Shown here in pieces: positions 1-54,277 of a stretch of 54,277 bases of DNA. The stretch lies in NCBI GenBank assembly GCA_964404305.1, contig CAYOJP010000001.1, positions 28,663-82,939 on the forward strand, in the 5' to 3' direction. Numbering within the stretch: position 1 is the first letter of the stretch; each line of letters starts with the position of its first letter. The notes beneath the pieces were generated by a model. That model had not been told where the DNA came from, did no database searches, and was given only the letters and a program-made list of their open reading frames with translations. Made by a program: the position numbers and the translations under genes. The DNA comes from an uncultured Gammaproteobacteria bacterium. Lineage in GTDB: Bacteria > Pseudomonadota > Gammaproteobacteria > JADZEE01.

Positions 1-1027
1 TGCGCACTGCCTTCTGGTCGACCTTGCCGCCCGCGAAGTCGTCGAACGCGCGCGCCGGCGGCGTGATCATGTGCTGCGCGACGAACTGCGCGCCTTCTTC
101 GGCGCCTTGCTGGCTGTCCTTGAAGCAGCACTCCCACTCGATCGTCGCCCAGCCCGCGTAGCCGTACTTGGTGAGCAACGAGAAGATCGCGGTGAAATCG
201 ACCTGGCCGTCGCCCGTGGAACGGAACCGGCCGGCGCGGTTCTGCCAGCTCTGGTAGCCGCCGTAGACGCCGACGCGGCCGTTGGGCCGGAACTCGGCGT
301 CCTTCACGTGGAAGCACTTGATGCGCTCGTGGTAGAGCTCGATGTACTCGAGGTAGTCGAGCTGCTGCAGGACGAAGTGGCTCGGGTCGTAGAGCAGGCA
401 GGCGCGCGCATGCTGGTCGGTGTGGTCGAGGAATGCCTCGTAGGACGCGCCGTCGTGCAGATCCTCGCCCGGGTGGACCTCGAACGCGCAGTCGACCCCG
501 CACTCGTCGGCGTAGTCGAGCAGCGGCCGCCAGCGCCGCGCCAGTTCCTTGAAGCCCTCTTCGACCAGCCCGGCCGGCCGCTGCGGCCACGGGTACATCG
601 TGTGCCACATCAGGGCGCCGCTGAACGTCGGCATCGCCTGCAGACCGAGGTGCTTGCTCGCCTGCAGGCAGAGCTTGACCTGCTCGCTGCCGTAGCGGCA
701 CATCGCCTCCGCCGTGTTCACCTCGGGCGGCGCGAAGTTCTGGAACATCGACGTGTAGGCCGGATGCACCGCGACGAGCTGGCCCTGCAGGTGCGTGCTC
801 AGTTCGCTGATCTCGACGCCGTTCGCGGCGGCCGTGCCCCGCAGCTCGTCGCAGTAGGCTTTGCTCGCCGCCGCCTTCTCGAGGTCGATGCAGCGGCGGT
901 CCCACGACGGCACCTGCACGCCGTTGTAGTCGAGCCCGGCGGCCCATCGGCACGCGGTGTCGAAGCGGTGGAAGGGCGGCTGATCGCCCATGAACTGCGC
1001 GAGGAAGATGCCTGGACCTTTCATCAT
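1..1027 (-). CDS. Sugar phosphate isomerase/epimerase (xylose-isomerase-like TIM barrel), C-terminus truncated by the window edge
   Basis: The gene is absent from the ORF track because it runs off the left edge. Manual reverse-strand translation from the ATG at 1027 gives MMKGPGIFLAQFMGDQPPFHRFDTACRWAAGLDYNGVQVPSWD...CAFEVHPGEDLHDG...LYDPSHFVLQQLDY...IKCFHVKDAEF...GWATIEWECCF. This shows the E/D/H/E ligand pattern of this TIM-barrel family. It lies 44 bp downstream of the Gfo/Idh/MocA gene on the same strand, a common pairing. Confidence 0.75.
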   Translation of the reverse strand, partial: MMKGPGIFLAQFMGDQPPFHRFDTACRWAAGLDYNGVQVPSWDRRCIDLEKAAASKAYCDELRGTAAANGVEISELSTHLQGQLVAVHPAYTSMFQNFAPPEVNTAEAMCRYGSEQVKLCLQASKHLGLQAMPTFSGALMWHTMYPWPQRPAGLVEEGFKELARRWRPLLDYADECGVDCAFEVHPGEDLHDGASYEAFLDHTDQHARACLLYDPSHFVLQQLDYLEYIELYHERIKCFHVKDAEFRPNGRVGVYGGYQSWQNRAGRFRSTGDGQVDFTAIFSLLTKYGYAGWATIEWECCFKDSQQGAEEGAQFVAQHMITPPARAFDDFAGGKVDQKAVR

Positions 1028-1071
1028 GTGGGAGCCTCGGACGTGGAGAACGGGAACTCGGCAGCGGGCCG

Positions 1072-2238
1072 TCAGCGGCCGATCTTGACCCAGCCGCCCT
1101 GCTTGCAGGACTGCAGCGCGGCTTCGAGCACCCGCTGCACGGCGACGCCGTCCTGGAAGTCCGGCGCGAACGCCTCGCCGCTGTGCAAGGCGCGCACGAA
1201 GTCGACGACGTGGTGCACGAAGGTGTGCTCGTAGCCGACGATGTGGCCGTCGGGCCACCAGTTCGAGGCGTACGGATGGACGGCGTCCATGCACATCACG
1301 GTGCGGAAGCCCTGCCCGTCGCGCGCATCGGCGAACGAGAACACCTCGAGCTCGTTCATGCGCTCGAGGTTCCAGCGCAGCGCGCCCTTCTCGCCGGAGA
1401 TCTCGATGCAGTTGTGGTTCTTGCGGCCGGGCGCGGTGCGCGTGGCCTCGAAGGTGCCGATCGCGCCGCCCTTGAACTTCGCCAGGAAGCAGAAGGCGTC
1501 GTCGACGTCCACCTTCTGCACGCCGCCGCGGCCGTCGGGCCGTTCCTTGGTGAACGTCTGCTGCACGCCGCACACCGCCTCGAACTCGAGTCCGCACAGG
1601 GCGCGGGTGAGGTCGATCAGGTGCGCATTGAGGTCGCCGTGCGCGCCGCTGCCGCAGGCCTTCCGGCTGGTCCGCCAGCTCGCCTGCACCGTGCCGTCGG
1701 CGAGCCAGTCCTGCAGGTAGACGGCCCGCACCTGCCGCACCGCGCCGAGGTCGCCGCGGGCGATCATGCGCGCCGCGAGCTGCGTCGCCGGCGCGCGCCG
1801 GTAGTTGTGCCAGAGGCCGACGCGCACCTTCTGCTTCTTCGCGAGCGCCGCCATCTCGGTCGCTTGCGCGACGGTCATCGCCAGCGGCTTCTCGCACAGC
1901 ACATGCTTCTTGCGGCGCAGGGCAGCCATCGTGATCGAGAAGTGGCTGTCGTTGGGCGTGGCGACGTCGACGAGATGCGTGGCCGGATCATCGAGCACGG
2001 CCTCGAGGTCGGTCGTCGCACCGGAGAAGCCGAGTTTCTGCGCCGCCGCCTCGGCGCGCGCCTGATCGCGGCCGACGATCACCGCGGGCACGATGCGGAA
2101 CGGCAGGTCGAAGAAGCGGTTGGCCTGCCGCCAGGCGTTGCCGTGCGCCCGGCCCATGAAGGCGTGGCCGACCATGGCGACGTTGAGCACCGGCAGTTCG
2201 CGGGCGACGGGAGCGGCGGGCGTGGATGGGAGGCTCAT
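1072..2238 (-). CDS. Gfo/Idh/MocA family NAD(P)-dependent oxidoreductase
   Basis: The 388 aa ORF has an N-terminal Rossmann motif (LNVAMVGHAFMGRAHGNAW) and the EKP motif (HVLCEKPLAMT). The C-terminal alpha/beta domain is typical of the family. Confidence 0.9.
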   Translation of the reverse strand: MSLPSTPAAPVARELPVLNVAMVGHAFMGRAHGNAWRQANRFFDLPFRIVPAVIVGRDQARAEAAAQKLGFSGATTDLEAVLDDPATHLVDVATPNDSHFSITMAALRRKKHVLCEKPLAMTVAQATEMAALAKKQKVRVGLWHNYRRAPATQLAARMIARGDLGAVRQVRAVYLQDWLADGTVQASWRTSRKACGSGAHGDLNAHLIDLTRALCGLEFEAVCGVQQTFTKERPDGRGGVQKVDVDDAFCFLAKFKGGAIGTFEATRTAPGRKNHNCIEISGEKGALRWNLERMNELEVFSFADARDGQGFRTVMCMDAVHPYASNWWPDGHIVGYEHTFVHHVVDFVRALHSGEAFAPDFQDGVAVQRVLEAALQSCKQGGWVKIGR

Positions 2239-2286
2239 GGCGTACGGGCACGATAGACACCGCCCACCGGCCGCCGCCAGCAGCCG

Positions 2287-5200
2287 CTAGCGCGATCCGC
2301 CGAACAGCACGCGCACGTTGCGGTCGCCGGACGAGGTCGTGTTCCAGCCGAGGAACAGGTCGAGCACCCCGTCGCGGTTCCAGTCGCCGAGGTCGATCGC
2401 CATGCGGCCGTCGCGGTTGCCGACGCGCGAAGGCGAGACGAACACCGGGTCCTCGAACACGCCGGGATCGGCCTGCAGGTAGAACGCCACCGACGTGCTG
2501 CGCACGCTGCCCGACATCGATTCCACCGTGGCGATCGCGTCGATGCTGCCGTCGCCGTTGACGTCGCCGAGCCGCAGCGCCATCGGCGCGCCCGGCGCGA
2601 GCGGCTTGGGCGACGCCAGGCTCTCGAAGAACCGGCCCAGCTCGACGTGACCCTGCAGACCGCTCGGCGGTGCGATGTTGCGCAGCACCCGCAGCGTGCT
2701 GTCGCCGGCCGCCGCGACGAGCAGGTCGATCAGCCCGTCGTCGTCGAAGTCGTCGGCCTCGATCTGCGTGGGCTTGCTGCCGGCCTGCAGCACCTGCGGT
2801 CCCCCGGCCGCGGCGCTCGGTTCGAAGCGGTCGTGCTCGGGCGAAGCGCCGGCCACGTAGCGGAAGAACCGCACGTGGTCGCCATCCGCCCCGCCGGCAG
2901 TGGTGCCCTCGGGCACGGCGACCGCGAGTTCGAGGCGGCGCGGCAGGCCGGGCCCCGCGGCCGCGAAGTCGCCGAGCGCGATCGACGAAGCCTTGCCGTG
3001 CACCGGCTGCAGCGACGTCGGCACGAAGAACGGCAGTTCGGTCGGCGCCGGCTGCGACTTGCCGCGCAGCAGCGCGATCAGGGCGTCGCCTTCGCCCTGG
3101 GCCGGCAGCAAAAAGCGCATCAGCACGACGAGGTCGAGCACGCCGTCGCCATCGACGTCCGCCAGCCGCGCCCGCGTCGCGTCGCTGAGCGCAGCGGTGC
3201 GCAGGTGCGGCGCGAGGCTCGCCAGCCGCAGTTCACCGCCGAGATGGGTCGGCGGCTGCGTGGTGAGGCCCCCGGGCTCGTGCCGCCAGGTGCCGACGCG
3301 CGATCGATCATCGAGGAACAGCAGGCTGTCGACCGAGGCCCCCGACGCGGGCAGCAGGAGCAGCGTCGACGGCAGCAGACCGGCGGCCGCCAGATGGTTG
3401 CTTGGCCGCGGGAAGCCGCCAAAGCCGTCGTTCTCCAGCAGATCGACCTCGCCCGTCCGCGCCAGCGCGAGGTCGCGCACGCTGCCGGCTCCGGCGACGC
3501 TGATGGCGTGGAAGTCGCCGCCGACGATGCCCTCCACCGTGCTGCCCCACGCCGCGCCGGCATCGGGCGGCAGCAGCGTCAGCGACTGCGTCTGGCTGTG
3601 CGCGAACAGCAGACGCGTCGACAGGCGCCGTTCGCGGGCCCCGTCGATCTCGCTCTCGTGCACGACGAACACGGCCTTGGCTTCGCCCGTCAGCGGCGTT
3701 GCCGGGAACGCGCGACCGAAGTGCAGCGCGGTGATCTGGCGCGGCTGCTCGGCGCCCGTCTCGATGCCGCCGGGGATGAACTGGAAGCGCGCGCCGTTGT
3801 AGCGCAGCAGCGCGAGCGAGGCGAAGCTCGGTTCGCCGCGGATGCCGACCGCGATTTCGAGCGTGTTGCTCTGGTCGAGGTCCGCAGCGAGGCTGGCGCC
3901 GAGCTGGTTGCCGCCGATCACCTGCACGTCCTGTGCGGTGGGCGCCGCGAACGCGCGCGGCGCCGGCTGGTGCAGCACGGCGATGGCCGGCTGCGTGGCC
4001 GGCAACGGGTCCGCACCGGCGAACACGATCGCCAGCGACTGCAGGATGCCGTCGGCGCAGGCATGCAGCCCCACCGCCACCGACTCCGGCGCCGCCGTGT
4101 AGCCGGGAACGGTGAAGTCCACCGGCACGCCGGCGTCGAACGTGCCATCGCCGCGGCCGAACGCGACATCCATCTGCAGCGTGGTGCCGCTCACCACCGC
4201 GATGTCGGCGAACCCGTCGCCGTCGAGGTCCGTGATCTCGATCGCCTCGTACGGAAAGCTCCGCACCGGCAGGAAGATCGGCGCCGCGAACGCCGGCAGG
4301 CCGGGGCCTGCCGGACGCGCCAGTCGCACCTGCGGGCGCAGCCCGGCTGGCGCATTCGGCCCGGGCACCAGCAACAGGTCGGGCAGCGTGTCGCCGTCGA
4401 GGAAGGCGGCGCGGCAACGCCAGGAGCCCGGTTCGCCCGGAACCCGATGCACGGCACCCAGCGGCGCCTGCGGCTTGGCCTGGCCGAGCACCAGGTGGTG
4501 CACAGCGGTGGCCGCCCCTTCGTTGGCGATGAGCAGGTCGGGCACCTGGTCGCCGTCGAAGTCGCCGGTGCACAGGTCGCGGGGCGCCCGTTCGGCGGTG
4601 ACTTCCGGATCGCCGATGCGGCGGCGCGCGCCAAACCGCTGGAACATGCCGTTCTCCTGCGCGAGCAGCAGGTGAAGGAAACCGACCCCGGCCTCGGCCG
4701 TCAGCACCCCGAAGTCCGGCGCATCGTCGCCGCCCGGCGCCGCATCGAGCGCGATCGGCGCCACCGCGACCGGCTGCGAGTCGAGCACCGCGCCGCGCGG
4801 ACCGAAGAACGGATGCGGGTTGGCGAACAAGAACACCTGGCTCGCGACGACGTCGGCCTGCACGGTCTCGAGGTGCGTGCGCAGCACGATGTCGACCTGC
4901 CCGGGCCGGCCGTCCGGCGAGGCGGGCATCCGGAACACCAGCCGATCGCGATCCGACAGGTCGACCCGCAGATCCTCGCGCGGCAGCGGGGTCACGCGGC
5001 CGCCCTTGCGGAACAGCAGTTCGACGGCGTCGAACGCCAGCGGCGCCGGGCTGCCGACGGCGAAGTCGCGCGGCACCAGGGCGGTGCCGATCAGCGTGAC
5101 GAGATTGCCGCCGGTCGTGGGTCCCTGGCGCGGCAGCGCCAGGGCGATGTCGGGCCGGTAGTAGGCGTTCTCGGCGATCGTCGACTGGCCAGCGACCGCG

Positions 5201-5946
5201 TCGCGCACGAACAGCGACACGCCGTCCGGGAAGCTGTTGCCGGGCACGCTCGCCGTCACCAGGACCGCGCCGGGCACCGCCGAGGGCGCGAGCGTCACTC
5301 CGGTGCACTGCCGCGTGATCGTCGCCGTCTCGCCGCTCGCCGTGCTGGCTCCCGGGTCGCGGGTGGTGACGAGCATCTGCACGCTGGCGGCATCGGTGCT
5401 GCGCAGCCCGGTCACCAGCATGGCCACGGCCTGACCGGCCGGCGACAGCGGCAGCACGGTGGCGCCGGGGTCGAGGACCAGCGTCGCGAGCGGCTGCCGC
5501 ACCAGCACGATGGGCAGCGGCGCAGCCACCGCGCGGCCGTCGACCAGCACGCGGAACAGGCCGGGGTGGTCGCTCGCCGTCGGATCGCCGATCGCCGCGA
5601 CGATCGCCGCGGTCTGCAGCGTGAAGGTGACGACCGTCGAACCGCCCTGGCCCGAAACGGTCGGGTTGCGCTGCTCGACGACGACGCCCGCCGCCTCGAT
5701 CTGCACGCGCAGCTGCGCGCTCGCCGGGATCTGGGCGTTGGTCACGACCACCGAGCGGGTGCTGCTCTCGACCGGCACCAGGGGCAAGAGCGGCGACAGG
5801 CTGAGTTCCGGCGGCCGCACTTCCGCAGGCGGGCTGCTGCGCTGGTTGGTGGTGATCCCGGTGATCAGCCCGGCCCCGCAGCCCGACGCGGCGATCGCCA
5901 CGCCGACGCAGACGACAATACGGAGGATCGCGAGAGCAGCACGCAT
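2287..5946 (-). CDS. Very large FG-GAP/VCBS-repeat lipoprotein (integrin-alpha-like beta-propeller repeats plus Ig-like N-terminal region)
   Basis: Calcium-binding FG-GAP signatures recur: DFDGDQVPDLLI, DLDGDGFADIAVV, DVDGDGVLDLVV, DFDDDGLIDLLVAA, DVNGDGSIDAIA and DWNRDGVLDLFLG. The internal ATG at 5946 gives MRAALAILRIVVCVGVAIAASGC, a signal peptide plus lipobox. The track ORF start at 6003 is the alternative. Confidence 0.8.
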   Translation of the reverse strand: MRAALAILRIVVCVGVAIAASGCGAGLITGITTNQRSSPPAEVRPPELSLSPLLPLVPVESSTRSVVVTNAQIPASAQLRVQIEAAGVVVEQRNPTVSGQGGSTVVTFTLQTAAIVAAIGDPTASDHPGLFRVLVDGRAVAAPLPIVLVRQPLATLVLDPGATVLPLSPAGQAVAMLVTGLRSTDAASVQMLVTTRDPGASTASGETATITRQCTGVTLAPSAVPGAVLVTASVPGNSFPDGVSLFVRDAVAGQSTIAENAYYRPDIALALPRQGPTTGGNLVTLIGTALVPRDFAVGSPAPLAFDAVELLFRKGGRVTPLPREDLRVDLSDRDRLVFRMPASPDGRPGQVDIVLRTHLETVQADVVASQVFLFANPHPFFGPRGAVLDSQPVAVAPIALDAAPGGDDAPDFGVLTAEAGVGFLHLLLAQENGMFQRFGARRRIGDPEVTAERAPRDLCTGDFDGDQVPDLLIANEGAATAVHHLVLGQAKPQAPLGAVHRVPGEPGSWRCRAAFLDGDTLPDLLLVPGPNAPAGLRPQVRLARPAGPGLPAFAAPIFLPVRSFPYEAIEITDLDGDGFADIAVVSGTTLQMDVAFGRGDGTFDAGVPVDFTVPGYTAAPESVAVGLHACADGILQSLAIVFAGADPLPATQPAIAVLHQPAPRAFAAPTAQDVQVIGGNQLGASLAADLDQSNTLEIAVGIRGEPSFASLALLRYNGARFQFIPGGIETGAEQPRQITALHFGRAFPATPLTGEAKAVFVVHESEIDGARERRLSTRLLFAHSQTQSLTLLPPDAGAAWGSTVEGIVGGDFHAISVAGAGSVRDLALARTGEVDLLENDGFGGFPRPSNHLAAAGLLPSTLLLLPASGASVDSLLFLDDRSRVGTWRHEPGGLTTQPPTHLGGELRLASLAPHLRTAALSDATRARLADVDGDGVLDLVVLMRFLLPAQGEGDALIALLRGKSQPAPTELPFFVPTSLQPVHGKASSIALGDFAAAGPGLPRRLELAVAVPEGTTAGGADGDHVRFFRYVAGASPEHDRFEPSAAAGGPQVLQAGSKPTQIEADDFDDDGLIDLLVAAAGDSTLRVLRNIAPPSGLQGHVELGRFFESLASPKPLAPGAPMALRLGDVNGDGSIDAIATVESMSGSVRSTSVAFYLQADPGVFEDPVFVSPSRVGNRDGRMAIDLGDWNRDGVLDLFLGWNTTSSGDRNVRVLFGGSR

Positions 5947-6017
5947 CGGCGGATGTCGAAGTCTACCCCGAAGCGGCGGCCGACGTGGTCGCCACGATCG
6001 CATCGGCGGTTGCCCGC

Positions 6018-7421
6018 TCAGCCGAGGCGCACGGTGCCCAGTCGCCCGGCCGGATCGCAGTGGCCCGCAAGCACCCGGCAGAGCGCCTTCACGGCGCCGT
6101 CGGTGTACAGGTCGTAGTAACGCTGGTTGTGCGGGCCGACGCCGTGCTCCGCGGAGTAGCTGCCGCAGAAGCCGCGCACGGCGAGTTCATAGATGCGCGG
6201 CTGCAGCAGCGCGATGACGTCGGCGGCGGGGCGGCCGGCGGCGGCCTCGTTCCACAGCAGATTCAGGTGCGTGCCGCCATCGCCCCAATGGCCGTAGTCG
6301 CACAGCGCGACGAACGGGAACTCGGCCGCGAGCAGCGCCTGCACGGCCGCCGTGAACGCGGGCAATTGCGACCGCGGCACGCTGACGTCGAACGCGAGCA
6401 TCTTGCCCTGGCAACGCAGGCTCTCGCTGATGTGGTGCCGCATCTGCCAGAACTCGTCGCCCTTGCCGAGCAGCACGTCCTGCACGTCGTCGCCGGCGGT
6501 TTCGAGGTGCGCCACCAGCCGCGCCTGCAGCACGTCGCCGAGCCCGATCACCCCGGCCGGCAGGGTCGTGGCCAGTTCGACGAGCACGCTGTAGGGCGGC
6601 AATTCGGCGAACGGCCGGCGCAGGCCGGGCTGATGGGCGAACACCGGCGCGAGGGCCGCGCGGCTCATCACTTCGAACGCGCTCAGCACGTCGGCCAGTT
6701 CCGCTTCGAGCGCCGCCAGCAGTCCGAGCACCGCCTCGCCGCTCCGGCAGGCCACCAGCGCCACTGCCCGCTGGCGCGGCAGCGGTGCGACCTGCAGCAC
6801 TGCGCGGGTGACGATGCCGAACACCCCGCTCGTGCCGACGAACAGGTGCTTGCTGTCGAGGCCGGTGTTGTTCTTGCGCAGGCGGTTGAGAACCGAGACG
6901 ACGCGGCCGTCGCCGAGCACGACTTCGACGCCGAGCAGGTTGTGCCGCACGTCGCCGTACTTGAGCAGCCGCGTGCCGCCGGTGTTGGTCGCCACCATGC
7001 CGCCGATCTGCGGGTCGGCGCCGAGGTCGACCGGGAACCAGCAGCCGTGCGGCGCGAGCGCCTCGTTGAGCTGGCTCAACAGCACGCCGCCGTCGACCAG
7101 CGCCGTGCGTCCCGGCAGATCGAGGTCGATCGTGCGGTTCATGCGCTCGAGGCTCAGCACCACCATGCTGCCGCTCTCGTCGGGCGTCGACGCGGCGACG
7201 AGGCCCGAGTTGGCGCCCTGCGCGACGACGCGCGCGCCGTGCTGGCCGCACAGCCGCAGGGCGGCGGACACTTCCGCCGTCGACGCCGGCCGCACCACGC
7301 AGCGCGCCGTGCCCCGGCCGTACCGCCAGCCGGTCTCGAAGCGCGCCCGGTCCTCCGGGGCCACCAGCACGGCCTGTTCACCGAGCGCTGCCGCGAGCGC
7401 CTGCACGAGTGCGTCGGTCAT
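6018..7421 (-). CDS. FAD-linked oxidase (GlcD / D-lactate / D-2-hydroxyglutarate dehydrogenase family)
   Basis: Only the C-terminal 467 aa of the 807 aa track ORF is real, starting at the ATG at 7421 (MTDALVQALAAALGEQAVLV...). FAD_binding_4-type motifs are present (VVAQGANSGLV, GGMVATNTGG, GTSGVFGIVT), followed by a C-terminal FAD-oxidase domain (YGHWGDGGTHLNL, SAEHGVG). The upstream part of the track ORF overlaps the DUF1338 gene out of frame. Confidence 0.85.
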   Translation of the reverse strand: MTDALVQALAAALGEQAVLVAPEDRARFETGWRYGRGTARCVVRPASTAEVSAALRLCGQHGARVVAQGANSGLVAASTPDESGSMVVLSLERMNRTIDLDLPGRTALVDGGVLLSQLNEALAPHGCWFPVDLGADPQIGGMVATNTGGTRLLKYGDVRHNLLGVEVVLGDGRVVSVLNRLRKNNTGLDSKHLFVGTSGVFGIVTRAVLQVAPLPRQRAVALVACRSGEAVLGLLAALEAELADVLSAFEVMSRAALAPVFAHQPGLRRPFAELPPYSVLVELATTLPAGVIGLGDVLQARLVAHLETAGDDVQDVLLGKGDEFWQMRHHISESLRCQGKMLAFDVSVPRSQLPAFTAAVQALLAAEFPFVALCDYGHWGDGGTHLNLLWNEAAAGRPAADVIALLQPRIYELAVRGFCGSYSAEHGVGPHNQRYYDLYTDGAVKALCRVLAGHCDPAGRLGTVRLG

Positions 7422-7453
7422 CGCGCCCACCGTATCCGCCCGCTGCGCCCGAC

Positions 7454-8485
7454 TCACTGGCGCGAAGTCATCTTGAAGATCGCGGTGGCGTTGCCGCTGT
7501 CGAAGCGCAGATCGAGCACCCCCGGCGACTCCTCGTCGCGCGCGATGAACTCGTGGAACGAGCCCGGCACGACCTCGCTCTTCAGCGATCCGTCGGCGGC
7601 GACGAACAGCCGTTCGACCATCGCGGCGCGGAATGCCGTCTGCCGCACGCGGCCGCTCGCCGACACCTCGACCTCGGGCTTCACGGGCCGGCCGCGGCGG
7701 CGCTGTCTTTCGGCCACGGCGGCGACATCGGCGACCCGGTCGGTGGCGTGGTTGAAGGCGTTGCCTTCGGTGGCGATCCAGGCCATCTCCTTCGACTCGG
7801 CGAGGAGCAGTTCGTAGTCCGACCACCGCGGTTCGGCGTGGTGGCGGTCGAAACACGCGCAGAGGTTGGGCAGCAGGCGCAGCGCATCGGCGGCGCCGAT
7901 CGCGCCGTGCAGGGCGAGGCCCGCGAGCAGGGGCGGGGCCCACGCCGGCAGGGGATCGCGCGAGTCGCCCACGACCCGCCGCACCGCGGCCTGGAACGGG
8001 GCGCTGAACCGCTCGGGGTGCAATTCGCTGAGGAAGAACTGCGCGACCGACTCGGGCAGGTCGCGGTGCGCGTAGGCGCGGCCGGTCATGCCGAGCCGCT
8101 CGAGCGGGTAGACGCCGCGGCACTCGAAGCCCAGCGGCACCAACAGGCGCCGGAACGCGGCTTCGCCGGCCGGCAGCGCGCCGCACGGCGCCGCCACCGT
8201 GCGCAGGGCACCGTGGTCGAACACCAGTTTCTGGCCGTCGCGCACGGCCTCGGCGACGTACGCGCCGGCCATCGGCACGCGCCGCGTGACGTCCTCGAAC
8301 AGCAGCATCGTCAGCGCCTGCGCCAGTTCGACCCGGCTCACCTCGCCGCTGCGCGCCCGCACGAGCGAGGGGTGGATCCAGAGCGACTCGCACAAGCGCA
8401 CGGTGCGCACCGTGCCGACCACTCCTTCGAGCAGCATCCACAGGTTCGAGTCATGCAGGTTCGGAATCATCATGGCTGTCCTCAC
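7454..8485 (-). CDS. DUF1338 family metalloenzyme (HglS / YdcJ-like 2-oxoadipate dioxygenase-decarboxylase family)
   Basis: The 343 aa ORF carries the family His/His/Glu ligand motifs as I recall them: FDHGALRT, FNHATDRV and HEFIARD. It lies directly upstream of the FAD oxidase on the same strand (32 bp gap) and is divergent from a LysR gene. Confidence 0.65.
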   Translation of the reverse strand: MRTAMMIPNLHDSNLWMLLEGVVGTVRTVRLCESLWIHPSLVRARSGEVSRVELAQALTMLLFEDVTRRVPMAGAYVAEAVRDGQKLVFDHGALRTVAAPCGALPAGEAAFRRLLVPLGFECRGVYPLERLGMTGRAYAHRDLPESVAQFFLSELHPERFSAPFQAAVRRVVGDSRDPLPAWAPPLLAGLALHGAIGAADALRLLPNLCACFDRHHAEPRWSDYELLLAESKEMAWIATEGNAFNHATDRVADVAAVAERQRRRGRPVKPEVEVSASGRVRQTAFRAAMVERLFVAADGSLKSEVVPGSFHEFIARDEESPGVLDLRFDSGNATAIFKMTSRQ

Positions 8486-8575
8486 GCGGTCGTTGCCGGG
8501 CCCAGGGTCCGCCGCCGGGGGCGGCTCCGGGCACGCGCGTCGCAGGCGTCACCGCCGGGAATCGCGGCCCCGAGG

Positions 8576-8595
8576 TGCAGAAGGGTAGCTCTGCA
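8576..8595. promoter_or_regulatory. Perfect dyad TGCAGA-N8-TCTGCA in the divergent DUF1338 / LysR intergenic region (candidate LysR-type operator)
   Basis: The dyad was read directly: TGCAGA at 8576-8581 and TCTGCA at 8590-8595. It lies between divergently transcribed genes, where LysR regulators usually bind T-N11-A-type dyads. Confidence 0.3.
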
Positions 8596-8603
8596 TCGAC
8601 CGC

Positions 8604-9590
8604 GTGCCGCCTGCGGCGAGCACGACTTTCTCGCATGACTTCATGCGCTATGCTCATGAAGTGACCCGATCGCTCCCTGCCACCGCAGCCTTGCAGGCCT
8701 TCGAGTCGGCTGCGTTCCACGCGAGCATCACCGGCGCCGCCCGCGAACTGCACCTGACGCAGAGCGCGGTCAGCCGGCAGATCCAGGGCCTCGAGGAGCA
8801 CCTCGGCACGGCGCTGTTCCACCGCGAGCGCCAGCGCATCCGGCTGACGGCGGCCGGCGTGCACTACCTCGAACACGTGCGCGCCGCGTTCGACCGGCTC
8901 GAGGCAGCGGCGCTCGGGCTGCGCACGCTCGCCCGCGGCGGCGGGGTGCTGAACCTCGCCATCCTGCCGACCTACGGCACCGTCTGGCTGATGCCACGCT
9001 TCGCGACGTTCGCCGAACAGCACGCGGCGATCGCGGTGCATTTCACCACGCGCCTGCATCCCTTCGACTTCGCCGGGGAGGATCTCGACGCGGCGATCCA
9101 CTACGGCGAACGGCACTGGCCCGGCTGCCTGCTCGACCCGCTGATGAGCGAGGAGGTGCTGGTCGCATGCAGCCCCGCCTACCGGGAGAAGCACCGCCTG
9201 CGCACCCCCGATGACCTGCGGCGCGCGGCGCTGCTGCAGATCACGTCGCGGCCGCACGGCTTCACCGACTGGCTGGCGCACCACGGCATTCAAGGCGTCG
9301 ACGGCCGCCGCGGCGCGCGCTTCGAACACCACGCGATGGTGCTGCAGGCCGCGATCGCCGGTCTCGGCGTCGCCCTGCTGCCGGCGTTCGTCGCCGCGGC
9401 CGACCTCGCCGCGGGCCGCATCGAGGAACCGTTTCCCGGCACGCGCCTCGTCACGGGCAAGGGCTACTGGCTCTGTTACCCCGAGGCGAGGGCGACGCTG
9501 CCGGCGCTCGCGTCGTTCCGCGACTGGCTGCTGCGCGCCCACGGCAGAGACCCCGCCCTGGCACCGGTCGCCTCGACGGCCCCCGGATAG
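8604..9590 (+). CDS. LysR family transcriptional regulator (GcvA-like)
   Basis: An N-terminal wHTH is present (LQAFESAAFHASITGAARELHLTQSAVSRQIQGLEEHLGTALFHRERQRIRLTAAG), followed by a LysR substrate-binding domain. An alternative start is the ATG at 8643. The gene is divergent from the DUF1338 gene. Confidence 0.85.
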   Translation: MPPAASTTFSHDFMRYAHEVTRSLPATAALQAFESAAFHASITGAARELHLTQSAVSRQIQGLEEHLGTALFHRERQRIRLTAAGVHYLEHVRAAFDRLEAAALGLRTLARGGGVLNLAILPTYGTVWLMPRFATFAEQHAAIAVHFTTRLHPFDFAGEDLDAAIHYGERHWPGCLLDPLMSEEVLVACSPAYREKHRLRTPDDLRRAALLQITSRPHGFTDWLAHHGIQGVDGRRGARFEHHAMVLQAAIAGLGVALLPAFVAAADLAAGRIEEPFPGTRLVTGKGYWLCYPEARATLPALASFRDWLLRAHGRDPALAPVASTAPG

Positions 9591-9607
9591 CATCCCCCCG
9601 CCTTGCC

Positions 9608-10729
9608 ATGACCGAGCAACCCCCGATCCACGCCTTCCACGGCGGCGCGTCGTTCGACGCGATCGGCGCCGACTTCGCCGACCTCTCGCGCCGCACCGGC
9701 GTCGTCGATGCCGACGTGCTGGACGCGTGGTACGACCCGGCCCCGGCGGTGCTCGAAACGCTGCGGCAACACCTGCCATGGCTCGTGAAAACGAGCCCGC
9801 CGACGCACGGCGACGGCCTGCGCGAGGCGATTGCCGCCCGCCACGGCCTGCCGGCGGCGAACGTGCTGGTGGGCGGCGGCACGTCCGCGCTGATGTTCCT
9901 CGCGCTGCCGAAGCTGATCGCGCCCGGCGACACCGTCGCCCTGCTCGATCCGATGTACGGCGAATACCGCCACATCGCCGAACACGTGCTTCTTGCGCGC
10001 GTGGTCGCCTGCGAACTGCAGGAATCCGCTGGCTTCCAGCCCGACCCGCGGGCCATTGCCGCGAGCGCCGCGGCTGCGCGCGCCAAACTGCTGGTCCTGG
10101 TCAACCCGAACAGCCCCACCGGCCGCTGCCTCGACCGCGACGGCCTCGGCGTGCTGCTCGCCGCGCTGCCCCGCGATTGCCGGGTCTGGATCGACGAGAC
10201 GTACATCGACTTCGTCGCCGACGTGCCCACCGCCGAACCGCTGCTGCGGCACGACCCGCGCGTGATCGTCGCCAAGTCGATGTCGAAGTTCTTCGCGCTG
10301 TCGGGGCTGCGCGTCGGCTATCTCGCCGCCGACCGCGCCCTGATCGACACGCTCGCGCCCTGGAACCCGCCGTGGAGCGCAGGCCTGATCGCCCAGGTCG
10401 CCGCGGTGCGCGCGCTGCAGAGCTACGACTGGTATCGCGCCCATGCCCGCCGCACGCACGAACTGCGCGAGCAGCTGCGCCGCGAGATCGACGCGCTGCC
10501 GGGGCTGCGCTGCTTCCCGAGCACGACGAACTTCCTCCTGTTCGCCACCGAACACGTGCCCGCCGCAACGCTCGTCGCGCGCTGCCGCGAACGCGGCGTC
10601 TACCTGCGCGACTGCGCGTCGCTGAGCCCACGCTTCCAGGCCCGGTTCGTGCGCACCGCCGTCAAGGATGCAGCGGCCAACCGATGCATCGTCGAGGCGC
10701 TGGCCGGCGCAGTGCGCGGCGCTTCCTGA
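9608..10729 (+). CDS. PLP-dependent aminotransferase, class I/II (histidinol-phosphate aminotransferase-like)
   Basis: The 373 aa ORF has a PLP-lysine motif (KSMSKFFALSGLRVGY), plus LVNPNSPTG and WIDETY motifs. Confidence 0.85.
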   Translation: MTEQPPIHAFHGGASFDAIGADFADLSRRTGVVDADVLDAWYDPAPAVLETLRQHLPWLVKTSPPTHGDGLREAIAARHGLPAANVLVGGGTSALMFLALPKLIAPGDTVALLDPMYGEYRHIAEHVLLARVVACELQESAGFQPDPRAIAASAAAARAKLLVLVNPNSPTGRCLDRDGLGVLLAALPRDCRVWIDETYIDFVADVPTAEPLLRHDPRVIVAKSMSKFFALSGLRVGYLAADRALIDTLAPWNPPWSAGLIAQVAAVRALQSYDWYRAHARRTHELREQLRREIDALPGLRCFPSTTNFLLFATEHVPAATLVARCRERGVYLRDCASLSPRFQARFVRTAVKDAAANRCIVEALAGAVRGAS

Positions 10730-10779
10730 CCGTGCCCCCCACCGGCCCAAAGCGCCGCCGGGCTAGACTCGCCACGCGC

Positions 10780-11880
10780 ATGAAGCACCTGCTGTCGGCG
10801 GTGATCCTGGTCGTCGCGTCGTGCACCGGACCGAGCACGGGCCTGCGCGGGTCCCTGCTGCTGATCGGCGGCGGGCTCGACAACGACAACGGCCCGGTCT
10901 ATCGGCGCTTTCTCGAACTCGCGGACCGCGACGCAAGGCAGAAGGGCATGCCCAACGTCGTCATCATGACCGCCGCCACCGGCCCGGAAGACGACGAGGC
11001 CACCGACAAGCGCGAGGCGCTGAGCACCTGGCGATGGGGCGTGCAGACCGTGGTCGTGAAGCGAGCGACGCCGACGGCGGCCGCGGTGGCGGCGATCGAC
11101 GCGGCGACGGGCCTGTTCTTCACCGGCGGCGACCAGCAGCGCATCACTGACCGCTACCGGCCCGGCGGCGCAGCCAGCCCCGAATGGCAGGCGATGCAGC
11201 GCCTGTTGCGCCGCGGCGGAGTGATCGCCGGCGCCAGCGCAGGCACCGCGATGATGGGCGACGTGATGCTGCTCGGCGGCTCGAGCGCCCAGGCACTCGG
11301 CATCGCCAAGGCCACGGCAGCGGCCGGCGAAGCACCGCCGCAGCTCGGGCCGCGCCTGGGCGCCGGCATGCAGTTCCTGCCCTACGCGCTGACCGACTCC
11401 CACTTCTTCGAACGCGACCGCCTCGGCCGCCTCGTCGCCGGCCTCGAAGCAAGCGAAGAGCGCCTGGGCCTCGGCATCGGCGAGGACGCCGCGGTCGAGA
11501 TCGACCTCGCGACGGGCGAGGTGGTCGGCCTCACCGTGGCCGAATCGCTGCTCGTCGACGCTGCGCACCTGCACCGCGATGGATCGTCGCGGCGCAGCAT
11601 CGTCGCGCGCGTGATCGGGCAGGGCGACCGCGTGTCGCTGCCCGCGCGACTCGCGACGCGCGGGACGCCGCCGCACGGCGCCGCGGCGATCCCGCACGTC
11701 TTTCAAGTGCCGGTCGTCGAACCCGGCCAGAACCGTCAGCTCGCCTCGTGGCGACTGTTCCACAAGGCCTGCACCCCGAACAGCGGCAACGTCTGGCGCC
11801 TGCAACTCGACGGCTGGCGCATCGTCGCGTGGTCGGTCGGCGGCGGCGAGGCGGCCTTCGATCTCGAGGTCGGGCCCTGA
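10780..11880 (+). CDS. Cyanophycinase-family (peptidase S51) lipoprotein
   Basis: Only the C-terminal 366 aa of the 889 aa track ORF is real. The ATG at 10780 gives MKHLLSAVILVVASC (lipobox). Family motifs are present: LLLIGGGLDND, FFTGGDQ, IAGASAGTAMMG (nucleophile Ser) and TDSHFFERDRLGRL. Confidence 0.75.
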   Translation: MKHLLSAVILVVASCTGPSTGLRGSLLLIGGGLDNDNGPVYRRFLELADRDARQKGMPNVVIMTAATGPEDDEATDKREALSTWRWGVQTVVVKRATPTAAAVAAIDAATGLFFTGGDQQRITDRYRPGGAASPEWQAMQRLLRRGGVIAGASAGTAMMGDVMLLGGSSAQALGIAKATAAAGEAPPQLGPRLGAGMQFLPYALTDSHFFERDRLGRLVAGLEASEERLGLGIGEDAAVEIDLATGEVVGLTVAESLLVDAAHLHRDGSSRRSIVARVIGQGDRVSLPARLATRGTPPHGAAAIPHVFQVPVVEPGQNRQLASWRLFHKACTPNSGNVWRLQLDGWRIVAWSVGGGEAAFDLEVGP

Positions 11881-11938
11881 GCTGCCACCACGCGGTGGGC
11901 AGTGGTGGGCACGCGACGGCGCAACCGCCGCCGCGGCT

Positions 11939-12553
11939 TCAGCTCAGGTCGAGCACGAAGTCGTAGCGCGCGAGCTTGGCCGTGCCGGCTGCTTCGACCG
12001 CCAGCACCAGCGACGGATCGAAGATCCCGTCCTGCTGGTTGCCGGGCTCGCCGGGGAAGTAGACCTGCGTGGTCAGGTGCAGCATCCCGGGCTCCGGTGG
12101 CAGGTCCATGCCCGCGGGCTGCACCTTGACGTGGATATGGCGCGTGCGCCCCGGATAGAGGCCCGGCACGATCGTCTCGAGGCGATAGCGGCCCTCGGCA
12201 TCCGTAAACTGGTGGCCACGCAGGCGGAGGCCGCGGTTGTCGTAGACGCCGTCATCGTCGCATTGCCAGAAGTCGAGCAACGCATTCGCGAGCGGTTGGC
12301 CCCGCTTGTCGAGCACACGGCCGGAAAGGTCGAGCGCGGTGCCGGCCATGCCGGGTTCGCGCAGGTTCGGTTTGCACGGCGAGAACAGCCGGTAGAACGG
12401 GCCCTCCTCCTGCCACGGCGTCGGCTCGGGTCCGTCCGGGTTGCGGGGCGCACGCGTCGGGGCGGCACAGCCGGGCAACAGACTCACCGCGGGAAGTGCC
12501 GCGGCCGCGAACAGGATCCGGCGGCGGCTCACGACGAAGTCGGGGGTCAGCAT
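11939..12553 (-). CDS. Intradiol ring-cleavage dioxygenase family protein with Tat signal
   Basis: The 204 aa ORF has a twin-arginine leader (SRRRILFAAAALPAVSLLPGC). Family motifs are EGPFY, DFWQCDDDGVY and GLYPGRTRHIHVKV. Confidence 0.7.
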   Translation of the reverse strand: MLTPDFVVSRRRILFAAAALPAVSLLPGCAAPTRAPRNPDGPEPTPWQEEGPFYRLFSPCKPNLREPGMAGTALDLSGRVLDKRGQPLANALLDFWQCDDDGVYDNRGLRLRGHQFTDAEGRYRLETIVPGLYPGRTRHIHVKVQPAGMDLPPEPGMLHLTTQVYFPGEPGNQQDGIFDPSLVLAVEAAGTAKLARYDFVLDLS

Positions 12554-12708
12554 GGTGGCATCCTCACGGGACGGGGTTCATCGATGATGGGATCTTCTGG
12601 GAGAGCGAGGAAGGCCGCGGTCCGGGATCAGATTCTCGCGCAGTCGATCCGCTCTCACCTCGGCGGGAAACAGGCCGCGGGCGGCAATTCCAAGGCTGCT
12701 TCCCCGCC

Positions 12709-13284
12709 TCACGGCGCGACGGCCGCCAGCGCCTGCTCGACGACGCCCGGCTCCTGCCGGCCGCGCAACCCGAAGCGGATCACGCCCGCCGCGTCGACCA
12801 CGTAGGTGACCGGGGTGACGTTGGACCAGCTGACCCGGTGGAACGCATCGGCGAACGCTGCGTCGGCCATCAGCACCGGCCGGGCGTATGCATGCCTGCC
12901 GATCGTCGCAGCCGATTCCGGCTCGCCCCAGCCGAGCACGGCATCGGTCATCACGTGCAACCACACGACATCGGCAGGCAGCCGGGTCTCCAGATTGCGC
13001 AGCGCCGGCGCCTCCAGGTCGCAACTGTGGCAGCGCGACCGGAAGAAGTGCAGCACGGCGCGCCGACCGCGCAGATCCGCCGCCGACCAGACCTTGCCCG
13101 CCCGGTCGCGCAGCGTGAACTCGGGCAGCGGCTTGCCGACGCTGTGCGCGATCAGCGCATCGACATGGCGGCGCACGAGGCCGGTCACGAGCAGGTAGAC
13201 CCCGAGGACCGCAGTGGGCACGAGGATCGCGATCCACGTGCGGCGGCTCGTGCGGCTGCGGGCGGGAACGGGGGCGGCGGCCAT
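12709..13284 (-). CDS. TlpA/redoxin-family thiol-disulfide oxidoreductase, membrane anchored
   Basis: The 191 aa ORF has one N-terminal TM helix (WIAILVPTAVLGVYLLVTGLV) and a thioredoxin fold with a CxxC motif (FFRSRCHSCDLEAP). Confidence 0.7.
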   Translation of the reverse strand: MAAAPVPARSRTSRRTWIAILVPTAVLGVYLLVTGLVRRHVDALIAHSVGKPLPEFTLRDRAGKVWSAADLRGRRAVLHFFRSRCHSCDLEAPALRNLETRLPADVVWLHVMTDAVLGWGEPESAATIGRHAYARPVLMADAAFADAFHRVSWSNVTPVTYVVDAAGVIRFGLRGRQEPGVVEQALAAVAP

Positions 13285-13360
13285 CGGCGCAGCCTACCGC
13301 ATCGCGGCAGCCCGCCGCGATCGACCAGCACCGGGCGCCCGGGCGACGCATCGGCCGGTG

Positions 13361-13699
13361 TCAGTCGCCCACCAGCAGCCGGAGCCCACCCGTCAACGAC
13401 GCGCCGAACACCGGGCCGCCGTCGAGCACCACGGCCTGCGCGTGGATCTCGACCCCGCGATAGCCGGGCACGGCCGGCAGCACGAGCGGCACCGACAGCT
13501 CGCCGCGCGCATCGAGCAGCCCCGCGAACGTGGCGCCGATCGCGCCGATCTGCTGGTCACAACCGAACCACTGCACGAGCCCAGGCTGCAGGCTGTAGGC
13601 GACGATCGCGAGCGCGTTCTGTGCACCCTCGACGTGCACGTGGCACGTGGCGCCGACCGCGGGCCGGCCGAACGCGCGCAGGTCGGGGCGATTGCCGCA
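13361..13699 (-). other. Shared C-terminal module, subtype I (last ~112 aa of the Kelch protein)
   Basis: The module reads CGNRPDLRAFGRPAVGATCHVHVEGAQNALAIVAYS...FGCDQQ...LDARGELSVPLVLPAVPGYRGVEIHAQAVVLDGGPVFGASLTGGLRLLVGD. It aligns by eye with the C-terminus of the BNR protein (15628-15996). Confidence 0.55.
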
Positions 13700-15418
13700 T
13701 GACCAGCCCGCCGCCGCGTCGCTGGGCGTCGGGCCGTAGACGCTGGTCACGCCGTCGCCGCCGTAGTGCACGAGCCGTTGCCGCGCCTCGTGGAACGCGA
13801 GCACGCCGTTCGCGATGTACGGCCCGGTGGCAATCGCATCGGGGTTCCAGTTCGTGCCGTCCCAGGCCCAGACCTGATCGCGCTGCGCCAGCACGACTGC
13901 GCCCCGCGCCGCGTCGAACGCGAGCGACGCGGTCCAGTCCTGCGGCAGCTGCGTCGGCGCCTTCTGCTGCCAATTGGTGCCGTCCCATTCCCAGGTGTCG
14001 CGCAGTTGCGCACTCCAGTTCTGGCCGCCGTAGAGCACGGTGCGCTGGCGCAGCGGGTCGAAACAGAGGCCGTGGTCGTGACGCGCCACCGGCGATGCCA
14101 ACGGCTGCAGCTGCGTCCACGCCACGCCGTCGAACTGCCAGGTGTCGTCGACCGGACCAAAGCTGCCGGTGCCGCCGAACAGCAGGACCCGGGTGCCGAG
14201 GCCCGCCATCGCGTGGCCGTACCGCGGCGGCGGCTGCTGCGCCGGAAACTGCAGGGTCCACGTGACCCCGTTCCAGATCCACGTGTCAGCCACCGCCTGC
14301 AGCGGCGGCAGCATGCCGCCGAACAAGACCATCGTCGTGCCCCTCGGCGCCATCGCCGAGTAGAGGCGCGCCCCTGGACTCAGGGCGCTGCGCTGCTGCC
14401 AGCCGCCGTTCCACACCCAGGTGCCGCCCGCACCGATGCCAGCGGTGATCAGGATCTCGCCACGCACCTGGTCGTAGGCCGCCGCCGGATCGGCCTGCAA
14501 CGGCATCTTGCCGTCGGTCCAGACCGGCACCCAGCTGGCGCCGTTCGCCCGCCAGACGTTGGCCCGGTCGGAGCCCGTCACCACATGGAGATGGTTGCCG
14601 TCCGACCAGCCGGGTGCCCGATCGCCGGCCGGCAGCGTGCCGCGCGCCGCCCATTGTGTTCCGTCCCAGCCCCAACAGTCACCGAACGGCAGCGACAGGC
14701 CGCCGCCGAGCAGCACGACCTCTTGGGTCGCCGGGTCGAAGGCAAGCCGGCTGCCGCGAGGCGACGGCGAAACGGCGGGCTGCTGCTGGAGCCACTGCCC
14801 GCCGTCCCATTCCCAGGTGTCGTTGAAGTAGCCGCCGAAGCCCTGCCCCCCGAACAAGACGACGCGCCCGCGCACCGGATCGAGCGCGAGCGCGGCCTGC
14901 GAACGCGGCGGCGGGCGCAGCGCGGGATTCAGCACGACCCAGGCCGTGCCGTTCCAGGCGTGCATGGCATCGGTGGGGTTCTGCAGGGGCAGCTGGTCCA
15001 GACCGCCGAACGCGATCACGCGGTTGCTGTTCTGGTCGAACGCGGCGGACGCTGCGACCGCCGGGGGCGAACCAGCCTGCGGCATCCACACCCACCCCGC
15101 GCCATCGGACACGTACGTGCGCGGCCAGCCGAGCCCGGCCCCCCCCTCCATCACCGCGACGATCTGGCCGCGCGAGGGGTCGTAGGCGACGAGCCGCGCG
15201 GCCCTGCCCTCGAGGCCGTCGGGCAGGTGAGGCCGCCAGCCGACACCGGCGAAGCTCCAGGTCCGCGCCAGCCCCGCCGTGAACCCGACCGCGCGCTGAT
15301 GCGCGGCGTCGAACACCACCGGATCGATGCGGGCTGGGCTACTGTCGACGCCGACCCAGGCCTGGGCGGGCAGCAGAGCGGCGAGCGCGGCGACAGCAGG
15401 CAGTTGGCGGATGTTCAT
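13361..15418 (-). CDS. Secreted Kelch / galactose-oxidase-type beta-propeller repeat protein with shared C-terminal module
   Basis: The ATG at 15418 gives the signal peptide MNIRQLPAVAALAALLPAQA. At least 8 repeats end in a W-x-W/F-D/N-G-x-x-W motif: DTWEWDGGQW, DCWGWDGTQW, GTWVWNGGW, DTWIWNGVTW, DTWQFDGVAW, DTWEWDGTNW and QVWAWDGTNW. Confidence 0.8.
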   Translation of the reverse strand: MNIRQLPAVAALAALLPAQAWVGVDSSPARIDPVVFDAAHQRAVGFTAGLARTWSFAGVGWRPHLPDGLEGRAARLVAYDPSRGQIVAVMEGGAGLGWPRTYVSDGAGWVWMPQAGSPPAVAASAAFDQNSNRVIAFGGLDQLPLQNPTDAMHAWNGTAWVVLNPALRPPPRSQAALALDPVRGRVVLFGGQGFGGYFNDTWEWDGGQWLQQQPAVSPSPRGSRLAFDPATQEVVLLGGGLSLPFGDCWGWDGTQWAARGTLPAGDRAPGWSDGNHLHVVTGSDRANVWRANGASWVPVWTDGKMPLQADPAAAYDQVRGEILITAGIGAGGTWVWNGGWQQRSALSPGARLYSAMAPRGTTMVLFGGMLPPLQAVADTWIWNGVTWTLQFPAQQPPPRYGHAMAGLGTRVLLFGGTGSFGPVDDTWQFDGVAWTQLQPLASPVARHDHGLCFDPLRQRTVLYGGQNWSAQLRDTWEWDGTNWQQKAPTQLPQDWTASLAFDAARGAVVLAQRDQVWAWDGTNWNPDAIATGPYIANGVLAFHEARQRLVHYGGDGVTSVYGPTPSDAAAGWSCGNRPDLRAFGRPAVGATCHVHVEGAQNALAIVAYSLQPGLVQWFGCDQQIGAIGATFAGLLDARGELSVPLVLPAVPGYRGVEIHAQAVVLDGGPVFGASLTGGLRLLVGD

Positions 15419-15627
15419 GAGGGTGCGGCAGGGCAACCAGTGTACCGGGCGCCGACCGGCAGGCGCTCCAGCCGCCATTCGTGCTGGGCATCGAGATCGG
15501 CGGCGCCGGTCGAGTCGCTGCTGCAGGCAGTGGCCGCGGTCACGCGTGCCGAGTGCGACGGCGTGGTACTCCGCTGGACCGCCAACCGACGCCGCGGCGC
15601 AGGCTCACGCCATCCGTCGACAACGCC

Positions 15628-15996
15628 TCAGTGGACGCTTGCCGACAGCACGTTCGTCGACACGGCGCCGCCGGGGTTGGCCCCGGGTGCAAGCAGCAGC
15701 GCACCGAACTGCAACTGGAAGCCGCCGCCGAGAGTGCCGGGGATGTTGAGCGGCAGCACTGCCGTGCCCGCCGGATCGGCAAGGACGAACGACGAGGTCA
15801 CCGGCGTGAAGAACATCCTGCAGTTCGTGAAGCCAAGCAAACCCAGATCGAACGGCGGTCGCAGGCAATCGAACCCGACGAACACGATGCCAGGGGCATT
15901 CGGCGGCGCGTCGACGAAGCCGTAGTGGAAGGTCGTGCCGATGGCGGGGAGGTCCTGAGCCATGAAGCGCGGTGTCACCGTCAGGCTGCTCTGGCA
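15628..15996 (-). other. Shared C-terminal module, subtype I (last ~122 aa of the BNR protein)
   Basis: The module reads CQSSLTVTPRFMAQDLPAIGTTFHYGFVDAPPNAPGIVFVGF...GFTNCRMFF...LADPAGTAVLPLNIPGTLGGGFQLQFGALLLAPGANPGGAVSTNVLSASVH. Confidence 0.55.
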
Positions 15997-17319
15997 CGCG
16001 GTGCCCCACTCAAGCGTGCGCGCCGCGGAGCCCAGGCGCAGGAAGTCGATGTAGCCATCGGGCCGGCTCGCCGGCAGGCCGCTGTAGCAGACCATCGCGC
16101 CGCTGCGAACGGCTTCGGCCCGCAGCCCGTCGACGCGGTCGAAGGAGTTGGCCTCGGTAGTCAACAGCAGCGGCACCGCGGGGGCGAGCGCCGGATCGGG
16201 CAGGACGGCGGCGCCGCCGGTCAAGGGATCGGGGCTCAGGATGCGGGCGTAGAGGTTCTGATAGTTCTCGCTGGCCTTGGCGAACACGGCGAACATCGTG
16301 CCGCCGTCGCCGCGCGCGAGGGAGAAGTGCTGGTAGGTGACGTTGCCGGCCGTGAGTCCGCTGTCGGTCTCGACCAGGCTCGTCGTCCACGTCGAATAGC
16401 CACTCGCCGCCGACGCGAACGCGACTTCGAGCGCGCCGCCTGCCGGGTTGGGCGGGCCGACCGAGTAGAGGATGTAGAGGTTGCCGACGTCGTCGCTGGC
16501 GATGCAGCTGCTGTTGGCCGCTCGCATGTTCGCTTGGTTGCCGCCATAGATCGGCACATCCGCGGCGGTCAGCCACTGCAGCGCGACCGAGTCGAAGGCG
16601 CGATACTTGATGCCGTAGAGCCCGGCGTTGGTGCGGAAGCTCAGGTGGAACGTCTCGCCGATCGCCTGCAGGCTCGCGAGCATGCCGTAGGAGTCGGTGT
16701 TGCAGCGGAACGGGGGCTGGAACGCCGTGTCACCCGTCCGCTTCACGAAGATGCCACCCGACCACGCGGCGAAGCCCGGAATGGTCGCCGGTGCGTTGTT
16801 GGTGTTGAAGGTGATGCCGATCGTGCCCTGGTCGGTGACTGCGATGTCGTTCGTGTAGCACTGGTTGCCGGTGGTCGTGCCAGCCAGCAGGATGTCAGGG
16901 GTGGCGACCCACTGATTGGTCAGGGTGTCGAACGCCTGGTAGTAGAGGTTGTGGAAGGTGCCCGTGTCGTTGCCGTGCCAACTGACGTGCACCAGATCGC
17001 ACCCGCGGTCGACGGCGATCGCGCCGCGACCGTCGCCGATCGTTGGCGTCTCGGCCATCCGCGTCCAGCTGGTGCCCTGGTCGGTCGACTTGTACAGGAA
17101 CAGGTGCCGGCCTGCCGGAGCCGTCGTGAGGTCGTAGTCCCAGGCGAGGCACCACATCGCGCCGTTTGGCTGGATGGCGAGGCTGCGAGTCCAGCCGCTC
17201 GAGAGGCGTGCCTGAAAGGGTGCGGTTCCGACATACACGGTGCCGGTCTGGGCCGGCAGGATGGCGCTCAGGAGAGCGGCGGAGACGAACGTCAGGACGG
17301 ACCGTGTAGTGGGCTGCAT
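15628..17319 (-). CDS. Secreted BNR/Asp-box (sialidase-like) beta-propeller protein with shared C-terminal module
   Basis: The ATG at 17319 is preceded by AGGAG and gives the signal peptide MQPTTRSVLTFVSAALLSAILPAQTG. An Asp-box is present (YKSTDQGTSWTRM). The enzymatic function is not assignable. Confidence 0.65.
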   Translation of the reverse strand: MQPTTRSVLTFVSAALLSAILPAQTGTVYVGTAPFQARLSSGWTRSLAIQPNGAMWCLAWDYDLTTAPAGRHLFLYKSTDQGTSWTRMAETPTIGDGRGAIAVDRGCDLVHVSWHGNDTGTFHNLYYQAFDTLTNQWVATPDILLAGTTTGNQCYTNDIAVTDQGTIGITFNTNNAPATIPGFAAWSGGIFVKRTGDTAFQPPFRCNTDSYGMLASLQAIGETFHLSFRTNAGLYGIKYRAFDSVALQWLTAADVPIYGGNQANMRAANSSCIASDDVGNLYILYSVGPPNPAGGALEVAFASAASGYSTWTTSLVETDSGLTAGNVTYQHFSLARGDGGTMFAVFAKASENYQNLYARILSPDPLTGGAAVLPDPALAPAVPLLLTTEANSFDRVDGLRAEAVRSGAMVCYSGLPASRPDGYIDFLRLGSAARTLEWGTACQSSLTVTPRFMAQDLPAIGTTFHYGFVDAPPNAPGIVFVGFDCLRPPFDLGLLGFTNCRMFFTPVTSSFVLADPAGTAVLPLNIPGTLGGGFQLQFGALLLAPGANPGGAVSTNVLSASVH

Positions 17320-17721
17320 GGGAAGCTCCTTGTGGTGCGCTGCACCGGGTCTTGGCGAGAGAGTCTTGGCGAAAGGCCGGCGGCTCGGCTGCGCCCCGTC
17401 TTCGGCAACGATGCGCTGGTCTGCCCCGTTTGCCAAGGTCCGTGACGCCTGCTCGCCTGCCCAACCGATCGGCGGAACCTCGTGCCGCAGCGCACGAGTG
17501 CGACCTGATGGCGATGGAACTTGGCGGCTACGGCAACCGCGACTTCCTGGTCGTCGGCGACGGGCGCAGCAACACGACGGCTGCGACCGCCGTCGTAGTG
17601 CTGGTCCTGTCCTGAGCGCCCCGCGAGGCAGCGGGAACAGGCTTGGAATCTGCTTCCGGCAACGGCGGAGCTGTGTATCTTCCGGCGCGCTCGGGTTCGG
17701 TCAGGATCCCGGTCAGCAACC

Positions 17722-18480
17722 GTGAGCATTCGCATTGGCGGAGTACCGTACGGCGTCGGCGCGCCCCTTCTCGCGGGCCTGGAATCCGACCCTGCCGTAA
17801 CGCTGCGCCGCGCGCCGCCGACGGAACTGATCACGGCCCTGCGCAGCGGGGCGCTCGATGCCGCCCTCGTGTCATCGGTCGAAGCCGTGCGCATGCCGGG
17901 CTACCGTGTCGCGCGCGACCTCGGCATCGCCTGCAAGCACGAGATCCGGTCGGTGCGCGCGTTCCGCCGCCGCGGCGTGCCGATCCGGCGCGTCGGGCTC
18001 GACCAGTCGAGCGCGACCTCGGTGGCGCTGCTCCGGCTGCTGCTCGTCAACGTGCACGCCCCCGACCTGGCGCCTGACCTCGTGTTCGAGACGATCGAGC
18101 CGACGCGGCGCCCGGCCGATCTCCCGCACGACGTCGTGCTGCTGATCGGCGACCACGGGCTGCACGCCGCCGCCGACGACCGCGACGTCTGGGACCTCGG
18201 CGCCGCGTGGCGGCGATGGACCGGACTGCCGTTCGTGTTCGCGCTGTGGGTGCTGCACCCGGACGCGGACGCCGCGCGCGTGCTGCCAGTCCTGCAGGCC
18301 GCCCGCGCCCGCGGCCGCACGCTCGGCGCGGTCGACGGCACGCACGGGGCCGCCCACTACGACCTCGACGACGAAGACCGGCGCGGCCTCGCACGTTTCT
18401 TTGCCGAGTGCCGCGCGCACGGGCTGGCCACGGCCGGCGATCCCCGCACCGTTTCCCCCTCGATCCCCGCATCTCGATGA
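17722..18480 (+). CDS. mqnA: Menaquinone (futalosine pathway) biosynthesis protein, MqnA/MqnD family (chorismate dehydratase-like)
   Basis: The 252 aa ORF has a GTG start. Family motifs are IRIGGVPYGVGAPLLAGL, LLIGDHGL and DLGAAWRRWTGLPFVFALW. Its stop codon overlaps the top6B ATG (ATGA). Confidence 0.75.
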   Translation: MSIRIGGVPYGVGAPLLAGLESDPAVTLRRAPPTELITALRSGALDAALVSSVEAVRMPGYRVARDLGIACKHEIRSVRAFRRRGVPIRRVGLDQSSATSVALLRLLLVNVHAPDLAPDLVFETIEPTRRPADLPHDVVLLIGDHGLHAAADDRDVWDLGAAWRRWTGLPFVFALWVLHPDADAARVLPVLQAARARGRTLGAVDGTHGAAHYDLDDEDRRGLARFFAECRAHGLATAGDPRTVSPSIPASR

Positions 18481-20156
18481 GCAACCAGTCGGGCCAGCAA
18501 GACCTGTTCGCAGCGACCAACGACACCACCACGATGGCAGCGAAGGAACCCAAGGAGAAGGCGCCGAAAGGCGACGGCAGCGGCCGCACCGCCGAGTCGA
18601 TGGCCACGCGCCAGCGCGAGATCTCGGTCAGCGAGTTCTTCACCAAGAACCGCCACCTGCTGGGCTTCGACAGTCCGCGCAAGGCGCTGCTGACCGCGGT
18701 GAAGGAAGCCGTCGACAACAGTCTCGACGCGTGCGAGGAAGCGCGCATCCTGCCGGAGATCCGCGTCGCCATCACGCGCATCGGCACGAGCGAGAAGCAG
18801 TTCACGATGACCGTCGAGGACAACGGGCCGGGCATCGTGAAGGCGCAGGTGCCGCACGTGTTCGGCCGCCTGCTCTACGGCAGCAAGTTCCACCGGCTGC
18901 GCCAGAGCCGCGGCCAGCAGGGCATCGGCATCTCCGCCGCCGGCATGTACGGGCAGATGACCACCGGCGCGCCGACGATCATCCGCTCGCGCATCTCGGC
19001 CAAGCACCCGGCGCTCGACGTCGCGCTGCGCATCGACACCGCCAGGAACCAGCCCGTGCGGCCGCGGCCGGCGCGCGAGTTCGAGTGGGACCGCGAGCAC
19101 GGCACCGAGGTCCTCATCGAACTCGAGGCCGAGTACCGCCGCGGCAGGGGCAGCGTCGACGAGTACCTCGGGCAGGTCGCCATCGCCAACCCGCACGTGA
19201 CGATCCGCTACCGTCCGCCCGACCTCGAGGCGCTCGCGCCGCCGGTGGTCTTCGAGCGCGCCACGAAGCAGGTGCCCGTCCAGCCGCGCGAGATCAAGCC
19301 GCACCCGCACGGCGTCGAGCTCGGCTTCCTGATGAAGATGATGAAGTCGACCGACAGCACCAAGCTGTCGGCCTTCCTCGCGGCCGACTTCTCGCGCGTC
19401 AGCAGCCGCGTCGCGAAGGAGATCTGCGAGCGGGCCGGTCTCGACCCCGCCGCGCGCGTCAAGAGCCTCGAGCACAAGTCGGCCGAGGCGCTCTACAAGG
19501 CGATCGCCGACACGAAGCTGATGAACCCGCCCACCGACTGCGTCTCGCCCATCGGCGAGGAGCTGATCGCCAAGGGCCTGGCCAAGGAGATCGGCGAGGC
19601 GCAGTTCTTCGTCTCGCGCACGCGCGCGCCGGCCGTCTACCGCGGCAATCCCTTCCAGGTCGAGGTCGGGTGCGCGCTCGGCGGCAGCCTGCCGGCCGAC
19701 GAGCCGGTGCGCCTGATGCGCTTCGCCAACCGCGTGCCGCTGCAGCACCAGGCCGGCGCCTGCGCGATCAGCAAGGCCGTGCTCGACGTCGACTGGCGCG
19801 GCTACGGCCTCTCGCAGCCCAAGGGCAGCCTGCCGATCGGCCCGGTGATCTTCATGGTGCACCTCGCCAGCGTCTGGGTGCCCTTCACCTCCGAGAGCAA
19901 GGAGGCCGTGGCGAGCTATCCCGAGATCCTCAAGGAACTCAAGCTCGCGCTGCAGGAATGCGGCCGGCAGATGCAGATCCACCTGCGCCGCCGCGCGCGC
20001 GTCGAGGACGAACTCAAGAAGCGCAGCTACATCGACAAGTACATCCCGCACATCGGCGAGGCGCTGCAGGAGATCCTGGGCCTGAAGGAGACCGAGAAGG
20101 AGGCCGTCGTCTCCAAGCTGCGCGAGACGCTCGAGAAGAGCCGCAAGCTGGGCTGA
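18477..20156 (+). CDS. top6B: DNA topoisomerase VI subunit B (GHKL ATPase + H2TH + transducer)
   Basis: The ATG at 18477 gives a 559 aa protein. Bergerat-fold motifs are present: EAVDNSLDA (N box), EDNGPGI (G1) and GQQGIGISAAGMY (G2). Further matches are PHPHGVELG, the transducer region FANRVPL and a C-terminal helical tail. The track ORF from 18207 is an N-terminal over-extension across mqnA. Confidence 0.92.
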   Translation: MSNQSGQQDLFAATNDTTTMAAKEPKEKAPKGDGSGRTAESMATRQREISVSEFFTKNRHLLGFDSPRKALLTAVKEAVDNSLDACEEARILPEIRVAITRIGTSEKQFTMTVEDNGPGIVKAQVPHVFGRLLYGSKFHRLRQSRGQQGIGISAAGMYGQMTTGAPTIIRSRISAKHPALDVALRIDTARNQPVRPRPAREFEWDREHGTEVLIELEAEYRRGRGSVDEYLGQVAIANPHVTIRYRPPDLEALAPPVVFERATKQVPVQPREIKPHPHGVELGFLMKMMKSTDSTKLSAFLAADFSRVSSRVAKEICERAGLDPAARVKSLEHKSAEALYKAIADTKLMNPPTDCVSPIGEELIAKGLAKEIGEAQFFVSRTRAPAVYRGNPFQVEVGCALGGSLPADEPVRLMRFANRVPLQHQAGACAISKAVLDVDWRGYGLSQPKGSLPIGPVIFMVHLASVWVPFTSESKEAVASYPEILKELKLALQECGRQMQIHLRRRARVEDELKKRSYIDKYIPHIGEALQEILGLKETEKEAVVSKLRETLEKSRKLG

Positions 20157-20200
20157 GGGAGGCCGCCGCGACGCGCACCACGACGACGCTCCCCGAAGCG

Positions 20201-20812
20201 TTGTTCATTTCGGCGCTGTGTTTCGGCTGGGCGGTCGCCTCGTCGCTGCAGGCCGGCGGGGCCGACGCGAGGCTGGCCGAGTTTCGCGACGGCGACTTTC
20301 TCAGGATGGCGGGGCTCGAACTCGCCCTGGCGGGCCTCGCGCTGCTCGTGCTGCGTCTGCGCCGCTTCGACGTGGCCGGCCTGCTGCCGCGCCCGAGCTG
20401 GCGCGGCGCCGCGCAGGGCCTGCTGCTCGGCGCCTGCGGCTGGGCCGCCGGCTGGGCCGTCATGCAGCCCTTCGCCGCCGGCACGGCCGGCGAGGAGGCG
20501 GCGCTCCTGACGGCAGGCCTGTCCCTCTCGCCGCTCACGATCGCGGCCGTCAGCCTCGTCAACGGCACCTACGAGGAGGTCTTTCTGCTGGGCTTCCTCG
20601 CGCGCGGTCTGCGCCAGCGCGGGACACTGCCCGCGCTCGGCGCCCCGCTGCTGGTGCGCGCGCTGTTCCACGGCTACCAAGGGCCGCTGGCCCTGGCTGC
20701 GGTGCTGGTCTTCGGGCTCGTGCTCGGCCTGTGGTATCTGCGCACGGCGGCGCTGTTCCCGGCCGTGCTCGCGCACGTGCTGGCCGACGTCGTCGGCCTG
20801 GCGTGGACCTGA
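20201..20812 (+). CDS. CPBP-family intramembrane glutamic endopeptidase (CAAX protease / bacteriocin-processing family)
   Basis: This is the C-terminal part of track ORF 18401..20812. CPBP motifs are present: NGTYEEVFLLGFLARGL (EExxxR), RALFHGY (FxxxH) and LAHVLADVV (HxxxD/N), with several TM helices. The start is uncertain: TTG at 20201 is in frame, and the ATG at 20306 would delete the first helix. Confidence 0.7.
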   Translation: MFISALCFGWAVASSLQAGGADARLAEFRDGDFLRMAGLELALAGLALLVLRLRRFDVAGLLPRPSWRGAAQGLLLGACGWAAGWAVMQPFAAGTAGEEAALLTAGLSLSPLTIAAVSLVNGTYEEVFLLGFLARGLRQRGTLPALGAPLLVRALFHGYQGPLALAAVLVFGLVLGLWYLRTAALFPAVLAHVLADVVGLAWT

Positions 20813-20818
20813 CCGGGC

Positions 20819-20836
20819 CCCGCGCGCCCGCGCGGG
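20819..20836. terminator. Short GC hairpin (CCCGCG-N6-CGCGGG) in the 25 bp gap between the convergent CPBP and DUF1579 genes
   Basis: The inverted repeat was read directly from the sequence. There is no U-tract, so it is weak as an intrinsic terminator. Confidence 0.2.
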
Positions 20837-20837
20837 A

Positions 20838-21449
20838 CTACTTCCGCCGGTAGCGCGTCTCGACCATCTTGAAGGGCGGGTCGTAGACCGTCGGGCCCTG
20901 GTTGACGAACACCACCGACGAGAGGAACTCGTCGTCGTTCAGCCACTCGATCTCGAACCAGTAGTTCTGGTCGCCGAGCGGCTCGACGTCGCGGCCGTGC
21001 AGGCGGATCACGCCGTCGGCCTCGCGCGTGCCGGCGCCGGTGACGTAGTAGGTGCCGAGCGAGTCGAAGCCCACGACGGTGTACACGTCGTTGCGCCGGT
21101 CGAAGCCGAACATCGAGATGCCCTCGAAGGGCTGACCGAAGAAGTCGCCGTGACTGGTCATGTGCACGAAGCGGCCGTCGAGGACGACGCGGCTGCTGGC
21201 CGTCGCCGCCTGCTTCATCGGCTCGGCGCCGGGCGCCATCCAGATCGAGACCTCGCCCTCCCACTCGCCGGCGAACTTCGCCAGTTCGGCGTGCTCGGGG
21301 CCCGGCTGCGCGAGACGCATCATCTCGGCCATCTGCTCGGGCGTGAGCTGCGCGGGCGCGGGCGCGGGGTCGGCGGCCGGCGGCGCGGCGCAGGCGCACA
21401 GCGCGGCGAGCAGCAGGGCGGGCAGGAACGACGGGCGCGATCGCGGCAT
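20838..21449 (-). CDS. DUF1579-family lipoprotein
   Basis: The ATG at 21449 gives MPRSRPSFLPALLLAALCAC (lipobox). The remainder (GEWEGEVSIWMAPG...GRFVHMTSHGDFFGQPFEGISMFGFD...YWFEIEW) resembles the DUF1579 lipocalin-like family. It lies 53 bp downstream of the kinase gene on the same strand. Confidence 0.6.
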   Translation of the reverse strand: MPRSRPSFLPALLLAALCACAAPPAADPAPAPAQLTPEQMAEMMRLAQPGPEHAELAKFAGEWEGEVSIWMAPGAEPMKQAATASSRVVLDGRFVHMTSHGDFFGQPFEGISMFGFDRRNDVYTVVGFDSLGTYYVTGAGTREADGVIRLHGRDVEPLGDQNYWFEIEWLNDDEFLSSVVFVNQGPTVYDPPFKMVETRYRRK

Positions 21450-21502
21450 GGTCAGGCCTCCGGAAGGGCGAGGGCGAGCATACGCGAACGAGGCGCCCGT
21501 CG

Positions 21503-24454
21503 TCAGGGCCGCGGCGCGAGGCGGGCCTCGAGCGCGTCCAGCAGCGCCGAGAACTCGCCTTCGGCGCGCAGTTCGGCCAGATCCGCGGCGGACTCCAGCA
21601 CGCCGACGTCGTCCCAGCCGGCCTCGATCGCCAAACGCAGCGCGGCCAGTCCCTGCGCGCGCCAGACGGCGGACTCGGCCTGACCGGCGCCCGCCGCCTG
21701 CGCGTACAGCCCCGCCGCGACCCGCAGCGGCCGGGCCTGGCCCGGCAGCAGCTCGACGATCTCCCGGGCGGCGGCGGCGCAGCCGGCGGCATCGTCGAGT
21801 TGCAGGCAGGTCAGTCCGAGGAACCAGGCCGCGTTGAAGGCCGCGCCCTGCCCCGCGGGCTCGTCGGGGTTGCCGGCCAGCGCGAGGCGCGCGCACTCGA
21901 GCGCCTCCTGAAAGCGCCGTCGCGCGCCGGGAAGCTCGCCCGCGCTCCGCTCGACGGCGCCGAGGTTCACCAGGCTGCCGCCCAGCATGCCCTGCAGGCT
22001 CGGCACGTCGGGCGTGTCGCGGATCAGCAGCCGCAGCTCGTCGATCGAGCGCTCCAGCGCGGCCAGCGCCTCGGCCCGACGCTCGGGCTCCTTCAGCAGC
22101 AGCGTGCCGAGATTGTTCCAGCCGGAGGACAGCATCCGGCGCAGCACGACGTGGCGCGGAGCGTGCGCGAGCGCCTGCTCGAGGATCGCGATCGCCTGCC
22201 GGATCCGCGGCTCGACCTCCGCCGGCGCTTCGGTGCCGACCACGATCATGCGCACGCCGGCCGCGCCGAGGGCCCGCTCGGCATCCGCAGCGAGCGCCTC
22301 GAGATGCGGGGCGGACAGCTCCACGGCGCGCCGCACGGCGTCGAGCGCCTCGTCGGGGCGCCCCGCGAGCTTGAGCTGGCCGGCCTGGTTGTTCAGCGCC
22401 GCCACCAGGCTCGCGACGCCGGCCAGTCGTCGGGCCTCATCCGTCGCGCGCGCCAGCAGCGTCTCGTTGCAGGACACGTTCTCGGCGTGCGCGGCCAGCG
22501 CCTCCTCGTCGCGGCCGGCGGCGTGCTCGAGGACCGCGCGCTGGGCGAGCGACTCGACGAGCCGGCGCAGCGCGTCCCAGTCCTGCGGCGCGTCCTCCAC
22601 GCGTCGTCGCCGCACGCGCAGGCCCTCGTCGATCGCCGCCGCGGCCGGCTCGAGCTGCCCGAGTTCGAGCAGCGCGTAGCCGCGCCCCGCCTCGGCGTCG
22701 CCGAGCGACTCGAGCGCGGCGGCGTCCCGCGGGTCGAGCGCCAGCAACTCGCGCGCCAGCGCGGCCTGTCGTGCGAACGCCTCGCCGGCCTCGGGATTGC
22801 GGCCCAGCTGCACGAGCAGGAACGCGCAGCGCGCCGAGGCGCGCGCGACGAGCCGCTTCAGGGCCGGATCGTCGGTGCGCTCGGACAGGAACTCCTCGTA
22901 GAAGGCCAGCGCGCTCTCGAGCAGCCGGCGGCGCACGGGCTGCAGATCGGGCACGTGCAGCAGGTCCTCCTCGGCCACCTGGGTGAGCAGCACGTCCACG
23001 GCGGCCTGGGCGCGCGCGAAATTGGCCTCGGCGCGCGCGCGCTGGATCTCGGTCTCGTCGTACGCGCGGCCGATCTCCCGCGCCGCGCGCCGCTGCTGGA
23101 AGGCGTAGGCGCCCGGACCGCCGACGACGAGCAGCAGGCCGGCGGCGAGGCCCACGCTGGCCGCGGGATGGCGCTGCGTCCAGCGGCGCAGCCGCAGCAG
23201 CGGGCCCGGGCGCCGCGCGTGCACCGGGCGCCGGGCGAGCGCGTTGTCGAGGTCCTCGGCGAAGGCGCGCGCGCTCGCGTAGCGGCGCTCGCGGTCGCGG
23301 TCCATGGCCTTCAGGCAGACGGTCTCGGCGTCGCGCGGCACCGCGGCGTTGAGCTCGCGCGGCGCGATGACGCGCCCGTCGAGGATGCGCCGGCGCGTGG
23401 CCTCGACGTCGCCCCCGGCGAAGGGCGAGCGCAGCGTGAGCAGCTCGTACAGCGTGGCGCCGAGCGCGTAGACGTCGCTGCGGGCGTCGAGACCGGCATG
23501 CTCGCCGCGCACCTGCTCGGGCGACATCCACGCCAGCGACCCGAGCTGCGCGCCGGTGCCCGTGAGCCGCGCGCTGCCCGCCGCGCTCGCCAGGCCGAAG
23601 TCGAGCAGCAGCACGCGACCCTCCGCCGTCAGCATGATGTTGCTGGGCTTGACGTCGCGATGCAGCACGCCCCGTTCGTGCGCGTGCTGCAGCGCGTCGG
23701 CCACGGCGCGCGCCACGCGCAGGCAGACCGTCGGCCACGCGCCGGCGAACAGCGTCGCGGCCGCGCGCGAACCGCTGCCGCCCTCCGTCCCGCTCTCCCG
23801 GCCCGCGGCGCGCTCGACGGCCGCGAGCAGGTCGGCCCCGCCCAGCCGCGCCGGGTCGCGCCCGGCGAAGGCGCGCAGCAGGTCCTCGAGGGAGGCGCCG
23901 CGCACGCGCTCCATCGCGTAGTACGGGATGCCGTGCTCCTCGCCGCCCGCGTGCACCGGCACGATGCCCGGATGCGCAAGCCGTGCCACCGCCTCCACCT
24001 CGCGGGCGAAGCGTTCGCGCGCGCCCGGGAAGTGCAGCAGGTCGGGACGCACGAGCTTGAGCGCGACCTCGCGCTGCAGGCCGACCTGCTCGGCGAGGAA
24101 GACCACGCCCATGCCGCCCCCGCCGAGGCGCGAGAGGATCCGGAAGCCGCCGATGCGTTCGGGCAGCGGCGCCGCGCCCGTCGTCGCCCCCGCGAAACCG
24201 ATCGCGCGCAACTGCTCGATGCGCGAACGCAGCGCGGAGGCGCGGTCCGGGTGCGCGCGGCAGACCTCTTCGAGCGCCGCCGGCCCCTCGCGATCGAGGC
24301 GCTCGAGGGCCGCGGCCACGAGGTCGGAGAGCGACGCCGAGTCGTCCGACTCCGGCCGCGGCGCCGCCTCGTGCTCGGCCGAATCCAAGGGATGATCCGT
24401 GGGGTGACCCGTGGGCGCGGACCGCGATCCGGCGCCGCGCGCGCACTCTAGCAC
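21503..24454 (-). CDS. Ser/Thr protein kinase with one TM helix and a long TPR-like C-terminal region
   Basis: The 983 aa ORF has a GTG start. Hanks motifs are present: LGGGGMGVVFLAEQ, ALKLV, LHRDVKPSNIML, DFGLA and SPEQ. A TM helix (SVGLAAGLLLVVGGPGAYAF) is followed by a repetitive Ala/Leu-rich helical repeat region. Confidence 0.9.
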   Translation of the reverse strand: MLECARGAGSRSAPTGHPTDHPLDSAEHEAAPRPESDDSASLSDLVAAALERLDREGPAALEEVCRAHPDRASALRSRIEQLRAIGFAGATTGAAPLPERIGGFRILSRLGGGGMGVVFLAEQVGLQREVALKLVRPDLLHFPGARERFAREVEAVARLAHPGIVPVHAGGEEHGIPYYAMERVRGASLEDLLRAFAGRDPARLGGADLLAAVERAAGRESGTEGGSGSRAAATLFAGAWPTVCLRVARAVADALQHAHERGVLHRDVKPSNIMLTAEGRVLLLDFGLASAAGSARLTGTGAQLGSLAWMSPEQVRGEHAGLDARSDVYALGATLYELLTLRSPFAGGDVEATRRRILDGRVIAPRELNAAVPRDAETVCLKAMDRDRERRYASARAFAEDLDNALARRPVHARRPGPLLRLRRWTQRHPAASVGLAAGLLLVVGGPGAYAFQQRRAAREIGRAYDETEIQRARAEANFARAQAAVDVLLTQVAEEDLLHVPDLQPVRRRLLESALAFYEEFLSERTDDPALKRLVARASARCAFLLVQLGRNPEAGEAFARQAALARELLALDPRDAAALESLGDAEAGRGYALLELGQLEPAAAAIDEGLRVRRRRVEDAPQDWDALRRLVESLAQRAVLEHAAGRDEEALAAHAENVSCNETLLARATDEARRLAGVASLVAALNNQAGQLKLAGRPDEALDAVRRAVELSAPHLEALAADAERALGAAGVRMIVVGTEAPAEVEPRIRQAIAILEQALAHAPRHVVLRRMLSSGWNNLGTLLLKEPERRAEALAALERSIDELRLLIRDTPDVPSLQGMLGGSLVNLGAVERSAGELPGARRRFQEALECARLALAGNPDEPAGQGAAFNAAWFLGLTCLQLDDAAGCAAAAREIVELLPGQARPLRVAAGLYAQAAGAGQAESAVWRAQGLAALRLAIEAGWDDVGVLESAADLAELRAEGEFSALLDALEARLAPRP

Positions 24455-24475
24455 GCCGTCCGCCGCGTTCCGGGC

Positions 24476-25090
24476 TCAGCCCGGTTCGGCGCGGCCCTGC
24501 CGCTCGAGCGCCTTGGCCAGCCGCGCCAGCGCGCGGAACAACTGCTGTCGCGCGGCGGCTTCGCTGCAGCCCAGCTGCGCGCCGATCTCGCCGCCGGAGA
24601 GTCCCGCGATGCGCGACATGACCACGATCTCGCGGTCGTGCTCGTCCAGCGTCTCGAAGGCGCGCTCGATGCGCTCCATCGTCTCGCGGCCCGCGGCAAG
24701 CGCGCTCGGCGAGCAGAAGGAGCGGTAGACGTCGAGGACCTGCGTGTCGCCCTCCGCGCCGCGCGCGTGCAGCGGCACCTCGCGCCCGGCGTCGCGGCGC
24801 TGCGCCTGCCAGAAGTCGGCCCGGTCGGCCAGCTTGCGCGCGGTCGTGGCGTAGAGCCAGGCGCGGAAACCGGCCTCGCCGTTCCAGCGGAAGCGGTCGA
24901 CGTGCGCCAGGACCTCGCGGCAGGCCGACTGCACGATGTCGCTGGCCGACTCGCGCGCGCGCAGCGCGGGACCGCAGCGCAGCCGCACCCAGGCGCGCAG
25001 CGCCGGCAGGTTCTCCGCGAGCAGCTCCTCGACCGCCCGGCCGTCGCCCCGCGTGGCGCGCTCGACGAGCTCCTGGCTGGGCGGGGGCAT
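24476..25090 (-). CDS. ECF-type RNA polymerase sigma-70 factor (kinase-associated)
   Basis: The ATG at 25090 gives a 204 aa protein. The sigma-2 region reads DIVQSACREVLAHVDRF...FRAWLYATTARKLAD. The sigma-4 HTH reads REIVVMSRIAGLSGGEIGAQLGCSEAAARQQLFRALARL. It is 21 bp upstream of the kinase gene. The rest of track ORF 24476..26716 is antisense to eutB. Confidence 0.85.
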   Translation of the reverse strand: MPPPSQELVERATRGDGRAVEELLAENLPALRAWVRLRCGPALRARESASDIVQSACREVLAHVDRFRWNGEAGFRAWLYATTARKLADRADFWQAQRRDAGREVPLHARGAEGDTQVLDVYRSFCSPSALAAGRETMERIERAFETLDEHDREIVVMSRIAGLSGGEIGAQLGCSEAAARQQLFRALARLAKALERQGRAEPG

Positions 25091-25252
25091 GGCGGACGGG
25101 ACCGGCGACGAGGTGCCTGGGGGCGACGTCGCACATCGTATCCGGCCGTGCCGGCAGGGGGACGGCGCGACGGGCGGCGCCCTCGTTGCGCGGAGCGCCG
25201 CCCGCCCAGTAGCCTCGCCCGCCTCGGTCTCCCTCGACACAAGGATGAGCGC

Positions 25253-26614
25253 GTGCGGCTCGCGGCCACGATCCGGGGAACGACGCACCGCTTCGGCGAC
25301 GTGAAGGAGGTGCTCGCGAAGGCCAACGCCGTCAAGAGCGGCGACCGCCTCGCCGGCCTGGCCGCGCGCGACGCCGTCGAGCGCGTGGCGGCGCGCGCGG
25401 TGCTCGCCGAACTGACGCTGGCCGAGCTGCGCGCGCATCCGGTCGTGCCCTACGAGGAGGACGCGCTCACGCGTCTCGTCGAGGACGCGCTCGACGAAAA
25501 CGCCTTCCGCGCCGTCGCGCACCTGAGCGTCGGCCAGTTCCGCGAGTGGCTGCTCGACACGGCGACGGACGGCGCGACGATCCGCTCGGTCGCCGCCGGC
25601 CTCACGCCCGAGATGGCGGCCGCCGTCGCCAAGCTCATGTCGAACATGGACCTCGCCGTCGCCGGCGCCAAGTGCGAGGTCGTCGTGCGCGCCAACAACA
25701 CGCTCGGCCTGCCGGGGCGACTGTCCTCGCGCGTGCAGCCCAACCACCCCGCCGACGACGTGACCGGCATCCTGCTCTCGGCGCGCGAGGGCCTCGCCTA
25801 CGGCTGCGGCGACGCCGTGCTCGGCGTGAACCCGGCCACCGACAGCGCCACCTCGACCGCCGCGATCCTGCGCGCGCTGCACGCGCTGCGCGAGCGCCTC
25901 GCCCTCCCCACCCAGCACTGCGTGCTGTCCCACGTCACGACGCAGATGGAGGCGCTCGGCGCGGGCTGCCCGATGGACCTGATGTTCCAGTCGCTGGCCG
26001 GCACCGAGGCGGCCAACGCCGCCTTCGGCATCTCGGTCGGGCTCATGGACGAGGCCTTTGCGCAGATGGCCGAGCAGCGCACGAGCGCGGGGCCGAACTT
26101 CATGTACTTCGAGACCGGCCAAGGCAGCGAACTGTCGAGCGCCGCCCACCACGGCGCCGACCAGGTCACGCTCGAGGCCCGCTGCTACGGCTTCGCGCGG
26201 CGCTACCGGCCCTTCCTCGTGAACACCGTGGTCGGGTTCATCGGGCCCGAGTATCTCGAGAACGGCCCGCAGATCACGCGCGCCGCGCTCGAGGACCACT
26301 TCATGGGCAAGCTGCTCGGCCTGCCGATGGGCGCCGACGCCTGCTTCACCTACCACGCCGACATGAGCCAGGACGAGCTGGAGTCGCTCAAGATCCTGCT
26401 CGGCGCGGCGGGTTGCGCGTATCTCATGGCGCTGCCCGTCGGCGACGACATCATGCTCAACTACCAGTCGACCTCGTATCACGACATCCCGTCGCTGCGC
26501 CGGCTGCTCGGCCGGCGGCCGGCGCCGGAGTTCGACGCCTGGCTCTCCGAACGCGGCATCCTGGACGGCGAGGCGCCCGGCCCGCACTTCGGCGACGCGG
26601 AGCGCCTCGCATGA
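25253..26614 (+). CDS. eutB: Ethanolamine ammonia-lyase large subunit
   Basis: The GTG at 25253 is preceded by AAGGA and gives 453 aa, the same length as E. coli EutB as I recall it. The match is collinear: FGDVKEVLAKANAVKSGDRLAG, GLTPEMAAAVAKLMSN, GDAVLGVNP, YFETGQGSELS, ADQVTLEARCYG, NTVVGFIGPEYL, LEDHFMGKL and GDDIMLNYQSTSYHD. Confidence 0.93.
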   Translation: MRLAATIRGTTHRFGDVKEVLAKANAVKSGDRLAGLAARDAVERVAARAVLAELTLAELRAHPVVPYEEDALTRLVEDALDENAFRAVAHLSVGQFREWLLDTATDGATIRSVAAGLTPEMAAAVAKLMSNMDLAVAGAKCEVVVRANNTLGLPGRLSSRVQPNHPADDVTGILLSAREGLAYGCGDAVLGVNPATDSATSTAAILRALHALRERLALPTQHCVLSHVTTQMEALGAGCPMDLMFQSLAGTEAANAAFGISVGLMDEAFAQMAEQRTSAGPNFMYFETGQGSELSSAAHHGADQVTLEARCYGFARRYRPFLVNTVVGFIGPEYLENGPQITRAALEDHFMGKLLGLPMGADACFTYHADMSQDELESLKILLGAAGCAYLMALPVGDDIMLNYQSTSYHDIPSLRRLLGRRPAPEFDAWLSERGILDGEAPGPHFGDAERLA

Positions 26615-27528
26615 GCACCACGCGCGCGCTCGTGGCCCGCCTGCGCCGGCAACTCGGCCTGGACGACCCGCTCGGCGCGCCGCCGCCCGCCACGCGGATC
26701 GAGGCGCCGCCGACACGCGTGTTCCCGACGGAGCGCTCCTCGGTGCCCGGCTTCGCGGCGCAGGCCGCGCGCCACACGACCGCGCTGCTCGGCATCGGCC
26801 ACGTCGGCACGCGCTACGCCACCGACGTGCTGCTGCAGTTCCAGGCCGAGCTGGCCGTGGCGCACGACGCGGTGGCGGCCACGCTGCCCGAGGGCTGGCC
26901 CGAGGAGCACGGCCTGCTCGCGCTTTCCAGCCGCGTGGCCGACCACCGCGAGTTCCTGCTGCGGCCCGACCTGGGTCGGCGGCTCGACGAGGCCTCGCGG
27001 GATCGCCTGCGCACGGAGGCCCGGCACGACGTCGACGTGCAGCCGATCCTCGCCGACGGCCTCTCGGCCGTGGCCTGCATGGGTTCGGGCCCCGCGCTGC
27101 TCGAGCACTTCAGCGCGGCCTGCGCGGCGCGCGGCCTGTCGGTCGGCACGCCGCTCTGCGCCCGCTACGCCCGCGTCTGGCTGCAGGACGAGATCGGCGC
27201 GGCGGTCGGGGCGAAGGTCGCGGCCATCCTGCTCGGCGAACGTCCCGGGCTCGGCACCGGCGACGGGCTCTCGGCCTATCTCGTGCACGATCCGCGCGTC
27301 GGGCGCACCGACGGCGACCGCAACATGCTGTCGAACATCCACGCGCGCGGCACGCCGCCCGAGGCGGCCGCCGGCCAGCTGGCGCTGCTCGCGTCGGCCA
27401 TGATCGAGCAGGGCACGTCCGGCGTCGCGCTCGACCTCTCGCGGCTGCGCGACCGGCTCGGCGACGCGGCGCGCCGCGGCTATCGCACGCCGCAGCCGCG
27501 CGCGCGCCTCGTGCAGGTGCCGCGCTGA
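26611..27528 (+). CDS. eutC: Ethanolamine ammonia-lyase small subunit
   Basis: The ATG at 26611 overlaps the eutB stop (ATGA) and gives 305 aa. Conserved motifs are LLRPDLGRRL, ADGLSAVA, ILLGERPGLG and LSNIHARGTPPEAAA. Confidence 0.88.
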   Translation: MSTTRALVARLRRQLGLDDPLGAPPPATRIEAPPTRVFPTERSSVPGFAAQAARHTTALLGIGHVGTRYATDVLLQFQAELAVAHDAVAATLPEGWPEEHGLLALSSRVADHREFLLRPDLGRRLDEASRDRLRTEARHDVDVQPILADGLSAVACMGSGPALLEHFSAACAARGLSVGTPLCARYARVWLQDEIGAAVGAKVAAILLGERPGLGTGDGLSAYLVHDPRVGRTDGDRNMLSNIHARGTPPEAAAGQLALLASAMIEQGTSGVALDLSRLRDRLGDAARRGYRTPQPRARLVQVPR

Positions 27529-28181
27529 TGCTCGAGCCCATCGCGCCGAAGATCCTCTCGGTGCGCCGCATCCCGGGCGCGAGCCCCGCGCTGCTGGCCG
27601 CCTACGGCGCCGACCCGGCGCGCCACGCGTCGCTCGGCCTGATCACGGCCGACCAGGACGACCCGACCTGCGTCGCGCTCGACGAGGCCACCAAGCACGC
27701 GCCCGTCGACGTCGTGTACGCGAGGAGCTTCTGGGCCGGCGCGCGCCACGCCTCGGGCCCGCTCTCGGGCGAGATCCTCGGCGTGCTGGCCGCCGCCGGC
27801 CCCGACGAGATCGACGAGGGCCTCGAGGCCGCGCTGCGCTGCCTGCAGCACGACGCCTGCTTCTACGCGGCCGACGAGGCCGGCCGCACGGCGGTCTTCC
27901 CGCACGTGGTCAGCGCGCTCGGTCAGTACCTCTCGCGGCAGGCCGGCCTCGCGCCCGGCGACCCGATGGCCTATCTCGTCGCGCCGCCGATGGAGGGCAC
28001 GCTCGGCCTCGACGCCGCGCTCAAGGCCGCGCGCGTGCGCCCGGCCGCCATCGCGCCGCCGCCGAGCGCGACCAACTTCATGTCGGCCTTCCTCTCCGGG
28101 CCGCTCGAGGAGTGCGAGGCCGCCGCGCAGGCCTTCGCGCAGGCCGTCGTCGACGTCGCGCGGCGGCCGCACGCGCGCTAG
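27528..28181 (+). CDS. eutL: EutL-like bacterial microcompartment shell protein (tandem BMC domain, BMC-T)
   Basis: The 217 aa ORF starts 1 nt inside the eutC stop. Its length and motifs match my recollection of E. coli EutL: SLGLITADQDD, LDEATKHAPVDVVYARS, FPHVVSALGQYLS, GDPMAYLVAPPMEGTLGLDAALKAA and PPPSATNFMSAFLSG. Confidence 0.8.
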   Translation: MLEPIAPKILSVRRIPGASPALLAAYGADPARHASLGLITADQDDPTCVALDEATKHAPVDVVYARSFWAGARHASGPLSGEILGVLAAAGPDEIDEGLEAALRCLQHDACFYAADEAGRTAVFPHVVSALGQYLSRQAGLAPGDPMAYLVAPPMEGTLGLDAALKAARVRPAAIAPPPSATNFMSAFLSGPLEECEAAAQAFAQAVVDVARRPHAR

Positions 28182-28299
28182 CCGCGCGCGGGAGCGGCAC
28201 CGCGCGACGGGCCGCTGCGGGTTAGGATGGCCACGCCGATCCCCGGCCTCGTTCCCCCGCCCGGGCCGCCGACGCCCGGGCGACTCTCCGGAGAACGCC

Positions 28300-30003
28300 A
28301 TGCGCGTGCCGAACGCCCTCGCCCTCTCGTTGCCGGTGCTGGCCGGCTGGCTGCTCGGCGCAGGCCTCGCCGCGCCGCTCGCCGCGCAGGTCGACGCGCC
28401 GCCCACGGCCTCGGTCGACTACGCCTGGGACAGCGGCTGGGTGTCCAACCTGACCGACCGGCAGCAGGTCGTGATCGCCTTCCCGGTGCGCTGGACCTCC
28501 GCGCGCTGGCTGCGGCTGTACTTCGACGAAGTCGCGCTCGCCGGAGACGTCCGCGACGGGAGCGGGTCGTTCCTGCGCATCCATTCGATCGAGGACGGCG
28601 CGCAACAGACCCTGAACGCCGAGCACGTCGCGCAGTGGAGCCGCTCGACGGCCTACTTCAACGGCGAACTGGTCTTCGTCGAGGTCGTCGCCCAGCCGGG
28701 CACCGGGCCCAACCGCGTCGTGTTGCGCTCGCTCGACGCGGGCCTCGCGACGGCGAAGAGCCAGTGCGGCGCCACCGACGACCGCGTGCCGAGCAACGAT
28801 CCGCGCGTGGGCCGCCTCATGCCGGTGGTCTGCACGGCGTGGATGATCGACGATTGCAACCACTGCTTCCTCTCGGCCGGGCACTGCGTCGGCTCGATCA
28901 ACACGGTGCAGTTCAACGTGCCGCTGAGCAGTTCGAGCGGCGCGCTCAACCACCCGCCGCCCGAGCACCAGTACGCCGTCGACCTCGCGTCGATCCAGAG
29001 CAACGGCGGGCTGGGGACCGGCAACGACTGGGCGTATTTCGGCTGCTTCCCCAACAGCAACACGGGGCTGCCGGCATACGTCGCGCAGGGCAGCTTCTTC
29101 ACGCTCGCGCCGCCGCCGCCCGTCGCGGGCAACAGCATCCGCATCACGGGCTACGGCGCCGACACCGGGGTCTTCGACAACACCCAGCAGACGCACGTGG
29201 GGCCCTTCGTGAGCGACAGCGGCACGACGCTCGGCTACCAGACCGACACGCAGGGCGGCAACAGCGGCTCGCCCGTGATCTGGGAGCAGGGCAACGTCGC
29301 CATCGGCATCCACACGCACGGCGGCTGCTCCTCGGGACAGAACAGCGGCACGGACCTGGCTTCGCACGCGGCCTTCCAGGCGGCGCTCGCCAACCCCAAG
29401 GGCATCTGCGGCGCCTGCGGTCCGCCGACGATCGGCGCGATCGCGCCGACCACGCTGAGCACCTTCCAGCCGGACACGCTGGTCATCACGGGCGCCAACC
29501 TCGTCGGCGCGCAGACCGTCGCGCTCGGCCCCGACGTGTACGGGCCGGGCGAGTTCGCCGTCATCGACGCCGGCCGCATCGAACTCGATGCCGCGCCGCC
29601 CGCCGCGCCGGGCAGCGCGGCGGTCGTCGTGACGACCTCGCAGGGCGCGAGCAACGCCCTCACGCTGACCTGGGCCGCGGCCGACCCGCCGCAACTGCTC
29701 GTCCCGCCCTTCGTGAGCGGCGGCACGAGCATGAGCTGGGAGTACGGCGGCGCGCCCGGTCACGACGCGTACCTGATCATCGCGTTCTCCGGCGCGACCT
29801 TCCCCTTCGCGGGCCACGAAATCCTCGCGGCGCCCACGATCCTGCAGGTCGCCCCGCTCGATGCGGCGGGACTGGGCGGCCTGACGCTGCAACTGCCGTC
29901 CACGAACCTGATCATCACGTTCTTCAGCCAGGTCGTGACGCTGAACGGCGGCGTCACCGGCGCGAGCAACCGGCCGCAGACGATCCTGTTCCCCGGAGGT
30001 TGA
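28300..30003 (+). CDS. Secreted trypsin-fold serine protease (S1B / glutamyl-endopeptidase-like) with IPT/TIG-like domain and shared C-terminal module
   Basis: The signal peptide is MRVPNALALSLPVLAGWLLGAGLAAPLAAQ. The catalytic triad context is FLSAGHCVG (His), GNDWAYFGC (Asp) and QGGNSGSPVIW (Ser). This is followed by PPTIGAIAPTTLSTFQPDTLVITGANLVGAQTVALG (IPT-like). Confidence 0.75.
   Translation: MRVPNALALSLPVLAGWLLGAGLAAPLAAQVDAPPTASVDYAWDSGWVSNLTDRQQVVIAFPVRWTSARWLRLYFDEVALAGDVRDGSGSFLRIHSIEDGAQQTLNAEHVAQWSRSTAYFNGELVFVEVVAQPGTGPNRVVLRSLDAGLATAKSQCGATDDRVPSNDPRVGRLMPVVCTAWMIDDCNHCFLSAGHCVGSINTVQFNVPLSSSSGALNHPPPEHQYAVDLASIQSNGGLGTGNDWAYFGCFPNSNTGLPAYVAQGSFFTLAPPPPVAGNSIRITGYGADTGVFDNTQQTHVGPFVSDSGTTLGYQTDTQGGNSGSPVIWEQGNVAIGIHTHGGCSSGQNSGTDLASHAAFQAALANPKGICGACGPPTIGAIAPTTLSTFQPDTLVITGANLVGAQTVALGPDVYGPGEFAVIDAGRIELDAAPPAAPGSAAVVVTTSQGASNALTLTWAAADPPQLLVPPFVSGGTSMSWEYGGAPGHDAYLIIAFSGATFPFAGHEILAAPTILQVAPLDAAGLGGLTLQLPSTNLIITFFSQVVTLNGGVTGASNRPQTILFPGG
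29659..30003 (+). other. Shared C-terminal module, subtype II (last ~114 aa of the protease)
   Basis: The module reads ...GGAPGHDAYLIIAFSGATFPFAGHEILAAPTILQVAPLDAAGLGGLTLQLPSTNLIITFFSQVVTLNGGVTGASNRPQTILFPGG. It aligns with the modules at 34817-35182 and 41142-41507. Confidence 0.5.
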
Positions 30004-30018
30004 GCGCGTCCTGCGCGC

Positions 30019-32826
30019 TCAGTCCGTCGGCAGGGCCAGCCGCCGCGCGAGGCGCAGGCCGAGCTGCCCGACGCGCTGTTCGCCGTGCGTGCGGATGCGG
30101 AAGGCCGAGGAGCACTGCGCCGGCACGGTGCTCCAGGCACCTCCGACGGAGGTGTAGAACGGCCCCGATCCCCCTGGCTGTCCGCCGTCGCCCGGATCGG
30201 CGTCCCGCGGCGCGTCGGCATGCGGGTCCCGCGTCCACTCGGCGACGTTTCCGATCGTGTCGTACAGCCCGAACGCGTTGGGCCGGAAGCTGCCGACGGG
30301 CGCATGGCTGGCGAATCCGTCGTCGAGGAGCGCCTCGTGCGGCCAGGCGATGTCGGCCTGCCGCGCGAGGCTGGCGTCCGAGACGTTGCCGGCGCCCTGC
30401 AGGCTGCCGACGTCGCCGCCGGTCCACCACGCCTGCGTCGAGCCGGCGCGAGCGGCGTACTCCCACTGCGCCTGCGTGGGCAGGACGTGTCCGAAGCGCG
30501 CCGCCAGTTCGCGCGCCTCGCCCCAGGTCACGCTCTCGACGGGATGATCGGGACCGTACCGCTCCGTGGCCTGCCGGGCCTCGGCCTCCGACGACGCGTA
30601 GGCGCTCGGGTTGCTCCCCATGCCGCGTTCCCACTGCGCCTGCGTCACCTCGTACGCGGCGATGAAGAACGGGTCGAGCCGCACGCTCTGCACGCGCCAC
30701 GTGTCCGGCGTCGCCGAGGGGTCGTAGTTGGGGGCCTCGGGGTCGCTGCCCTGCCCGCCGAACAGGAACGTCCCGCCGGGCAGCAGCACGAACAGCGGGC
30801 CGCTCGCCTCGCTCATCGCGTAGCGGCCGTCGGCCGTCGCCACGGGGCGCTCGCCCAGTTGCACGTCCCAGAACTCCCAGAGCCCCGTGGCCGCGTTGCG
30901 CCCCAGCGGCACGAGGCCGAGCTGCGGCACGATGCGCAGTCCGCCATAGGCCGGGCAGGCGTCGGGATCGGCGATCGACGCGATGGCCTGCTCCCAGAGC
31001 GCCGCGGGTTCGATGAGCGAAACGCGCTGCAGGTCGCGCGCGCGCGCCAGCCGCCGCTCGACGCCGGGGACGGTCTGCGCCGAGAACCTGTCCAGGCCGT
31101 CGATCAGCGCGCTCAGCGTCGCGTGCCACCAGGAGTCTTCCTGCGACGCGAAGCGCGGACTCGCGGGATCGCCGCCCGGCTCGGCGCGCGCCGCCAGGGC
31201 CGCGAGCGTCGCGCGGTGGGCGTCGTTCCGCCCGAGCAGCGCGCGCGCCGCGTCGAGCCAGGCGGCCAGCGCCGGAACGTGCTCGGGGTCGGCGGGCCAC
31301 AGCAGCGCCTCCTCGCGCTGCAACTGTTCGAGGCGCTGCACGTCCGAGAGGCGCAGCACGTCGGCGAGGTTGCGATCGGCCTCGCCCTGCGCGGCCTGCG
31401 CGATCGCCCGCCCCCGCGCCTCGACGTGCGACGAGTAGAGCAGGCCCCCGTACACTGCCGCGAGCACGGCCGCAGCGGCGCCTGCCAAGAGGCGGTTGCG
31501 GCGCACCCACTTGCGCGCCTCGGCCCACGCCCCCGTCTCGTAGGCACGCACGACGCGGCTCTCGAGGAACGCGCGCAGGTCCTCCGCCAGCTCGGCCATG
31601 CTCGCGTAGCGCGCCGGAGCCTCCCGCGCCATGGCCTTCTCGCAGATCGCCGCGAGTTCGGGGGGCACGGCAGGCACGAGCCGCTGCAGCGGAACGGGCG
31701 GCCCGCGCCGGACCAGGGCCAGCACGTCGAGCGGCGACGACCGCCCCGCGTCCGTGAACGGCGCCCTCCCCGCGAGCACGTGGTAGAGGATCGCTCCGAG
31801 CGCGTAGACGTCGGCCGCCGGGCCGAGCAGCGCCACCTGCCCCGAGGCCTGCTCGGGCGCCATGTACGAAGGCGTTCCGACGACGTCGCCCTCGAGCGTG
31901 AGCAGCGAGGAGCCGGGGGCCGCGTCGCGGCGCTCGCTGCGCAACCCGGACTCCGCGGGCTCGTGCTCGGCTGCGGCCAGCACCCGCGCGAGTCCCCAGT
32001 CCATCACGTACACCTCGCCGTACTCGCCGAGCATGATGTTGGCCGGCTTCAGGTCGCGGTGCACGACGCCGCGATCGTGCGCGAAGGACATGGCCTCCGC
32101 GACGCGCACCAGGCTGCCGACGAGGCGCGTCGTGTTCCAGGGGGACGGCGCCGCGCCGGCCGACGCGGCGCGCGCTTCGAGCACCTCGTGCAGCGAGCGC
32201 CCCTTCACGAGCTTCATCGTGAAGTAGACCGCGCCCTGCGCGTCGAGCCCGAGGTCGTGCACCGGCACGATCGCGGGATGGTCGAGCTGCGCCGTCACCT
32301 GCGCCTCCTCGACGAAGCGCCCGAGGCGGCGCGTGCTGCCCGGCGCCGGCCGCCCGGGACCGGCCGCGGCCGCGCCGTCGCGCAGCACCTTCATCGCGAC
32401 GTGACGCTGAAGCGTGGCGTCGAAGGCGCGTCGGACGACGCCCTGCGCGCCGCGCGCGATCTCGCCGCCGTCGACGTAGCGGTGCGCCGGGCCGGCCGCG
32501 TCCGCCAGCTTCGCGATGACGTCCGCGAGCTGCGCCACGCGCGGTTCGCGCCCGCCGGCGCCCGGCGACCCCGGCTCCGACGAGCCGCCGCGCCACCCGC
32601 TCAACGACGCGGGGGGCGGCAGCGGTTCCTGCAGCAGGGCCGACGCGCGCTGCCGGTTCGCCAGCTCCCAGCAGGCGCCCAGCTCGCGCAGTTCTCCGGC
32701 GAGCGCGGGATGCGCGCGACACAGCGCCTCGACATCGAGCCGCTCGTCGCGCGCGAGCCCCTCGAGGAGCACCCGCTCGGCCGTCTCCGACGCACGTGCG
32801 TCCTGCGGATCAAGAGGCGAGCCCAC
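30019..32826 (-). CDS. Ser/Thr protein kinase with TM helix and extracytoplasmic FGE-sulfatase (SUMF1-like) domain
   Basis: The 935 aa ORF has a GTG start 1 nt after the sigma gene stop. Kinase motifs are VAMKVL, VHRDLKPANIML, DWGLA and APEQ. The TM helix is LLAGAAAAVLAAVYGGLLYS. C-terminal FGE-type motifs are YEVTQAQWE, HPVESVTWGEARE, LPTQAQWEYAARAG, NAFGLYDTIGNVAEWT and GGAWS. Confidence 0.9.
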   Translation of the reverse strand: MGSPLDPQDARASETAERVLLEGLARDERLDVEALCRAHPALAGELRELGACWELANRQRASALLQEPLPPPASLSGWRGGSSEPGSPGAGGREPRVAQLADVIAKLADAAGPAHRYVDGGEIARGAQGVVRRAFDATLQRHVAMKVLRDGAAAAGPGRPAPGSTRRLGRFVEEAQVTAQLDHPAIVPVHDLGLDAQGAVYFTMKLVKGRSLHEVLEARAASAGAAPSPWNTTRLVGSLVRVAEAMSFAHDRGVVHRDLKPANIMLGEYGEVYVMDWGLARVLAAAEHEPAESGLRSERRDAAPGSSLLTLEGDVVGTPSYMAPEQASGQVALLGPAADVYALGAILYHVLAGRAPFTDAGRSSPLDVLALVRRGPPVPLQRLVPAVPPELAAICEKAMAREAPARYASMAELAEDLRAFLESRVVRAYETGAWAEARKWVRRNRLLAGAAAAVLAAVYGGLLYSSHVEARGRAIAQAAQGEADRNLADVLRLSDVQRLEQLQREEALLWPADPEHVPALAAWLDAARALLGRNDAHRATLAALAARAEPGGDPASPRFASQEDSWWHATLSALIDGLDRFSAQTVPGVERRLARARDLQRVSLIEPAALWEQAIASIADPDACPAYGGLRIVPQLGLVPLGRNAATGLWEFWDVQLGERPVATADGRYAMSEASGPLFVLLPGGTFLFGGQGSDPEAPNYDPSATPDTWRVQSVRLDPFFIAAYEVTQAQWERGMGSNPSAYASSEAEARQATERYGPDHPVESVTWGEARELAARFGHVLPTQAQWEYAARAGSTQAWWTGGDVGSLQGAGNVSDASLARQADIAWPHEALLDDGFASHAPVGSFRPNAFGLYDTIGNVAEWTRDPHADAPRDADPGDGGQPGGSGPFYTSVGGAWSTVPAQCSSAFRIRTHGEQRVGQLGLRLARRLALPTD

Positions 32827-32827
32827 G

Positions 32828-33502
32828 TCAGGCCTGCAGACGCGTTCGCAGCAGGCCGCCGAGCTTGAGCTGCGCGCGGCGGTACAGCTCCTGCGTCGCG
32901 TGCACGTTGGGTCGACCGAGCTGCTCGCAGACCTCGGTCCACTCGAGCATCGCGTAGTCCCGGAGCAGGATCACGTCCCTGTGAACGGGATCGAGCCGCG
33001 CGACACACGCGTCGTAGTTCGCGCGCAACTCGCGCCGCGAGGCGTCCTCGCTGGGCGTCGGACCCGGCGCGGCGGGGAAGACGGCGGGCGCCGCGTCGGA
33101 CGGGGAATCGGCCCGCGATCCCGGGTCGGCCTCGCTCCCCGCGCGCTCGCGCCGGACGTCGCGCCGCGCGGCGTGCAGCCGGTCGGCCGCGTCGAGCACC
33201 TGGTTCTCGGCGATGCGCGCGAGCCAGCGGATGATGCTGCCGTGGCCGCGCGGCTCGAAATCCGGCAGTCCGCGGAGGGCGGCGGCCCAGGTGTCCTGCG
33301 CGAGGTCGAGCGAATCGAGCACGCCGCGCAGACGGGATCCGATGCGGATGCTCACGATCCGCCGCACGCGATCCTGGTAGCGCAGCACGAGGTCGTTCAG
33401 GGCCGCCCGGTCGCCCTGCCGGCCGCGGCGCACGAGTTCGAGCGACTCGGCCAGTTCGGGCGGCGGGTGCAGGACGGACGCATCCGGGCCGGAGTCGGTC
33501 AT
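32828..33502 (-). CDS. ECF-type RNA polymerase sigma-70 factor (kinase-associated)
   Basis: The ATG at 33502 gives 224 aa. The sigma-2 region reads LNDLVLRYQDRVRRIV...DLAQDTWAAALRGL...WLARIAENQVLD. A long Pro/Ser/Asp linker follows. The sigma-4 region reads RDVILLRDYAMLEWTEVCEQLGRPNVHATQELYRRAQLKL. Confidence 0.85.
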   Translation of the reverse strand: MTDSGPDASVLHPPPELAESLELVRRGRQGDRAALNDLVLRYQDRVRRIVSIRIGSRLRGVLDSLDLAQDTWAAALRGLPDFEPRGHGSIIRWLARIAENQVLDAADRLHAARRDVRRERAGSEADPGSRADSPSDAAPAVFPAAPGPTPSEDASRRELRANYDACVARLDPVHRDVILLRDYAMLEWTEVCEQLGRPNVHATQELYRRAQLKLGGLLRTRLQA

Positions 33503-33661
33503 GCGGGCCGCGATCCTAGCACGGGGCGCCGGGCGCCCGGGGGGCGGCGCCGGCGGCGCGTGGGACGCGCGCCCCGATTCCGTTGAGGGGATCGACGCCC
33601 ACCGGCCGGCCCGCGTCGGGCCGGCGGCTCGCGGCGCACCCGCGTTTCCGGAATCCCGCCC

Positions 33662-35182
33662 ATGCACGCCGCCCGCCCGTCCCTGCGCCTCGTCGCCCTG
33701 CTCTCGGCGCTCTCGCTGGCACCGACCGCGCACGCCGACGACCTGCAGGTCTTCACCGATCAGGCCGCCTTTCTCGCCGCCACCGGCGCGACGAACGCCA
33801 CCGGGCCGCTGCCGGACCTCGGGCTCGTGAGTTCCGCCACCGTCGGCAGCATCACGTTCAGCGTCGCGCCCGGCGGCGACTACCTGGCCATCGGCGCGTC
33901 GGGCACGCCCGCCGAGCCCGACTGGACCGCGCTGCTCGACGGGCACGACATCGCGCTCGGCTACGAGAACCTGCAGCTCGATGCCGACACGCCGGTGTAC
34001 GCGCTGGGCATCGAGTTCGCGCAGCCCGACGCGACGATGCCGAGCTGGGGCGGCACGCCGGTCGATTCGACCTTCGAGATCTCGCTCTGGGACGGCGCCA
34101 CGCTCGTCGGGCAGGTGCAGCTGGCGTCGCTGCCCGTCGATGTCGCGAGCTTCCTCGGGGTGTGGAGCGCGGCGGCCTTCACGACGGTCACGATCATCGA
34201 CGTCACGGAGACCAGCTTCATCGACGACAACGAGTACTTCGGCCAGGCCTGGACGGGCGACGTGCCGGCGCCGCCGCGCATCTCGCTCGCGCCCTGCACC
34301 GACAAGGAGCTGTTCCTGCTCGAGACGGGGGCGGTCAGCGTCACGGGGCCCCTGCCCGACCTGGGCCTGGTCGATTCCGTGCGGCTCGGCAGCGTCACCT
34401 TCGGCATCGGCCCGGGCGGCGACGACCTGATCGTCGGCGCCTTCGGCACGCCGGCCGCGCCCGACTGGTGCCCGCAGATCCCCGGCCACGACTTCGCGCA
34501 GGGTTACGAGAACCTGCAGGTCGACTTCGACGGCTACGTCACGGCCTTCGGCTGCGACTTCGTGCAGCCCGACGCGACCATGCCGCCCTTCGGCGGCACG
34601 CCGGTCGACTCGACCTACGAGGTCTCGCTCTACGACGGCGACACGCTCCTCGGCACGGTGACGTTCTCCTCGATCCCGGTCGACGTGCTGACCTTCCTCG
34701 GCGTGTGCAGCGACACGCCCTTCAACCGCGCGATCCTCGTCGACGTGACGCCGAGCTCCTACGTCGACGACGACGAGTTCTACGGCGAGTTCTATGCGGC
34801 GCCGAGCCCCGGCCCCTGGAGCAACCTCGGGCACGGCCTGACCGGCGTGTTCGGCGACCCGCTGCTGTCCGGCACGGGCACGCTGCTGGCCGGCGAGCCC
34901 GGCACGCTCGTGCTGCAGCGCGCGACGCCCTCCGCGCCGGCCTATCTGTTCGTCGCGCTCGGCAGCGCGCCGACGCCCTTCAAGTGCGGCACGCTGGTGA
35001 CGGTGCCGGTGCTCGCGACGATGGTCTTCGCGACCGACACGCTCGGCGAGGTTCCGCTGGCCTGGCCGGCCTGGCCGGCGGGCCTCTCGGGACTGAGCCT
35101 GTCCTTCCAGTACGCGCTGCCCGACGCGGCGGCCGTCTGCGGCGTCGCGCTCAGCAACGGACTGCGCGCCGACCTGCCCTGA
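33662..35182 (+). CDS. Secreted protein of unknown function: two tandem copies of a ~170 aa uncharacterised domain plus shared C-terminal module
   Basis: The 506 aa ORF has the signal peptide MHAARPSLRLVALLSALSLAPTAHA. Its internal duplication is described under the repeat feature. High GC3 is maintained throughout. Confidence 0.7.
   Translation: MHAARPSLRLVALLSALSLAPTAHADDLQVFTDQAAFLAATGATNATGPLPDLGLVSSATVGSITFSVAPGGDYLAIGASGTPAEPDWTALLDGHDIALGYENLQLDADTPVYALGIEFAQPDATMPSWGGTPVDSTFEISLWDGATLVGQVQLASLPVDVASFLGVWSAAAFTTVTIIDVTETSFIDDNEYFGQAWTGDVPAPPRISLAPCTDKELFLLETGAVSVTGPLPDLGLVDSVRLGSVTFGIGPGGDDLIVGAFGTPAAPDWCPQIPGHDFAQGYENLQVDFDGYVTAFGCDFVQPDATMPPFGGTPVDSTYEVSLYDGDTLLGTVTFSSIPVDVLTFLGVCSDTPFNRAILVDVTPSSYVDDDEFYGEFYAAPSPGPWSNLGHGLTGVFGDPLLSGTGTLLAGEPGTLVLQRATPSAPAYLFVALGSAPTPFKCGTLVTVPVLATMVFATDTLGEVPLAWPAWPAGLSGLSLSFQYALPDAAAVCGVALSNGLRADLP
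33740..34795 (+). repeat. Intragenic tandem duplication (protein-level repeat, period 180 aa / 540 nt)
   Basis: Copy 1 reads TGPLPDLGLVSSATVGSITFSVAPGGDYLAIGASGTPAEPDW...GHDIALGYENLQLDADTPVYALGIEFAQPDATMPSWGGTPVDSTFEISLWDGATLVG...LPVDVASFLGVWS...DVTETSFIDDNEYFG. Copy 2 reads TGPLPDLGLVDSVRLGSVTFGIGPGGDDLIVGAFGTPAAPDW...GHDFAQGYENLQVDFDGYVTAFGCDFVQPDATMPPFGGTPVDSTYEVSLYDGDTLLG...IPVDVLTFLGVCS...DVTPSSYVDDDEFYG. Synonymous positions have diverged, so the duplication is old. Confidence 0.85.
34817..35182 (+). other. Shared C-terminal module, subtype II (last ~121 aa)
   Basis: The module reads WSNLGHGLTGVFGDPLLSGTGTLLAGEPGTLVLQRATPSAPAYLFVALGSAPTPFKCGTLVTVPVLATMVFATDTLGEVPLAWPAWPAGLSGLSLSFQYALPDAAAVCGVALSNGLRADLP. 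Confidence 0.6.
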
Positions 35183-35355
35183 GTCGACGTCGGGCGAGCG
35201 GCCGTCGGAACTCGTGCGCGGCGCCCCCGGGCGCGCGGCGAACTCCGGCGGCCGCTCGTCGAGCGTTGCGCCGCTTCGCGCCGGTGCGCTAGAAGGATGC
35301 GCCGGCCGCGCGCCCCGGGGGCGCCGCGCCGTTCCGCTCAGGGAGGGTCCGACCG

Positions 35356-36513
35356 GTGAAGCACGTCGTTCGCGCCCTCCTCGCGGCGGGCCTGCCGGCC
35401 CTCGGCGCGACGTTGCCGGGCTGCGGCCCGCCGGCGCCGCCCGCCGCGCCGCAGCCGCCCGAAGTGCGGGTCGTCGCCGTCGAGGAGCGCGACGTCCCGC
35501 TGGACTTCGAACTCGTCGGCCAGACGAAGGGCTCGCGGAACATCGAGATCCGCGCGCGCGTCTCGGGCTACCTGCTGAGCGCGGACTTCGCCGAGGGCGA
35601 GCCGGTCGCCCTCGACCAGCAGCTCTACGTGATCGATCGGCGCCCCTTCGAGGCCGCGCTCGCGCGCGCCGAGGGCGACGTCGCGCTGGCCCGCGCCGAC
35701 GTGGGTCGCGCCGAGCAGGACGTCGCGCGCCTGCAGCCGCTGGTCGCGGAGAACGCCGTGCCGCGGCAGGACTACGAGACGGCCGTCTCGCTGCTGCGCG
35801 CCGCCGAGGCCCGGCTGGTCTCGGCGCAGGCCCTCGAGCAGAGCGCGCGGATCGATCTGGGCTTCACCGTCATCCGCTCCCCGGTGGCCGGGCTGGTCGG
35901 CGAGAACAAGGTGTCGGCGGGCAACCTGGTCACGGCCGGCGAGAGCCTGCTGACGACCGTCTCGGTGATCGACCCGATCCATGCGCGCTTCAGCCTCAGC
36001 GAGCAGGAGTACCTGCGGCTGATGCGCGCGCGGCTGGCGGGCGAGCTGCCCGAGCGCGACGAGGACGCGCGGCCCTTCGAGATCATCCTGGCCGACGGCA
36101 GCCTGCACCCCGAGCGCGGCCGCGTCGCCTTCCTCGACCGCAGCGTCGACGCCCGCACCGGCACGCTCAACGTCGAGGCCAGCTTCCCCAATCCCGACGG
36201 GCTGCTGCGCCCGGGGCAGTTCGCGCGCGTCCGCGTCCAGCTCGAGCTGCGGGCCGGCGCCCGGCTCGTCCCGCAGCGCGCGGTCCGGGAGCTGCAGGCC
36301 ACGTTCCAGGTGGCGGTCGTGCACGCCGACGGCCGCGTCGAGCTGCGCACCGTCGCGCCCGGGCCGCGCGTCGGGACCGCGTGGATCATCGAGGAGGGCC
36401 TGCAGCCCGGCGAGCGGGTGATCGTGGACGGACTGCAGAAGGTGCGCGACGGCATGGTCGTGCGCGCCTCGCCCCTGCCGCCGGAGCCGGCCGCCGCTCC
36501 GGCCGGCGGCTGA
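35356..36513 (+). CDS. Efflux RND transporter periplasmic adaptor (membrane fusion protein) lipoprotein
   Basis: The 385 aa ORF has a GTG start preceded by GGGAGGG and a lipobox (LPGCG). Coiled-coil hairpin and barrel regions typical of the AcrA/MexA family are present ([35 protein letters not shown]). Confidence 0.9.
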
Positions 36514-36517
36514 GCCC

Positions 36518-39500
36518 GTGGCCGAGTTCTTCCTCAACCGGCCGGTGCTGGCCGTCGTCCTGTCGATCCTGACGGTGATCGTCGGGGCCATCGCCGCGCT
36601 CTCGCTGCCCGTCGAGCAGTACCCCGCCCTGGCGCCGCCGACGATCCGCGTCGAGGCGAGCTATCCGGGCGCCGCGGCCGAGGTCGTCGAGCAGTCCCTC
36701 GCCACGCCGATCGAGCAGCAGCTCAACGGCGTGGAGGACATGCTCTACATGAAGTCGCTCAACACGAGTGACGGGCGCATGCTGCTCGACGTGAGCTTCG
36801 AGGTCGGCAAGGACCTCGACATCGCGAACGTGCTCGCGCAGAACCGCGTGAGCCAGGCCAGCGCCCGACTGCCCTCCGAGGCGCTGCAGCAGGGCGTCAC
36901 GGTCAAGAAGCTCAACCCGAGCATCCTGCTCGTGGCCTCGATCTACTCGCCGAACGGCACCTGGTCGGACCGCTTTCTGGCCAACTACGCCACGATCAAC
37001 GTGCGCGACGCGCTGCTGCGCGTGCCCGGCGTGGCGCAGGTCGACCTGTTCGGTACCTCCGAGTACGGCATGCGCGTGTGGCTGCGGCCCGACCGCCTGG
37101 CCCAGCTCGGCCTCACGCCCGCCGACGTGGTCGCGGCGATCCGCGAGCAGAACATCCAGGCGCCCGCGGGGCAGGTCGGCGCGGCGCCCTCGCCGCCCGG
37201 CCAGGAGTTCACCTACACCGTGCGGGCGCCGGGCAAGTTCGTGACGCCGGAGGAGTTCTCCGCGATCATCGTGCGCCAGACGGAGGACGGCGCGGTCGTG
37301 CGCCTGGGCGACGTGGGCCGCGTCGAACTGGGCAGCGAGCACTACAAGTCCTTCTCGCGCATGAACGGCAGGCCCGCCGGCGTGCTCGCCGTGTACCTGC
37401 TGCCGGGCGCCAACCAGCTGCAGGCGGCGCAGGGCCTGTACGCGGCCTTCGAGCAGCTCGCGGAGTTCTTCCCCGACGACGTGGCCCATCGGATCGTCTA
37501 CGACACGACGCCCGCCGTGCAGGCCTCGGTCGAGGAGATCCTCGTCACGCTGCTCGAGGCGATCGTGCTCGTGATCCTCGTCACCTGGATCTTCCTGCAG
37601 AGCGCGCGCGCCACGCTCATCCCGCTGGTGGCGATCCCGGTCTCGCTCATCGGCACCTTCATCTTCTTCCCGCTGCTGGGCTTCTCGGTCAACACGCTCT
37701 CGATGTTCGGGCTGGTGCTGGCCATCGGCACGGTCGTGGACGACGCGATCGTCGTCACCGAGGCGGCGATGCAGTACATCGCGCAGGGCCTGTCACCGCG
37801 CGAAGCCACGAGCCGCGCCATGAAGGAGGTCTCGGGCGCGCTCGTGGGCACCTCGCTGATCATGGTGGCGGTGTTCGTGCCGGTGGCCTTCCTCGGCGGG
37901 CTGGTGGGCAGCATGTACCAGCAGTTCGCGCTCACGATCGCGATCTCGGTGCTGCTCTCGACCTTCAACGCGCTGACGCTCTCGCCGGTGCTGGCGAGCC
38001 GGCTGCTGCGCCCGCACGCGCCGGGCGGGCGCGGGCCGCTGGCGGCGCTGTTCTCCGGCTTCAACCGCCTGCTCGAGCGCACGACCTCCGGCTACGTGGC
38101 GGGCACGCGCTTCTTCGTGCGCCGCGCGCTGCTCAGCCTGCTGGCCGTCGGCGCCGCCGGCGCCGGCGCGGGCCTGCTCGGCGGCGTCGTGCCGCGCGGC
38201 TTCGTGCCGAACGAGGACCAGGGCATCTTCCTGGTCAACGTGCAGCTGCCCAACGCGGCGTCGCTCGAGCGCACCGACGCGGTCGTGCGGCAAGTCGAGG
38301 CGATCCTCGACCGCACGCCGGGCGTCACGTCCTACAGCGCGATCGGCGGCCTGGGGATGCTGACCAATTCCTTCGCCTCCAACTACGCCAGCTTCTTCTG
38401 CCGGCTGGCCCCGTGGGAGGAGCGGGCCGCGCCCGAACTGCAGCTCGACGCCATCCTCGCCGGCCTGCAGCGCGAGCTGTCGGCGATCCCCGAGGCGATC
38501 GCCTTTCCCTTCGCGCCCCCCACGATCTCGGGCTTCGGCGCGGCCGGCGGCTTCAACTTCCTGCTGCAGGATCGCAGCGGCACGCTGAGCGTCGACGAAC
38601 TCGGCGCCGAGACGCGCACCTTCCTCGCGGCCGCGCGGCAGCGTCCCGAGCTGGCCAACCTGTTCACGTCCTTCGACCCGACCGTGCCGCAGGTCGAGGT
38701 CCGGCTCGACCGCGAGAAGGCGCGCACGCTCGGCGTGCCGATCAACGACGTGTTCACGACGCTGCAGACCGCGCTGGGCGGCGCCTACGTCAACGACTTC
38801 AACCGCTTCGGGCGCCTGTACCGCGTGTTCGTGCAGGCCGAACCCGAGTTCCGGCAGCAGCCCGCCGACATCGCGGACTTCTTCGTGCGCAGCCGCACGA
38901 CCGGCGAGATGATCCCGCTCTCGACGATGGTCGACGTGCGCGGCACGACCGGCACCGAGCTGACGACGCGCTTCAACCTGTTCCGCTCGGTCGAGGTCTC
39001 GGGCGTGCCGGCGCCGGGCTTCTCGTCGGGGCAGGCCATGGCCGCGCTGCAGGACGTGGCGCGGGAGGTGCTGCGGCCCGAGCTGGGCCACGCGTACGCC
39101 GGCTTCTCGTACCAGGAGCGGACGGCGCCGCCGGCCGGCCCCACCTTCGCGATGGCGATCGTGTTCGTGTTCCTGCTGCTGGCCGCGCTGTACGAGAGCT
39201 GGAGCCTGCCGTGGAGCGTGCTGCTGGGCACGCCGCTGGCGGCGCTGGGCGCCTTCTTCGGCGTGTGGTTGGGCGGCCACGACAACGACGTCTTCGTGCA
39301 GATCGGCCTCGTCATGCTCATCGGGCTGGCGGCCAAGAACTCGATCCTGATCGTGGAGTTCGCCAAGCTGCGGCGCGAGCAGGGTTTGTCCTCGGCGGAC
39401 GCGGCCATCGACTCGGCGCGCTCGCGCTTCCGGCCGATCCTGATGACGGCGCTGTCCTTCGTGCTCGGCGTGGTGCCGCTGCTCACGGCCTCGGGCTCGG

Positions 39501-39661
39501 GCGCCGCCTCGCGGCAGGTCATGGGAGCGGCCGTGTTCTGGGGCATGCTGATCGCCGCCGCCGCCGGCCTGTTCTTGTGGCCGGCGCTGTTCGCCTTCGT
39601 CGACGGGCTCACCTCGCGCCGGCGCGCACCGCTCGCGCCGACGCCCGCGGAGGGCGCCTGA
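36518..39661 (+). CDS. RND multidrug efflux permease (HAE1 / AcrB family)
   Basis: The 1047 aa ORF begins [23 protein letters not shown] and has 12-TM architecture. Conserved stretches are [10 protein letters not shown] and [14 protein letters not shown]. Confidence 0.95.
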
Positions 39662-39662
39662 G

Positions 39663-41081
39663 ATGGCCGTCCGGCCGCCCGCGCGCCCCCTCGCCCTGCT
39701 GCTGCTCGCCGGCTGCGTCGTCGGCCCCGAGTACGCGCGCCCCGAGCTGCCGGTGCCGGAGGCCTGGCGTGACGGCTCGGCCGAGGCCGCGACGCTCGCC
39801 GACACCGCCTGGTGGGAGCTGCTCGGCGACCCGGCGCTGCGGGAGCTGATCGACGAGGCGCTGCGCAACAACCTCGACGCGCGCACGGCCCTCGAGCGCG
39901 TCGTCGAGGCGCGCGCGCTCGTGGCCTTCACGCGTGCCGATCAGGGCCCCTTCGCGGATCTGTTCGCCGGCGCCGACAAGGGCGCCGCCAGCCGCGACGG
40001 CCGCCCGCCCGTGCCGACGGGCAGCAACGGCACCGAGCTGTACGGCGCCGGCCTCGACCTCTCCTGGGAACTCGACCTGTTCGGACGCCTGCAGCGCGCG
40101 ACCCAGGCCGAGGAGTTGCGCCTGCTCGCGAGCGAGGAGCTGCGCCGCGACGTGCAGATCACGCTCATCAGCGAGGTCGCGCGCGCGTGGTTCGACCTGC
40201 GGCAGCTGCAGCTCTCGCTCGACATCTCGCGCCGGACCGTGCTGGCCAACCTGCGCACCGAAGAACTCACCCGCGTGCGTTTCGAGGGCGGCGTGGCCTC
40301 CGAACTCGACTGGCGGCAGGCGCAGAGCGAACGCTACCGCACCGAGGCGGTCGTCGCGAACCTGCAGCGCCTGCACGCGCGCACCGAGAACGAGCTGTCG
40401 GTGCTGCTCGGCCGCCCGCCGCACGTGGTGCGGCGCGGCCTCGGCCTGGCCGACCAGCCTGTGCCGCCGGCGGTGCCGGCGGGCCTGCCCTCGGCGCTGC
40501 TCGAGCGCCGCCCCGACCTGCGCGCCGCCGAGCTGCGGCTTGCGGCGGCCACCGCGCGCATCGGCGAAGCCCAGGCGATCCTGTTCCCGCGCGTGGCCCT
40601 CACCGGGTCGGGCGGCTGGGCCAGCACCGAACTCTCCGACCTCACCGACTCGGACGCCGACTTCTGGGGCCTGGCCCTCGACCTGACCTGGCCGCTGTTC
40701 AACGGCGGCAAACTGCAGGCCGGCGTCGAGGTCGCGCAGGCGCAGCAGCGCCAGGCGGCGCTGGCCTACGAGCAGGCGGTCCTGCGCGCGCTGCAGGAGG
40801 TCGAGGACGCGCTGGCCGACCTGCGCTCCTTCGGCGAGCAGCGCGTGCTGCAGGACGCGCGCGCCGAGGCCGAGCGCGAGCTGCTGCGGCTCTCGGTGCT
40901 GCGCTACGAGGGCGGCGTGGCCAGCTACCTCGAGGTGCTCGTCGCGCAGCGCAGTCAACTGACCGCCGAACTCGAGCGCGCGCAGGCCTGGCGCGACCAG
41001 CTCGTGGCGCTGGTGCGCCTGTACAAGGCGCTCGGCGGCGGCTGGGACCTGCAAGAACCGGGCGCCGCGCACCGCCGTTGA
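39663..41081 (+). CDS. Outer membrane factor lipoprotein of the RND system (NodT/OprM family)
   Basis: The 472 aa ORF has a lipobox (LLLAGCVVGPEY) and two OEP repeats. It starts 1 nt after the RND stop. Confidence 0.9.
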   Translation: MAVRPPARPLALLLLAGCVVGPEYARPELPVPEAWRDGSAEAATLADTAWWELLGDPALRELIDEALRNNLDARTALERVVEARALVAFTRADQGPFADLFAGADKGAASRDGRPPVPTGSNGTELYGAGLDLSWELDLFGRLQRATQAEELRLLASEELRRDVQITLISEVARAWFDLRQLQLSLDISRRTVLANLRTEELTRVRFEGGVASELDWRQAQSERYRTEAVVANLQRLHARTENELSVLLGRPPHVVRRGLGLADQPVPPAVPAGLPSALLERRPDLRAAELRLAAATARIGEAQAILFPRVALTGSGGWASTELSDLTDSDADFWGLALDLTWPLFNGGKLQAGVEVAQAQQRQAALAYEQAVLRALQEVEDALADLRSFGEQRVLQDARAEAERELLRLSVLRYEGGVASYLEVLVAQRSQLTAELERAQAWRDQLVALVRLYKALGGGWDLQEPGAAHRR

Positions 41082-41141
41082 GCGGTGCGCGACGCCCGGG
41101 TTGTCAGACGACTTGATCGTTCCCCAGAGTCAGGGCCCGCA

Positions 41142-41507
41142 TCAGGGCGTGGTGCCCTGCACGGCGTTGCTCAAGGCGACCCCTGCCGGTCCGCCGGCAT
41201 CCTGGATGCCGATCTGGATGTACAGCTCCGTGCCCGACGGAACGCCCGCCGGCCACGCGAACGGCAAGTGGATCGTGCCGCTCGGCGACGTCGCCATGTT
41301 CAGCGCGAGCGCCACCGGCGTCGGGACGAGCGTGCCGCCCTTGAACGGCAAGGGATTCCCGACGAGCGAGGCGAACAGCACCGCCGCCGCCGAGGGCTTG
41401 CCGTTGCTGAGGTCCAGCGCGCAGGCGCTGTGCGGCTGCAGCGTGCCGCTGCCCACGAGCGCCGGAGCGCCGCCCGTGCCGGCCAGGGCATGGCCCAGGT
41501 CGCACCA
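41142..41507 (-). other. Shared C-terminal module, subtype II (last ~121 aa)
   Basis: The module reads WCDLGHALAGTGGAPALVGSGTLQPHSACALDLSNGKPSAAAVLFASLVGNPLPFKGGTLVPTPVALALNMATSPSGTIHLPFAWPAGVPSGTELYIQIGIQDAGGPAGVALSNAVQGTTP. It is collinear with the module at 34817-35182. Confidence 0.6.
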
Positions 41508-43442
41508 CGTGCCGTTCCAGTACTCGCTCGCCTTGGCGAGGGCCTCGGTGCCGATCTTCTGGCCGTTGATGCGGCCATTGATGTCGTCCTGCGGCGGGTG
41601 GATGCCGCCCCAGATGCGCGAGAGCGAGCACTGGTCGGAGGCGTCGTAGTACGTCGCCCACTGCATCTTGACCGTCACGCTCGGGCCTTCCTCGAACACC
41701 AGGTACTCGTTCTGGGGGCACTCGAACTCGCCCAGGCCGCCCGGGAACCACTTGGTGCCCGTGAAGTTGTGCATCACCACCGCGCCGGCGCGGCTGTAGG
41801 TGCTGTGACCCGACAGATACCCGGCGAAGGGCGGCGACACGAAGGTCGGCCGCTGGTAGGGCCACCAGTCGGTCGCGAGGATCCATCCCACGCCCGCGGT
41901 GTCGACGAGCGGGTCGGCGATGGCCGTCGGCCCGCGCCAGGCGCGCGCCGCGATCTTGCCTTCCTTGCCGGCCAGGTGCTCCATCGGACCGCCCGGAGCC
42001 GTGTCGGCCGCCGTGATCGTCTGGACGTAACCCGGGACGAGCGGCAGGCCGTGCGGATGGTAGTTGGCCGCTTCGGTGTCCGTGCTCTGCCCGAGCCCCG
42101 CCATGTAGCGGATGGCGCTGACGGGCCGCACGTAGTCGTAGTAGCCCTTGACGCCCCAGGTCGAGACGGCGCTGTCGTGCATCGCGCCGCCCAGAGCGAG
42201 GTAGCCCTTGACGTCCCACTCGAGGTCGTCGACCACGGGCCCGACGCCGCCGATCTTCTTGACCAGGCGCGGATCGTCCGCGACGTGGTTGAAGATCGAG
42301 AACCAGTGTCCGGGCGGGGTCTCGGAGGCCGGACCGTCGGCCCAGAACTCGGCCAGGCAGCGGGTGTAGTCGCCGCGCGGCACCATCTGCACCTCGTACG
42401 GCTCGTCCGTGACCGGGTTGCGCTCGTAGCCGATGCTCGAGTCGCCGCCCTGCAGGAAGTCGTAGAAGTCGTCGTAGTCCTCGAAATCGGTCGGCAGCGG
42501 AGGGTTGTTGCCGATCGAGTTGGGCGACGCGTCGATCATCACGCCGTCGTTCGGATCGAGGTGCGAGGACCACAGCAGCGTCATCTCGAACATCGACTTG
42601 TAGAGATGCTCGTCGGCCTCGCCCAGCATCGGCGGCGGACCCGGATCGTGGTAGACCCACCAGTCGTAGCCGTCCTTGTTGTAGATGTCCAGGTCATCCA
42701 CCGTGAGCGAGAAGGGCTTGACGCGGCCCCACTCCGGCGAAAGGAAGGGCGGGAACCCGCCCGGGATCGGGTTGCCCGCCTGGTCGATGAAGAAGGACAG
42801 CGCGAGCGGCTGCCACAGGTTCGGGAAGTAGAGGTTGGGGTTGCCGTTGTCGAGCAGCACGACGATGAGCGCGTCGTTCTTGGGGAAGTAGAACTGGTTG
42901 GCGTACCCGTTGGCCTCGTTGGAACCGTCCGAGAGGCCGTAGGCGATCACGGTCGCGGCGATGCGGTTGCCGATCGCGGCGGCGCTGTCGCCGACGGTCG
43001 TCGTGATGCCGATGTCGTAGCCGTGATCGGCCATGTAGGCGTCGTACTGCGGGAACAGCGTCGGCATGGCCGGCGAGGACGCGAAGCGGTGCTTCAGGAT
43101 GCGCAGCATCGCGTAGGAGATCGTCTCGTGCCGCTTGGCGTCGAGCTCGAGTTCGTCGACGACGTGCTTCTCGGTGAACAGCACGCCGCGCGCGTTCTCG
43201 TCGTACGTGGCCCAGGCGTCCCACATCGCGGCGGACGTGTGGTAGAGGTTGCGCGCGTGCACGGTCGGCCGCGCGAAGTCCTTGCGGATCGTGGCGAGCA
43301 GCAGCTCGTTCCATTCGCGCGCGACGGATTCCTCCGCTTGCGCGCGCGGCGCGGCCGCGCCGAGCAGCACGACGGCCAGCGCCGTCGCCGTCCAAGGCAG
43401 GCTGCGCACCCTGCCGAGGAGGAAGTTGGAGATCGAGTTCAT
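41142..43442 (-). CDS. Secreted PAP2-superfamily enzyme, vanadium-dependent haloperoxidase-like, with shared C-terminal module
   Basis: The ATG at 43442 is preceded by GAGGA and gives the signal peptide MNSISNFLLGRVRSLPWTATALAVVLLGAAAPRAQA. The N-terminal region EWNELLLATIRKDFARPTVHARNLYHTSAAMWDAWATYD is typical of this family. PAP2 motifs are YDYVRPVSAIRY, YLSGHSTYS and SLSRIWGGIHPPQDD. Confidence 0.7.
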   Translation of the reverse strand: MNSISNFLLGRVRSLPWTATALAVVLLGAAAPRAQAEESVAREWNELLLATIRKDFARPTVHARNLYHTSAAMWDAWATYDENARGVLFTEKHVVDELELDAKRHETISYAMLRILKHRFASSPAMPTLFPQYDAYMADHGYDIGITTTVGDSAAAIGNRIAATVIAYGLSDGSNEANGYANQFYFPKNDALIVVLLDNGNPNLYFPNLWQPLALSFFIDQAGNPIPGGFPPFLSPEWGRVKPFSLTVDDLDIYNKDGYDWWVYHDPGPPPMLGEADEHLYKSMFEMTLLWSSHLDPNDGVMIDASPNSIGNNPPLPTDFEDYDDFYDFLQGGDSSIGYERNPVTDEPYEVQMVPRGDYTRCLAEFWADGPASETPPGHWFSIFNHVADDPRLVKKIGGVGPVVDDLEWDVKGYLALGGAMHDSAVSTWGVKGYYDYVRPVSAIRYMAGLGQSTDTEAANYHPHGLPLVPGYVQTITAADTAPGGPMEHLAGKEGKIAARAWRGPTAIADPLVDTAGVGWILATDWWPYQRPTFVSPPFAGYLSGHSTYSRAGAVVMHNFTGTKWFPGGLGEFECPQNEYLVFEEGPSVTVKMQWATYYDASDQCSLSRIWGGIHPPQDDINGRINGQKIGTEALAKASEYWNGTWCDLGHALAGTGGAPALVGSGTLQPHSACALDLSNGKPSAAAVLFASLVGNPLPFKGGTLVPTPVALALNMATSPSGTIHLPFAWPAGVPSGTELYIQIGIQDAGGPAGVALSNAVQGTTP

Positions 43443-43767
43443 CGGGTGTTCCTCAGGTGTGGAGATGCGACTGCTGCACGCGCCCTGCGTGCACACTTCG
43501 TCGTGCGAAGCGACGGAGTCTAGCACCGCTTCACGCAACGCGGGGAATTCTCGGCACGATCCACGCGCCGACTGTCGGTGCGCGGCGCGACGGCGGCGCG
43601 CAATCCATAAGACCTATGCCCATAAGGAATCCGACTGTGTCGTTCTCCGCGGGGAAACACAGTCGCCCGGGCCGTCGAGGCCGGGCTTGAAGCACGGCTG
43701 GCGGAGCCTATCGTCGAGTGGTCGCGGCCTTCCGGCCGTCGCCCGAGACTCCACGCGAGAGCCGCCG

Positions 43768-44922
43768 ATGGCCAAGTCGAGAACGCCCAGCCCCAAGCCC
43801 CTGCCGCGCAAGACCGTCACCGACGCGACCGACAAGGCGACCATCGCCTGCCTCGAGAGCGAGGCGCGCGCGGTCTACCAGGCCGGCGTGAAAAGCGGCC
43901 GGCCCGAGCTGGCCTCGCCGGTGCGCAGCCTGGGCAACGTGAAGTACGACAGCAAGGTCGGCTACCTCGAGATCGGCAAGCAGAAGAAGGTGCGCACGCT
44001 CACCGTGAACACGGTCAAGAGCTTCGCGCAGACCCTGCGCGTCATGTCGCTGTCCAAGGAGATGATCGAGGGCGACACCTTCGCGACCAAGCGCGAAGCC
44101 TACTACGTCTCCAAGAACTGGGGCGAGGCCAAGTTCAACGAGCAGCCCGAGTCGGATGCCGTGATGGACGACATCGAGGCGATGTTCGCGATGCAGGGCG
44201 TGAGCCGCGAGCAGCTGCGCTTCTACCCCGAGGAGCACGGCGGCGCCGTCGCCGGGCGCCTGACGGTCATCGACCGCGACCCGGCCTCCGGCCAGCCGCT
44301 GCGCATCGACTGCACCAAGTTCGGCACGGGCGCCTACTCCATCCCGCACAGCGTCGAGCACCTCGAGTTCGAGACGAAGGCGAAGTTCGTGCTCGCGATC
44401 GAGACCGGCGGCATGTTCCAGCGCCTGCAGGCCCACGGCTTCTGGGACAGCGCCAACTGCATCCTCGTGAGCATGAGCGGCGTCCCCACGCGCGCCACGC
44501 GGCGCTTCATCCGGCGCCTCGCCGAAGGGCAGAAGATCCCCGTCTACGCCTTCGTGGACTGCGACCCCTACGGCATCAGCAACATCTACCGCACGCTCAA
44601 GGTCGGCTCGGGCAACACCGCGCACCTCAACCGCTTCTTCTGCGTGCCGCACGCCAGCTACCTGGGCGTCACGCCGCAGGACATCCTCGATTACGAGCTG
44701 CCCACCCACCCGCTGCTCGACGTCGACGTCAAGCGCGCCAAGGACGCGCTCAAGAACGACCCGTTCTTCCACCACCACAAGCCCTGGCGCAAGGCGCTCG
44801 AGATGCTGGTCGAGATGGGCGTGCGCGCCGAGCAGCAGGCGCTCGCCAAGTGGGGCCTCAACTACGTCATCGACGAGTACCTGCCCGCCAAGCTCAAGGA
44901 CAGCAAGGCCTTCCTGCCGTAG
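43768..44922 (+). CDS. top6A: DNA topoisomerase VI subunit A (Spo11 family)
   Basis: The ATG at 43768 gives 384 aa. The catalytic-tyrosine region is TFATKREAYYVS, the Toprim Glu is FVLAIETGGMFQRL and the Toprim DxD is YAFVDCDPYGISI-like (AFVDCDPYGISN). The C-terminal stretch reads EQQALAKWGLNYV. The track ORF from 43249 is an over-extension. Confidence 0.92.
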   Translation: MAKSRTPSPKPLPRKTVTDATDKATIACLESEARAVYQAGVKSGRPELASPVRSLGNVKYDSKVGYLEIGKQKKVRTLTVNTVKSFAQTLRVMSLSKEMIEGDTFATKREAYYVSKNWGEAKFNEQPESDAVMDDIEAMFAMQGVSREQLRFYPEEHGGAVAGRLTVIDRDPASGQPLRIDCTKFGTGAYSIPHSVEHLEFETKAKFVLAIETGGMFQRLQAHGFWDSANCILVSMSGVPTRATRRFIRRLAEGQKIPVYAFVDCDPYGISNIYRTLKVGSGNTAHLNRFFCVPHASYLGVTPQDILDYELPTHPLLDVDVKRAKDALKNDPFFHHHKPWRKALEMLVEMGVRAEQQALAKWGLNYVIDEYLPAKLKDSKAFLP

Positions 44923-44928
44923 GGCGCC

Positions 44929-47394
44929 TCAGCCGTCGCCGGATGCGCCCGGCGCGCGCAGCGGCACGACCACGTCGACCTCGCCGCCCCAGTAGGAGTC
45001 GATGCCCGGCTCGGCCAGCGCCGCGGCGCGCGAGGGCCGCATCACGAGCCGCACCTCGCTCAGCGCCCCCGCCTGCAGCGCGAGCAGGGCGCGCTGCTCG
45101 GCCTCCGTGGGCGGCTCGGCCAGGTCGAACTCGAGCGTGCCGGTCCAGGTCTCGTGCCCGGGCTCGACGTTCTGCGGGCGCGCTTCGGTGACGAGGCTCG
45201 CGCGCCCGAGGGGCGCCTCGCCGCCGTCGACGTGCAGCGCCACCTCCATGGCGAGCGCCACCGGGCCGCGCGGCGCCGGCGCGCAGTGCAGCGCCAGGCG
45301 CAGCCGTCGCGCGCCGACCGTCCCGCTGCCCTGCAGATACTGCGCGAAGCGCGGTTGCAGGCGCGCGGCCATGAGCGCGTCGAGTTCCGGGTCGCGGCGC
45401 GCCTGCGGATAGTCCGCGGGATACTCGTCGTAGACGAACACGGTGCGCTCGGGGCCGTTCCAGACGTAGGTCGTCGCCGGCGCGTCGATGTAGGTCACGC
45501 CGCCCGCCCCGCGCGTCCCGACGCGCACGGTGATCACCGGACGCACGTGGAACGCGTCGCGGCCGAGGGCCTCGCCCAGCACGCTCGCGAGCGGGAAGTC
45601 GCGCCGCAGGACGCGGCCGCCCGAGCCGTGCGCCGGCAGCGGGACGGGACCGTCGGTCGCCGGCAGCGCCAGCAGCTCGCCGTCGACGAGCAGCGCGCAG
45701 CTCCAGTCGAGCACGTGACGGTCGTCGTCGGCGCGCGGCTCGGCCAGCGCGAGCTCGAAGCGGCACACGCCCGGATCGCTGCGGGCGACGACGCCGCGCA
45801 GCGCGAAGTCGGGAGCGAGCCAGGCCTGCAGCACGCGCGTCCCGTCGGCGAGCGTGCCGTCCGCCAGCGCCGCGAGCTGCAGGGCCGTCGGCGGCCGCGA
45901 GTCGACGTCGCGCTCGCCGAGTTGCACCGGCACGGCGTCCGTGGCGCGTTCGATCGTGACGCCCGCCAGCAGGTACCACGACGAGAGCACCGCCAGGATC
46001 ACCAGCGCGATGAGCAGCAGCACGCCGCAGCCCACGAGCGGGTGTCCGAGCGTCGGATGCCGCTCGCGGAAGGTGCCCTTGGGCGGCGAGGCGCGACGCA
46101 GCGCGAGAGCCTCGATCCCCCACAAGGCCAGGCCCCCGCCCAGAAACCACCAGGCGATCGGCGGCGGCGGCGGCTTGCCCAGCAGCAGGACCGCGAGCCC
46201 CCCGCCGGCGAGCAGCAGGCCCATCATCCGCCCCAGCCGGTCGACGGACAGGTCGGCGTAGATGCCGCGGAACTCGCGCGGCGGCGGGCCGGTGAGCGGA
46301 TCCCAGTCCTCGGCGTCGTCGGCGTCGGCCCGGGCGACGGCCGCCACCTGTTCGGGCGCCTGCAGCGCCGCGCGCAGGTCGGCGGCGAAGGCCGCCGCCG
46401 TCGCGTAGCGATCGCTCGGCCGGCTGCGCAGCGCCTGGCAGAGCACGCGCGAAAGCGGCTCGGGCATCGACGGGTCGGCCTGCCGCGGGTCGACGATGCG
46501 CCCCGTGCTCAGCGCCGACATGAGTTCGGCGTGGCTCGTGCCGTGGTAGGGCAGCCGCAGCGTGAGCGCCTCGTAGAGCGTGACCGCGAGCGAGTAGACG
46601 TCGGTGCGCGCATCGACGGGCTGGTCGCGCCGGAAGGCCTGCTCGGGGCTCATGTAGAGCGGCGAGCCGAAGACCTCGCCCGAGAGCGTCAGCTCGCTGG
46701 CGTCGAGATCGAGCGCCAGGCCGAAGTCGGTCAGGCGCGGCGTGCCGTCGGCCTCGAGCAGGATGTTGCCGGGCTTGACGTCGCGATGCAGGATGCCGCG
46801 ACCGTGCGCGTAGTCGAGCGCGTCGGCGATCCGCGCGCCGACCGAGACGCACCAGGCGCGCCACGCCCCGGGTTCGGTCGGCAGCCCGGCGCTCCCGCCG
46901 TCGCGCCGTGCGCGCACGACCTCCGCCAGACTGCGGCCCTCGACGAGTTCCATCGCGAAGAAGGGCGCGCCGGCCGACTCGCCGATGCTGTAGACCGGCA
47001 CGATCCCCGGATGGCGCAGCCGCGCCGCCGCCTCCGCCTCGCGCTGGAAGCGCGCCAGCAGGCGGCGGTCGCGGCGCAGCGCGGGCGGCAGCACCTTGAG
47101 CGCCACCTTGCGGTTGAGGCTCGCCTGCCGCGCCTCGTACACGACGCCCATGCCGCCGCGTCCGATCTCGCGCAGGATCTCGAACTCGCCCAGCCGTCCG
47201 GGCGGGGCCGCGGCCGGGTCGGCCGGCACCTCGATCACGTCGAGCAGCGCGAAGAAGCGCCGCAACGCCGGGGCGTGCGCCGGGTGGCGGTCGAGCACCG
47301 CCTGCCGGTCGATGGGCTCGCCGGCGTGCAGGCGGTCGAGCAGTTCGTCCTGGATGTCCTCCAGGGCCGTGCGGTCGGCGGGCAACTCGCTCAT
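44929..47394 (-). CDS. Ser/Thr protein kinase with three TM segments and an uncharacterised ~340 aa extracytoplasmic C-terminal domain
   Basis: The 821 aa ORF has an ATG start. Kinase motifs are IGRGGMGVVYEARQ, ALKVL, LHRDVKPGNILL, DFGLA and SPEQ. Hydrophobic segments lie at about residues 389-406, 414-432 and 455-478. Its stop is 6 nt from the convergent top6A stop. Confidence 0.9.
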   Translation of the reverse strand: MSELPADRTALEDIQDELLDRLHAGEPIDRQAVLDRHPAHAPALRRFFALLDVIEVPADPAAAPPGRLGEFEILREIGRGGMGVVYEARQASLNRKVALKVLPPALRRDRRLLARFQREAEAAARLRHPGIVPVYSIGESAGAPFFAMELVEGRSLAEVVRARRDGGSAGLPTEPGAWRAWCVSVGARIADALDYAHGRGILHRDVKPGNILLEADGTPRLTDFGLALDLDASELTLSGEVFGSPLYMSPEQAFRRDQPVDARTDVYSLAVTLYEALTLRLPYHGTSHAELMSALSTGRIVDPRQADPSMPEPLSRVLCQALRSRPSDRYATAAAFAADLRAALQAPEQVAAVARADADDAEDWDPLTGPPPREFRGIYADLSVDRLGRMMGLLLAGGGLAVLLLGKPPPPPIAWWFLGGGLALWGIEALALRRASPPKGTFRERHPTLGHPLVGCGVLLLIALVILAVLSSWYLLAGVTIERATDAVPVQLGERDVDSRPPTALQLAALADGTLADGTRVLQAWLAPDFALRGVVARSDPGVCRFELALAEPRADDDRHVLDWSCALLVDGELLALPATDGPVPLPAHGSGGRVLRRDFPLASVLGEALGRDAFHVRPVITVRVGTRGAGGVTYIDAPATTYVWNGPERTVFVYDEYPADYPQARRDPELDALMAARLQPRFAQYLQGSGTVGARRLRLALHCAPAPRGPVALAMEVALHVDGGEAPLGRASLVTEARPQNVEPGHETWTGTLEFDLAEPPTEAEQRALLALQAGALSEVRLVMRPSRAAALAEPGIDSYWGGEVDVVVPLRAPGASGDG

Positions 47395-47464
47395 GGTTCG
47401 TCCTCCGGCGCCCTGATGGCGGCGGGCGCGGGAAAGGTCGCGCGAAAAATCCGCCGCGGCGCGT

Positions 47465-48016
47465 TCAGGCCAGCCGGCCCGCCAGATCGGCCAGGCCGCG
47501 GGCCACGAGCGCCTTCACGGCGGCCTCGCTGCAGGCGAGCCGCTCGGCCGTCTCGGCCAGCGAACAGCCCTCCAGGTAGCGCAGCCGCACGGCCAGCCCC
47601 TGCCGCTCGGGCAGCGCGTCGAGCGCCGCCCCCAGGCGCGCGGCCCCTTCGGCGCGCGCCGCACCGAGGCTCGGGCTGGTCTGGCTGGCGGCGAGATCGA
47701 CTGCGAGCGGCTCCTCGAGCGCGCGCTTCCTCGCCCGCGCCGCGCGCAGCGCCTCGGAGATCTTGTAGCGCGCGATGCCGACCAGCCAGCGGTAGAAGGA
47801 CGAGGGCCCCTGCGGCGCGAAGTCGCCCAGCTTGCGCGCACCCTCGAGCAGCGTCTCCTGCAGCAGGTCTTCGGGCGCGACGCGCCGCTGCAGCGCGAGC
47901 GGCATCTGCGCGCGGATGCAGGCCAGCAGTCGGCCCGAGTGCCGCTGATACAGATCGGCCAGCGCGTCGCGATCGCCGTCGCGCGCGCGTTCGACCAGAG
48001 CCGTCGTGTCGATCAT
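47465..48016 (-). CDS. ECF-type RNA polymerase sigma-70 factor (kinase-associated)
   Basis: The 183 aa ORF has a sigma-2 region (LADLYQRHSGRLLACI...DLLQETLLEGARKL...YRWLVGIARYKISE) and a sigma-4 region (QGLAVRLRYLEGCSLAETAERLACSEAAVKALVARGL). It lies 70 bp upstream of the kinase gene. Confidence 0.85.
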   Translation of the reverse strand: MIDTTALVERARDGDRDALADLYQRHSGRLLACIRAQMPLALQRRVAPEDLLQETLLEGARKLGDFAPQGPSSFYRWLVGIARYKISEALRAARARKRALEEPLAVDLAASQTSPSLGAARAEGAARLGAALDALPERQGLAVRLRYLEGCSLAETAERLACSEAAVKALVARGLADLAGRLA

Positions 48017-48064
48017 GGCGGGCGTCCGCCGCGCGCGCCGGCCCGCGCGCCGGCCGCGGACGGC

Positions 48065-48436
48065 TCAGCCGACCTTGATCAGCTCGACGTGGAAGACGAG
48101 CGTCGCGTCGGGCCCGATGATCGGGGGCGCGCCGCGCGAGCCGTAGCCGAGCTTGGCCGGGATCACGAAGGTCGTCGCGCCGCCTTCCTTCATGAGTTGC
48201 AGGCCCTCGGTCCAGCCGGAGATGACGCGGTTGAGCGGGAAGCTCGCCGGTTGCCCGCGCTTGTAGCTGCTGTCGAAGGGCGTGCCGTTCGTGAGCCAGC
48301 CGGCGTAGTGCACCGTGACCGTGTCGGTGGCCTTCGGCGACTTGCCGGCCCCCGCCTTGGCGACCTTGTACTGCAGGCCGCTGGCCGTCGAGACGAGTTC
48401 GTTGGCGGCGGGCAGCGTGAAGGGCGGGACGTTCAT
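48065..48436 (-). CDS. FKBP-type peptidyl-prolyl cis-trans isomerase
   Basis: The ATG at 48436 is preceded by GGAG and gives 123 aa. Family motifs are GLQYKVAKAG, VTVHYAGWLTNGTPFDSSYKRGQPASFPLNRVISGWTEGLQLMKEGG, IPAKLGYG and LVFHVELIKV. Confidence 0.88.
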   Translation of the reverse strand: MNVPPFTLPAANELVSTASGLQYKVAKAGAGKSPKATDTVTVHYAGWLTNGTPFDSSYKRGQPASFPLNRVISGWTEGLQLMKEGGATTFVIPAKLGYGSRGAPPIIGPDATLVFHVELIKVG

Positions 48437-48516
48437 CGCGGAGGCTCCGAAAAGGGACAGCAGGCGGCGCAGCACGGTGGCGCAGGGTAGCCGCCCGGGG
48501 CGCGGCGAAAAAGCGT

Positions 48517-50043
48517 TCAGCGCGCGCGCTCGATGTAGCCGAGTTCCTCGAGCTGGCGCAGGGTCTCGGGGTCGGTGATCTCGATCTCGCCGTGCTCGCC
48601 CGGCGGGCGCGACTCGAACTCGACGATCTTCTCGAAGGCGGCCAGCGCCGCCTGCAGGGCGGCCAGCGCGCGCTCGTGGCGCCCCGTCGCGCCGTCGGCC
48701 AGGTCGAGCTGCTGGCCCGGGTCGGTCGTCAGGTCGTGCAGGGCGCGCAGTTGGCGCACGCTGCCGTCGGCCAGCCGCTCGCCGCGCACCTTGTCGTAAA
48801 GCAGGGTCATGTCGTTGGCGTGCAGCGAGATCACGTGGTCGAAGTTGCCGCCGCGCGTCGCGACGTGCTCGGAGATGATCGGCCGCGGCGTCGGGTCGCG
48901 CCCGCCGAGCAGCGTCGCCGCGAAGGACTTGCCGTGCGCGCGTGGCGGACCGGGCAGCTGCAGCGCGCCGGCGTCGATGCCCAGCAGTTCGAGCACCGTC
49001 GGCATCACGTCCATGAGCGCGACGGGCACGTCGACGCGCCGTCCCCCGCCGAAGCCGCCGGGCAGACGCACGACGAGCGGCACGCGCACGCACTCCTCGA
49101 ACACCTGGTCGTGCTGCCACTGGCCGTGCTCGAAGAACTCCTCGCCGTGGTCGGAGAGCAGCACCACGATGCTGCGGTCGAGCAGGCCGCCGGTGCGCAG
49201 CGCGTCGAGGAAGGGGCCGATCGTGTCGTCGGTGAAGCGCACGCCGCCCGCATAGAGCCCGCGGAAGTAGTCGGCCTCGGCCGGGCCGAAGCGTTCCTTG
49301 TCCTTCCAGAACACGGTGCGCATCGCGCCGAAGCGCTCCTTGAAACCCATCGACCCCAGCGTCGCGATGCGCTCGCGCATCAGGCCGTCGTAGCCGGCCG
49401 GCGCCCAGCGCTCGATGTAGGGCGCGGGCGGCACGTAGGGCGCGTGGATCTGGTAGGTGTGCCAGAACAGGAAAAAGCGGCCCGCGTCGGGCGCGGCCAG
49501 GGCGGGCAGTTGCGCCAGCCCCTCCTGCACCTGCGCCTCGGCCCCGCGCAGGTCGTAGGTGTAGTGATCGAAGCCGCGCGCGAAGCCGTGCGGCGGGTTG
49601 AGGTTGCCCCCGTCGGTGAGGCCGATGGTCGTGAAGCCCGCGGCCTTCAGCACCTCGGCCAGCGTCGGGATGTCGGGTCGCAGCGGCACGATGACGGCCT
49701 GCGAGCGGCCGTCCTCGCCGGTCTTGTGGGCCACGTTCTGCACGCCGTGCACCGAAGGCCAGGTGGCGGTGAACAGCGACATGTGGCTGGGCGCCGTGTG
49801 CGGCGCCTGGCTGCGCGCCGCGGTGAACACCACGCCCTCCTCGGCGAAGCGCGCCAGCGCCGGCGAGAGTTCGGGCGCGCCCCCGCCGAACGAGGTGAAG
49901 TCGGCGCGCAACGTGTCGAGCGAGAGGATGATCAGGCTGGCCGAGGAGAGATCGGGCGGCGACCCGCCCGACGGCGAGCCTCCGTCGCCGGGGCCGCCGC
50001 AGGCCGCCAGCGAGAGGGCCAGCCCCAGCGCGACGCCTCTCAC
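48517..50043 (-). CDS. Sulfatase-like hydrolase/transferase lipoprotein (alkaline-phosphatase superfamily, T-x-P-S-H subfamily rather than C-x-P-x-R)
   Basis: The GTG at 50043 overlaps the upstream stop (GTGA) and gives (M)RGVALGLALSLAACGG (lipobox). Motifs are ILSLDTLRAD (metal ligand), SQAPHTAPSHMSLFTATWPSVHGV (Thr where true sulfatases have Cys/Ser) and LLSDHGEEFFEHG. Confidence 0.8.
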   Translation of the reverse strand: MRGVALGLALSLAACGGPGDGGSPSGGSPPDLSSASLIILSLDTLRADFTSFGGGAPELSPALARFAEEGVVFTAARSQAPHTAPSHMSLFTATWPSVHGVQNVAHKTGEDGRSQAVIVPLRPDIPTLAEVLKAAGFTTIGLTDGGNLNPPHGFARGFDHYTYDLRGAEAQVQEGLAQLPALAAPDAGRFFLFWHTYQIHAPYVPPAPYIERWAPAGYDGLMRERIATLGSMGFKERFGAMRTVFWKDKERFGPAEADYFRGLYAGGVRFTDDTIGPFLDALRTGGLLDRSIVVLLSDHGEEFFEHGQWQHDQVFEECVRVPLVVRLPGGFGGGRRVDVPVALMDVMPTVLELLGIDAGALQLPGPPRAHGKSFAATLLGGRDPTPRPIISEHVATRGGNFDHVISLHANDMTLLYDKVRGERLADGSVRQLRALHDLTTDPGQQLDLADGATGRHERALAALQAALAAFEKIVEFESRPPGEHGEIEITDPETLRQLEELGYIERAR

Positions 50044-50741
50044 GGCTCGCCCTGCTCGGCGTCGAACTGCTCCACGAACCCGAGCAGCCGATCCTGCAGG
50101 AAGTCGTAGGTCGCCTGCAGGCGCTGCACGATGTTGCCCACGCCGTCGGCCGCGACCGGCTGCGCGAAGGTGCCGACCGTCTCGAGGAACAGGCTGCGGT
50201 TGTCGGCCGCGTAGCTCTCGACGCGCACGTTGTAGATCGCGCCGCTGCCCTCCGCCGGCGGGAAGGCCAGGCGCAGGCCGGCCAGCGTGGGCGGCGCGGC
50301 GAAACCCGCCATGAGCGCCTCGTCGAAGCCGAACAGCGTGCGCAGCACGAACTCGCGGCCGTCGTCGCCCCCGCGCGGGTTGATCACCGAGCGCACGGCG
50401 AACTGCTGGGCCAGCAGCACCGCCACCGGCAGCTGCTCGAGCACGGCGCTCGCCAGCCGCTCGACGCGGACTTCGAACTCCTCGCGCGAGATGCCGGTCT
50501 GCTCCTCGCGCACCTGCACCCGGTCGGCGAGCAGGTTCACGCAGCTCACGGGCGCTCCCGGCAGGCCACCGACCGAGTTGGAGAACTGCGCGCCCCCGGC
50601 CACGAGCCGGAAGTCGCGGTAGCTGCACTCCGTGCTGCCGAAGAAGTTGCCGTGCAGGCGCTGCAGCAGGCGCGGATCGTGCTGCACGGGCGGGTGGATC
50701 AGCTCGGCCACGAAGGCGATGCTGCGCAGTCCGTAACTCAT
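50040..50741 (-). CDS. Hypothetical cytoplasmic protein (233 aa), translationally coupled to the sulfatase-like gene
   Basis: The ATG at 50741 gives MSYGLRSIAFVAELIHPPVQHDPRLLQRLHGNFF... There is no signal peptide or TM helix, and GC3 is high. I recognise no family with confidence. The rest of track ORF 50040..52313 is an out-of-frame overlap with the permease gene. Confidence 0.55.
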   Translation of the reverse strand: MSYGLRSIAFVAELIHPPVQHDPRLLQRLHGNFFGSTECSYRDFRLVAGGAQFSNSVGGLPGAPVSCVNLLADRVQVREEQTGISREEFEVRVERLASAVLEQLPVAVLLAQQFAVRSVINPRGGDDGREFVLRTLFGFDEALMAGFAAPPTLAGLRLAFPPAEGSGAIYNVRVESYAADNRSLFLETVGTFAQPVAADGVGNIVQRLQATYDFLQDRLLGFVEQFDAEQGEP

Positions 50742-50779
50742 GGCCGCCAGCCTACCGCATCGCGGCCGCGGCCGTCTCG

Positions 50780-52291
50780 TCAGCGGCCGCCCGCGCGCGG
50801 CGCGGCGACCCCGAGCAGCAGGGCGGCCGCCGCCGGCAGCAGGGCCAGCGCCGCGAGCAGCAGGCACAGCAACGCGGTGAGCGCGTCGCTGCTGATGTGC
50901 ACGAGCGCGTAGATCTGGTGCAGCAGCGTGGCGTTGCCCGCCGGGAGCAGCGTCACCAGGTCGAGGTCGCGCAGCGACAGCAGGTAGCCGAGCGCGAAGG
51001 ACAGCCCCAGCGCGGGCGCGAGCAGCGGCAGGTCGACGGCCGCCCAGCGCAGCGGCGCGGCGCGCCCCGAGAGACGGCCGGCTTCGAAGGGCGAGGGGTC
51101 GGCGCGCGCGAGCAGCGCCCGGGCCGCGAGCACGCCGAGGCTCAGCGAGCGGCCGGCGAGCGCCGCCATCAGCAGCGCGGGCGAGCGGTACAGCGTCTCG
51201 TCGAAGGGGTTGCCCGGCAGGTGCCACAGCCGCAGCACTCCCACCGCGTACAGCACGCCCGGCGCGGCCAGCGGCAGCAGCGCCAGCGCCAGCAGCAGCG
51301 CCTCGGCGCGCGGCCCGAGCCGCAGCGAAAGGCGCGCGAGGGCCGTCCCCAGCAGGGCGATCGCCAGCCCCGCGCCGGCCGCCGCGCCCGCCGAGGCCAG
51401 CGCCTCGTCGGCCGAGCCCGACAGCACGTCGAGGGCCGCCGGCGCGCGCGCGGCCCACATGGCGAGCACGACGAGCGGCGCGAGCATCACCGCCAGCAGC
51501 AGCGCCAGCGACAGGCGCCCCGCCGGCCCGGGAGCCCGCGCGGCCGGCACGCGCACCGGATTGCCGCGCGCCAGGCCCGCATGGCGGCGCTCGGCCCACA
51601 GCAGCGCGGCGAGTGCCGCCAGCCCGAGCGCGAGGGCCGGCAGCGAGACGGCCGCCGCGTCGACGGCCGAACCCATCCGCTGCCACTTGGCGAAGATCTC
51701 GCTGCTCAGCACCGTGAAGGGCTCGGGCACGTTGAAGGACAGAAAGTCGACCACGCCGAAATCGGTGACCGCGAAGATGAACACGAGCGCCAGGCCGGCG
51801 GCGGTGCTCGGCAGCGCCAGCGGCCACTCGACGCTCCGGCGCGCGGCGCGCGCGCCGGCCAGCAGGCGCGCCGACTCGCCCGCCGCCGCGGCGGCCGAGA
51901 GCCCGCGCAGCGCGAACAGCGTCACGATCGGCCACAGCGCCGCGCCGAGCAGCGCCACCGCACCGCCCCAGCCCGACAGGCGCACCGAGCCGGCCAGCGC
52001 CAGGCCCGCCATCCACGGCGGCAGGATGAGCGGCAGCGGCAGCAGGCTCGACGTCAGCCGCGCGAGCAGGTCGCGGCGGCGATGCAGCGCGAACGCGACG
52101 GGCAGGCCGACGAGCGCGGCCGCCGCCGCCGTCCCGAGGCCGAGCCCCGCCGTCGCGAGCGTCAGGCGGCCGACGCGCGCGCTGAACAGCAACTCCCAGG
52201 TGCCGGCCGGAGCATCGAACAGGCTCGCCCCGATCGCGAGCACCGGCGCCACGGCCAGGAGCAGCACCGCGACGAGCAGCCCTGTGCGCAT
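50780..52291 (-). CDS. Two-domain ABC transporter permease (FbpB/ThiP-like, binding-protein-dependent type)
   Basis: The 503 aa ORF has about 12 hydrophobic segments and two EAA-loop-like motifs: GESARLLAGARAARRSVEWPLALP and FEAGRLSGRAAPLRWAAVDLPLLAP. No ATPase or binding-protein gene is present in the window. Confidence 0.7.
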   Translation of the reverse strand: MRTGLLVAVLLLAVAPVLAIGASLFDAPAGTWELLFSARVGRLTLATAGLGLGTAAAAALVGLPVAFALHRRRDLLARLTSSLLPLPLILPPWMAGLALAGSVRLSGWGGAVALLGAALWPIVTLFALRGLSAAAAAGESARLLAGARAARRSVEWPLALPSTAAGLALVFIFAVTDFGVVDFLSFNVPEPFTVLSSEIFAKWQRMGSAVDAAAVSLPALALGLAALAALLWAERRHAGLARGNPVRVPAARAPGPAGRLSLALLLAVMLAPLVVLAMWAARAPAALDVLSGSADEALASAGAAAGAGLAIALLGTALARLSLRLGPRAEALLLALALLPLAAPGVLYAVGVLRLWHLPGNPFDETLYRSPALLMAALAGRSLSLGVLAARALLARADPSPFEAGRLSGRAAPLRWAAVDLPLLAPALGLSFALGYLLSLRDLDLVTLLPAGNATLLHQIYALVHISSDALTALLCLLLAALALLPAAAALLLGVAAPRAGGR

Positions 52292-52383
52292 GGCGGCACC
52301 CTATACTGGGCACCCTCTCCGGTCACGCGCGCTCTGCGCGCGCCGAGCGACCGGCGCACGGTCCCCGCGCGGAGCCCTTCGTC

Positions 52384-53304
52384 ATGTCGACCCTGCTCGC
52401 CCTGCTGTGCGCGATGCAGCTCGCCGCCGCGCAGGACGCCGTGCCGCAGGACGCCGCGCCGCGCGGCGCGCCCGCCCCCCCGGCGCAGGCTCCGGCCGAG
52501 CGCACCTGGCCACCCGCCGAAGACCCCGAGGCGCCGAGCGCGGCCACGGCCGCCAAGCTCGAGCGCGCCCTGCCCAAGCTGCGCAACGAGAACGACGGCT
52601 GGCGCGCCAAGGCCGAGGCCGAAGTCATCGCCTTCGGACGGCCGGCGATCTACGCGCTCGAGGCGGCCGCGCACACCGACAAGGCCTGGCACCAGGCCGC
52701 GCTGGTGAACTGCCTGGCGGCGCTCGTCGACGCGCGCGACCGGCTGCGCGTCGCGGCCGCCCTGCAGAGCGAGCAGGTGGTGCTGCGCCGCTACGCCGCG
52801 CGGGCCGCCGGCCGCATCGCCCACCCCGATCTGCTGGCGGCCCTGCCCGCGCGCCTGGCCGACGCCGACGAACTCGTGGCCGCCGAAGCGGCCCTGTCGC
52901 TCGTCGCCAACGGCCGCCCCGAGGGCGAGGCGCGCGTCGTCAAGGCCTACATGGCGGGCGACAAGGAGCGCGCGCTGGCGGCCCTCGCCGGCGTCGTCGG
53001 CGTCGGCAACCACGAACCGATCGCGGCGCTGCTGGCGATCGACCCCCAGCTCGAGAAGCGCGACCCGACCGCCGCGAGCGCGCTGCGCCTCGCGGCCGTC
53101 GAGATCCTGCACGCGGTCGGCGACGGCCCGGCGCGCGCGCTGCTCGTGCGGACGCTCGGCGACCCGCACAACCTCGTGCAGCGCGCCGCCATCGACGCGC
53201 TGCGCGACCTGCTCGAAGGCAGCGGCCCGCTGCAGACGATCTCGACCTTCGACCAGATCAAGGAGGTCGAGCGCCTGCGCGCGCTGGCGGCCGCCGCGCC
53301 CTAG
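52384..53304 (+). CDS. Secreted HEAT-repeat (PBS-lyase-type) protein
   Basis: The 306 aa ORF has the signal peptide MSTLLALLCAMQLAAAQ. Helical repeats recur, for example RRYAARAAGRIAHPDLLAALPARLADADELVAAEAALSL and NLVQRAAIDALRDL. Confidence 0.6.
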   Translation: MSTLLALLCAMQLAAAQDAVPQDAAPRGAPAPPAQAPAERTWPPAEDPEAPSAATAAKLERALPKLRNENDGWRAKAEAEVIAFGRPAIYALEAAAHTDKAWHQAALVNCLAALVDARDRLRVAAALQSEQVVLRRYAARAAGRIAHPDLLAALPARLADADELVAAEAALSLVANGRPEGEARVVKAYMAGDKERALAALAGVVGVGNHEPIAALLAIDPQLEKRDPTAASALRLAAVEILHAVGDGPARALLVRTLGDPHNLVQRAAIDALRDLLEGSGPLQTISTFDQIKEVERLRALAAAAP

Positions 53305-53954
53305 GCCTTGCGGATCTCGTCGAGCGACTCGACGATTTTGCTCGACAGGCCGTACTCGACCGACTCCTTCGCGGTGAGCCAGAAGTCGCGGTTGGCGTCG
53401 TTCAGGATGCTCTTGGCCGTGCGACCCGTCTCGCGCGAGAGGATCTCGTTGTACAGGTCGCGCAGCTTGATGATCTCGGCGGCCGTGATCTCGATGTCGC
53501 TGGCCTGCCCCTGGCTCTGCGTCGAGGGCTGGTGGATCAGGAAGCGGCTGTTGGGCAGCGTGAAGCGCCGGCCCTTCTTGCCGCCGACGAAGATGATCAC
53601 CGCGGCCGAAGCCGCCAGTCCGAAGCAGACGGTCGTGATCGGCGCGCGCACCATGCGCATCGCGTCGTAGATGCCGAAGCCCGAGTCGGCGTCGCCGCCG
53701 GGGCTGTTCACCCAGACGGTGATGGGCGCCTTGGGATCCTTGGCGTCGAGCAGCAGCAGCTGCGCGACGACGCCGGCCGCCATCTGCCGATCGACGGGCT
53801 TGGCGATGATGATGACGCGCTGCTCGAGCAACCCCTTGCCCACGAAGTCGGCCACGCCCCCGCCCTCCTTGGCCTTGGGGTGCTCGTCGCAGTCGCCGTC
53901 CTCGTCGTCGTCGTCGTCATCGAGACGGGGCTGGCCGCCGTGCAGGAACTTCAT
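53301..53954 (-). CDS. clpP: ClpP-family serine protease subunit with atypical acidic N-terminus
   Basis: The 217 aa ORF has the catalytic triad contexts conserved: FGLAASAA (Ser), NSRFLIHQP (His) and NRDFWLTAKESVEYGL (Asp). The core also includes NSPGG. The N-terminus reads MKFLHGGQPRLDDDDDDEDGDCDEHPKAKEGGG and replaces the canonical axial-loop sequence. Confidence 0.85.
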   Translation of the reverse strand: MKFLHGGQPRLDDDDDDEDGDCDEHPKAKEGGGVADFVGKGLLEQRVIIIAKPVDRQMAAGVVAQLLLLDAKDPKAPITVWVNSPGGDADSGFGIYDAMRMVRAPITTVCFGLAASAAVIIFVGGKKGRRFTLPNSRFLIHQPSTQSQGQASDIEITAAEIIKLRDLYNEILSRETGRTAKSILNDANRDFWLTAKESVEYGLSSKIVESLDEIRKA

Positions 53955-54277
53955 CGCTGCTCTCCTCAGGATCCTCGCCCCGCCGCGGCAGCGACGGGCG
54001 GGCAGAAACTAGCCGATGGGCCACATCGAATAAAGGGCGCACGCCGTCGGATGGCGCCGTGGCGACGGAGACGGGACAAGGCCTTGCCGCGACGACGCAT
54101 CGGCAATTCCGGCCCGCACGAGCGCGTCGCCGGGCCGGCGCTGCGCCGGGCGACACGAGCGACATCACGCCGATTCGCGCGGGGCATCGCGACCGGGGAA
54201 CACACGCTCGCGTGCCGCGGGGCGGGGCGTGCGGGGGCCTTCGAGCGGCAGCCTTTCGGGGGGCGGAGCGAGAAGGC

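Follow-up and report, generated by a model that had tools for sequence, protein, structure and literature searches.

Five genes for putatively secreted proteins with different N-terminal regions lie in the window, that is, in the whole stretch of 54,277 nucleotides analysed here. In translation, the first (13361-15418, minus strand) encodes a Kelch-propeller protein of 685 aa, which starts with the signal peptide MNIRQLPAVAALAALLPAQA and is recognised by Pfam Kelch families (E = 1.3e-27), and the second (15628-17319, minus strand) a BNR/sialidase-like protein of 563 aa with the signal peptide MQPTTRSVLTFVSAALLSAILPAQT. The third (28300-30003, plus strand; 567 aa) is a trypsin-like (S1) serine protease (Trypsin, E = 2.3e-6) that continues through an Ig-like region into the C-terminal module described below. 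The fourth (33662-35182, plus strand; 506 aa) consists of two copies of a ~175-aa domain followed by the module, and the protein has no match in Pfam. The fifth (41142-43442, minus strand; 766 aa) encodes an enzyme with Pfam matches to DUF6851 and to the vanadium-haloperoxidase-like family VCPO_2nd. This VCPO-like enzyme had previously been called PAP2/haloperoxidase-like, and its C-terminal part is referred to as the PAP2 tail. A first-pass annotation had placed the five genes and their tails in the window, and all of them were found at those positions. Its assignment of the Kelch, protease and haloperoxidase-like heads was borne out by Pfam, whereas the BNR match is weak (E = 0.3) and no TIG match was obtained for the S1 protein in the Pfam search. 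The internal duplication that it had read in the fourth protein was confirmed (56% identity over 173 aa, E = 3e-70). It had also credited all five proteins with an N-terminal signal peptide and with a related module ending directly at the stop codon, and we recovered a signal-peptide-like start and a module reaching the stop codon in 5/5 genes.

The PAP2 tail (41142-41507, minus strand; 121 aa plus the stop codon) serves as the reference copy. With an HMM made from subtype II (PAP2-type tail) relatives and run against all six-frame ORFs of the window, it scores 165 bits. The tail of the duplicated-domain protein (34817-35182, plus strand; 121 aa plus stop) scores 154 bits and shares 44% identity with the PAP2 tail over 124 aa in BLAST (E = 3e-22). 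The Kelch tail (13361-13708, minus strand; 115 aa plus stop) scores 15.7 bits (E = 3.5e-4). The BNR-like tail (15628-16008, minus strand; 126 aa plus stop) has a 7-residue insertion in the PF.GG loop; it is detected by the HMM at E = 8e-5 and taken in by a jackhmmer search seeded with the PAP2 tail at E = 5.9e-14. The S1 protease tail (29671-30003, plus strand; 110 aa plus stop) belongs to a divergent subfamily (HMM E = 0.011). The top five ORFs of this search are exactly the five carriers (165.6, 154.1, 17.8, 15.7 and 10.9 bits; E from 1e-50 to 0.011), and the search yielded no sixth copy of the module in the window. Moreover, jackhmmer searches started from the PAP2, Kelch or S1 tail retrieved the same ~116 ORFs, three of the four seed tails tried thus converging on one family, and hhalign of the Kelch and BNR-like tails against subtype II gave a colinear alignment over 101 columns (E = 9.7e-5, probability 58%).

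The genome has 72% G+C and is rich in Ala, Gly and Pro, and pairwise BLAST between the divergent tails is weak (E = 0.01 to 1), as would be expected if composition alone made the tails look alike. We give practically no weight to this explanation: the five ORFs stand cleanly apart from the other six-frame ORFs of the window (E = 0.011 for the last carrier versus 3.2 for the next ORF), all five tails align colinearly from end to end, and the module has thousands of database relatives. Chance similarity is ruled out by the profile, iterated and database searches. The five tails are homologous copies of one domain, in agreement with the relatedness first noticed by reading, on which HMM, jackhmmer, hhalign and BLAST concur. 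The division into two subtypes fared less well, since the subtypes represent branches of one superfamily. The S1 tail, which had been taken for a weak member of subtype II, forms its own subfamily; a close relative (E = 2.2e-15) is carried by L027, an S8 protease that also has a TIG domain.

The family to which these tails belong is very large. In public protein data, at least 7,894 representative clusters (50% identity) match at E<=1e-3 and 4,289 at E<=1e-10; two exact peptide patterns led to 173 confirmed stretches in the genome collection, and metagenomes added 369 more. Of the 16 assemblies in the genome collection that gave matches, 14 bear the label Planctomycetota, Phycisphaerales or Phycisphaeraceae, and at least 13 loci (among the 80 kept) come from a single assembly. 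The module is a lineage-specific domain of a Planctomycetota clade represented by MAGs carrying these labels. Its consensus, 110-125 aa long and ending the protein, reads W.dlG..laG..G.P.L.G.G.L...(PFKGGTLVP)...G...lp..wPaG.p.G..ly.Q.wi.Da....G.aaSNal...tP-stop, with the family motifs W.DLG, PFKGGTLVP, WPAG.P, Q.aI.D and G.A.SNA...P-stop, and the last residue is Pro in 90/115 tails. The five window tails fall within the family so defined, both by colinear alignment and as the top five HMM matches. This large family is unnamed and has no entry in Pfam or NCBIfam.

The position of the module in the protein is nearly always terminal. The stop codon lies at most 8 aa from the module in 216/220 significant domain occurrences (~98%), a clear C-terminal bias, and in 149 of the 150 best database matches the module ends at the last residue or at most 4 residues short of it. 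Exceptions are rare: in P0152 the signal peptide is followed by the module and then by 370 aa, in L051 172 aa come after the module, and L080 has a 34-aa extension. Stand-alone proteins made up of a signal peptide and the module also occur (P0004, L073), and no tandem copies were seen. The rare internal or N-terminal copies (P0152, L051) show that a free C-terminus is not absolutely required, the domain being able to fold and to be maintained elsewhere in a protein.

The proteins that carry the module are diverse and mostly start like exported proteins. Signal-peptide-like N-termini were present in 87/102 carriers (85%) and in 96/220 neighbouring ORFs (odds ratio 7.5, p = 4e-13), as called by a crude rule rather than SignalP, the 44% of neighbouring ORFs being flagged by the same rule. 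The diversity of heads, claimed earlier for five proteins, extends to 46 Pfam families among 80 carriers, including FG-GAP, Kelch, beta-helix, peptidases C25 and S8, GSDH, PQQ, cupredoxin, BNR and haem peroxidase. The 25 head families found most often include no glycoside hydrolase. Proteases are among the carriers (S1 in the window, S8 and C25 in related loci), and a strict C-terminal position would suit a removable extension; the module could in that case be a pro-domain or intramolecular chaperone, comparable to PPC or to the P-domains of subtilases, that is removed after aiding folding or passage and has no address role. Like the module, the PPC domain (PF04151) is a beta-sandwich located C-terminally on secreted enzymes. 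However, peptidase heads are few among the 80 carriers (C25 in 2 proteins, S8 in 2), the heads of most carriers are something other than a protease, or even than an enzyme (examples are FG-GAP, Kelch, beta-helix and cupredoxin), a single chaperone for at least 46 unrelated folds is implausible, and neither PPC nor P_proprotein matches the tails in Pfam at E<=10. We consider a pro-domain unlikely.

AlphaFold2 models the PAP2 tail as an all-beta, Ig-like sandwich (pLDDT 92, pTM 0.81), compact and with seven core strands, and gives the BNR-like tail (pLDDT 74) an unchanged strand order. The module is accordingly described here as a predicted Ig-like beta-sandwich domain. Foldseek returned no specific match among PDB folds, all matches being generic (TM<=0.57, E>1e-3), and PDB sequences provided no known-family match. 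No model of Pfam-A or NCBIfam 20.0, those for T9SS and -CTERM signals included, matches 23 isolated tails at E<=10, and these two collections thus hold no annotated sorting or binding domain corresponding to the module. The tails had been described as free of a terminal TM helix and of LPXTG and PEP motifs; this was confirmed, the motifs being present in 0/116 tails and the maximum hydropathy of any 19-residue stretch within the last 45 aa having a median of 0.94, with 2 of the 116 tails reaching 1.6. The module has no TM helix. In this respect it differs from the PEP-CTERM/exosortase, LPXTG/sortase, MYXO-CTERM and GlyGly-CTERM systems, which likewise tag various signal-peptide proteins at the C-terminus, in a lineage-specific manner and in many copies per genome: in the -CTERM signals a short motif precedes the TM helix and the basic tail, whereas the module is a folded, soluble domain of ~120 aa.

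The type A CTD of the T9SS (Por_Secre_tail; TIGR04183/PF18962; Bacteroidota) resembles the module closely in its logic. Dozens of these domains occur per genome; like the module, they make up the very C-terminal end of many unrelated proteins exported through Sec, fold into a small Ig-like sandwich with seven core strands (predicted for the module by AF2), are conserved up to the last residues, and belong to cargo genes that are scattered and unlinked to the machinery. With this much in common, the module might be a highly divergent true CTD whose carriers possess a cryptic T9SS. The first reading of the tails had already found them unlike those of the T9SS, and the T9SS CTD profiles (TIGR04183, TIGR04131 and PF18962) match neither the five full proteins at E<=1 nor the 23 tails at E<=10. 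The conserved motifs differ, type A CTDs are shorter than the 110-125 aa of the module, and solved CTDs, of which RgpB, PorZ and HBP35 are examples, are not specific structural matches, HBP35 (5y1a) ranking 34th in Foldseek against the module model (E = 0.028, TM 0.43). None of PorK/L/M/N, Sov, PorV and PorU was found in the window or its flanks. In addition, the T9SS was detected only in Bacteroidetes when 2,484 bacterial genomes were surveyed, and it is not reported there in Planctomycetota (PVC group) (PMC4793230). A cryptic T9SS appears very improbable.

The main rival reading takes the module for a generic domain of adhesion or ligand binding, comparable to CBMs or lectins, which has no more than a preference for the C-terminus and would tether secreted proteins to polysaccharide, prey or host surfaces or a biofilm matrix with no dedicated machinery. 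Beta-sandwiches are typical of CBMs and adhesin domains, and the weak Foldseek neighbours of the module include the beta-glucan-binding GNBP3, CBM56, GbpA, adhesin repeat domains and CARDB; the rare internal and N-terminal copies, the stand-alone proteins, which fit a binding or structural role, and cargo genes lacking a linked machinery gene also agree with it. CBMs and adhesin repeats, however, occur at either end of proteins and in tandem, and the terminal position of the module, with its conserved Pro before the stop, is far stricter than would be expected of them. The absence of tandem copies among the proteins seen, heads that are mostly not CAZymes, tails with no CBM profile match in Pfam, and structural matches that are all generic likewise speak against a binding domain, which we regard as rather unlikely.

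Its near-constant C-terminal position on signal-peptide proteins makes the module look like the address label of a surface-sorting or anchoring route. By analogy with the T9SS CTD, we favour, with moderate confidence, the view that it represents a new class of C-terminal sorting/anchoring domain on Sec-exported proteins. The N-terminal signal peptide would carry the protein over the inner membrane; the folded C-terminal domain would then be bound by an envelope component, such as an outer-membrane translocon, a shuttle or a receptor, which would pass the cargo on to the surface of the cell or into the medium, or keep it there. We infer from this analogy that such a machinery recognises the module and that the cargo ends up at the surface or outside the cell; the same holds for any cleavage or covalent attachment. 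All testable premises of the sorting or attachment tag proposed in the first-pass annotation held, and none of the outcomes that it had named as counter-evidence was observed; the sorting, secretion or anchoring step itself is suggested by the comparison with known systems.

Two other systems illustrate how a label of this type may act. Dockerins of cellulosomal enzymes, usually C-terminal on many different secreted enzymes, dock them to a cell-surface partner, and a similar docking is possible for the module. Dockerins are ~70-aa calcium-binding helical repeats, whereas the module is a predicted all-beta sandwich; no dockerin profile matches the tails, and no candidate for a cohesin-like partner was found. 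The cargo domain of the T11SS (Slam), also a folded C-terminal domain on Sec-exported cargo, specifies transfer across the outer membrane, but it is an 8-stranded barrel on lipoproteins and hemophilin-like proteins of Proteobacteria and shows no sequence or fold match to the module. More tentatively, the module could mark cargo for an outer-membrane system of secretion or surface anchoring that has so far gone unrecognised, that evolved independently in parallel to the T9SS and that is confined to a Phycisphaerae-related clade of Planctomycetota; such a system, which we hold to be possible but doubtful, would handle a large part of the secretome of this clade.

In 1.19 Mb of loci, no partner or machinery gene is conserved beside the cargo genes, the recurrent neighbours being just Ser/Thr kinases, ECF sigma factors and other secreted repeat proteins. 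The carriers themselves can be dense, with five in one 54-kb window and at least two in each of 53 loci.

Translation of the window (G+C ∼72%) confirmed the five genes and their C-terminal tails at the places proposed in the first-pass annotation. They encode a Kelch protein (13361-15418, minus strand), a BNR-like protein (15628-17319, minus strand), a trypsin-like (S1) protease (28300-30003, plus strand), a protein with an internal duplication that is 56% identical over 173 aa (Dup; 33662-35182, plus strand; E 3e-70) and a DUF6851/VCPO_2nd, vanadium-haloperoxidase-like enzyme (PAP2; 41142-43442, minus strand). Pfam supports the heads of the Kelch, S1 and PAP2 proteins. All five N-termini contain a basic residue, a hydrophobic run and an A-x-A-like site, and each protein ends in a segment of 110-126 residues (the module) that reaches the stop codon and on which neither Pfam nor NCBIfam gave a match.

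The Dup and PAP2 tails, previously grouped as subtype II, are 44% identical over 124 aa (E 3e-22), and BLAST matches between the other pairs are weak (E 0.01 to 1). When all six-frame ORFs of the window were searched with an HMM for which only PAP2-tail relatives had been used, the five best ORFs were exactly the five carriers (165.6, 154.1, 17.8, 15.7 and 10.9 bits; E 1e-50, 5e-47, 8e-5, 3.5e-4 and 0.011), and in every case the alignment fell on the C-terminal end. The sixth-ranked ORF had an E-value of 3.2, and no sixth copy of the module was detected in this search. With the Kelch, BNR and S1 tails used singly in phmmer against ∼0.8 million residues of related-locus ORFs, the best matches lay at the C-termini of other proteins. 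Jackhmmer runs seeded with the PAP2, Kelch and S1 tails all converged on the same ∼116 ORFs. The BNR tail alone as seed recruited no relatives at 1e-3, and its link rests on the PAP2-seeded run, which took it in at E 5.9e-14. Finally, hhalign aligned Kelch plus BNR (subtype I) with subtype II colinearly over 101 columns (E 9.7e-5, probability 58%, from very shallow alignments), and MAFFT aligned all five tails end to end. The HMM ranking, phmmer, jackhmmer, hhalign and MAFFT results together show that the five tails belong to one superfamily, in agreement with the earlier claim that a related module ends all five proteins; compositional chance as the source of their similarity is extremely improbable in view of the same results. 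The S1 tail had been taken for a weaker third member of subtype II. This has to be revised, as it is a separate branch of the superfamily with a close relative on an S8 protease carrying a TIG domain (locus L027, E 2e-15).

When 23 tails were compared one by one with Pfam-A (2025 copy) and with NCBIfam 20.0, which includes T9SS and -CTERM sorting models, isolated noise matches were all that appeared at E≤10, and the module thus corresponds to no sorting or binding domain annotated there, as had been suspected. No description of the domain was found in the full-text literature searched, and the source names of ten full-length members are either 'hypothetical protein' or taken from the head. The domain family appears to be undescribed in Pfam, NCBIfam and this literature; C-terminal sorting or anchoring domains, as a kind of thing, are already known.

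AlphaFold2 predicted an all-beta sandwich for the PAP2 tail (20 sequences; pLDDT 92, pTM 0.81). The model of the BNR tail (pLDDT 74) has seven core strands in the same order, with a disordered insertion at the site of the extra residues in its sequence. Foldseek against the PDB returned no match at E≤1e-3 for either model, and the best matches (query-normalised TM-score 0.4 to 0.57) were generic folds: arrestin-like, TRAP, neocarzinostatin-like, Ig, FN3, adhesin repeats, nanobodies, CARDB and macroglobulin domains. No specific relative in the PDB emerged for either model, and a profile search of PDB sequences found nothing. Within the BNR-like protein, residues ∼213-303 show weak similarity to the module at its C-terminus (27% identical over 96 aa; pairwise E 1.5e-4); this may be a chance match or a second sandwich that has degenerated.

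Searched exhaustively with HMMER, 1.84 billion representative proteins gave at least 7,894 clusters at 50% identity at E≤1e-3, 4,289 at E≤1e-10 and 326 at E≤1e-30. Word-indexed homology searches returned a single fragment (P0019) with the Kelch plus BNR alignment and 28 short fragments, nothing longer, with the 23-sequence alignment. Scanning one genome per GTDB species with two exact peptide patterns derived from the five-sequence alignment yielded 173 confirmed stretches, from which 79 loci in 16 assemblies were kept; JGI metagenomes added 369 stretches. The best match in the genome collection was 58% identical, so the genome behind the window is apparently not one of these representatives, and an exact look-up of the Dup protein in the assembly index gave no entry. 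The module family, the PF07638-type ECF sigma factors and a gene content rich in kinases and sulfatases suggest that the window comes from a planctomycete. According to the labels given by the MAG submitters, 14 of the 16 assemblies are Planctomycetota, Phycisphaerales or Phycisphaeraceae. Module genes also occur on short contigs of a Gammaproteobacteria MAG (L062, VGVB01000102, 2.4 kb) and a Thermoanaerobaculia MAG (L071, DATNCU010000290, 2.7 kb); these are probably mis-binned rather than true occurrences outside Planctomycetota. Single MAGs account for 13, 12 and 9 of the kept loci, so that copies per genome reach at least dozens; such counts are lower bounds limited by the peptide patterns. 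Locus L109 (Ga0315336_1000007, 1.88 Mb) has four carriers within 20 kb, and L105 (Ga0315336_1000025, 0.93 Mb), from the same metagenome, has module genes too; together they may represent a near-complete carrier genome suited to a search for machinery. A cryptic, divergent T9SS CTD is a very unlikely identity for the module: T9SS was detected in Bacteroidetes only in a survey of 2,484 bacterial genomes, which also noted that unknown systems are probably still to be found in clades with few known ones (PMC4793230).

The expectation that the module would be found almost exclusively at C-termini was upheld. Across the window and 1.19 Mb of loci, it ends at most 8 residues from the stop codon in 216 of 220 significant occurrences. 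The four others are an internal copy in L051 (566-2224, plus strand; a head, the module, then 172 aa), a copy with a 34-aa extension in L080 (P0172; 9722-10645, plus strand), whose 21.9-kb contig offered no informative context, and two fragments. Among the 150 best database matches, 149 end with the module at, or within 4 residues of, their last residue, the lone exception being P0152 (signal peptide, module, then 370 aa). Proline is the last residue in 90 of 115 proteins. The tails examined contain no TM-like segment, LPXTG or PEP motif, as originally read. By a crude rule rather than a trained predictor, signal-peptide-like N-termini were called in 87 of 102 carriers versus 96 of 220 neighbouring ORFs (odds ratio 7.5, p 4e-13). 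The heads are as unrelated as the window had suggested: 80 full-length carriers matched 46 Pfam families, including FG-GAP variants, Kelch, beta-helix, peptidases C25 and S8, glucose/sorbosone dehydrogenase, PQQ propellers, cupredoxin, BNR, haem peroxidase and HpiC1-like cyclase, and none of the families matched covered the tail. At the minimal end, in P0004 and a protein of L073 (973-1437, plus strand), a short linker is all that separates the signal peptide from the module. Outside the window, FG-GAP is the most frequent head among carriers. The window also encodes a 1,238-aa FG-GAP/VCBS repeat protein (2287-6003, minus strand) with a signal-peptide-like start and no module; the tag is therefore not obligatory for this head type.

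A folded domain placed exactly at the C-terminus, conserved up to the terminal proline, restricted to one lineage and present in many copies per genome, on Sec-exported proteins (by the crude rule) with dozens of unrelated heads, forms a pattern that to our knowledge is otherwise known from sorting tags, of which the T9SS CTD is the foremost example. By this analogy, we lean towards a sorting role: after Sec passage, the folded module would be bound by an envelope receptor or translocon, and the recognised cargo would be exposed at the surface, released or retained. The main rival, a ligand-binding or adhesion domain with a strong positional preference, is possible but appreciably less probable; it is favoured by the rare copies away from the terminus, by the stand-alone proteins and by the absence of a clue to machinery in the 160 loci clustered, whereas the strict terminal position and the non-CAZyme nature of the cargo speak against it. 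A pro-domain or chaperone function seems unlikely; like a T9SS CTD or chance, it ranks below both sorting and binding.

Clustering of 565 neighbouring ORFs from the 160 loci revealed no recurrent machinery-like partner. The top first-pass cluster (14 ORFs, 12 loci) was an artefact that arose from the antisense strand of the module itself, and the top second-pass cluster comprised loose CarboxypepD_reg repeat proteins, including near-identical copies of one genomic region. Other recurrent neighbours (Ser/Thr kinases, ECF sigma factors, FG-GAP proteins, an RND pump, TadG-like proteins and a histidine kinase) are not plausible as a dedicated partner. Because the cargo genes of T9SS, too, are unlinked to those for its machinery, this lack is not evidence against a sorting role.

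Protein transfer across, or fixing to, the outer membrane of Planctomycetota is poorly understood. If the module is a sorting tag, it would make the surface and extracellular proteome of uncultured carriers predictable, give a handle on the machinery through phylogenetic profiling, pull-downs and AlphaFold-Multimer against conserved outer-membrane proteins, supply engineers with a portable tag for export or display and represent an independently evolved answer to the problem solved by the T9SS CTD. Even as a binding module, a family of this size without a Pfam or NCBIfam model would merit one.

In the window, the five cargo genes are dispersed among ordinary chromosomal genes, including Ser/Thr kinases, an ECF sigma factor, an RND efflux operon, ethanolamine ammonia-lyase with a BMC protein, topoisomerase VI subunits and a sulfatase. 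One Ser/Thr kinase ends in a fused FGE-sulfatase (formylglycine-generating-enzyme-like) domain (30019-32826, minus strand); two more large kinases (21503-24454 and 44929-47394) and a PF07638-type ECF sigma factor (47465-48016) are present, and kinases and ECF sigma factors recur beside module genes elsewhere as well. The ethanolamine ammonia-lyase large subunit EutB (24638-26614, plus strand; E 1e-197), followed by a BMC-domain shell protein (27528-28181, plus strand), points to a possible locus associated with a microcompartment immediately upstream of the gene for the S1-protease cargo. Type IIB topoisomerase VI is uncommon in bacteria; its subunit B (18207-20156, plus strand; Topo-VIb_trans E 2.8e-55) and subunit A (43708-44922, plus strand; TOP6A/Spo11 Toprim domain E 3.9e-58) are encoded here 23 kb apart instead of together in one operon.

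Follow-up and report, generated by a model that had tools for sequence, protein, structure and literature searches.

Topoisomerase VI genes and the DNA between them

Intact genes for both subunits of a topoisomerase VI (Topo VI), top6B and top6A, lie on the + strand of the window (the whole 54,277-nt stretch of DNA analyzed here), and each retains every catalytic motif. The order is B then A, with exactly 23,611 nt from the stop of top6B to the start of top6A. Recalculated coordinates and motifs agree with the original prediction in all of these respects. The two genes do not form an adjacent, co-oriented and co-transcribable operon, because the interval contains about 17 genes, with five changes of strand among them. 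The features of the locus are as follows (coordinates, strand, description).

17722-18480, +, VitK2_biosynth gene (futalosine-pathway MqnA/MqnD-like; Pfam PF02621, 1.7e-32)
18477-20156, +, top6B (ATG start, 559 aa; GHKL ATPase, H2TH and transducer)
20157-43767, both strands, spacer of ordinary chromosomal genes (23.6 kb)
20201-20812, +, Rce1-like/CPBP intramembrane protease gene (Pfam PF02517, 2.7e-14; codon-position GC plot)
Between the CPBP gene and the first kinase/sigma module, -, DUF1579 gene (part of the spacer)
21503-24454, -, Ser/Thr kinase (spacer, first module)
24476-25090, -, ECF sigma factor (first module; frame set by codon-position GC analysis)
25286-26614, +, eutB (spacer)
26614-27528, +, eutC (spacer)
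27528-28181, +, BMC-domain gene (spacer)
28300-30003, +, trypsin-like peptidase (spacer)
30019-32826, -, kinase-FGE (spacer, middle sigma/kinase module, 30019-33502)
32828-33502, -, ECF sigma factor (spacer, middle module)
33662-35182, +, gene of unknown kind (spacer)
35356-41081, +, RND efflux MFP/pump/OMF (spacer)
41142-43538, -, DUF6851/VCPO-like gene (spacer)
43687-43714, +, promoter-like motif TTGAAG-N16-TATCGT (3' end 53 nt upstream of the top6A ATG)
43768-44922, +, top6A (ATG start, 384 aa; 5Y-CAP, Toprim and T2BI box)
44929-47394, -, Ser/Thr kinase (Pfam; convergent on top6A)
47465-48016, -, ECF sigma factor (Pfam; pairs with the kinase at 44929-47394)

The ATG of top6B overlaps the TGA stop of the VitK2_biosynth gene (ATGA, 18477-18480), which also precedes top6B in relatives L001, L083 and L088. 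Co-oriented with top6B, the CPBP gene starts 44 nt 3' of it and may be co-transcribed with it. A longer open reading frame, 18401-20812, was ruled out as top6B; codon-position GC shows that it reads through out of frame and ends in the CPBP gene.

Planctomycete-type families fill the window (PF07638 ECF sigma factors, DUF1579, sulfatases and kinase-FGE proteins). A diderm host, as had been proposed, is supported by the RND pump and its TolC-family outer-membrane factor encoded at 35356-41081. The spacer was also considered as a mobile element, and this was rejected. Neither the spacer nor the surroundings of the Topo VI genes contain a tRNA, an Rfam family, or flanking or bounding repeats, and no integrase or transposase is found among the Pfam hits. 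Another candidate was a translocation, in which the CPBP gene and kinase that follow top6B would correspond to the Rce1-like gene and kinase located 3' of top6A in SAW251. These genes share no significant similarity, so the idea was dismissed.

Family membership of the two proteins

The N box EAVDNSLDA (with N81), the G1 box DNGPGI and the G2 box GQQGIGISAA of Top6B align to M. mazei Top6B, and the protein has a Bergerat/GHKL fold (Pfam HATPase_c, 6.4e-10). Its transducer domain spans residues 351-514 (PF09239 Topo-VIb_trans, 2e-55), and the switch lysine, K475, lies in an FTSESK motif that aligns with the same motif of 2q2e_B. Scores against NCBIfam models are 671.4 bits for NF003218 'DNA topoisomerase VI subunit B' (cut-off 274) and 499.9 for TIGR01052 (cut-off 380.7). 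In a PDB search, residues 39-549 match M. mazei Top6B (2q2e_B, 4e-149). The C-terminus is short and helical and, unlike that of M. mazei Top6B, has no Ig-like domain; alignment between the two stops at about residue 509 of 621. This C-terminal domain is discussed elsewhere (PMC9348778).

In Top6A, the 5Y-CAP domain carries KREAYYVS, with R109 and Y113 aligned to R99 and Y103 of M. jannaschii Top6A, and the Toprim metal ligands are E212 (AIETGG) and D264/D266 (DCDPYG). Three Pfam domains are found, all above threshold: TOP6A-Spo11_Toprim (PF21180, 3.4e-58), Topo_VI_alpha (2e-18) and TP6A_N (PF04406, 7.8e-15). The protein stays below the cut-off of all six NCBIfam Top6A equivalog models, which are narrow sub-models (best NF003337, 467.6 versus 675). 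A PDB search matches it to M. jannaschii Top6A (1d3y_A, 5.9e-112). The N-terminal region is retained, with the alignment to M. mazei Top6A starting at residue 33, and the T2BI box, VRAEQQALA at residues 352-360, is of the Topo VI type (R/KxExxA/S). The family assignment of both subunits is far beyond chance.

The proteins share the two-subunit architecture of archaeal Topo VI (M. mazei 2Q2E, S. shibatae 2ZBK and M. jannaschii 1D3Y) and align to it over their full length. Both have the same kinds of GHKL boxes (N, G1 and G2), switch lysine, catalytic Arg and Tyr, Toprim E and DxD residues, and T2BI box. Topo VIII and Mini-A also share the Bergerat fold and the chemistry of 5Y-CAP and Toprim (PMC7671362). 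[quoted passage not shown] The T2BI box R/KxExxA/S sets Topo VI apart from the RVELNAM of Topo VIII and the WELDAL of Mini-A (PMC7671362). Assignment to Topo VIII or Mini-A was rejected here, given two full-length canonical subunits, the T2BI box VRAEQQA and the lack of mobile-element signatures.

Distribution and gene layout in Bacteria

Bacterial Topo VI is already known, both from the literature (PMC2647321, PMC4117785 and PMC8837201) and from annotation by the hundreds in metagenome-assembled genomes (MAGs). Species-representative genomes contain at least 556 confirmed loci. Searches with each protein returned at least 8000 proteins, the best matches being named topoisomerase VI in Planctomycetota, Acidobacteriota and Myxococcota, and close relatives already bear this name in NCBI and JGI records. 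The view that the enzyme is only sporadic in Bacteria is thus outdated. Among the matches listed, the closest homologues of Top6A and Top6B are from Planctomycetota MAGs, and identity to the nearest relatives is 77-83% for B and 88-91% for A. The MAG taxon labels are those of the record titles, and some contigs may be mis-binned. No bacterial Topo VI with biochemical, genetic or expression characterization was found in the literature searched.

Look-ups of contigs by the exact sequence of each of the two proteins gave no match, and genomic context was taken from homologues. Gene layout was surveyed at 80 bacterial species loci. At all 72 informative loci the two genes are co-oriented with B first, and the window shares this order and strand with bona fide Topo VI of Planctomycetota, Acidobacteriota and Myxococcota MAGs. 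The genes are adjacent (gap of 300 nt or less) at 56 of the 80 loci and split by 0.5-9.6 kb at 16, while three loci have no B within 10 kb. The ancestral bacterial layout is a top6B-top6A operon. Split genes occur in 18 of 38 Planctomycetota-labelled genomes versus 3 of 39 elsewhere (Fisher p about 1e-4). In the closest clade, defined by an A subunit at least 88% identical, all six relatives among the matches listed are split, each with different cargo. Their B-A gaps are listed here.

L001, 3.8 kb
L088, 6.33 kb
L084, 6.36 kb
L085, 9.78 kb
L083 with L004, 10.09 kb
L087, more than 10 kb

Across relatives, gap size is graded from 12 nt to 23.6 kb, and the gap in the window is the widest among the loci examined. 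The split had been presented as unusual, yet comparison of synteny reveals it to be ordinary for the clade and present in about half of Planctomycetota-labelled genomes. It does set this bacterial locus apart from most archaea, where the genes are contiguous. The earlier statement that archaeal genes are normally adjacent stands as a general rule, but not for N. equitans, Methanococcales, A. fulgidus and M. kandleri, whose genes are non-contiguous (PMC2643942). The discovery value of the locus is small, since bacterial Topo VI is documented and unlinked genes are both normal for the clade and known in archaea. What the survey pictures is operon decay: most phyla keep the two genes side by side, about half of Planctomycetota-labelled genomes have them split, and in one clade the gap widens progressively.

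Origin of the separation, expression and possible role

The locus very probably encodes a bona fide, functional bacterial Topo VI in a high-GC Planctomycetota-type genome, whose ancestral operon has been pulled apart and whose subunits are now separately transcribed. Insertion or rearrangement of unrelated genes would have parted top6B from top6A while keeping their order and strand, a decay that appears in Planctomycetota and, within the closest clade, in all members sampled. Both genes have dN/dS values below 1 (0.22-0.30 for A and 0.34-0.55 for B), which are rough because extreme GC3 bias depresses dS.

It is exceedingly improbable that the separation is an assembly artefact, with a chimeric metagenomic contig joining two genomes or loci. 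The window is metagenome-derived, all matching runs are metagenomes, and the Topo VI genes have a somewhat lower GC content (0.67-0.69) than the spacer (0.738), but their GC3 (0.89-0.93) matches that of host genes and the same B...A layout exists in relatives. Three independent metagenomes (bioreactor, drinking water and aquatic) supplied Logan contigs that tile the interval and are colinear over 17.6-49.9 kb. Those of run X1 are identical to the window; those of runs X2 and X3, from other environments, are about 1% divergent and colinear with it. Depth is uniform within each run, each contig break in one run is bridged by another, and the reported contig joints rest on chance matches of about 20 nt. 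A chimera, which the original prediction had named as a case that would overturn it, is largely refuted. Two separate transfers of B and A, which would make the split primary rather than the product of a decayed operon, are extremely unlikely. Pairwise distances of A and B are strongly correlated (r = 0.79, reached by 0 of 999 permutations), and both proteins rank the same nearest neighbors in the same order, so that their congruent histories point to one shared history rather than two. The invariant B-upstream, same-strand layout and the graded gap size argue likewise. The best PDB match of A is from Methanococcales and that of B from Methanosarcinales, as two transfers might leave them, but this difference arises because of which structures exist.

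Co-evolution of A and B, and the fact that all close relatives carry both genes on one contig, also bear on whether the subunits are functionally independent, A being a Spo11- or Mini-A-like nuclease with some other partner and B an orphan ATPase. Unlinked genes under probably different regulation would suit such a division, but no catalytic residue has been lost, the T2BI box is present, and A keeps the N-terminal region that is missing in Mini-A and Topo VIII (PMC7671362). Independence is highly improbable. Another account makes the separation functional, with each subunit wired to an adjacent ECF-sigma/Ser-Thr-kinase module that would co-regulate Topo VI under envelope or stress signals. 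The modules proposed at 21503-25090 and 44929-48016 are real, and the second is directly convergent on top6A (the stop codons of top6A and the kinase are 6 nt apart) and conserved in L085 and L086. In L085 it is orthologous and syntenic, with 85% identity in the kinase domain and 64% in the sigma factor. The first lies 1.3 kb downstream of top6B; there, the convergence claimed for both subunit genes does not hold, with the CPBP and DUF1579 genes in between. However, three modules (21503-25090, 30019-33502 and 44929-48016) occur within 27 kb of window sequence, so proximity is expected by chance. A kinase is beside top6B in none of five relatives, and the kinase/sigma pair is beside top6A in this one lineage and not in other relatives. 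Convergent orientation gives no shared promoter, and the motif upstream of top6A (see below) is sigma-70-like, not ECF-like. Such wiring is therefore very unlikely, and the proximity is probably due to chance.

The two genes are unlinked and must belong to separate transcription units. Promoter use and the means of balancing the subunits are inferred here, as is enzymatic activity. Transcription of top6A probably starts from its own clade-conserved, sigma-70-like promoter. The candidate, TTGAAG-N16-TATCGT, is the only match of a loose pattern on the + strand of the window and recurs upstream of top6A in L085 and L087; a variant, CTTG(T/C)AA-N17-CAGACT, precedes top6A in L001, L084, L088 and L004. 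The motif was defined by eye after the sequences had been seen and is anchored on the -35 element; a MAFFT alignment of the sequences upstream of top6A put the two subtypes out of register. A scan for consensus sigma-70 promoters found no match near either gene in this 73% GC DNA, and a terminator scan gave no useful match. In a search of RNA runs, those recovered held at most 10% of the sampled words and represent relatives, not this organism. The top6B gene abuts its upstream neighbor and is without the separate promoter-like motif of relatives. Since its ATG lies across the stop of the menaquinone-synthesis gene, joint expression of the two is probable.

Gyrase of E. coli is likewise an obligate heterotetramer made from unlinked, separately transcribed gyrA and gyrB, although its A subunit belongs to a different, non-homologous family. 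The split Topo VI genes had been thought to pose a special problem of stoichiometry; with gyrA and gyrB unlinked too, no such problem is raised.

The predicted enzyme would be an ATP-dependent type IIB topoisomerase of A2B2 composition that passes one duplex through a transient double-strand break, and its likeliest role would be decatenation and relaxation. A bolder reading, which we regard as unlikely, is that the top6B-top6A interval of this clade is a recurrent landing zone for new genes and that expression has been rewired (top6B into a menaquinone (futalosine) unit, with top6A keeping its own conserved promoter). If ParC and ParE were also absent from these genomes, a large bacterial lineage would depend chiefly on Topo VI to decatenate its chromosomes, a role that, to our knowledge, has never been demonstrated in Bacteria. 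Seven genomes carry seven different cargos between top6B and top6A, ranging from 3.8 to 23.6 kb.

Identity and occurrence of the topoisomerase VI genes

The window has a GC content of 73%, and its raw lists of open reading frames are full of spurious frames. Genes were therefore mapped by combining codon-position GC plots with Pfam scans. The two genes of topoisomerase VI (Topo VI) were placed as follows.

[quoted passage not shown]
18477-20156, + strand: top6B (subunit B), ATG at 18477, stop at 20156, 559 aa
43768-44922, + strand: top6A (subunit A), ATG at 43768, stop at 44922, 384 aa

The original prediction of a complete, intact Topo VI pair is correct, as judged by reading frames, domains, structure alignments and key residues, and the 23,611-nt separation is exact when re-measured in the correct frames. 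The top6B product matches the Topo VI-B transducer domain (Pfam, 2e-55) as well as GHKL domains, and the top6A product carries TP6A_N, an all-beta domain and the Top6A/Spo11 Toprim domain (3.4e-58). Among solved structures, Top6B aligns end to end with its M. mazei counterpart (4e-149) and Top6A aligns to that of M. jannaschii (5.9e-112). All chemistry-defining residues are present in Top6B (N81, G1 box DNGPGI, G2 box GQQGIG, switch Lys475) and in Top6A (Arg109/Tyr113, Glu212, Asp264/Asp266). The T2BI box of Top6A, which tells Topo VI apart from Topo VIII and Mini-A (PMC7671362), reads VRAEQQA and is of the Topo VI type.

Top6B scores 671 bits against NCBIfam equivalog NF003218, well above the cut-off of 274. 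Top6A reaches the curated cut-off in none of the six NCBIfam equivalog models; the best sub-model gives 467.6 bits, with a narrow cut-off of 675. Five of these six models are titled 'DNA topoisomerase IV subunit A', a misleading name that has passed to the NCBI records of relatives.

Family membership implies that the enzyme would be an A2B2 type IIB topoisomerase. Its B subunits would dimerize upon ATP binding, and its A subunits would cut DNA via Tyr113, with Mg2+ held by Toprim residues, before a second duplex goes through the break. Decatenation is the preferred activity of M. mazei Topo VI (PMC8837201) and, by analogy, may be preferred here.

Topo VI had been described as only sporadic in Bacteria, a view that is not borne out. 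Homology searches with Top6A and Top6B each return at least 8000 proteins (E ≤ 1e-20), and the top 120 matches of each search, where named, are bacterial 'DNA topoisomerase VI' subunits. When genomes were scanned with one representative per species, at least 556 top6A loci were confirmed. The best 80 of these come from Planctomycetota, Acidobacteriota, Myxococcota, Spirochaetales, Hydrogenedentota and others. Bacterial Topo VI has been on record since at least 2009 (PMC2647321, PMC4117785, PMC8837201). Topo VI itself is thus no oddity in bacteria, and the pair in the window joins a known bacterial family.

Split gene order and its history

Gene layout was surveyed over 10 kb on each side of top6A in the best 80 of the at least 556 loci. 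Wherever top6B is seen, it lies upstream of top6A on the same strand. The genes are adjacent (300 nt or less) in 56 loci and split by 0.5-9.6 kb in 16. Three more have the full 10 kb upstream of top6A without top6B; the other five lie at contig ends, where the sequence preceding top6A is too short. Split loci account for 18 of 38 Planctomycetota-labelled cases versus 3 of 39 others (Fisher p about 1e-4), although cases are not phylogenetically independent and the tally includes three contig-end loci, each with at least 1.3 kb upstream that lacks top6B. Within the clade nearest to the window (identity of at least 88% for A and at least 77% for B), all members are split, with different cargo in each.

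Distance between top6B and top6A in the closest clade
SAW251 (L001): 3.8 kb
GCA_975469075.1 (L088): 6.33 kb
Farmland contig (L084): 6.36 kb
JGI contig (L085): 9.78 kb
SMAG_U1375 (L083 with L004): 10.09 kb
Forest contig (L087): more than 10 kb

The 23.6-kb gap in the window is at the far end of this series. The split, put forward as unusual, is an ordinary arrangement typical of the clade. Non-contiguous Topo VI genes are also found in the archaea N. equitans, A. fulgidus, M. kandleri and Methanococcales (Berthon et al., PMC2643942). The order 5' of top6B is partly conserved among relatives (Fer4, VitK2_biosynth, sometimes a sulfatase, then top6B). On the 3' side of top6A, the kinase, ECF sigma factor and sulfatase have their orthologues in L085 (85%, 64% and 57% identity).

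Pairwise distances for A and B are correlated across the 69 loci carrying both genes (r = 0.79, reached by 0 of 999 permutations), and the window's nearest neighbours are identical for the two subunits. Together with the invariant order of B then A, these findings favour joint inheritance of the pair, probably followed by operon decay; separate acquisitions of A and B are unsupported on the same grounds. GC3 of both genes (0.89-0.93) is the same as that of the host, so any transfer from archaea would be old. Values of dN/dS are below 1 for both A (0.22-0.30) and B (0.34-0.55), though these are rough and inflated by GC3 constraint on dS.

In GCA_975469075.1, intact top6A is followed 1.7 kb downstream by a 30-aa fragment of the Top6A C-terminus (20981-21070, 80% identity), which hints at a past duplication or rearrangement.

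Neighbouring genes and expression

The spacer between the subunit genes (20157-43767) and its flanks contain the following.

Genes within and beside the spacer
17722-18480, +: VitK2_biosynth gene (futalosine-pathway menaquinone synthesis), TGA overlapping the top6B ATG (ATGA, 18477-18480)
20201-20812, +: Rce1-like/CPBP protease
about 20838-21450, -: DUF1579 protein
21503-24454, -: first Ser/Thr kinase
24476-25090, -: first ECF sigma
25286-28181, +: eutB, eutC and BMC-domain gene
28300-30003, +: trypsin-like peptidase
30019-32826, -: kinase-FGE fusion
32828-33502, -: second ECF sigma
33662-35182, +: secreted protein, unknown
35356-41081, +: RND efflux triplet including a TolC-family outer-membrane factor
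41142-43538, -: DUF6851/VCPO-like gene
44929-47394, -: third Ser/Thr kinase
47465-48016, -: third ECF sigma

Signs of a mobile element are lacking in the spacer, which carries no tRNA, Rfam match, bounding repeats, integrase or transposase. Its five strand switches exclude co-transcription of top6B and top6A, which would be expressed from separate units. A motif, TTGAAG-N16-TATCGT (43687-43714, + strand), stops 53 nt short of the top6A ATG and is the sole + strand match to a loose pattern in the 54-kb window. The same motif precedes top6A in L085 and L087, and a variant, CTTG(T/C)AA-N17-CAGACT, does so in the other four relatives. The motif carried by top6B in relatives is CTTGAAC-N17-TAnnnT; top6B of the window lacks a motif of this type. 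These motifs are putative promoters; a consensus promoter scan gave no match at either Topo VI gene. In relatives, VitK2_biosynth also precedes top6B, but another gene or a putative intergenic promoter lies between the two. The ATGA overlap and the lack of its own motif suggest that top6B in the window is co-transcribed and translationally coupled with the menaquinone-synthesis gene.

Three pairs of ECF sigma (PF07638 type) and Ser/Thr kinase genes occur within 27 kb (21503-25090, 30019-33502 and 44929-48016). Each subunit gene had been described as convergent to such a module; this holds directly for top6A only. No module adjoins top6B in relatives, and one adjoins top6A in the L085 lineage only. 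The association is treated here as lineage-specific synteny or chance. One of the three kinases has a C-terminal FGE-sulfatase domain, and the kinases have paralogous DNA stretches in common.

The eutB, eutC and BMC-domain shell genes form a small ethanolamine ammonia-lyase/microcompartment cluster in a Planctomycetota-type genome. The secreted protein gene at 33662-35182 holds a 543-nt internal tandem duplication (33751-34724, families D1 and D2, 71-78% identity). Its product and that of 41142-43538 have in common a C-terminal domain of ~120 aa with no Pfam match, which also occurs in many FG-GAP-type proteins adjoining the Topo VI genes of L001, L084, L085, L087 and L088. Identity over this domain is 40-48%, and its role may lie in sorting or secretion.

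Host and continuity of the contig

A Planctomycetota host would fit the gene families in the window (PF07638 ECF sigmas, DUF1579, sulfatases and a kinase-FGE fusion) and the closest Topo VI homologues, which are from Planctomycetota MAGs. A chimeric contig, raised as a possible refutation, is not borne out. The sequence recurs in three unrelated metagenomes, from a bioreactor (X1), drinking water (X2) and an aquatic sample (X3), whose independently built contigs are colinear over 17.6-49.9 kb. The X1 contigs match the window exactly; those of X2 and X3 diverge from it by ~1%. Depth is uniform inside each run, and each run's contig breaks are spanned by a contig from another run. The listed 'joints' are noise from other GC-rich contigs, with matches of just ~20 nt.

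Near-identical strains (window 17000-49900) are present in metagenomes from bioreactor, drinking-water and aquatic sources, and 5-10% of top6A 31-mers recur in many metagenomes and metatranscriptomes from soil and rhizosphere.
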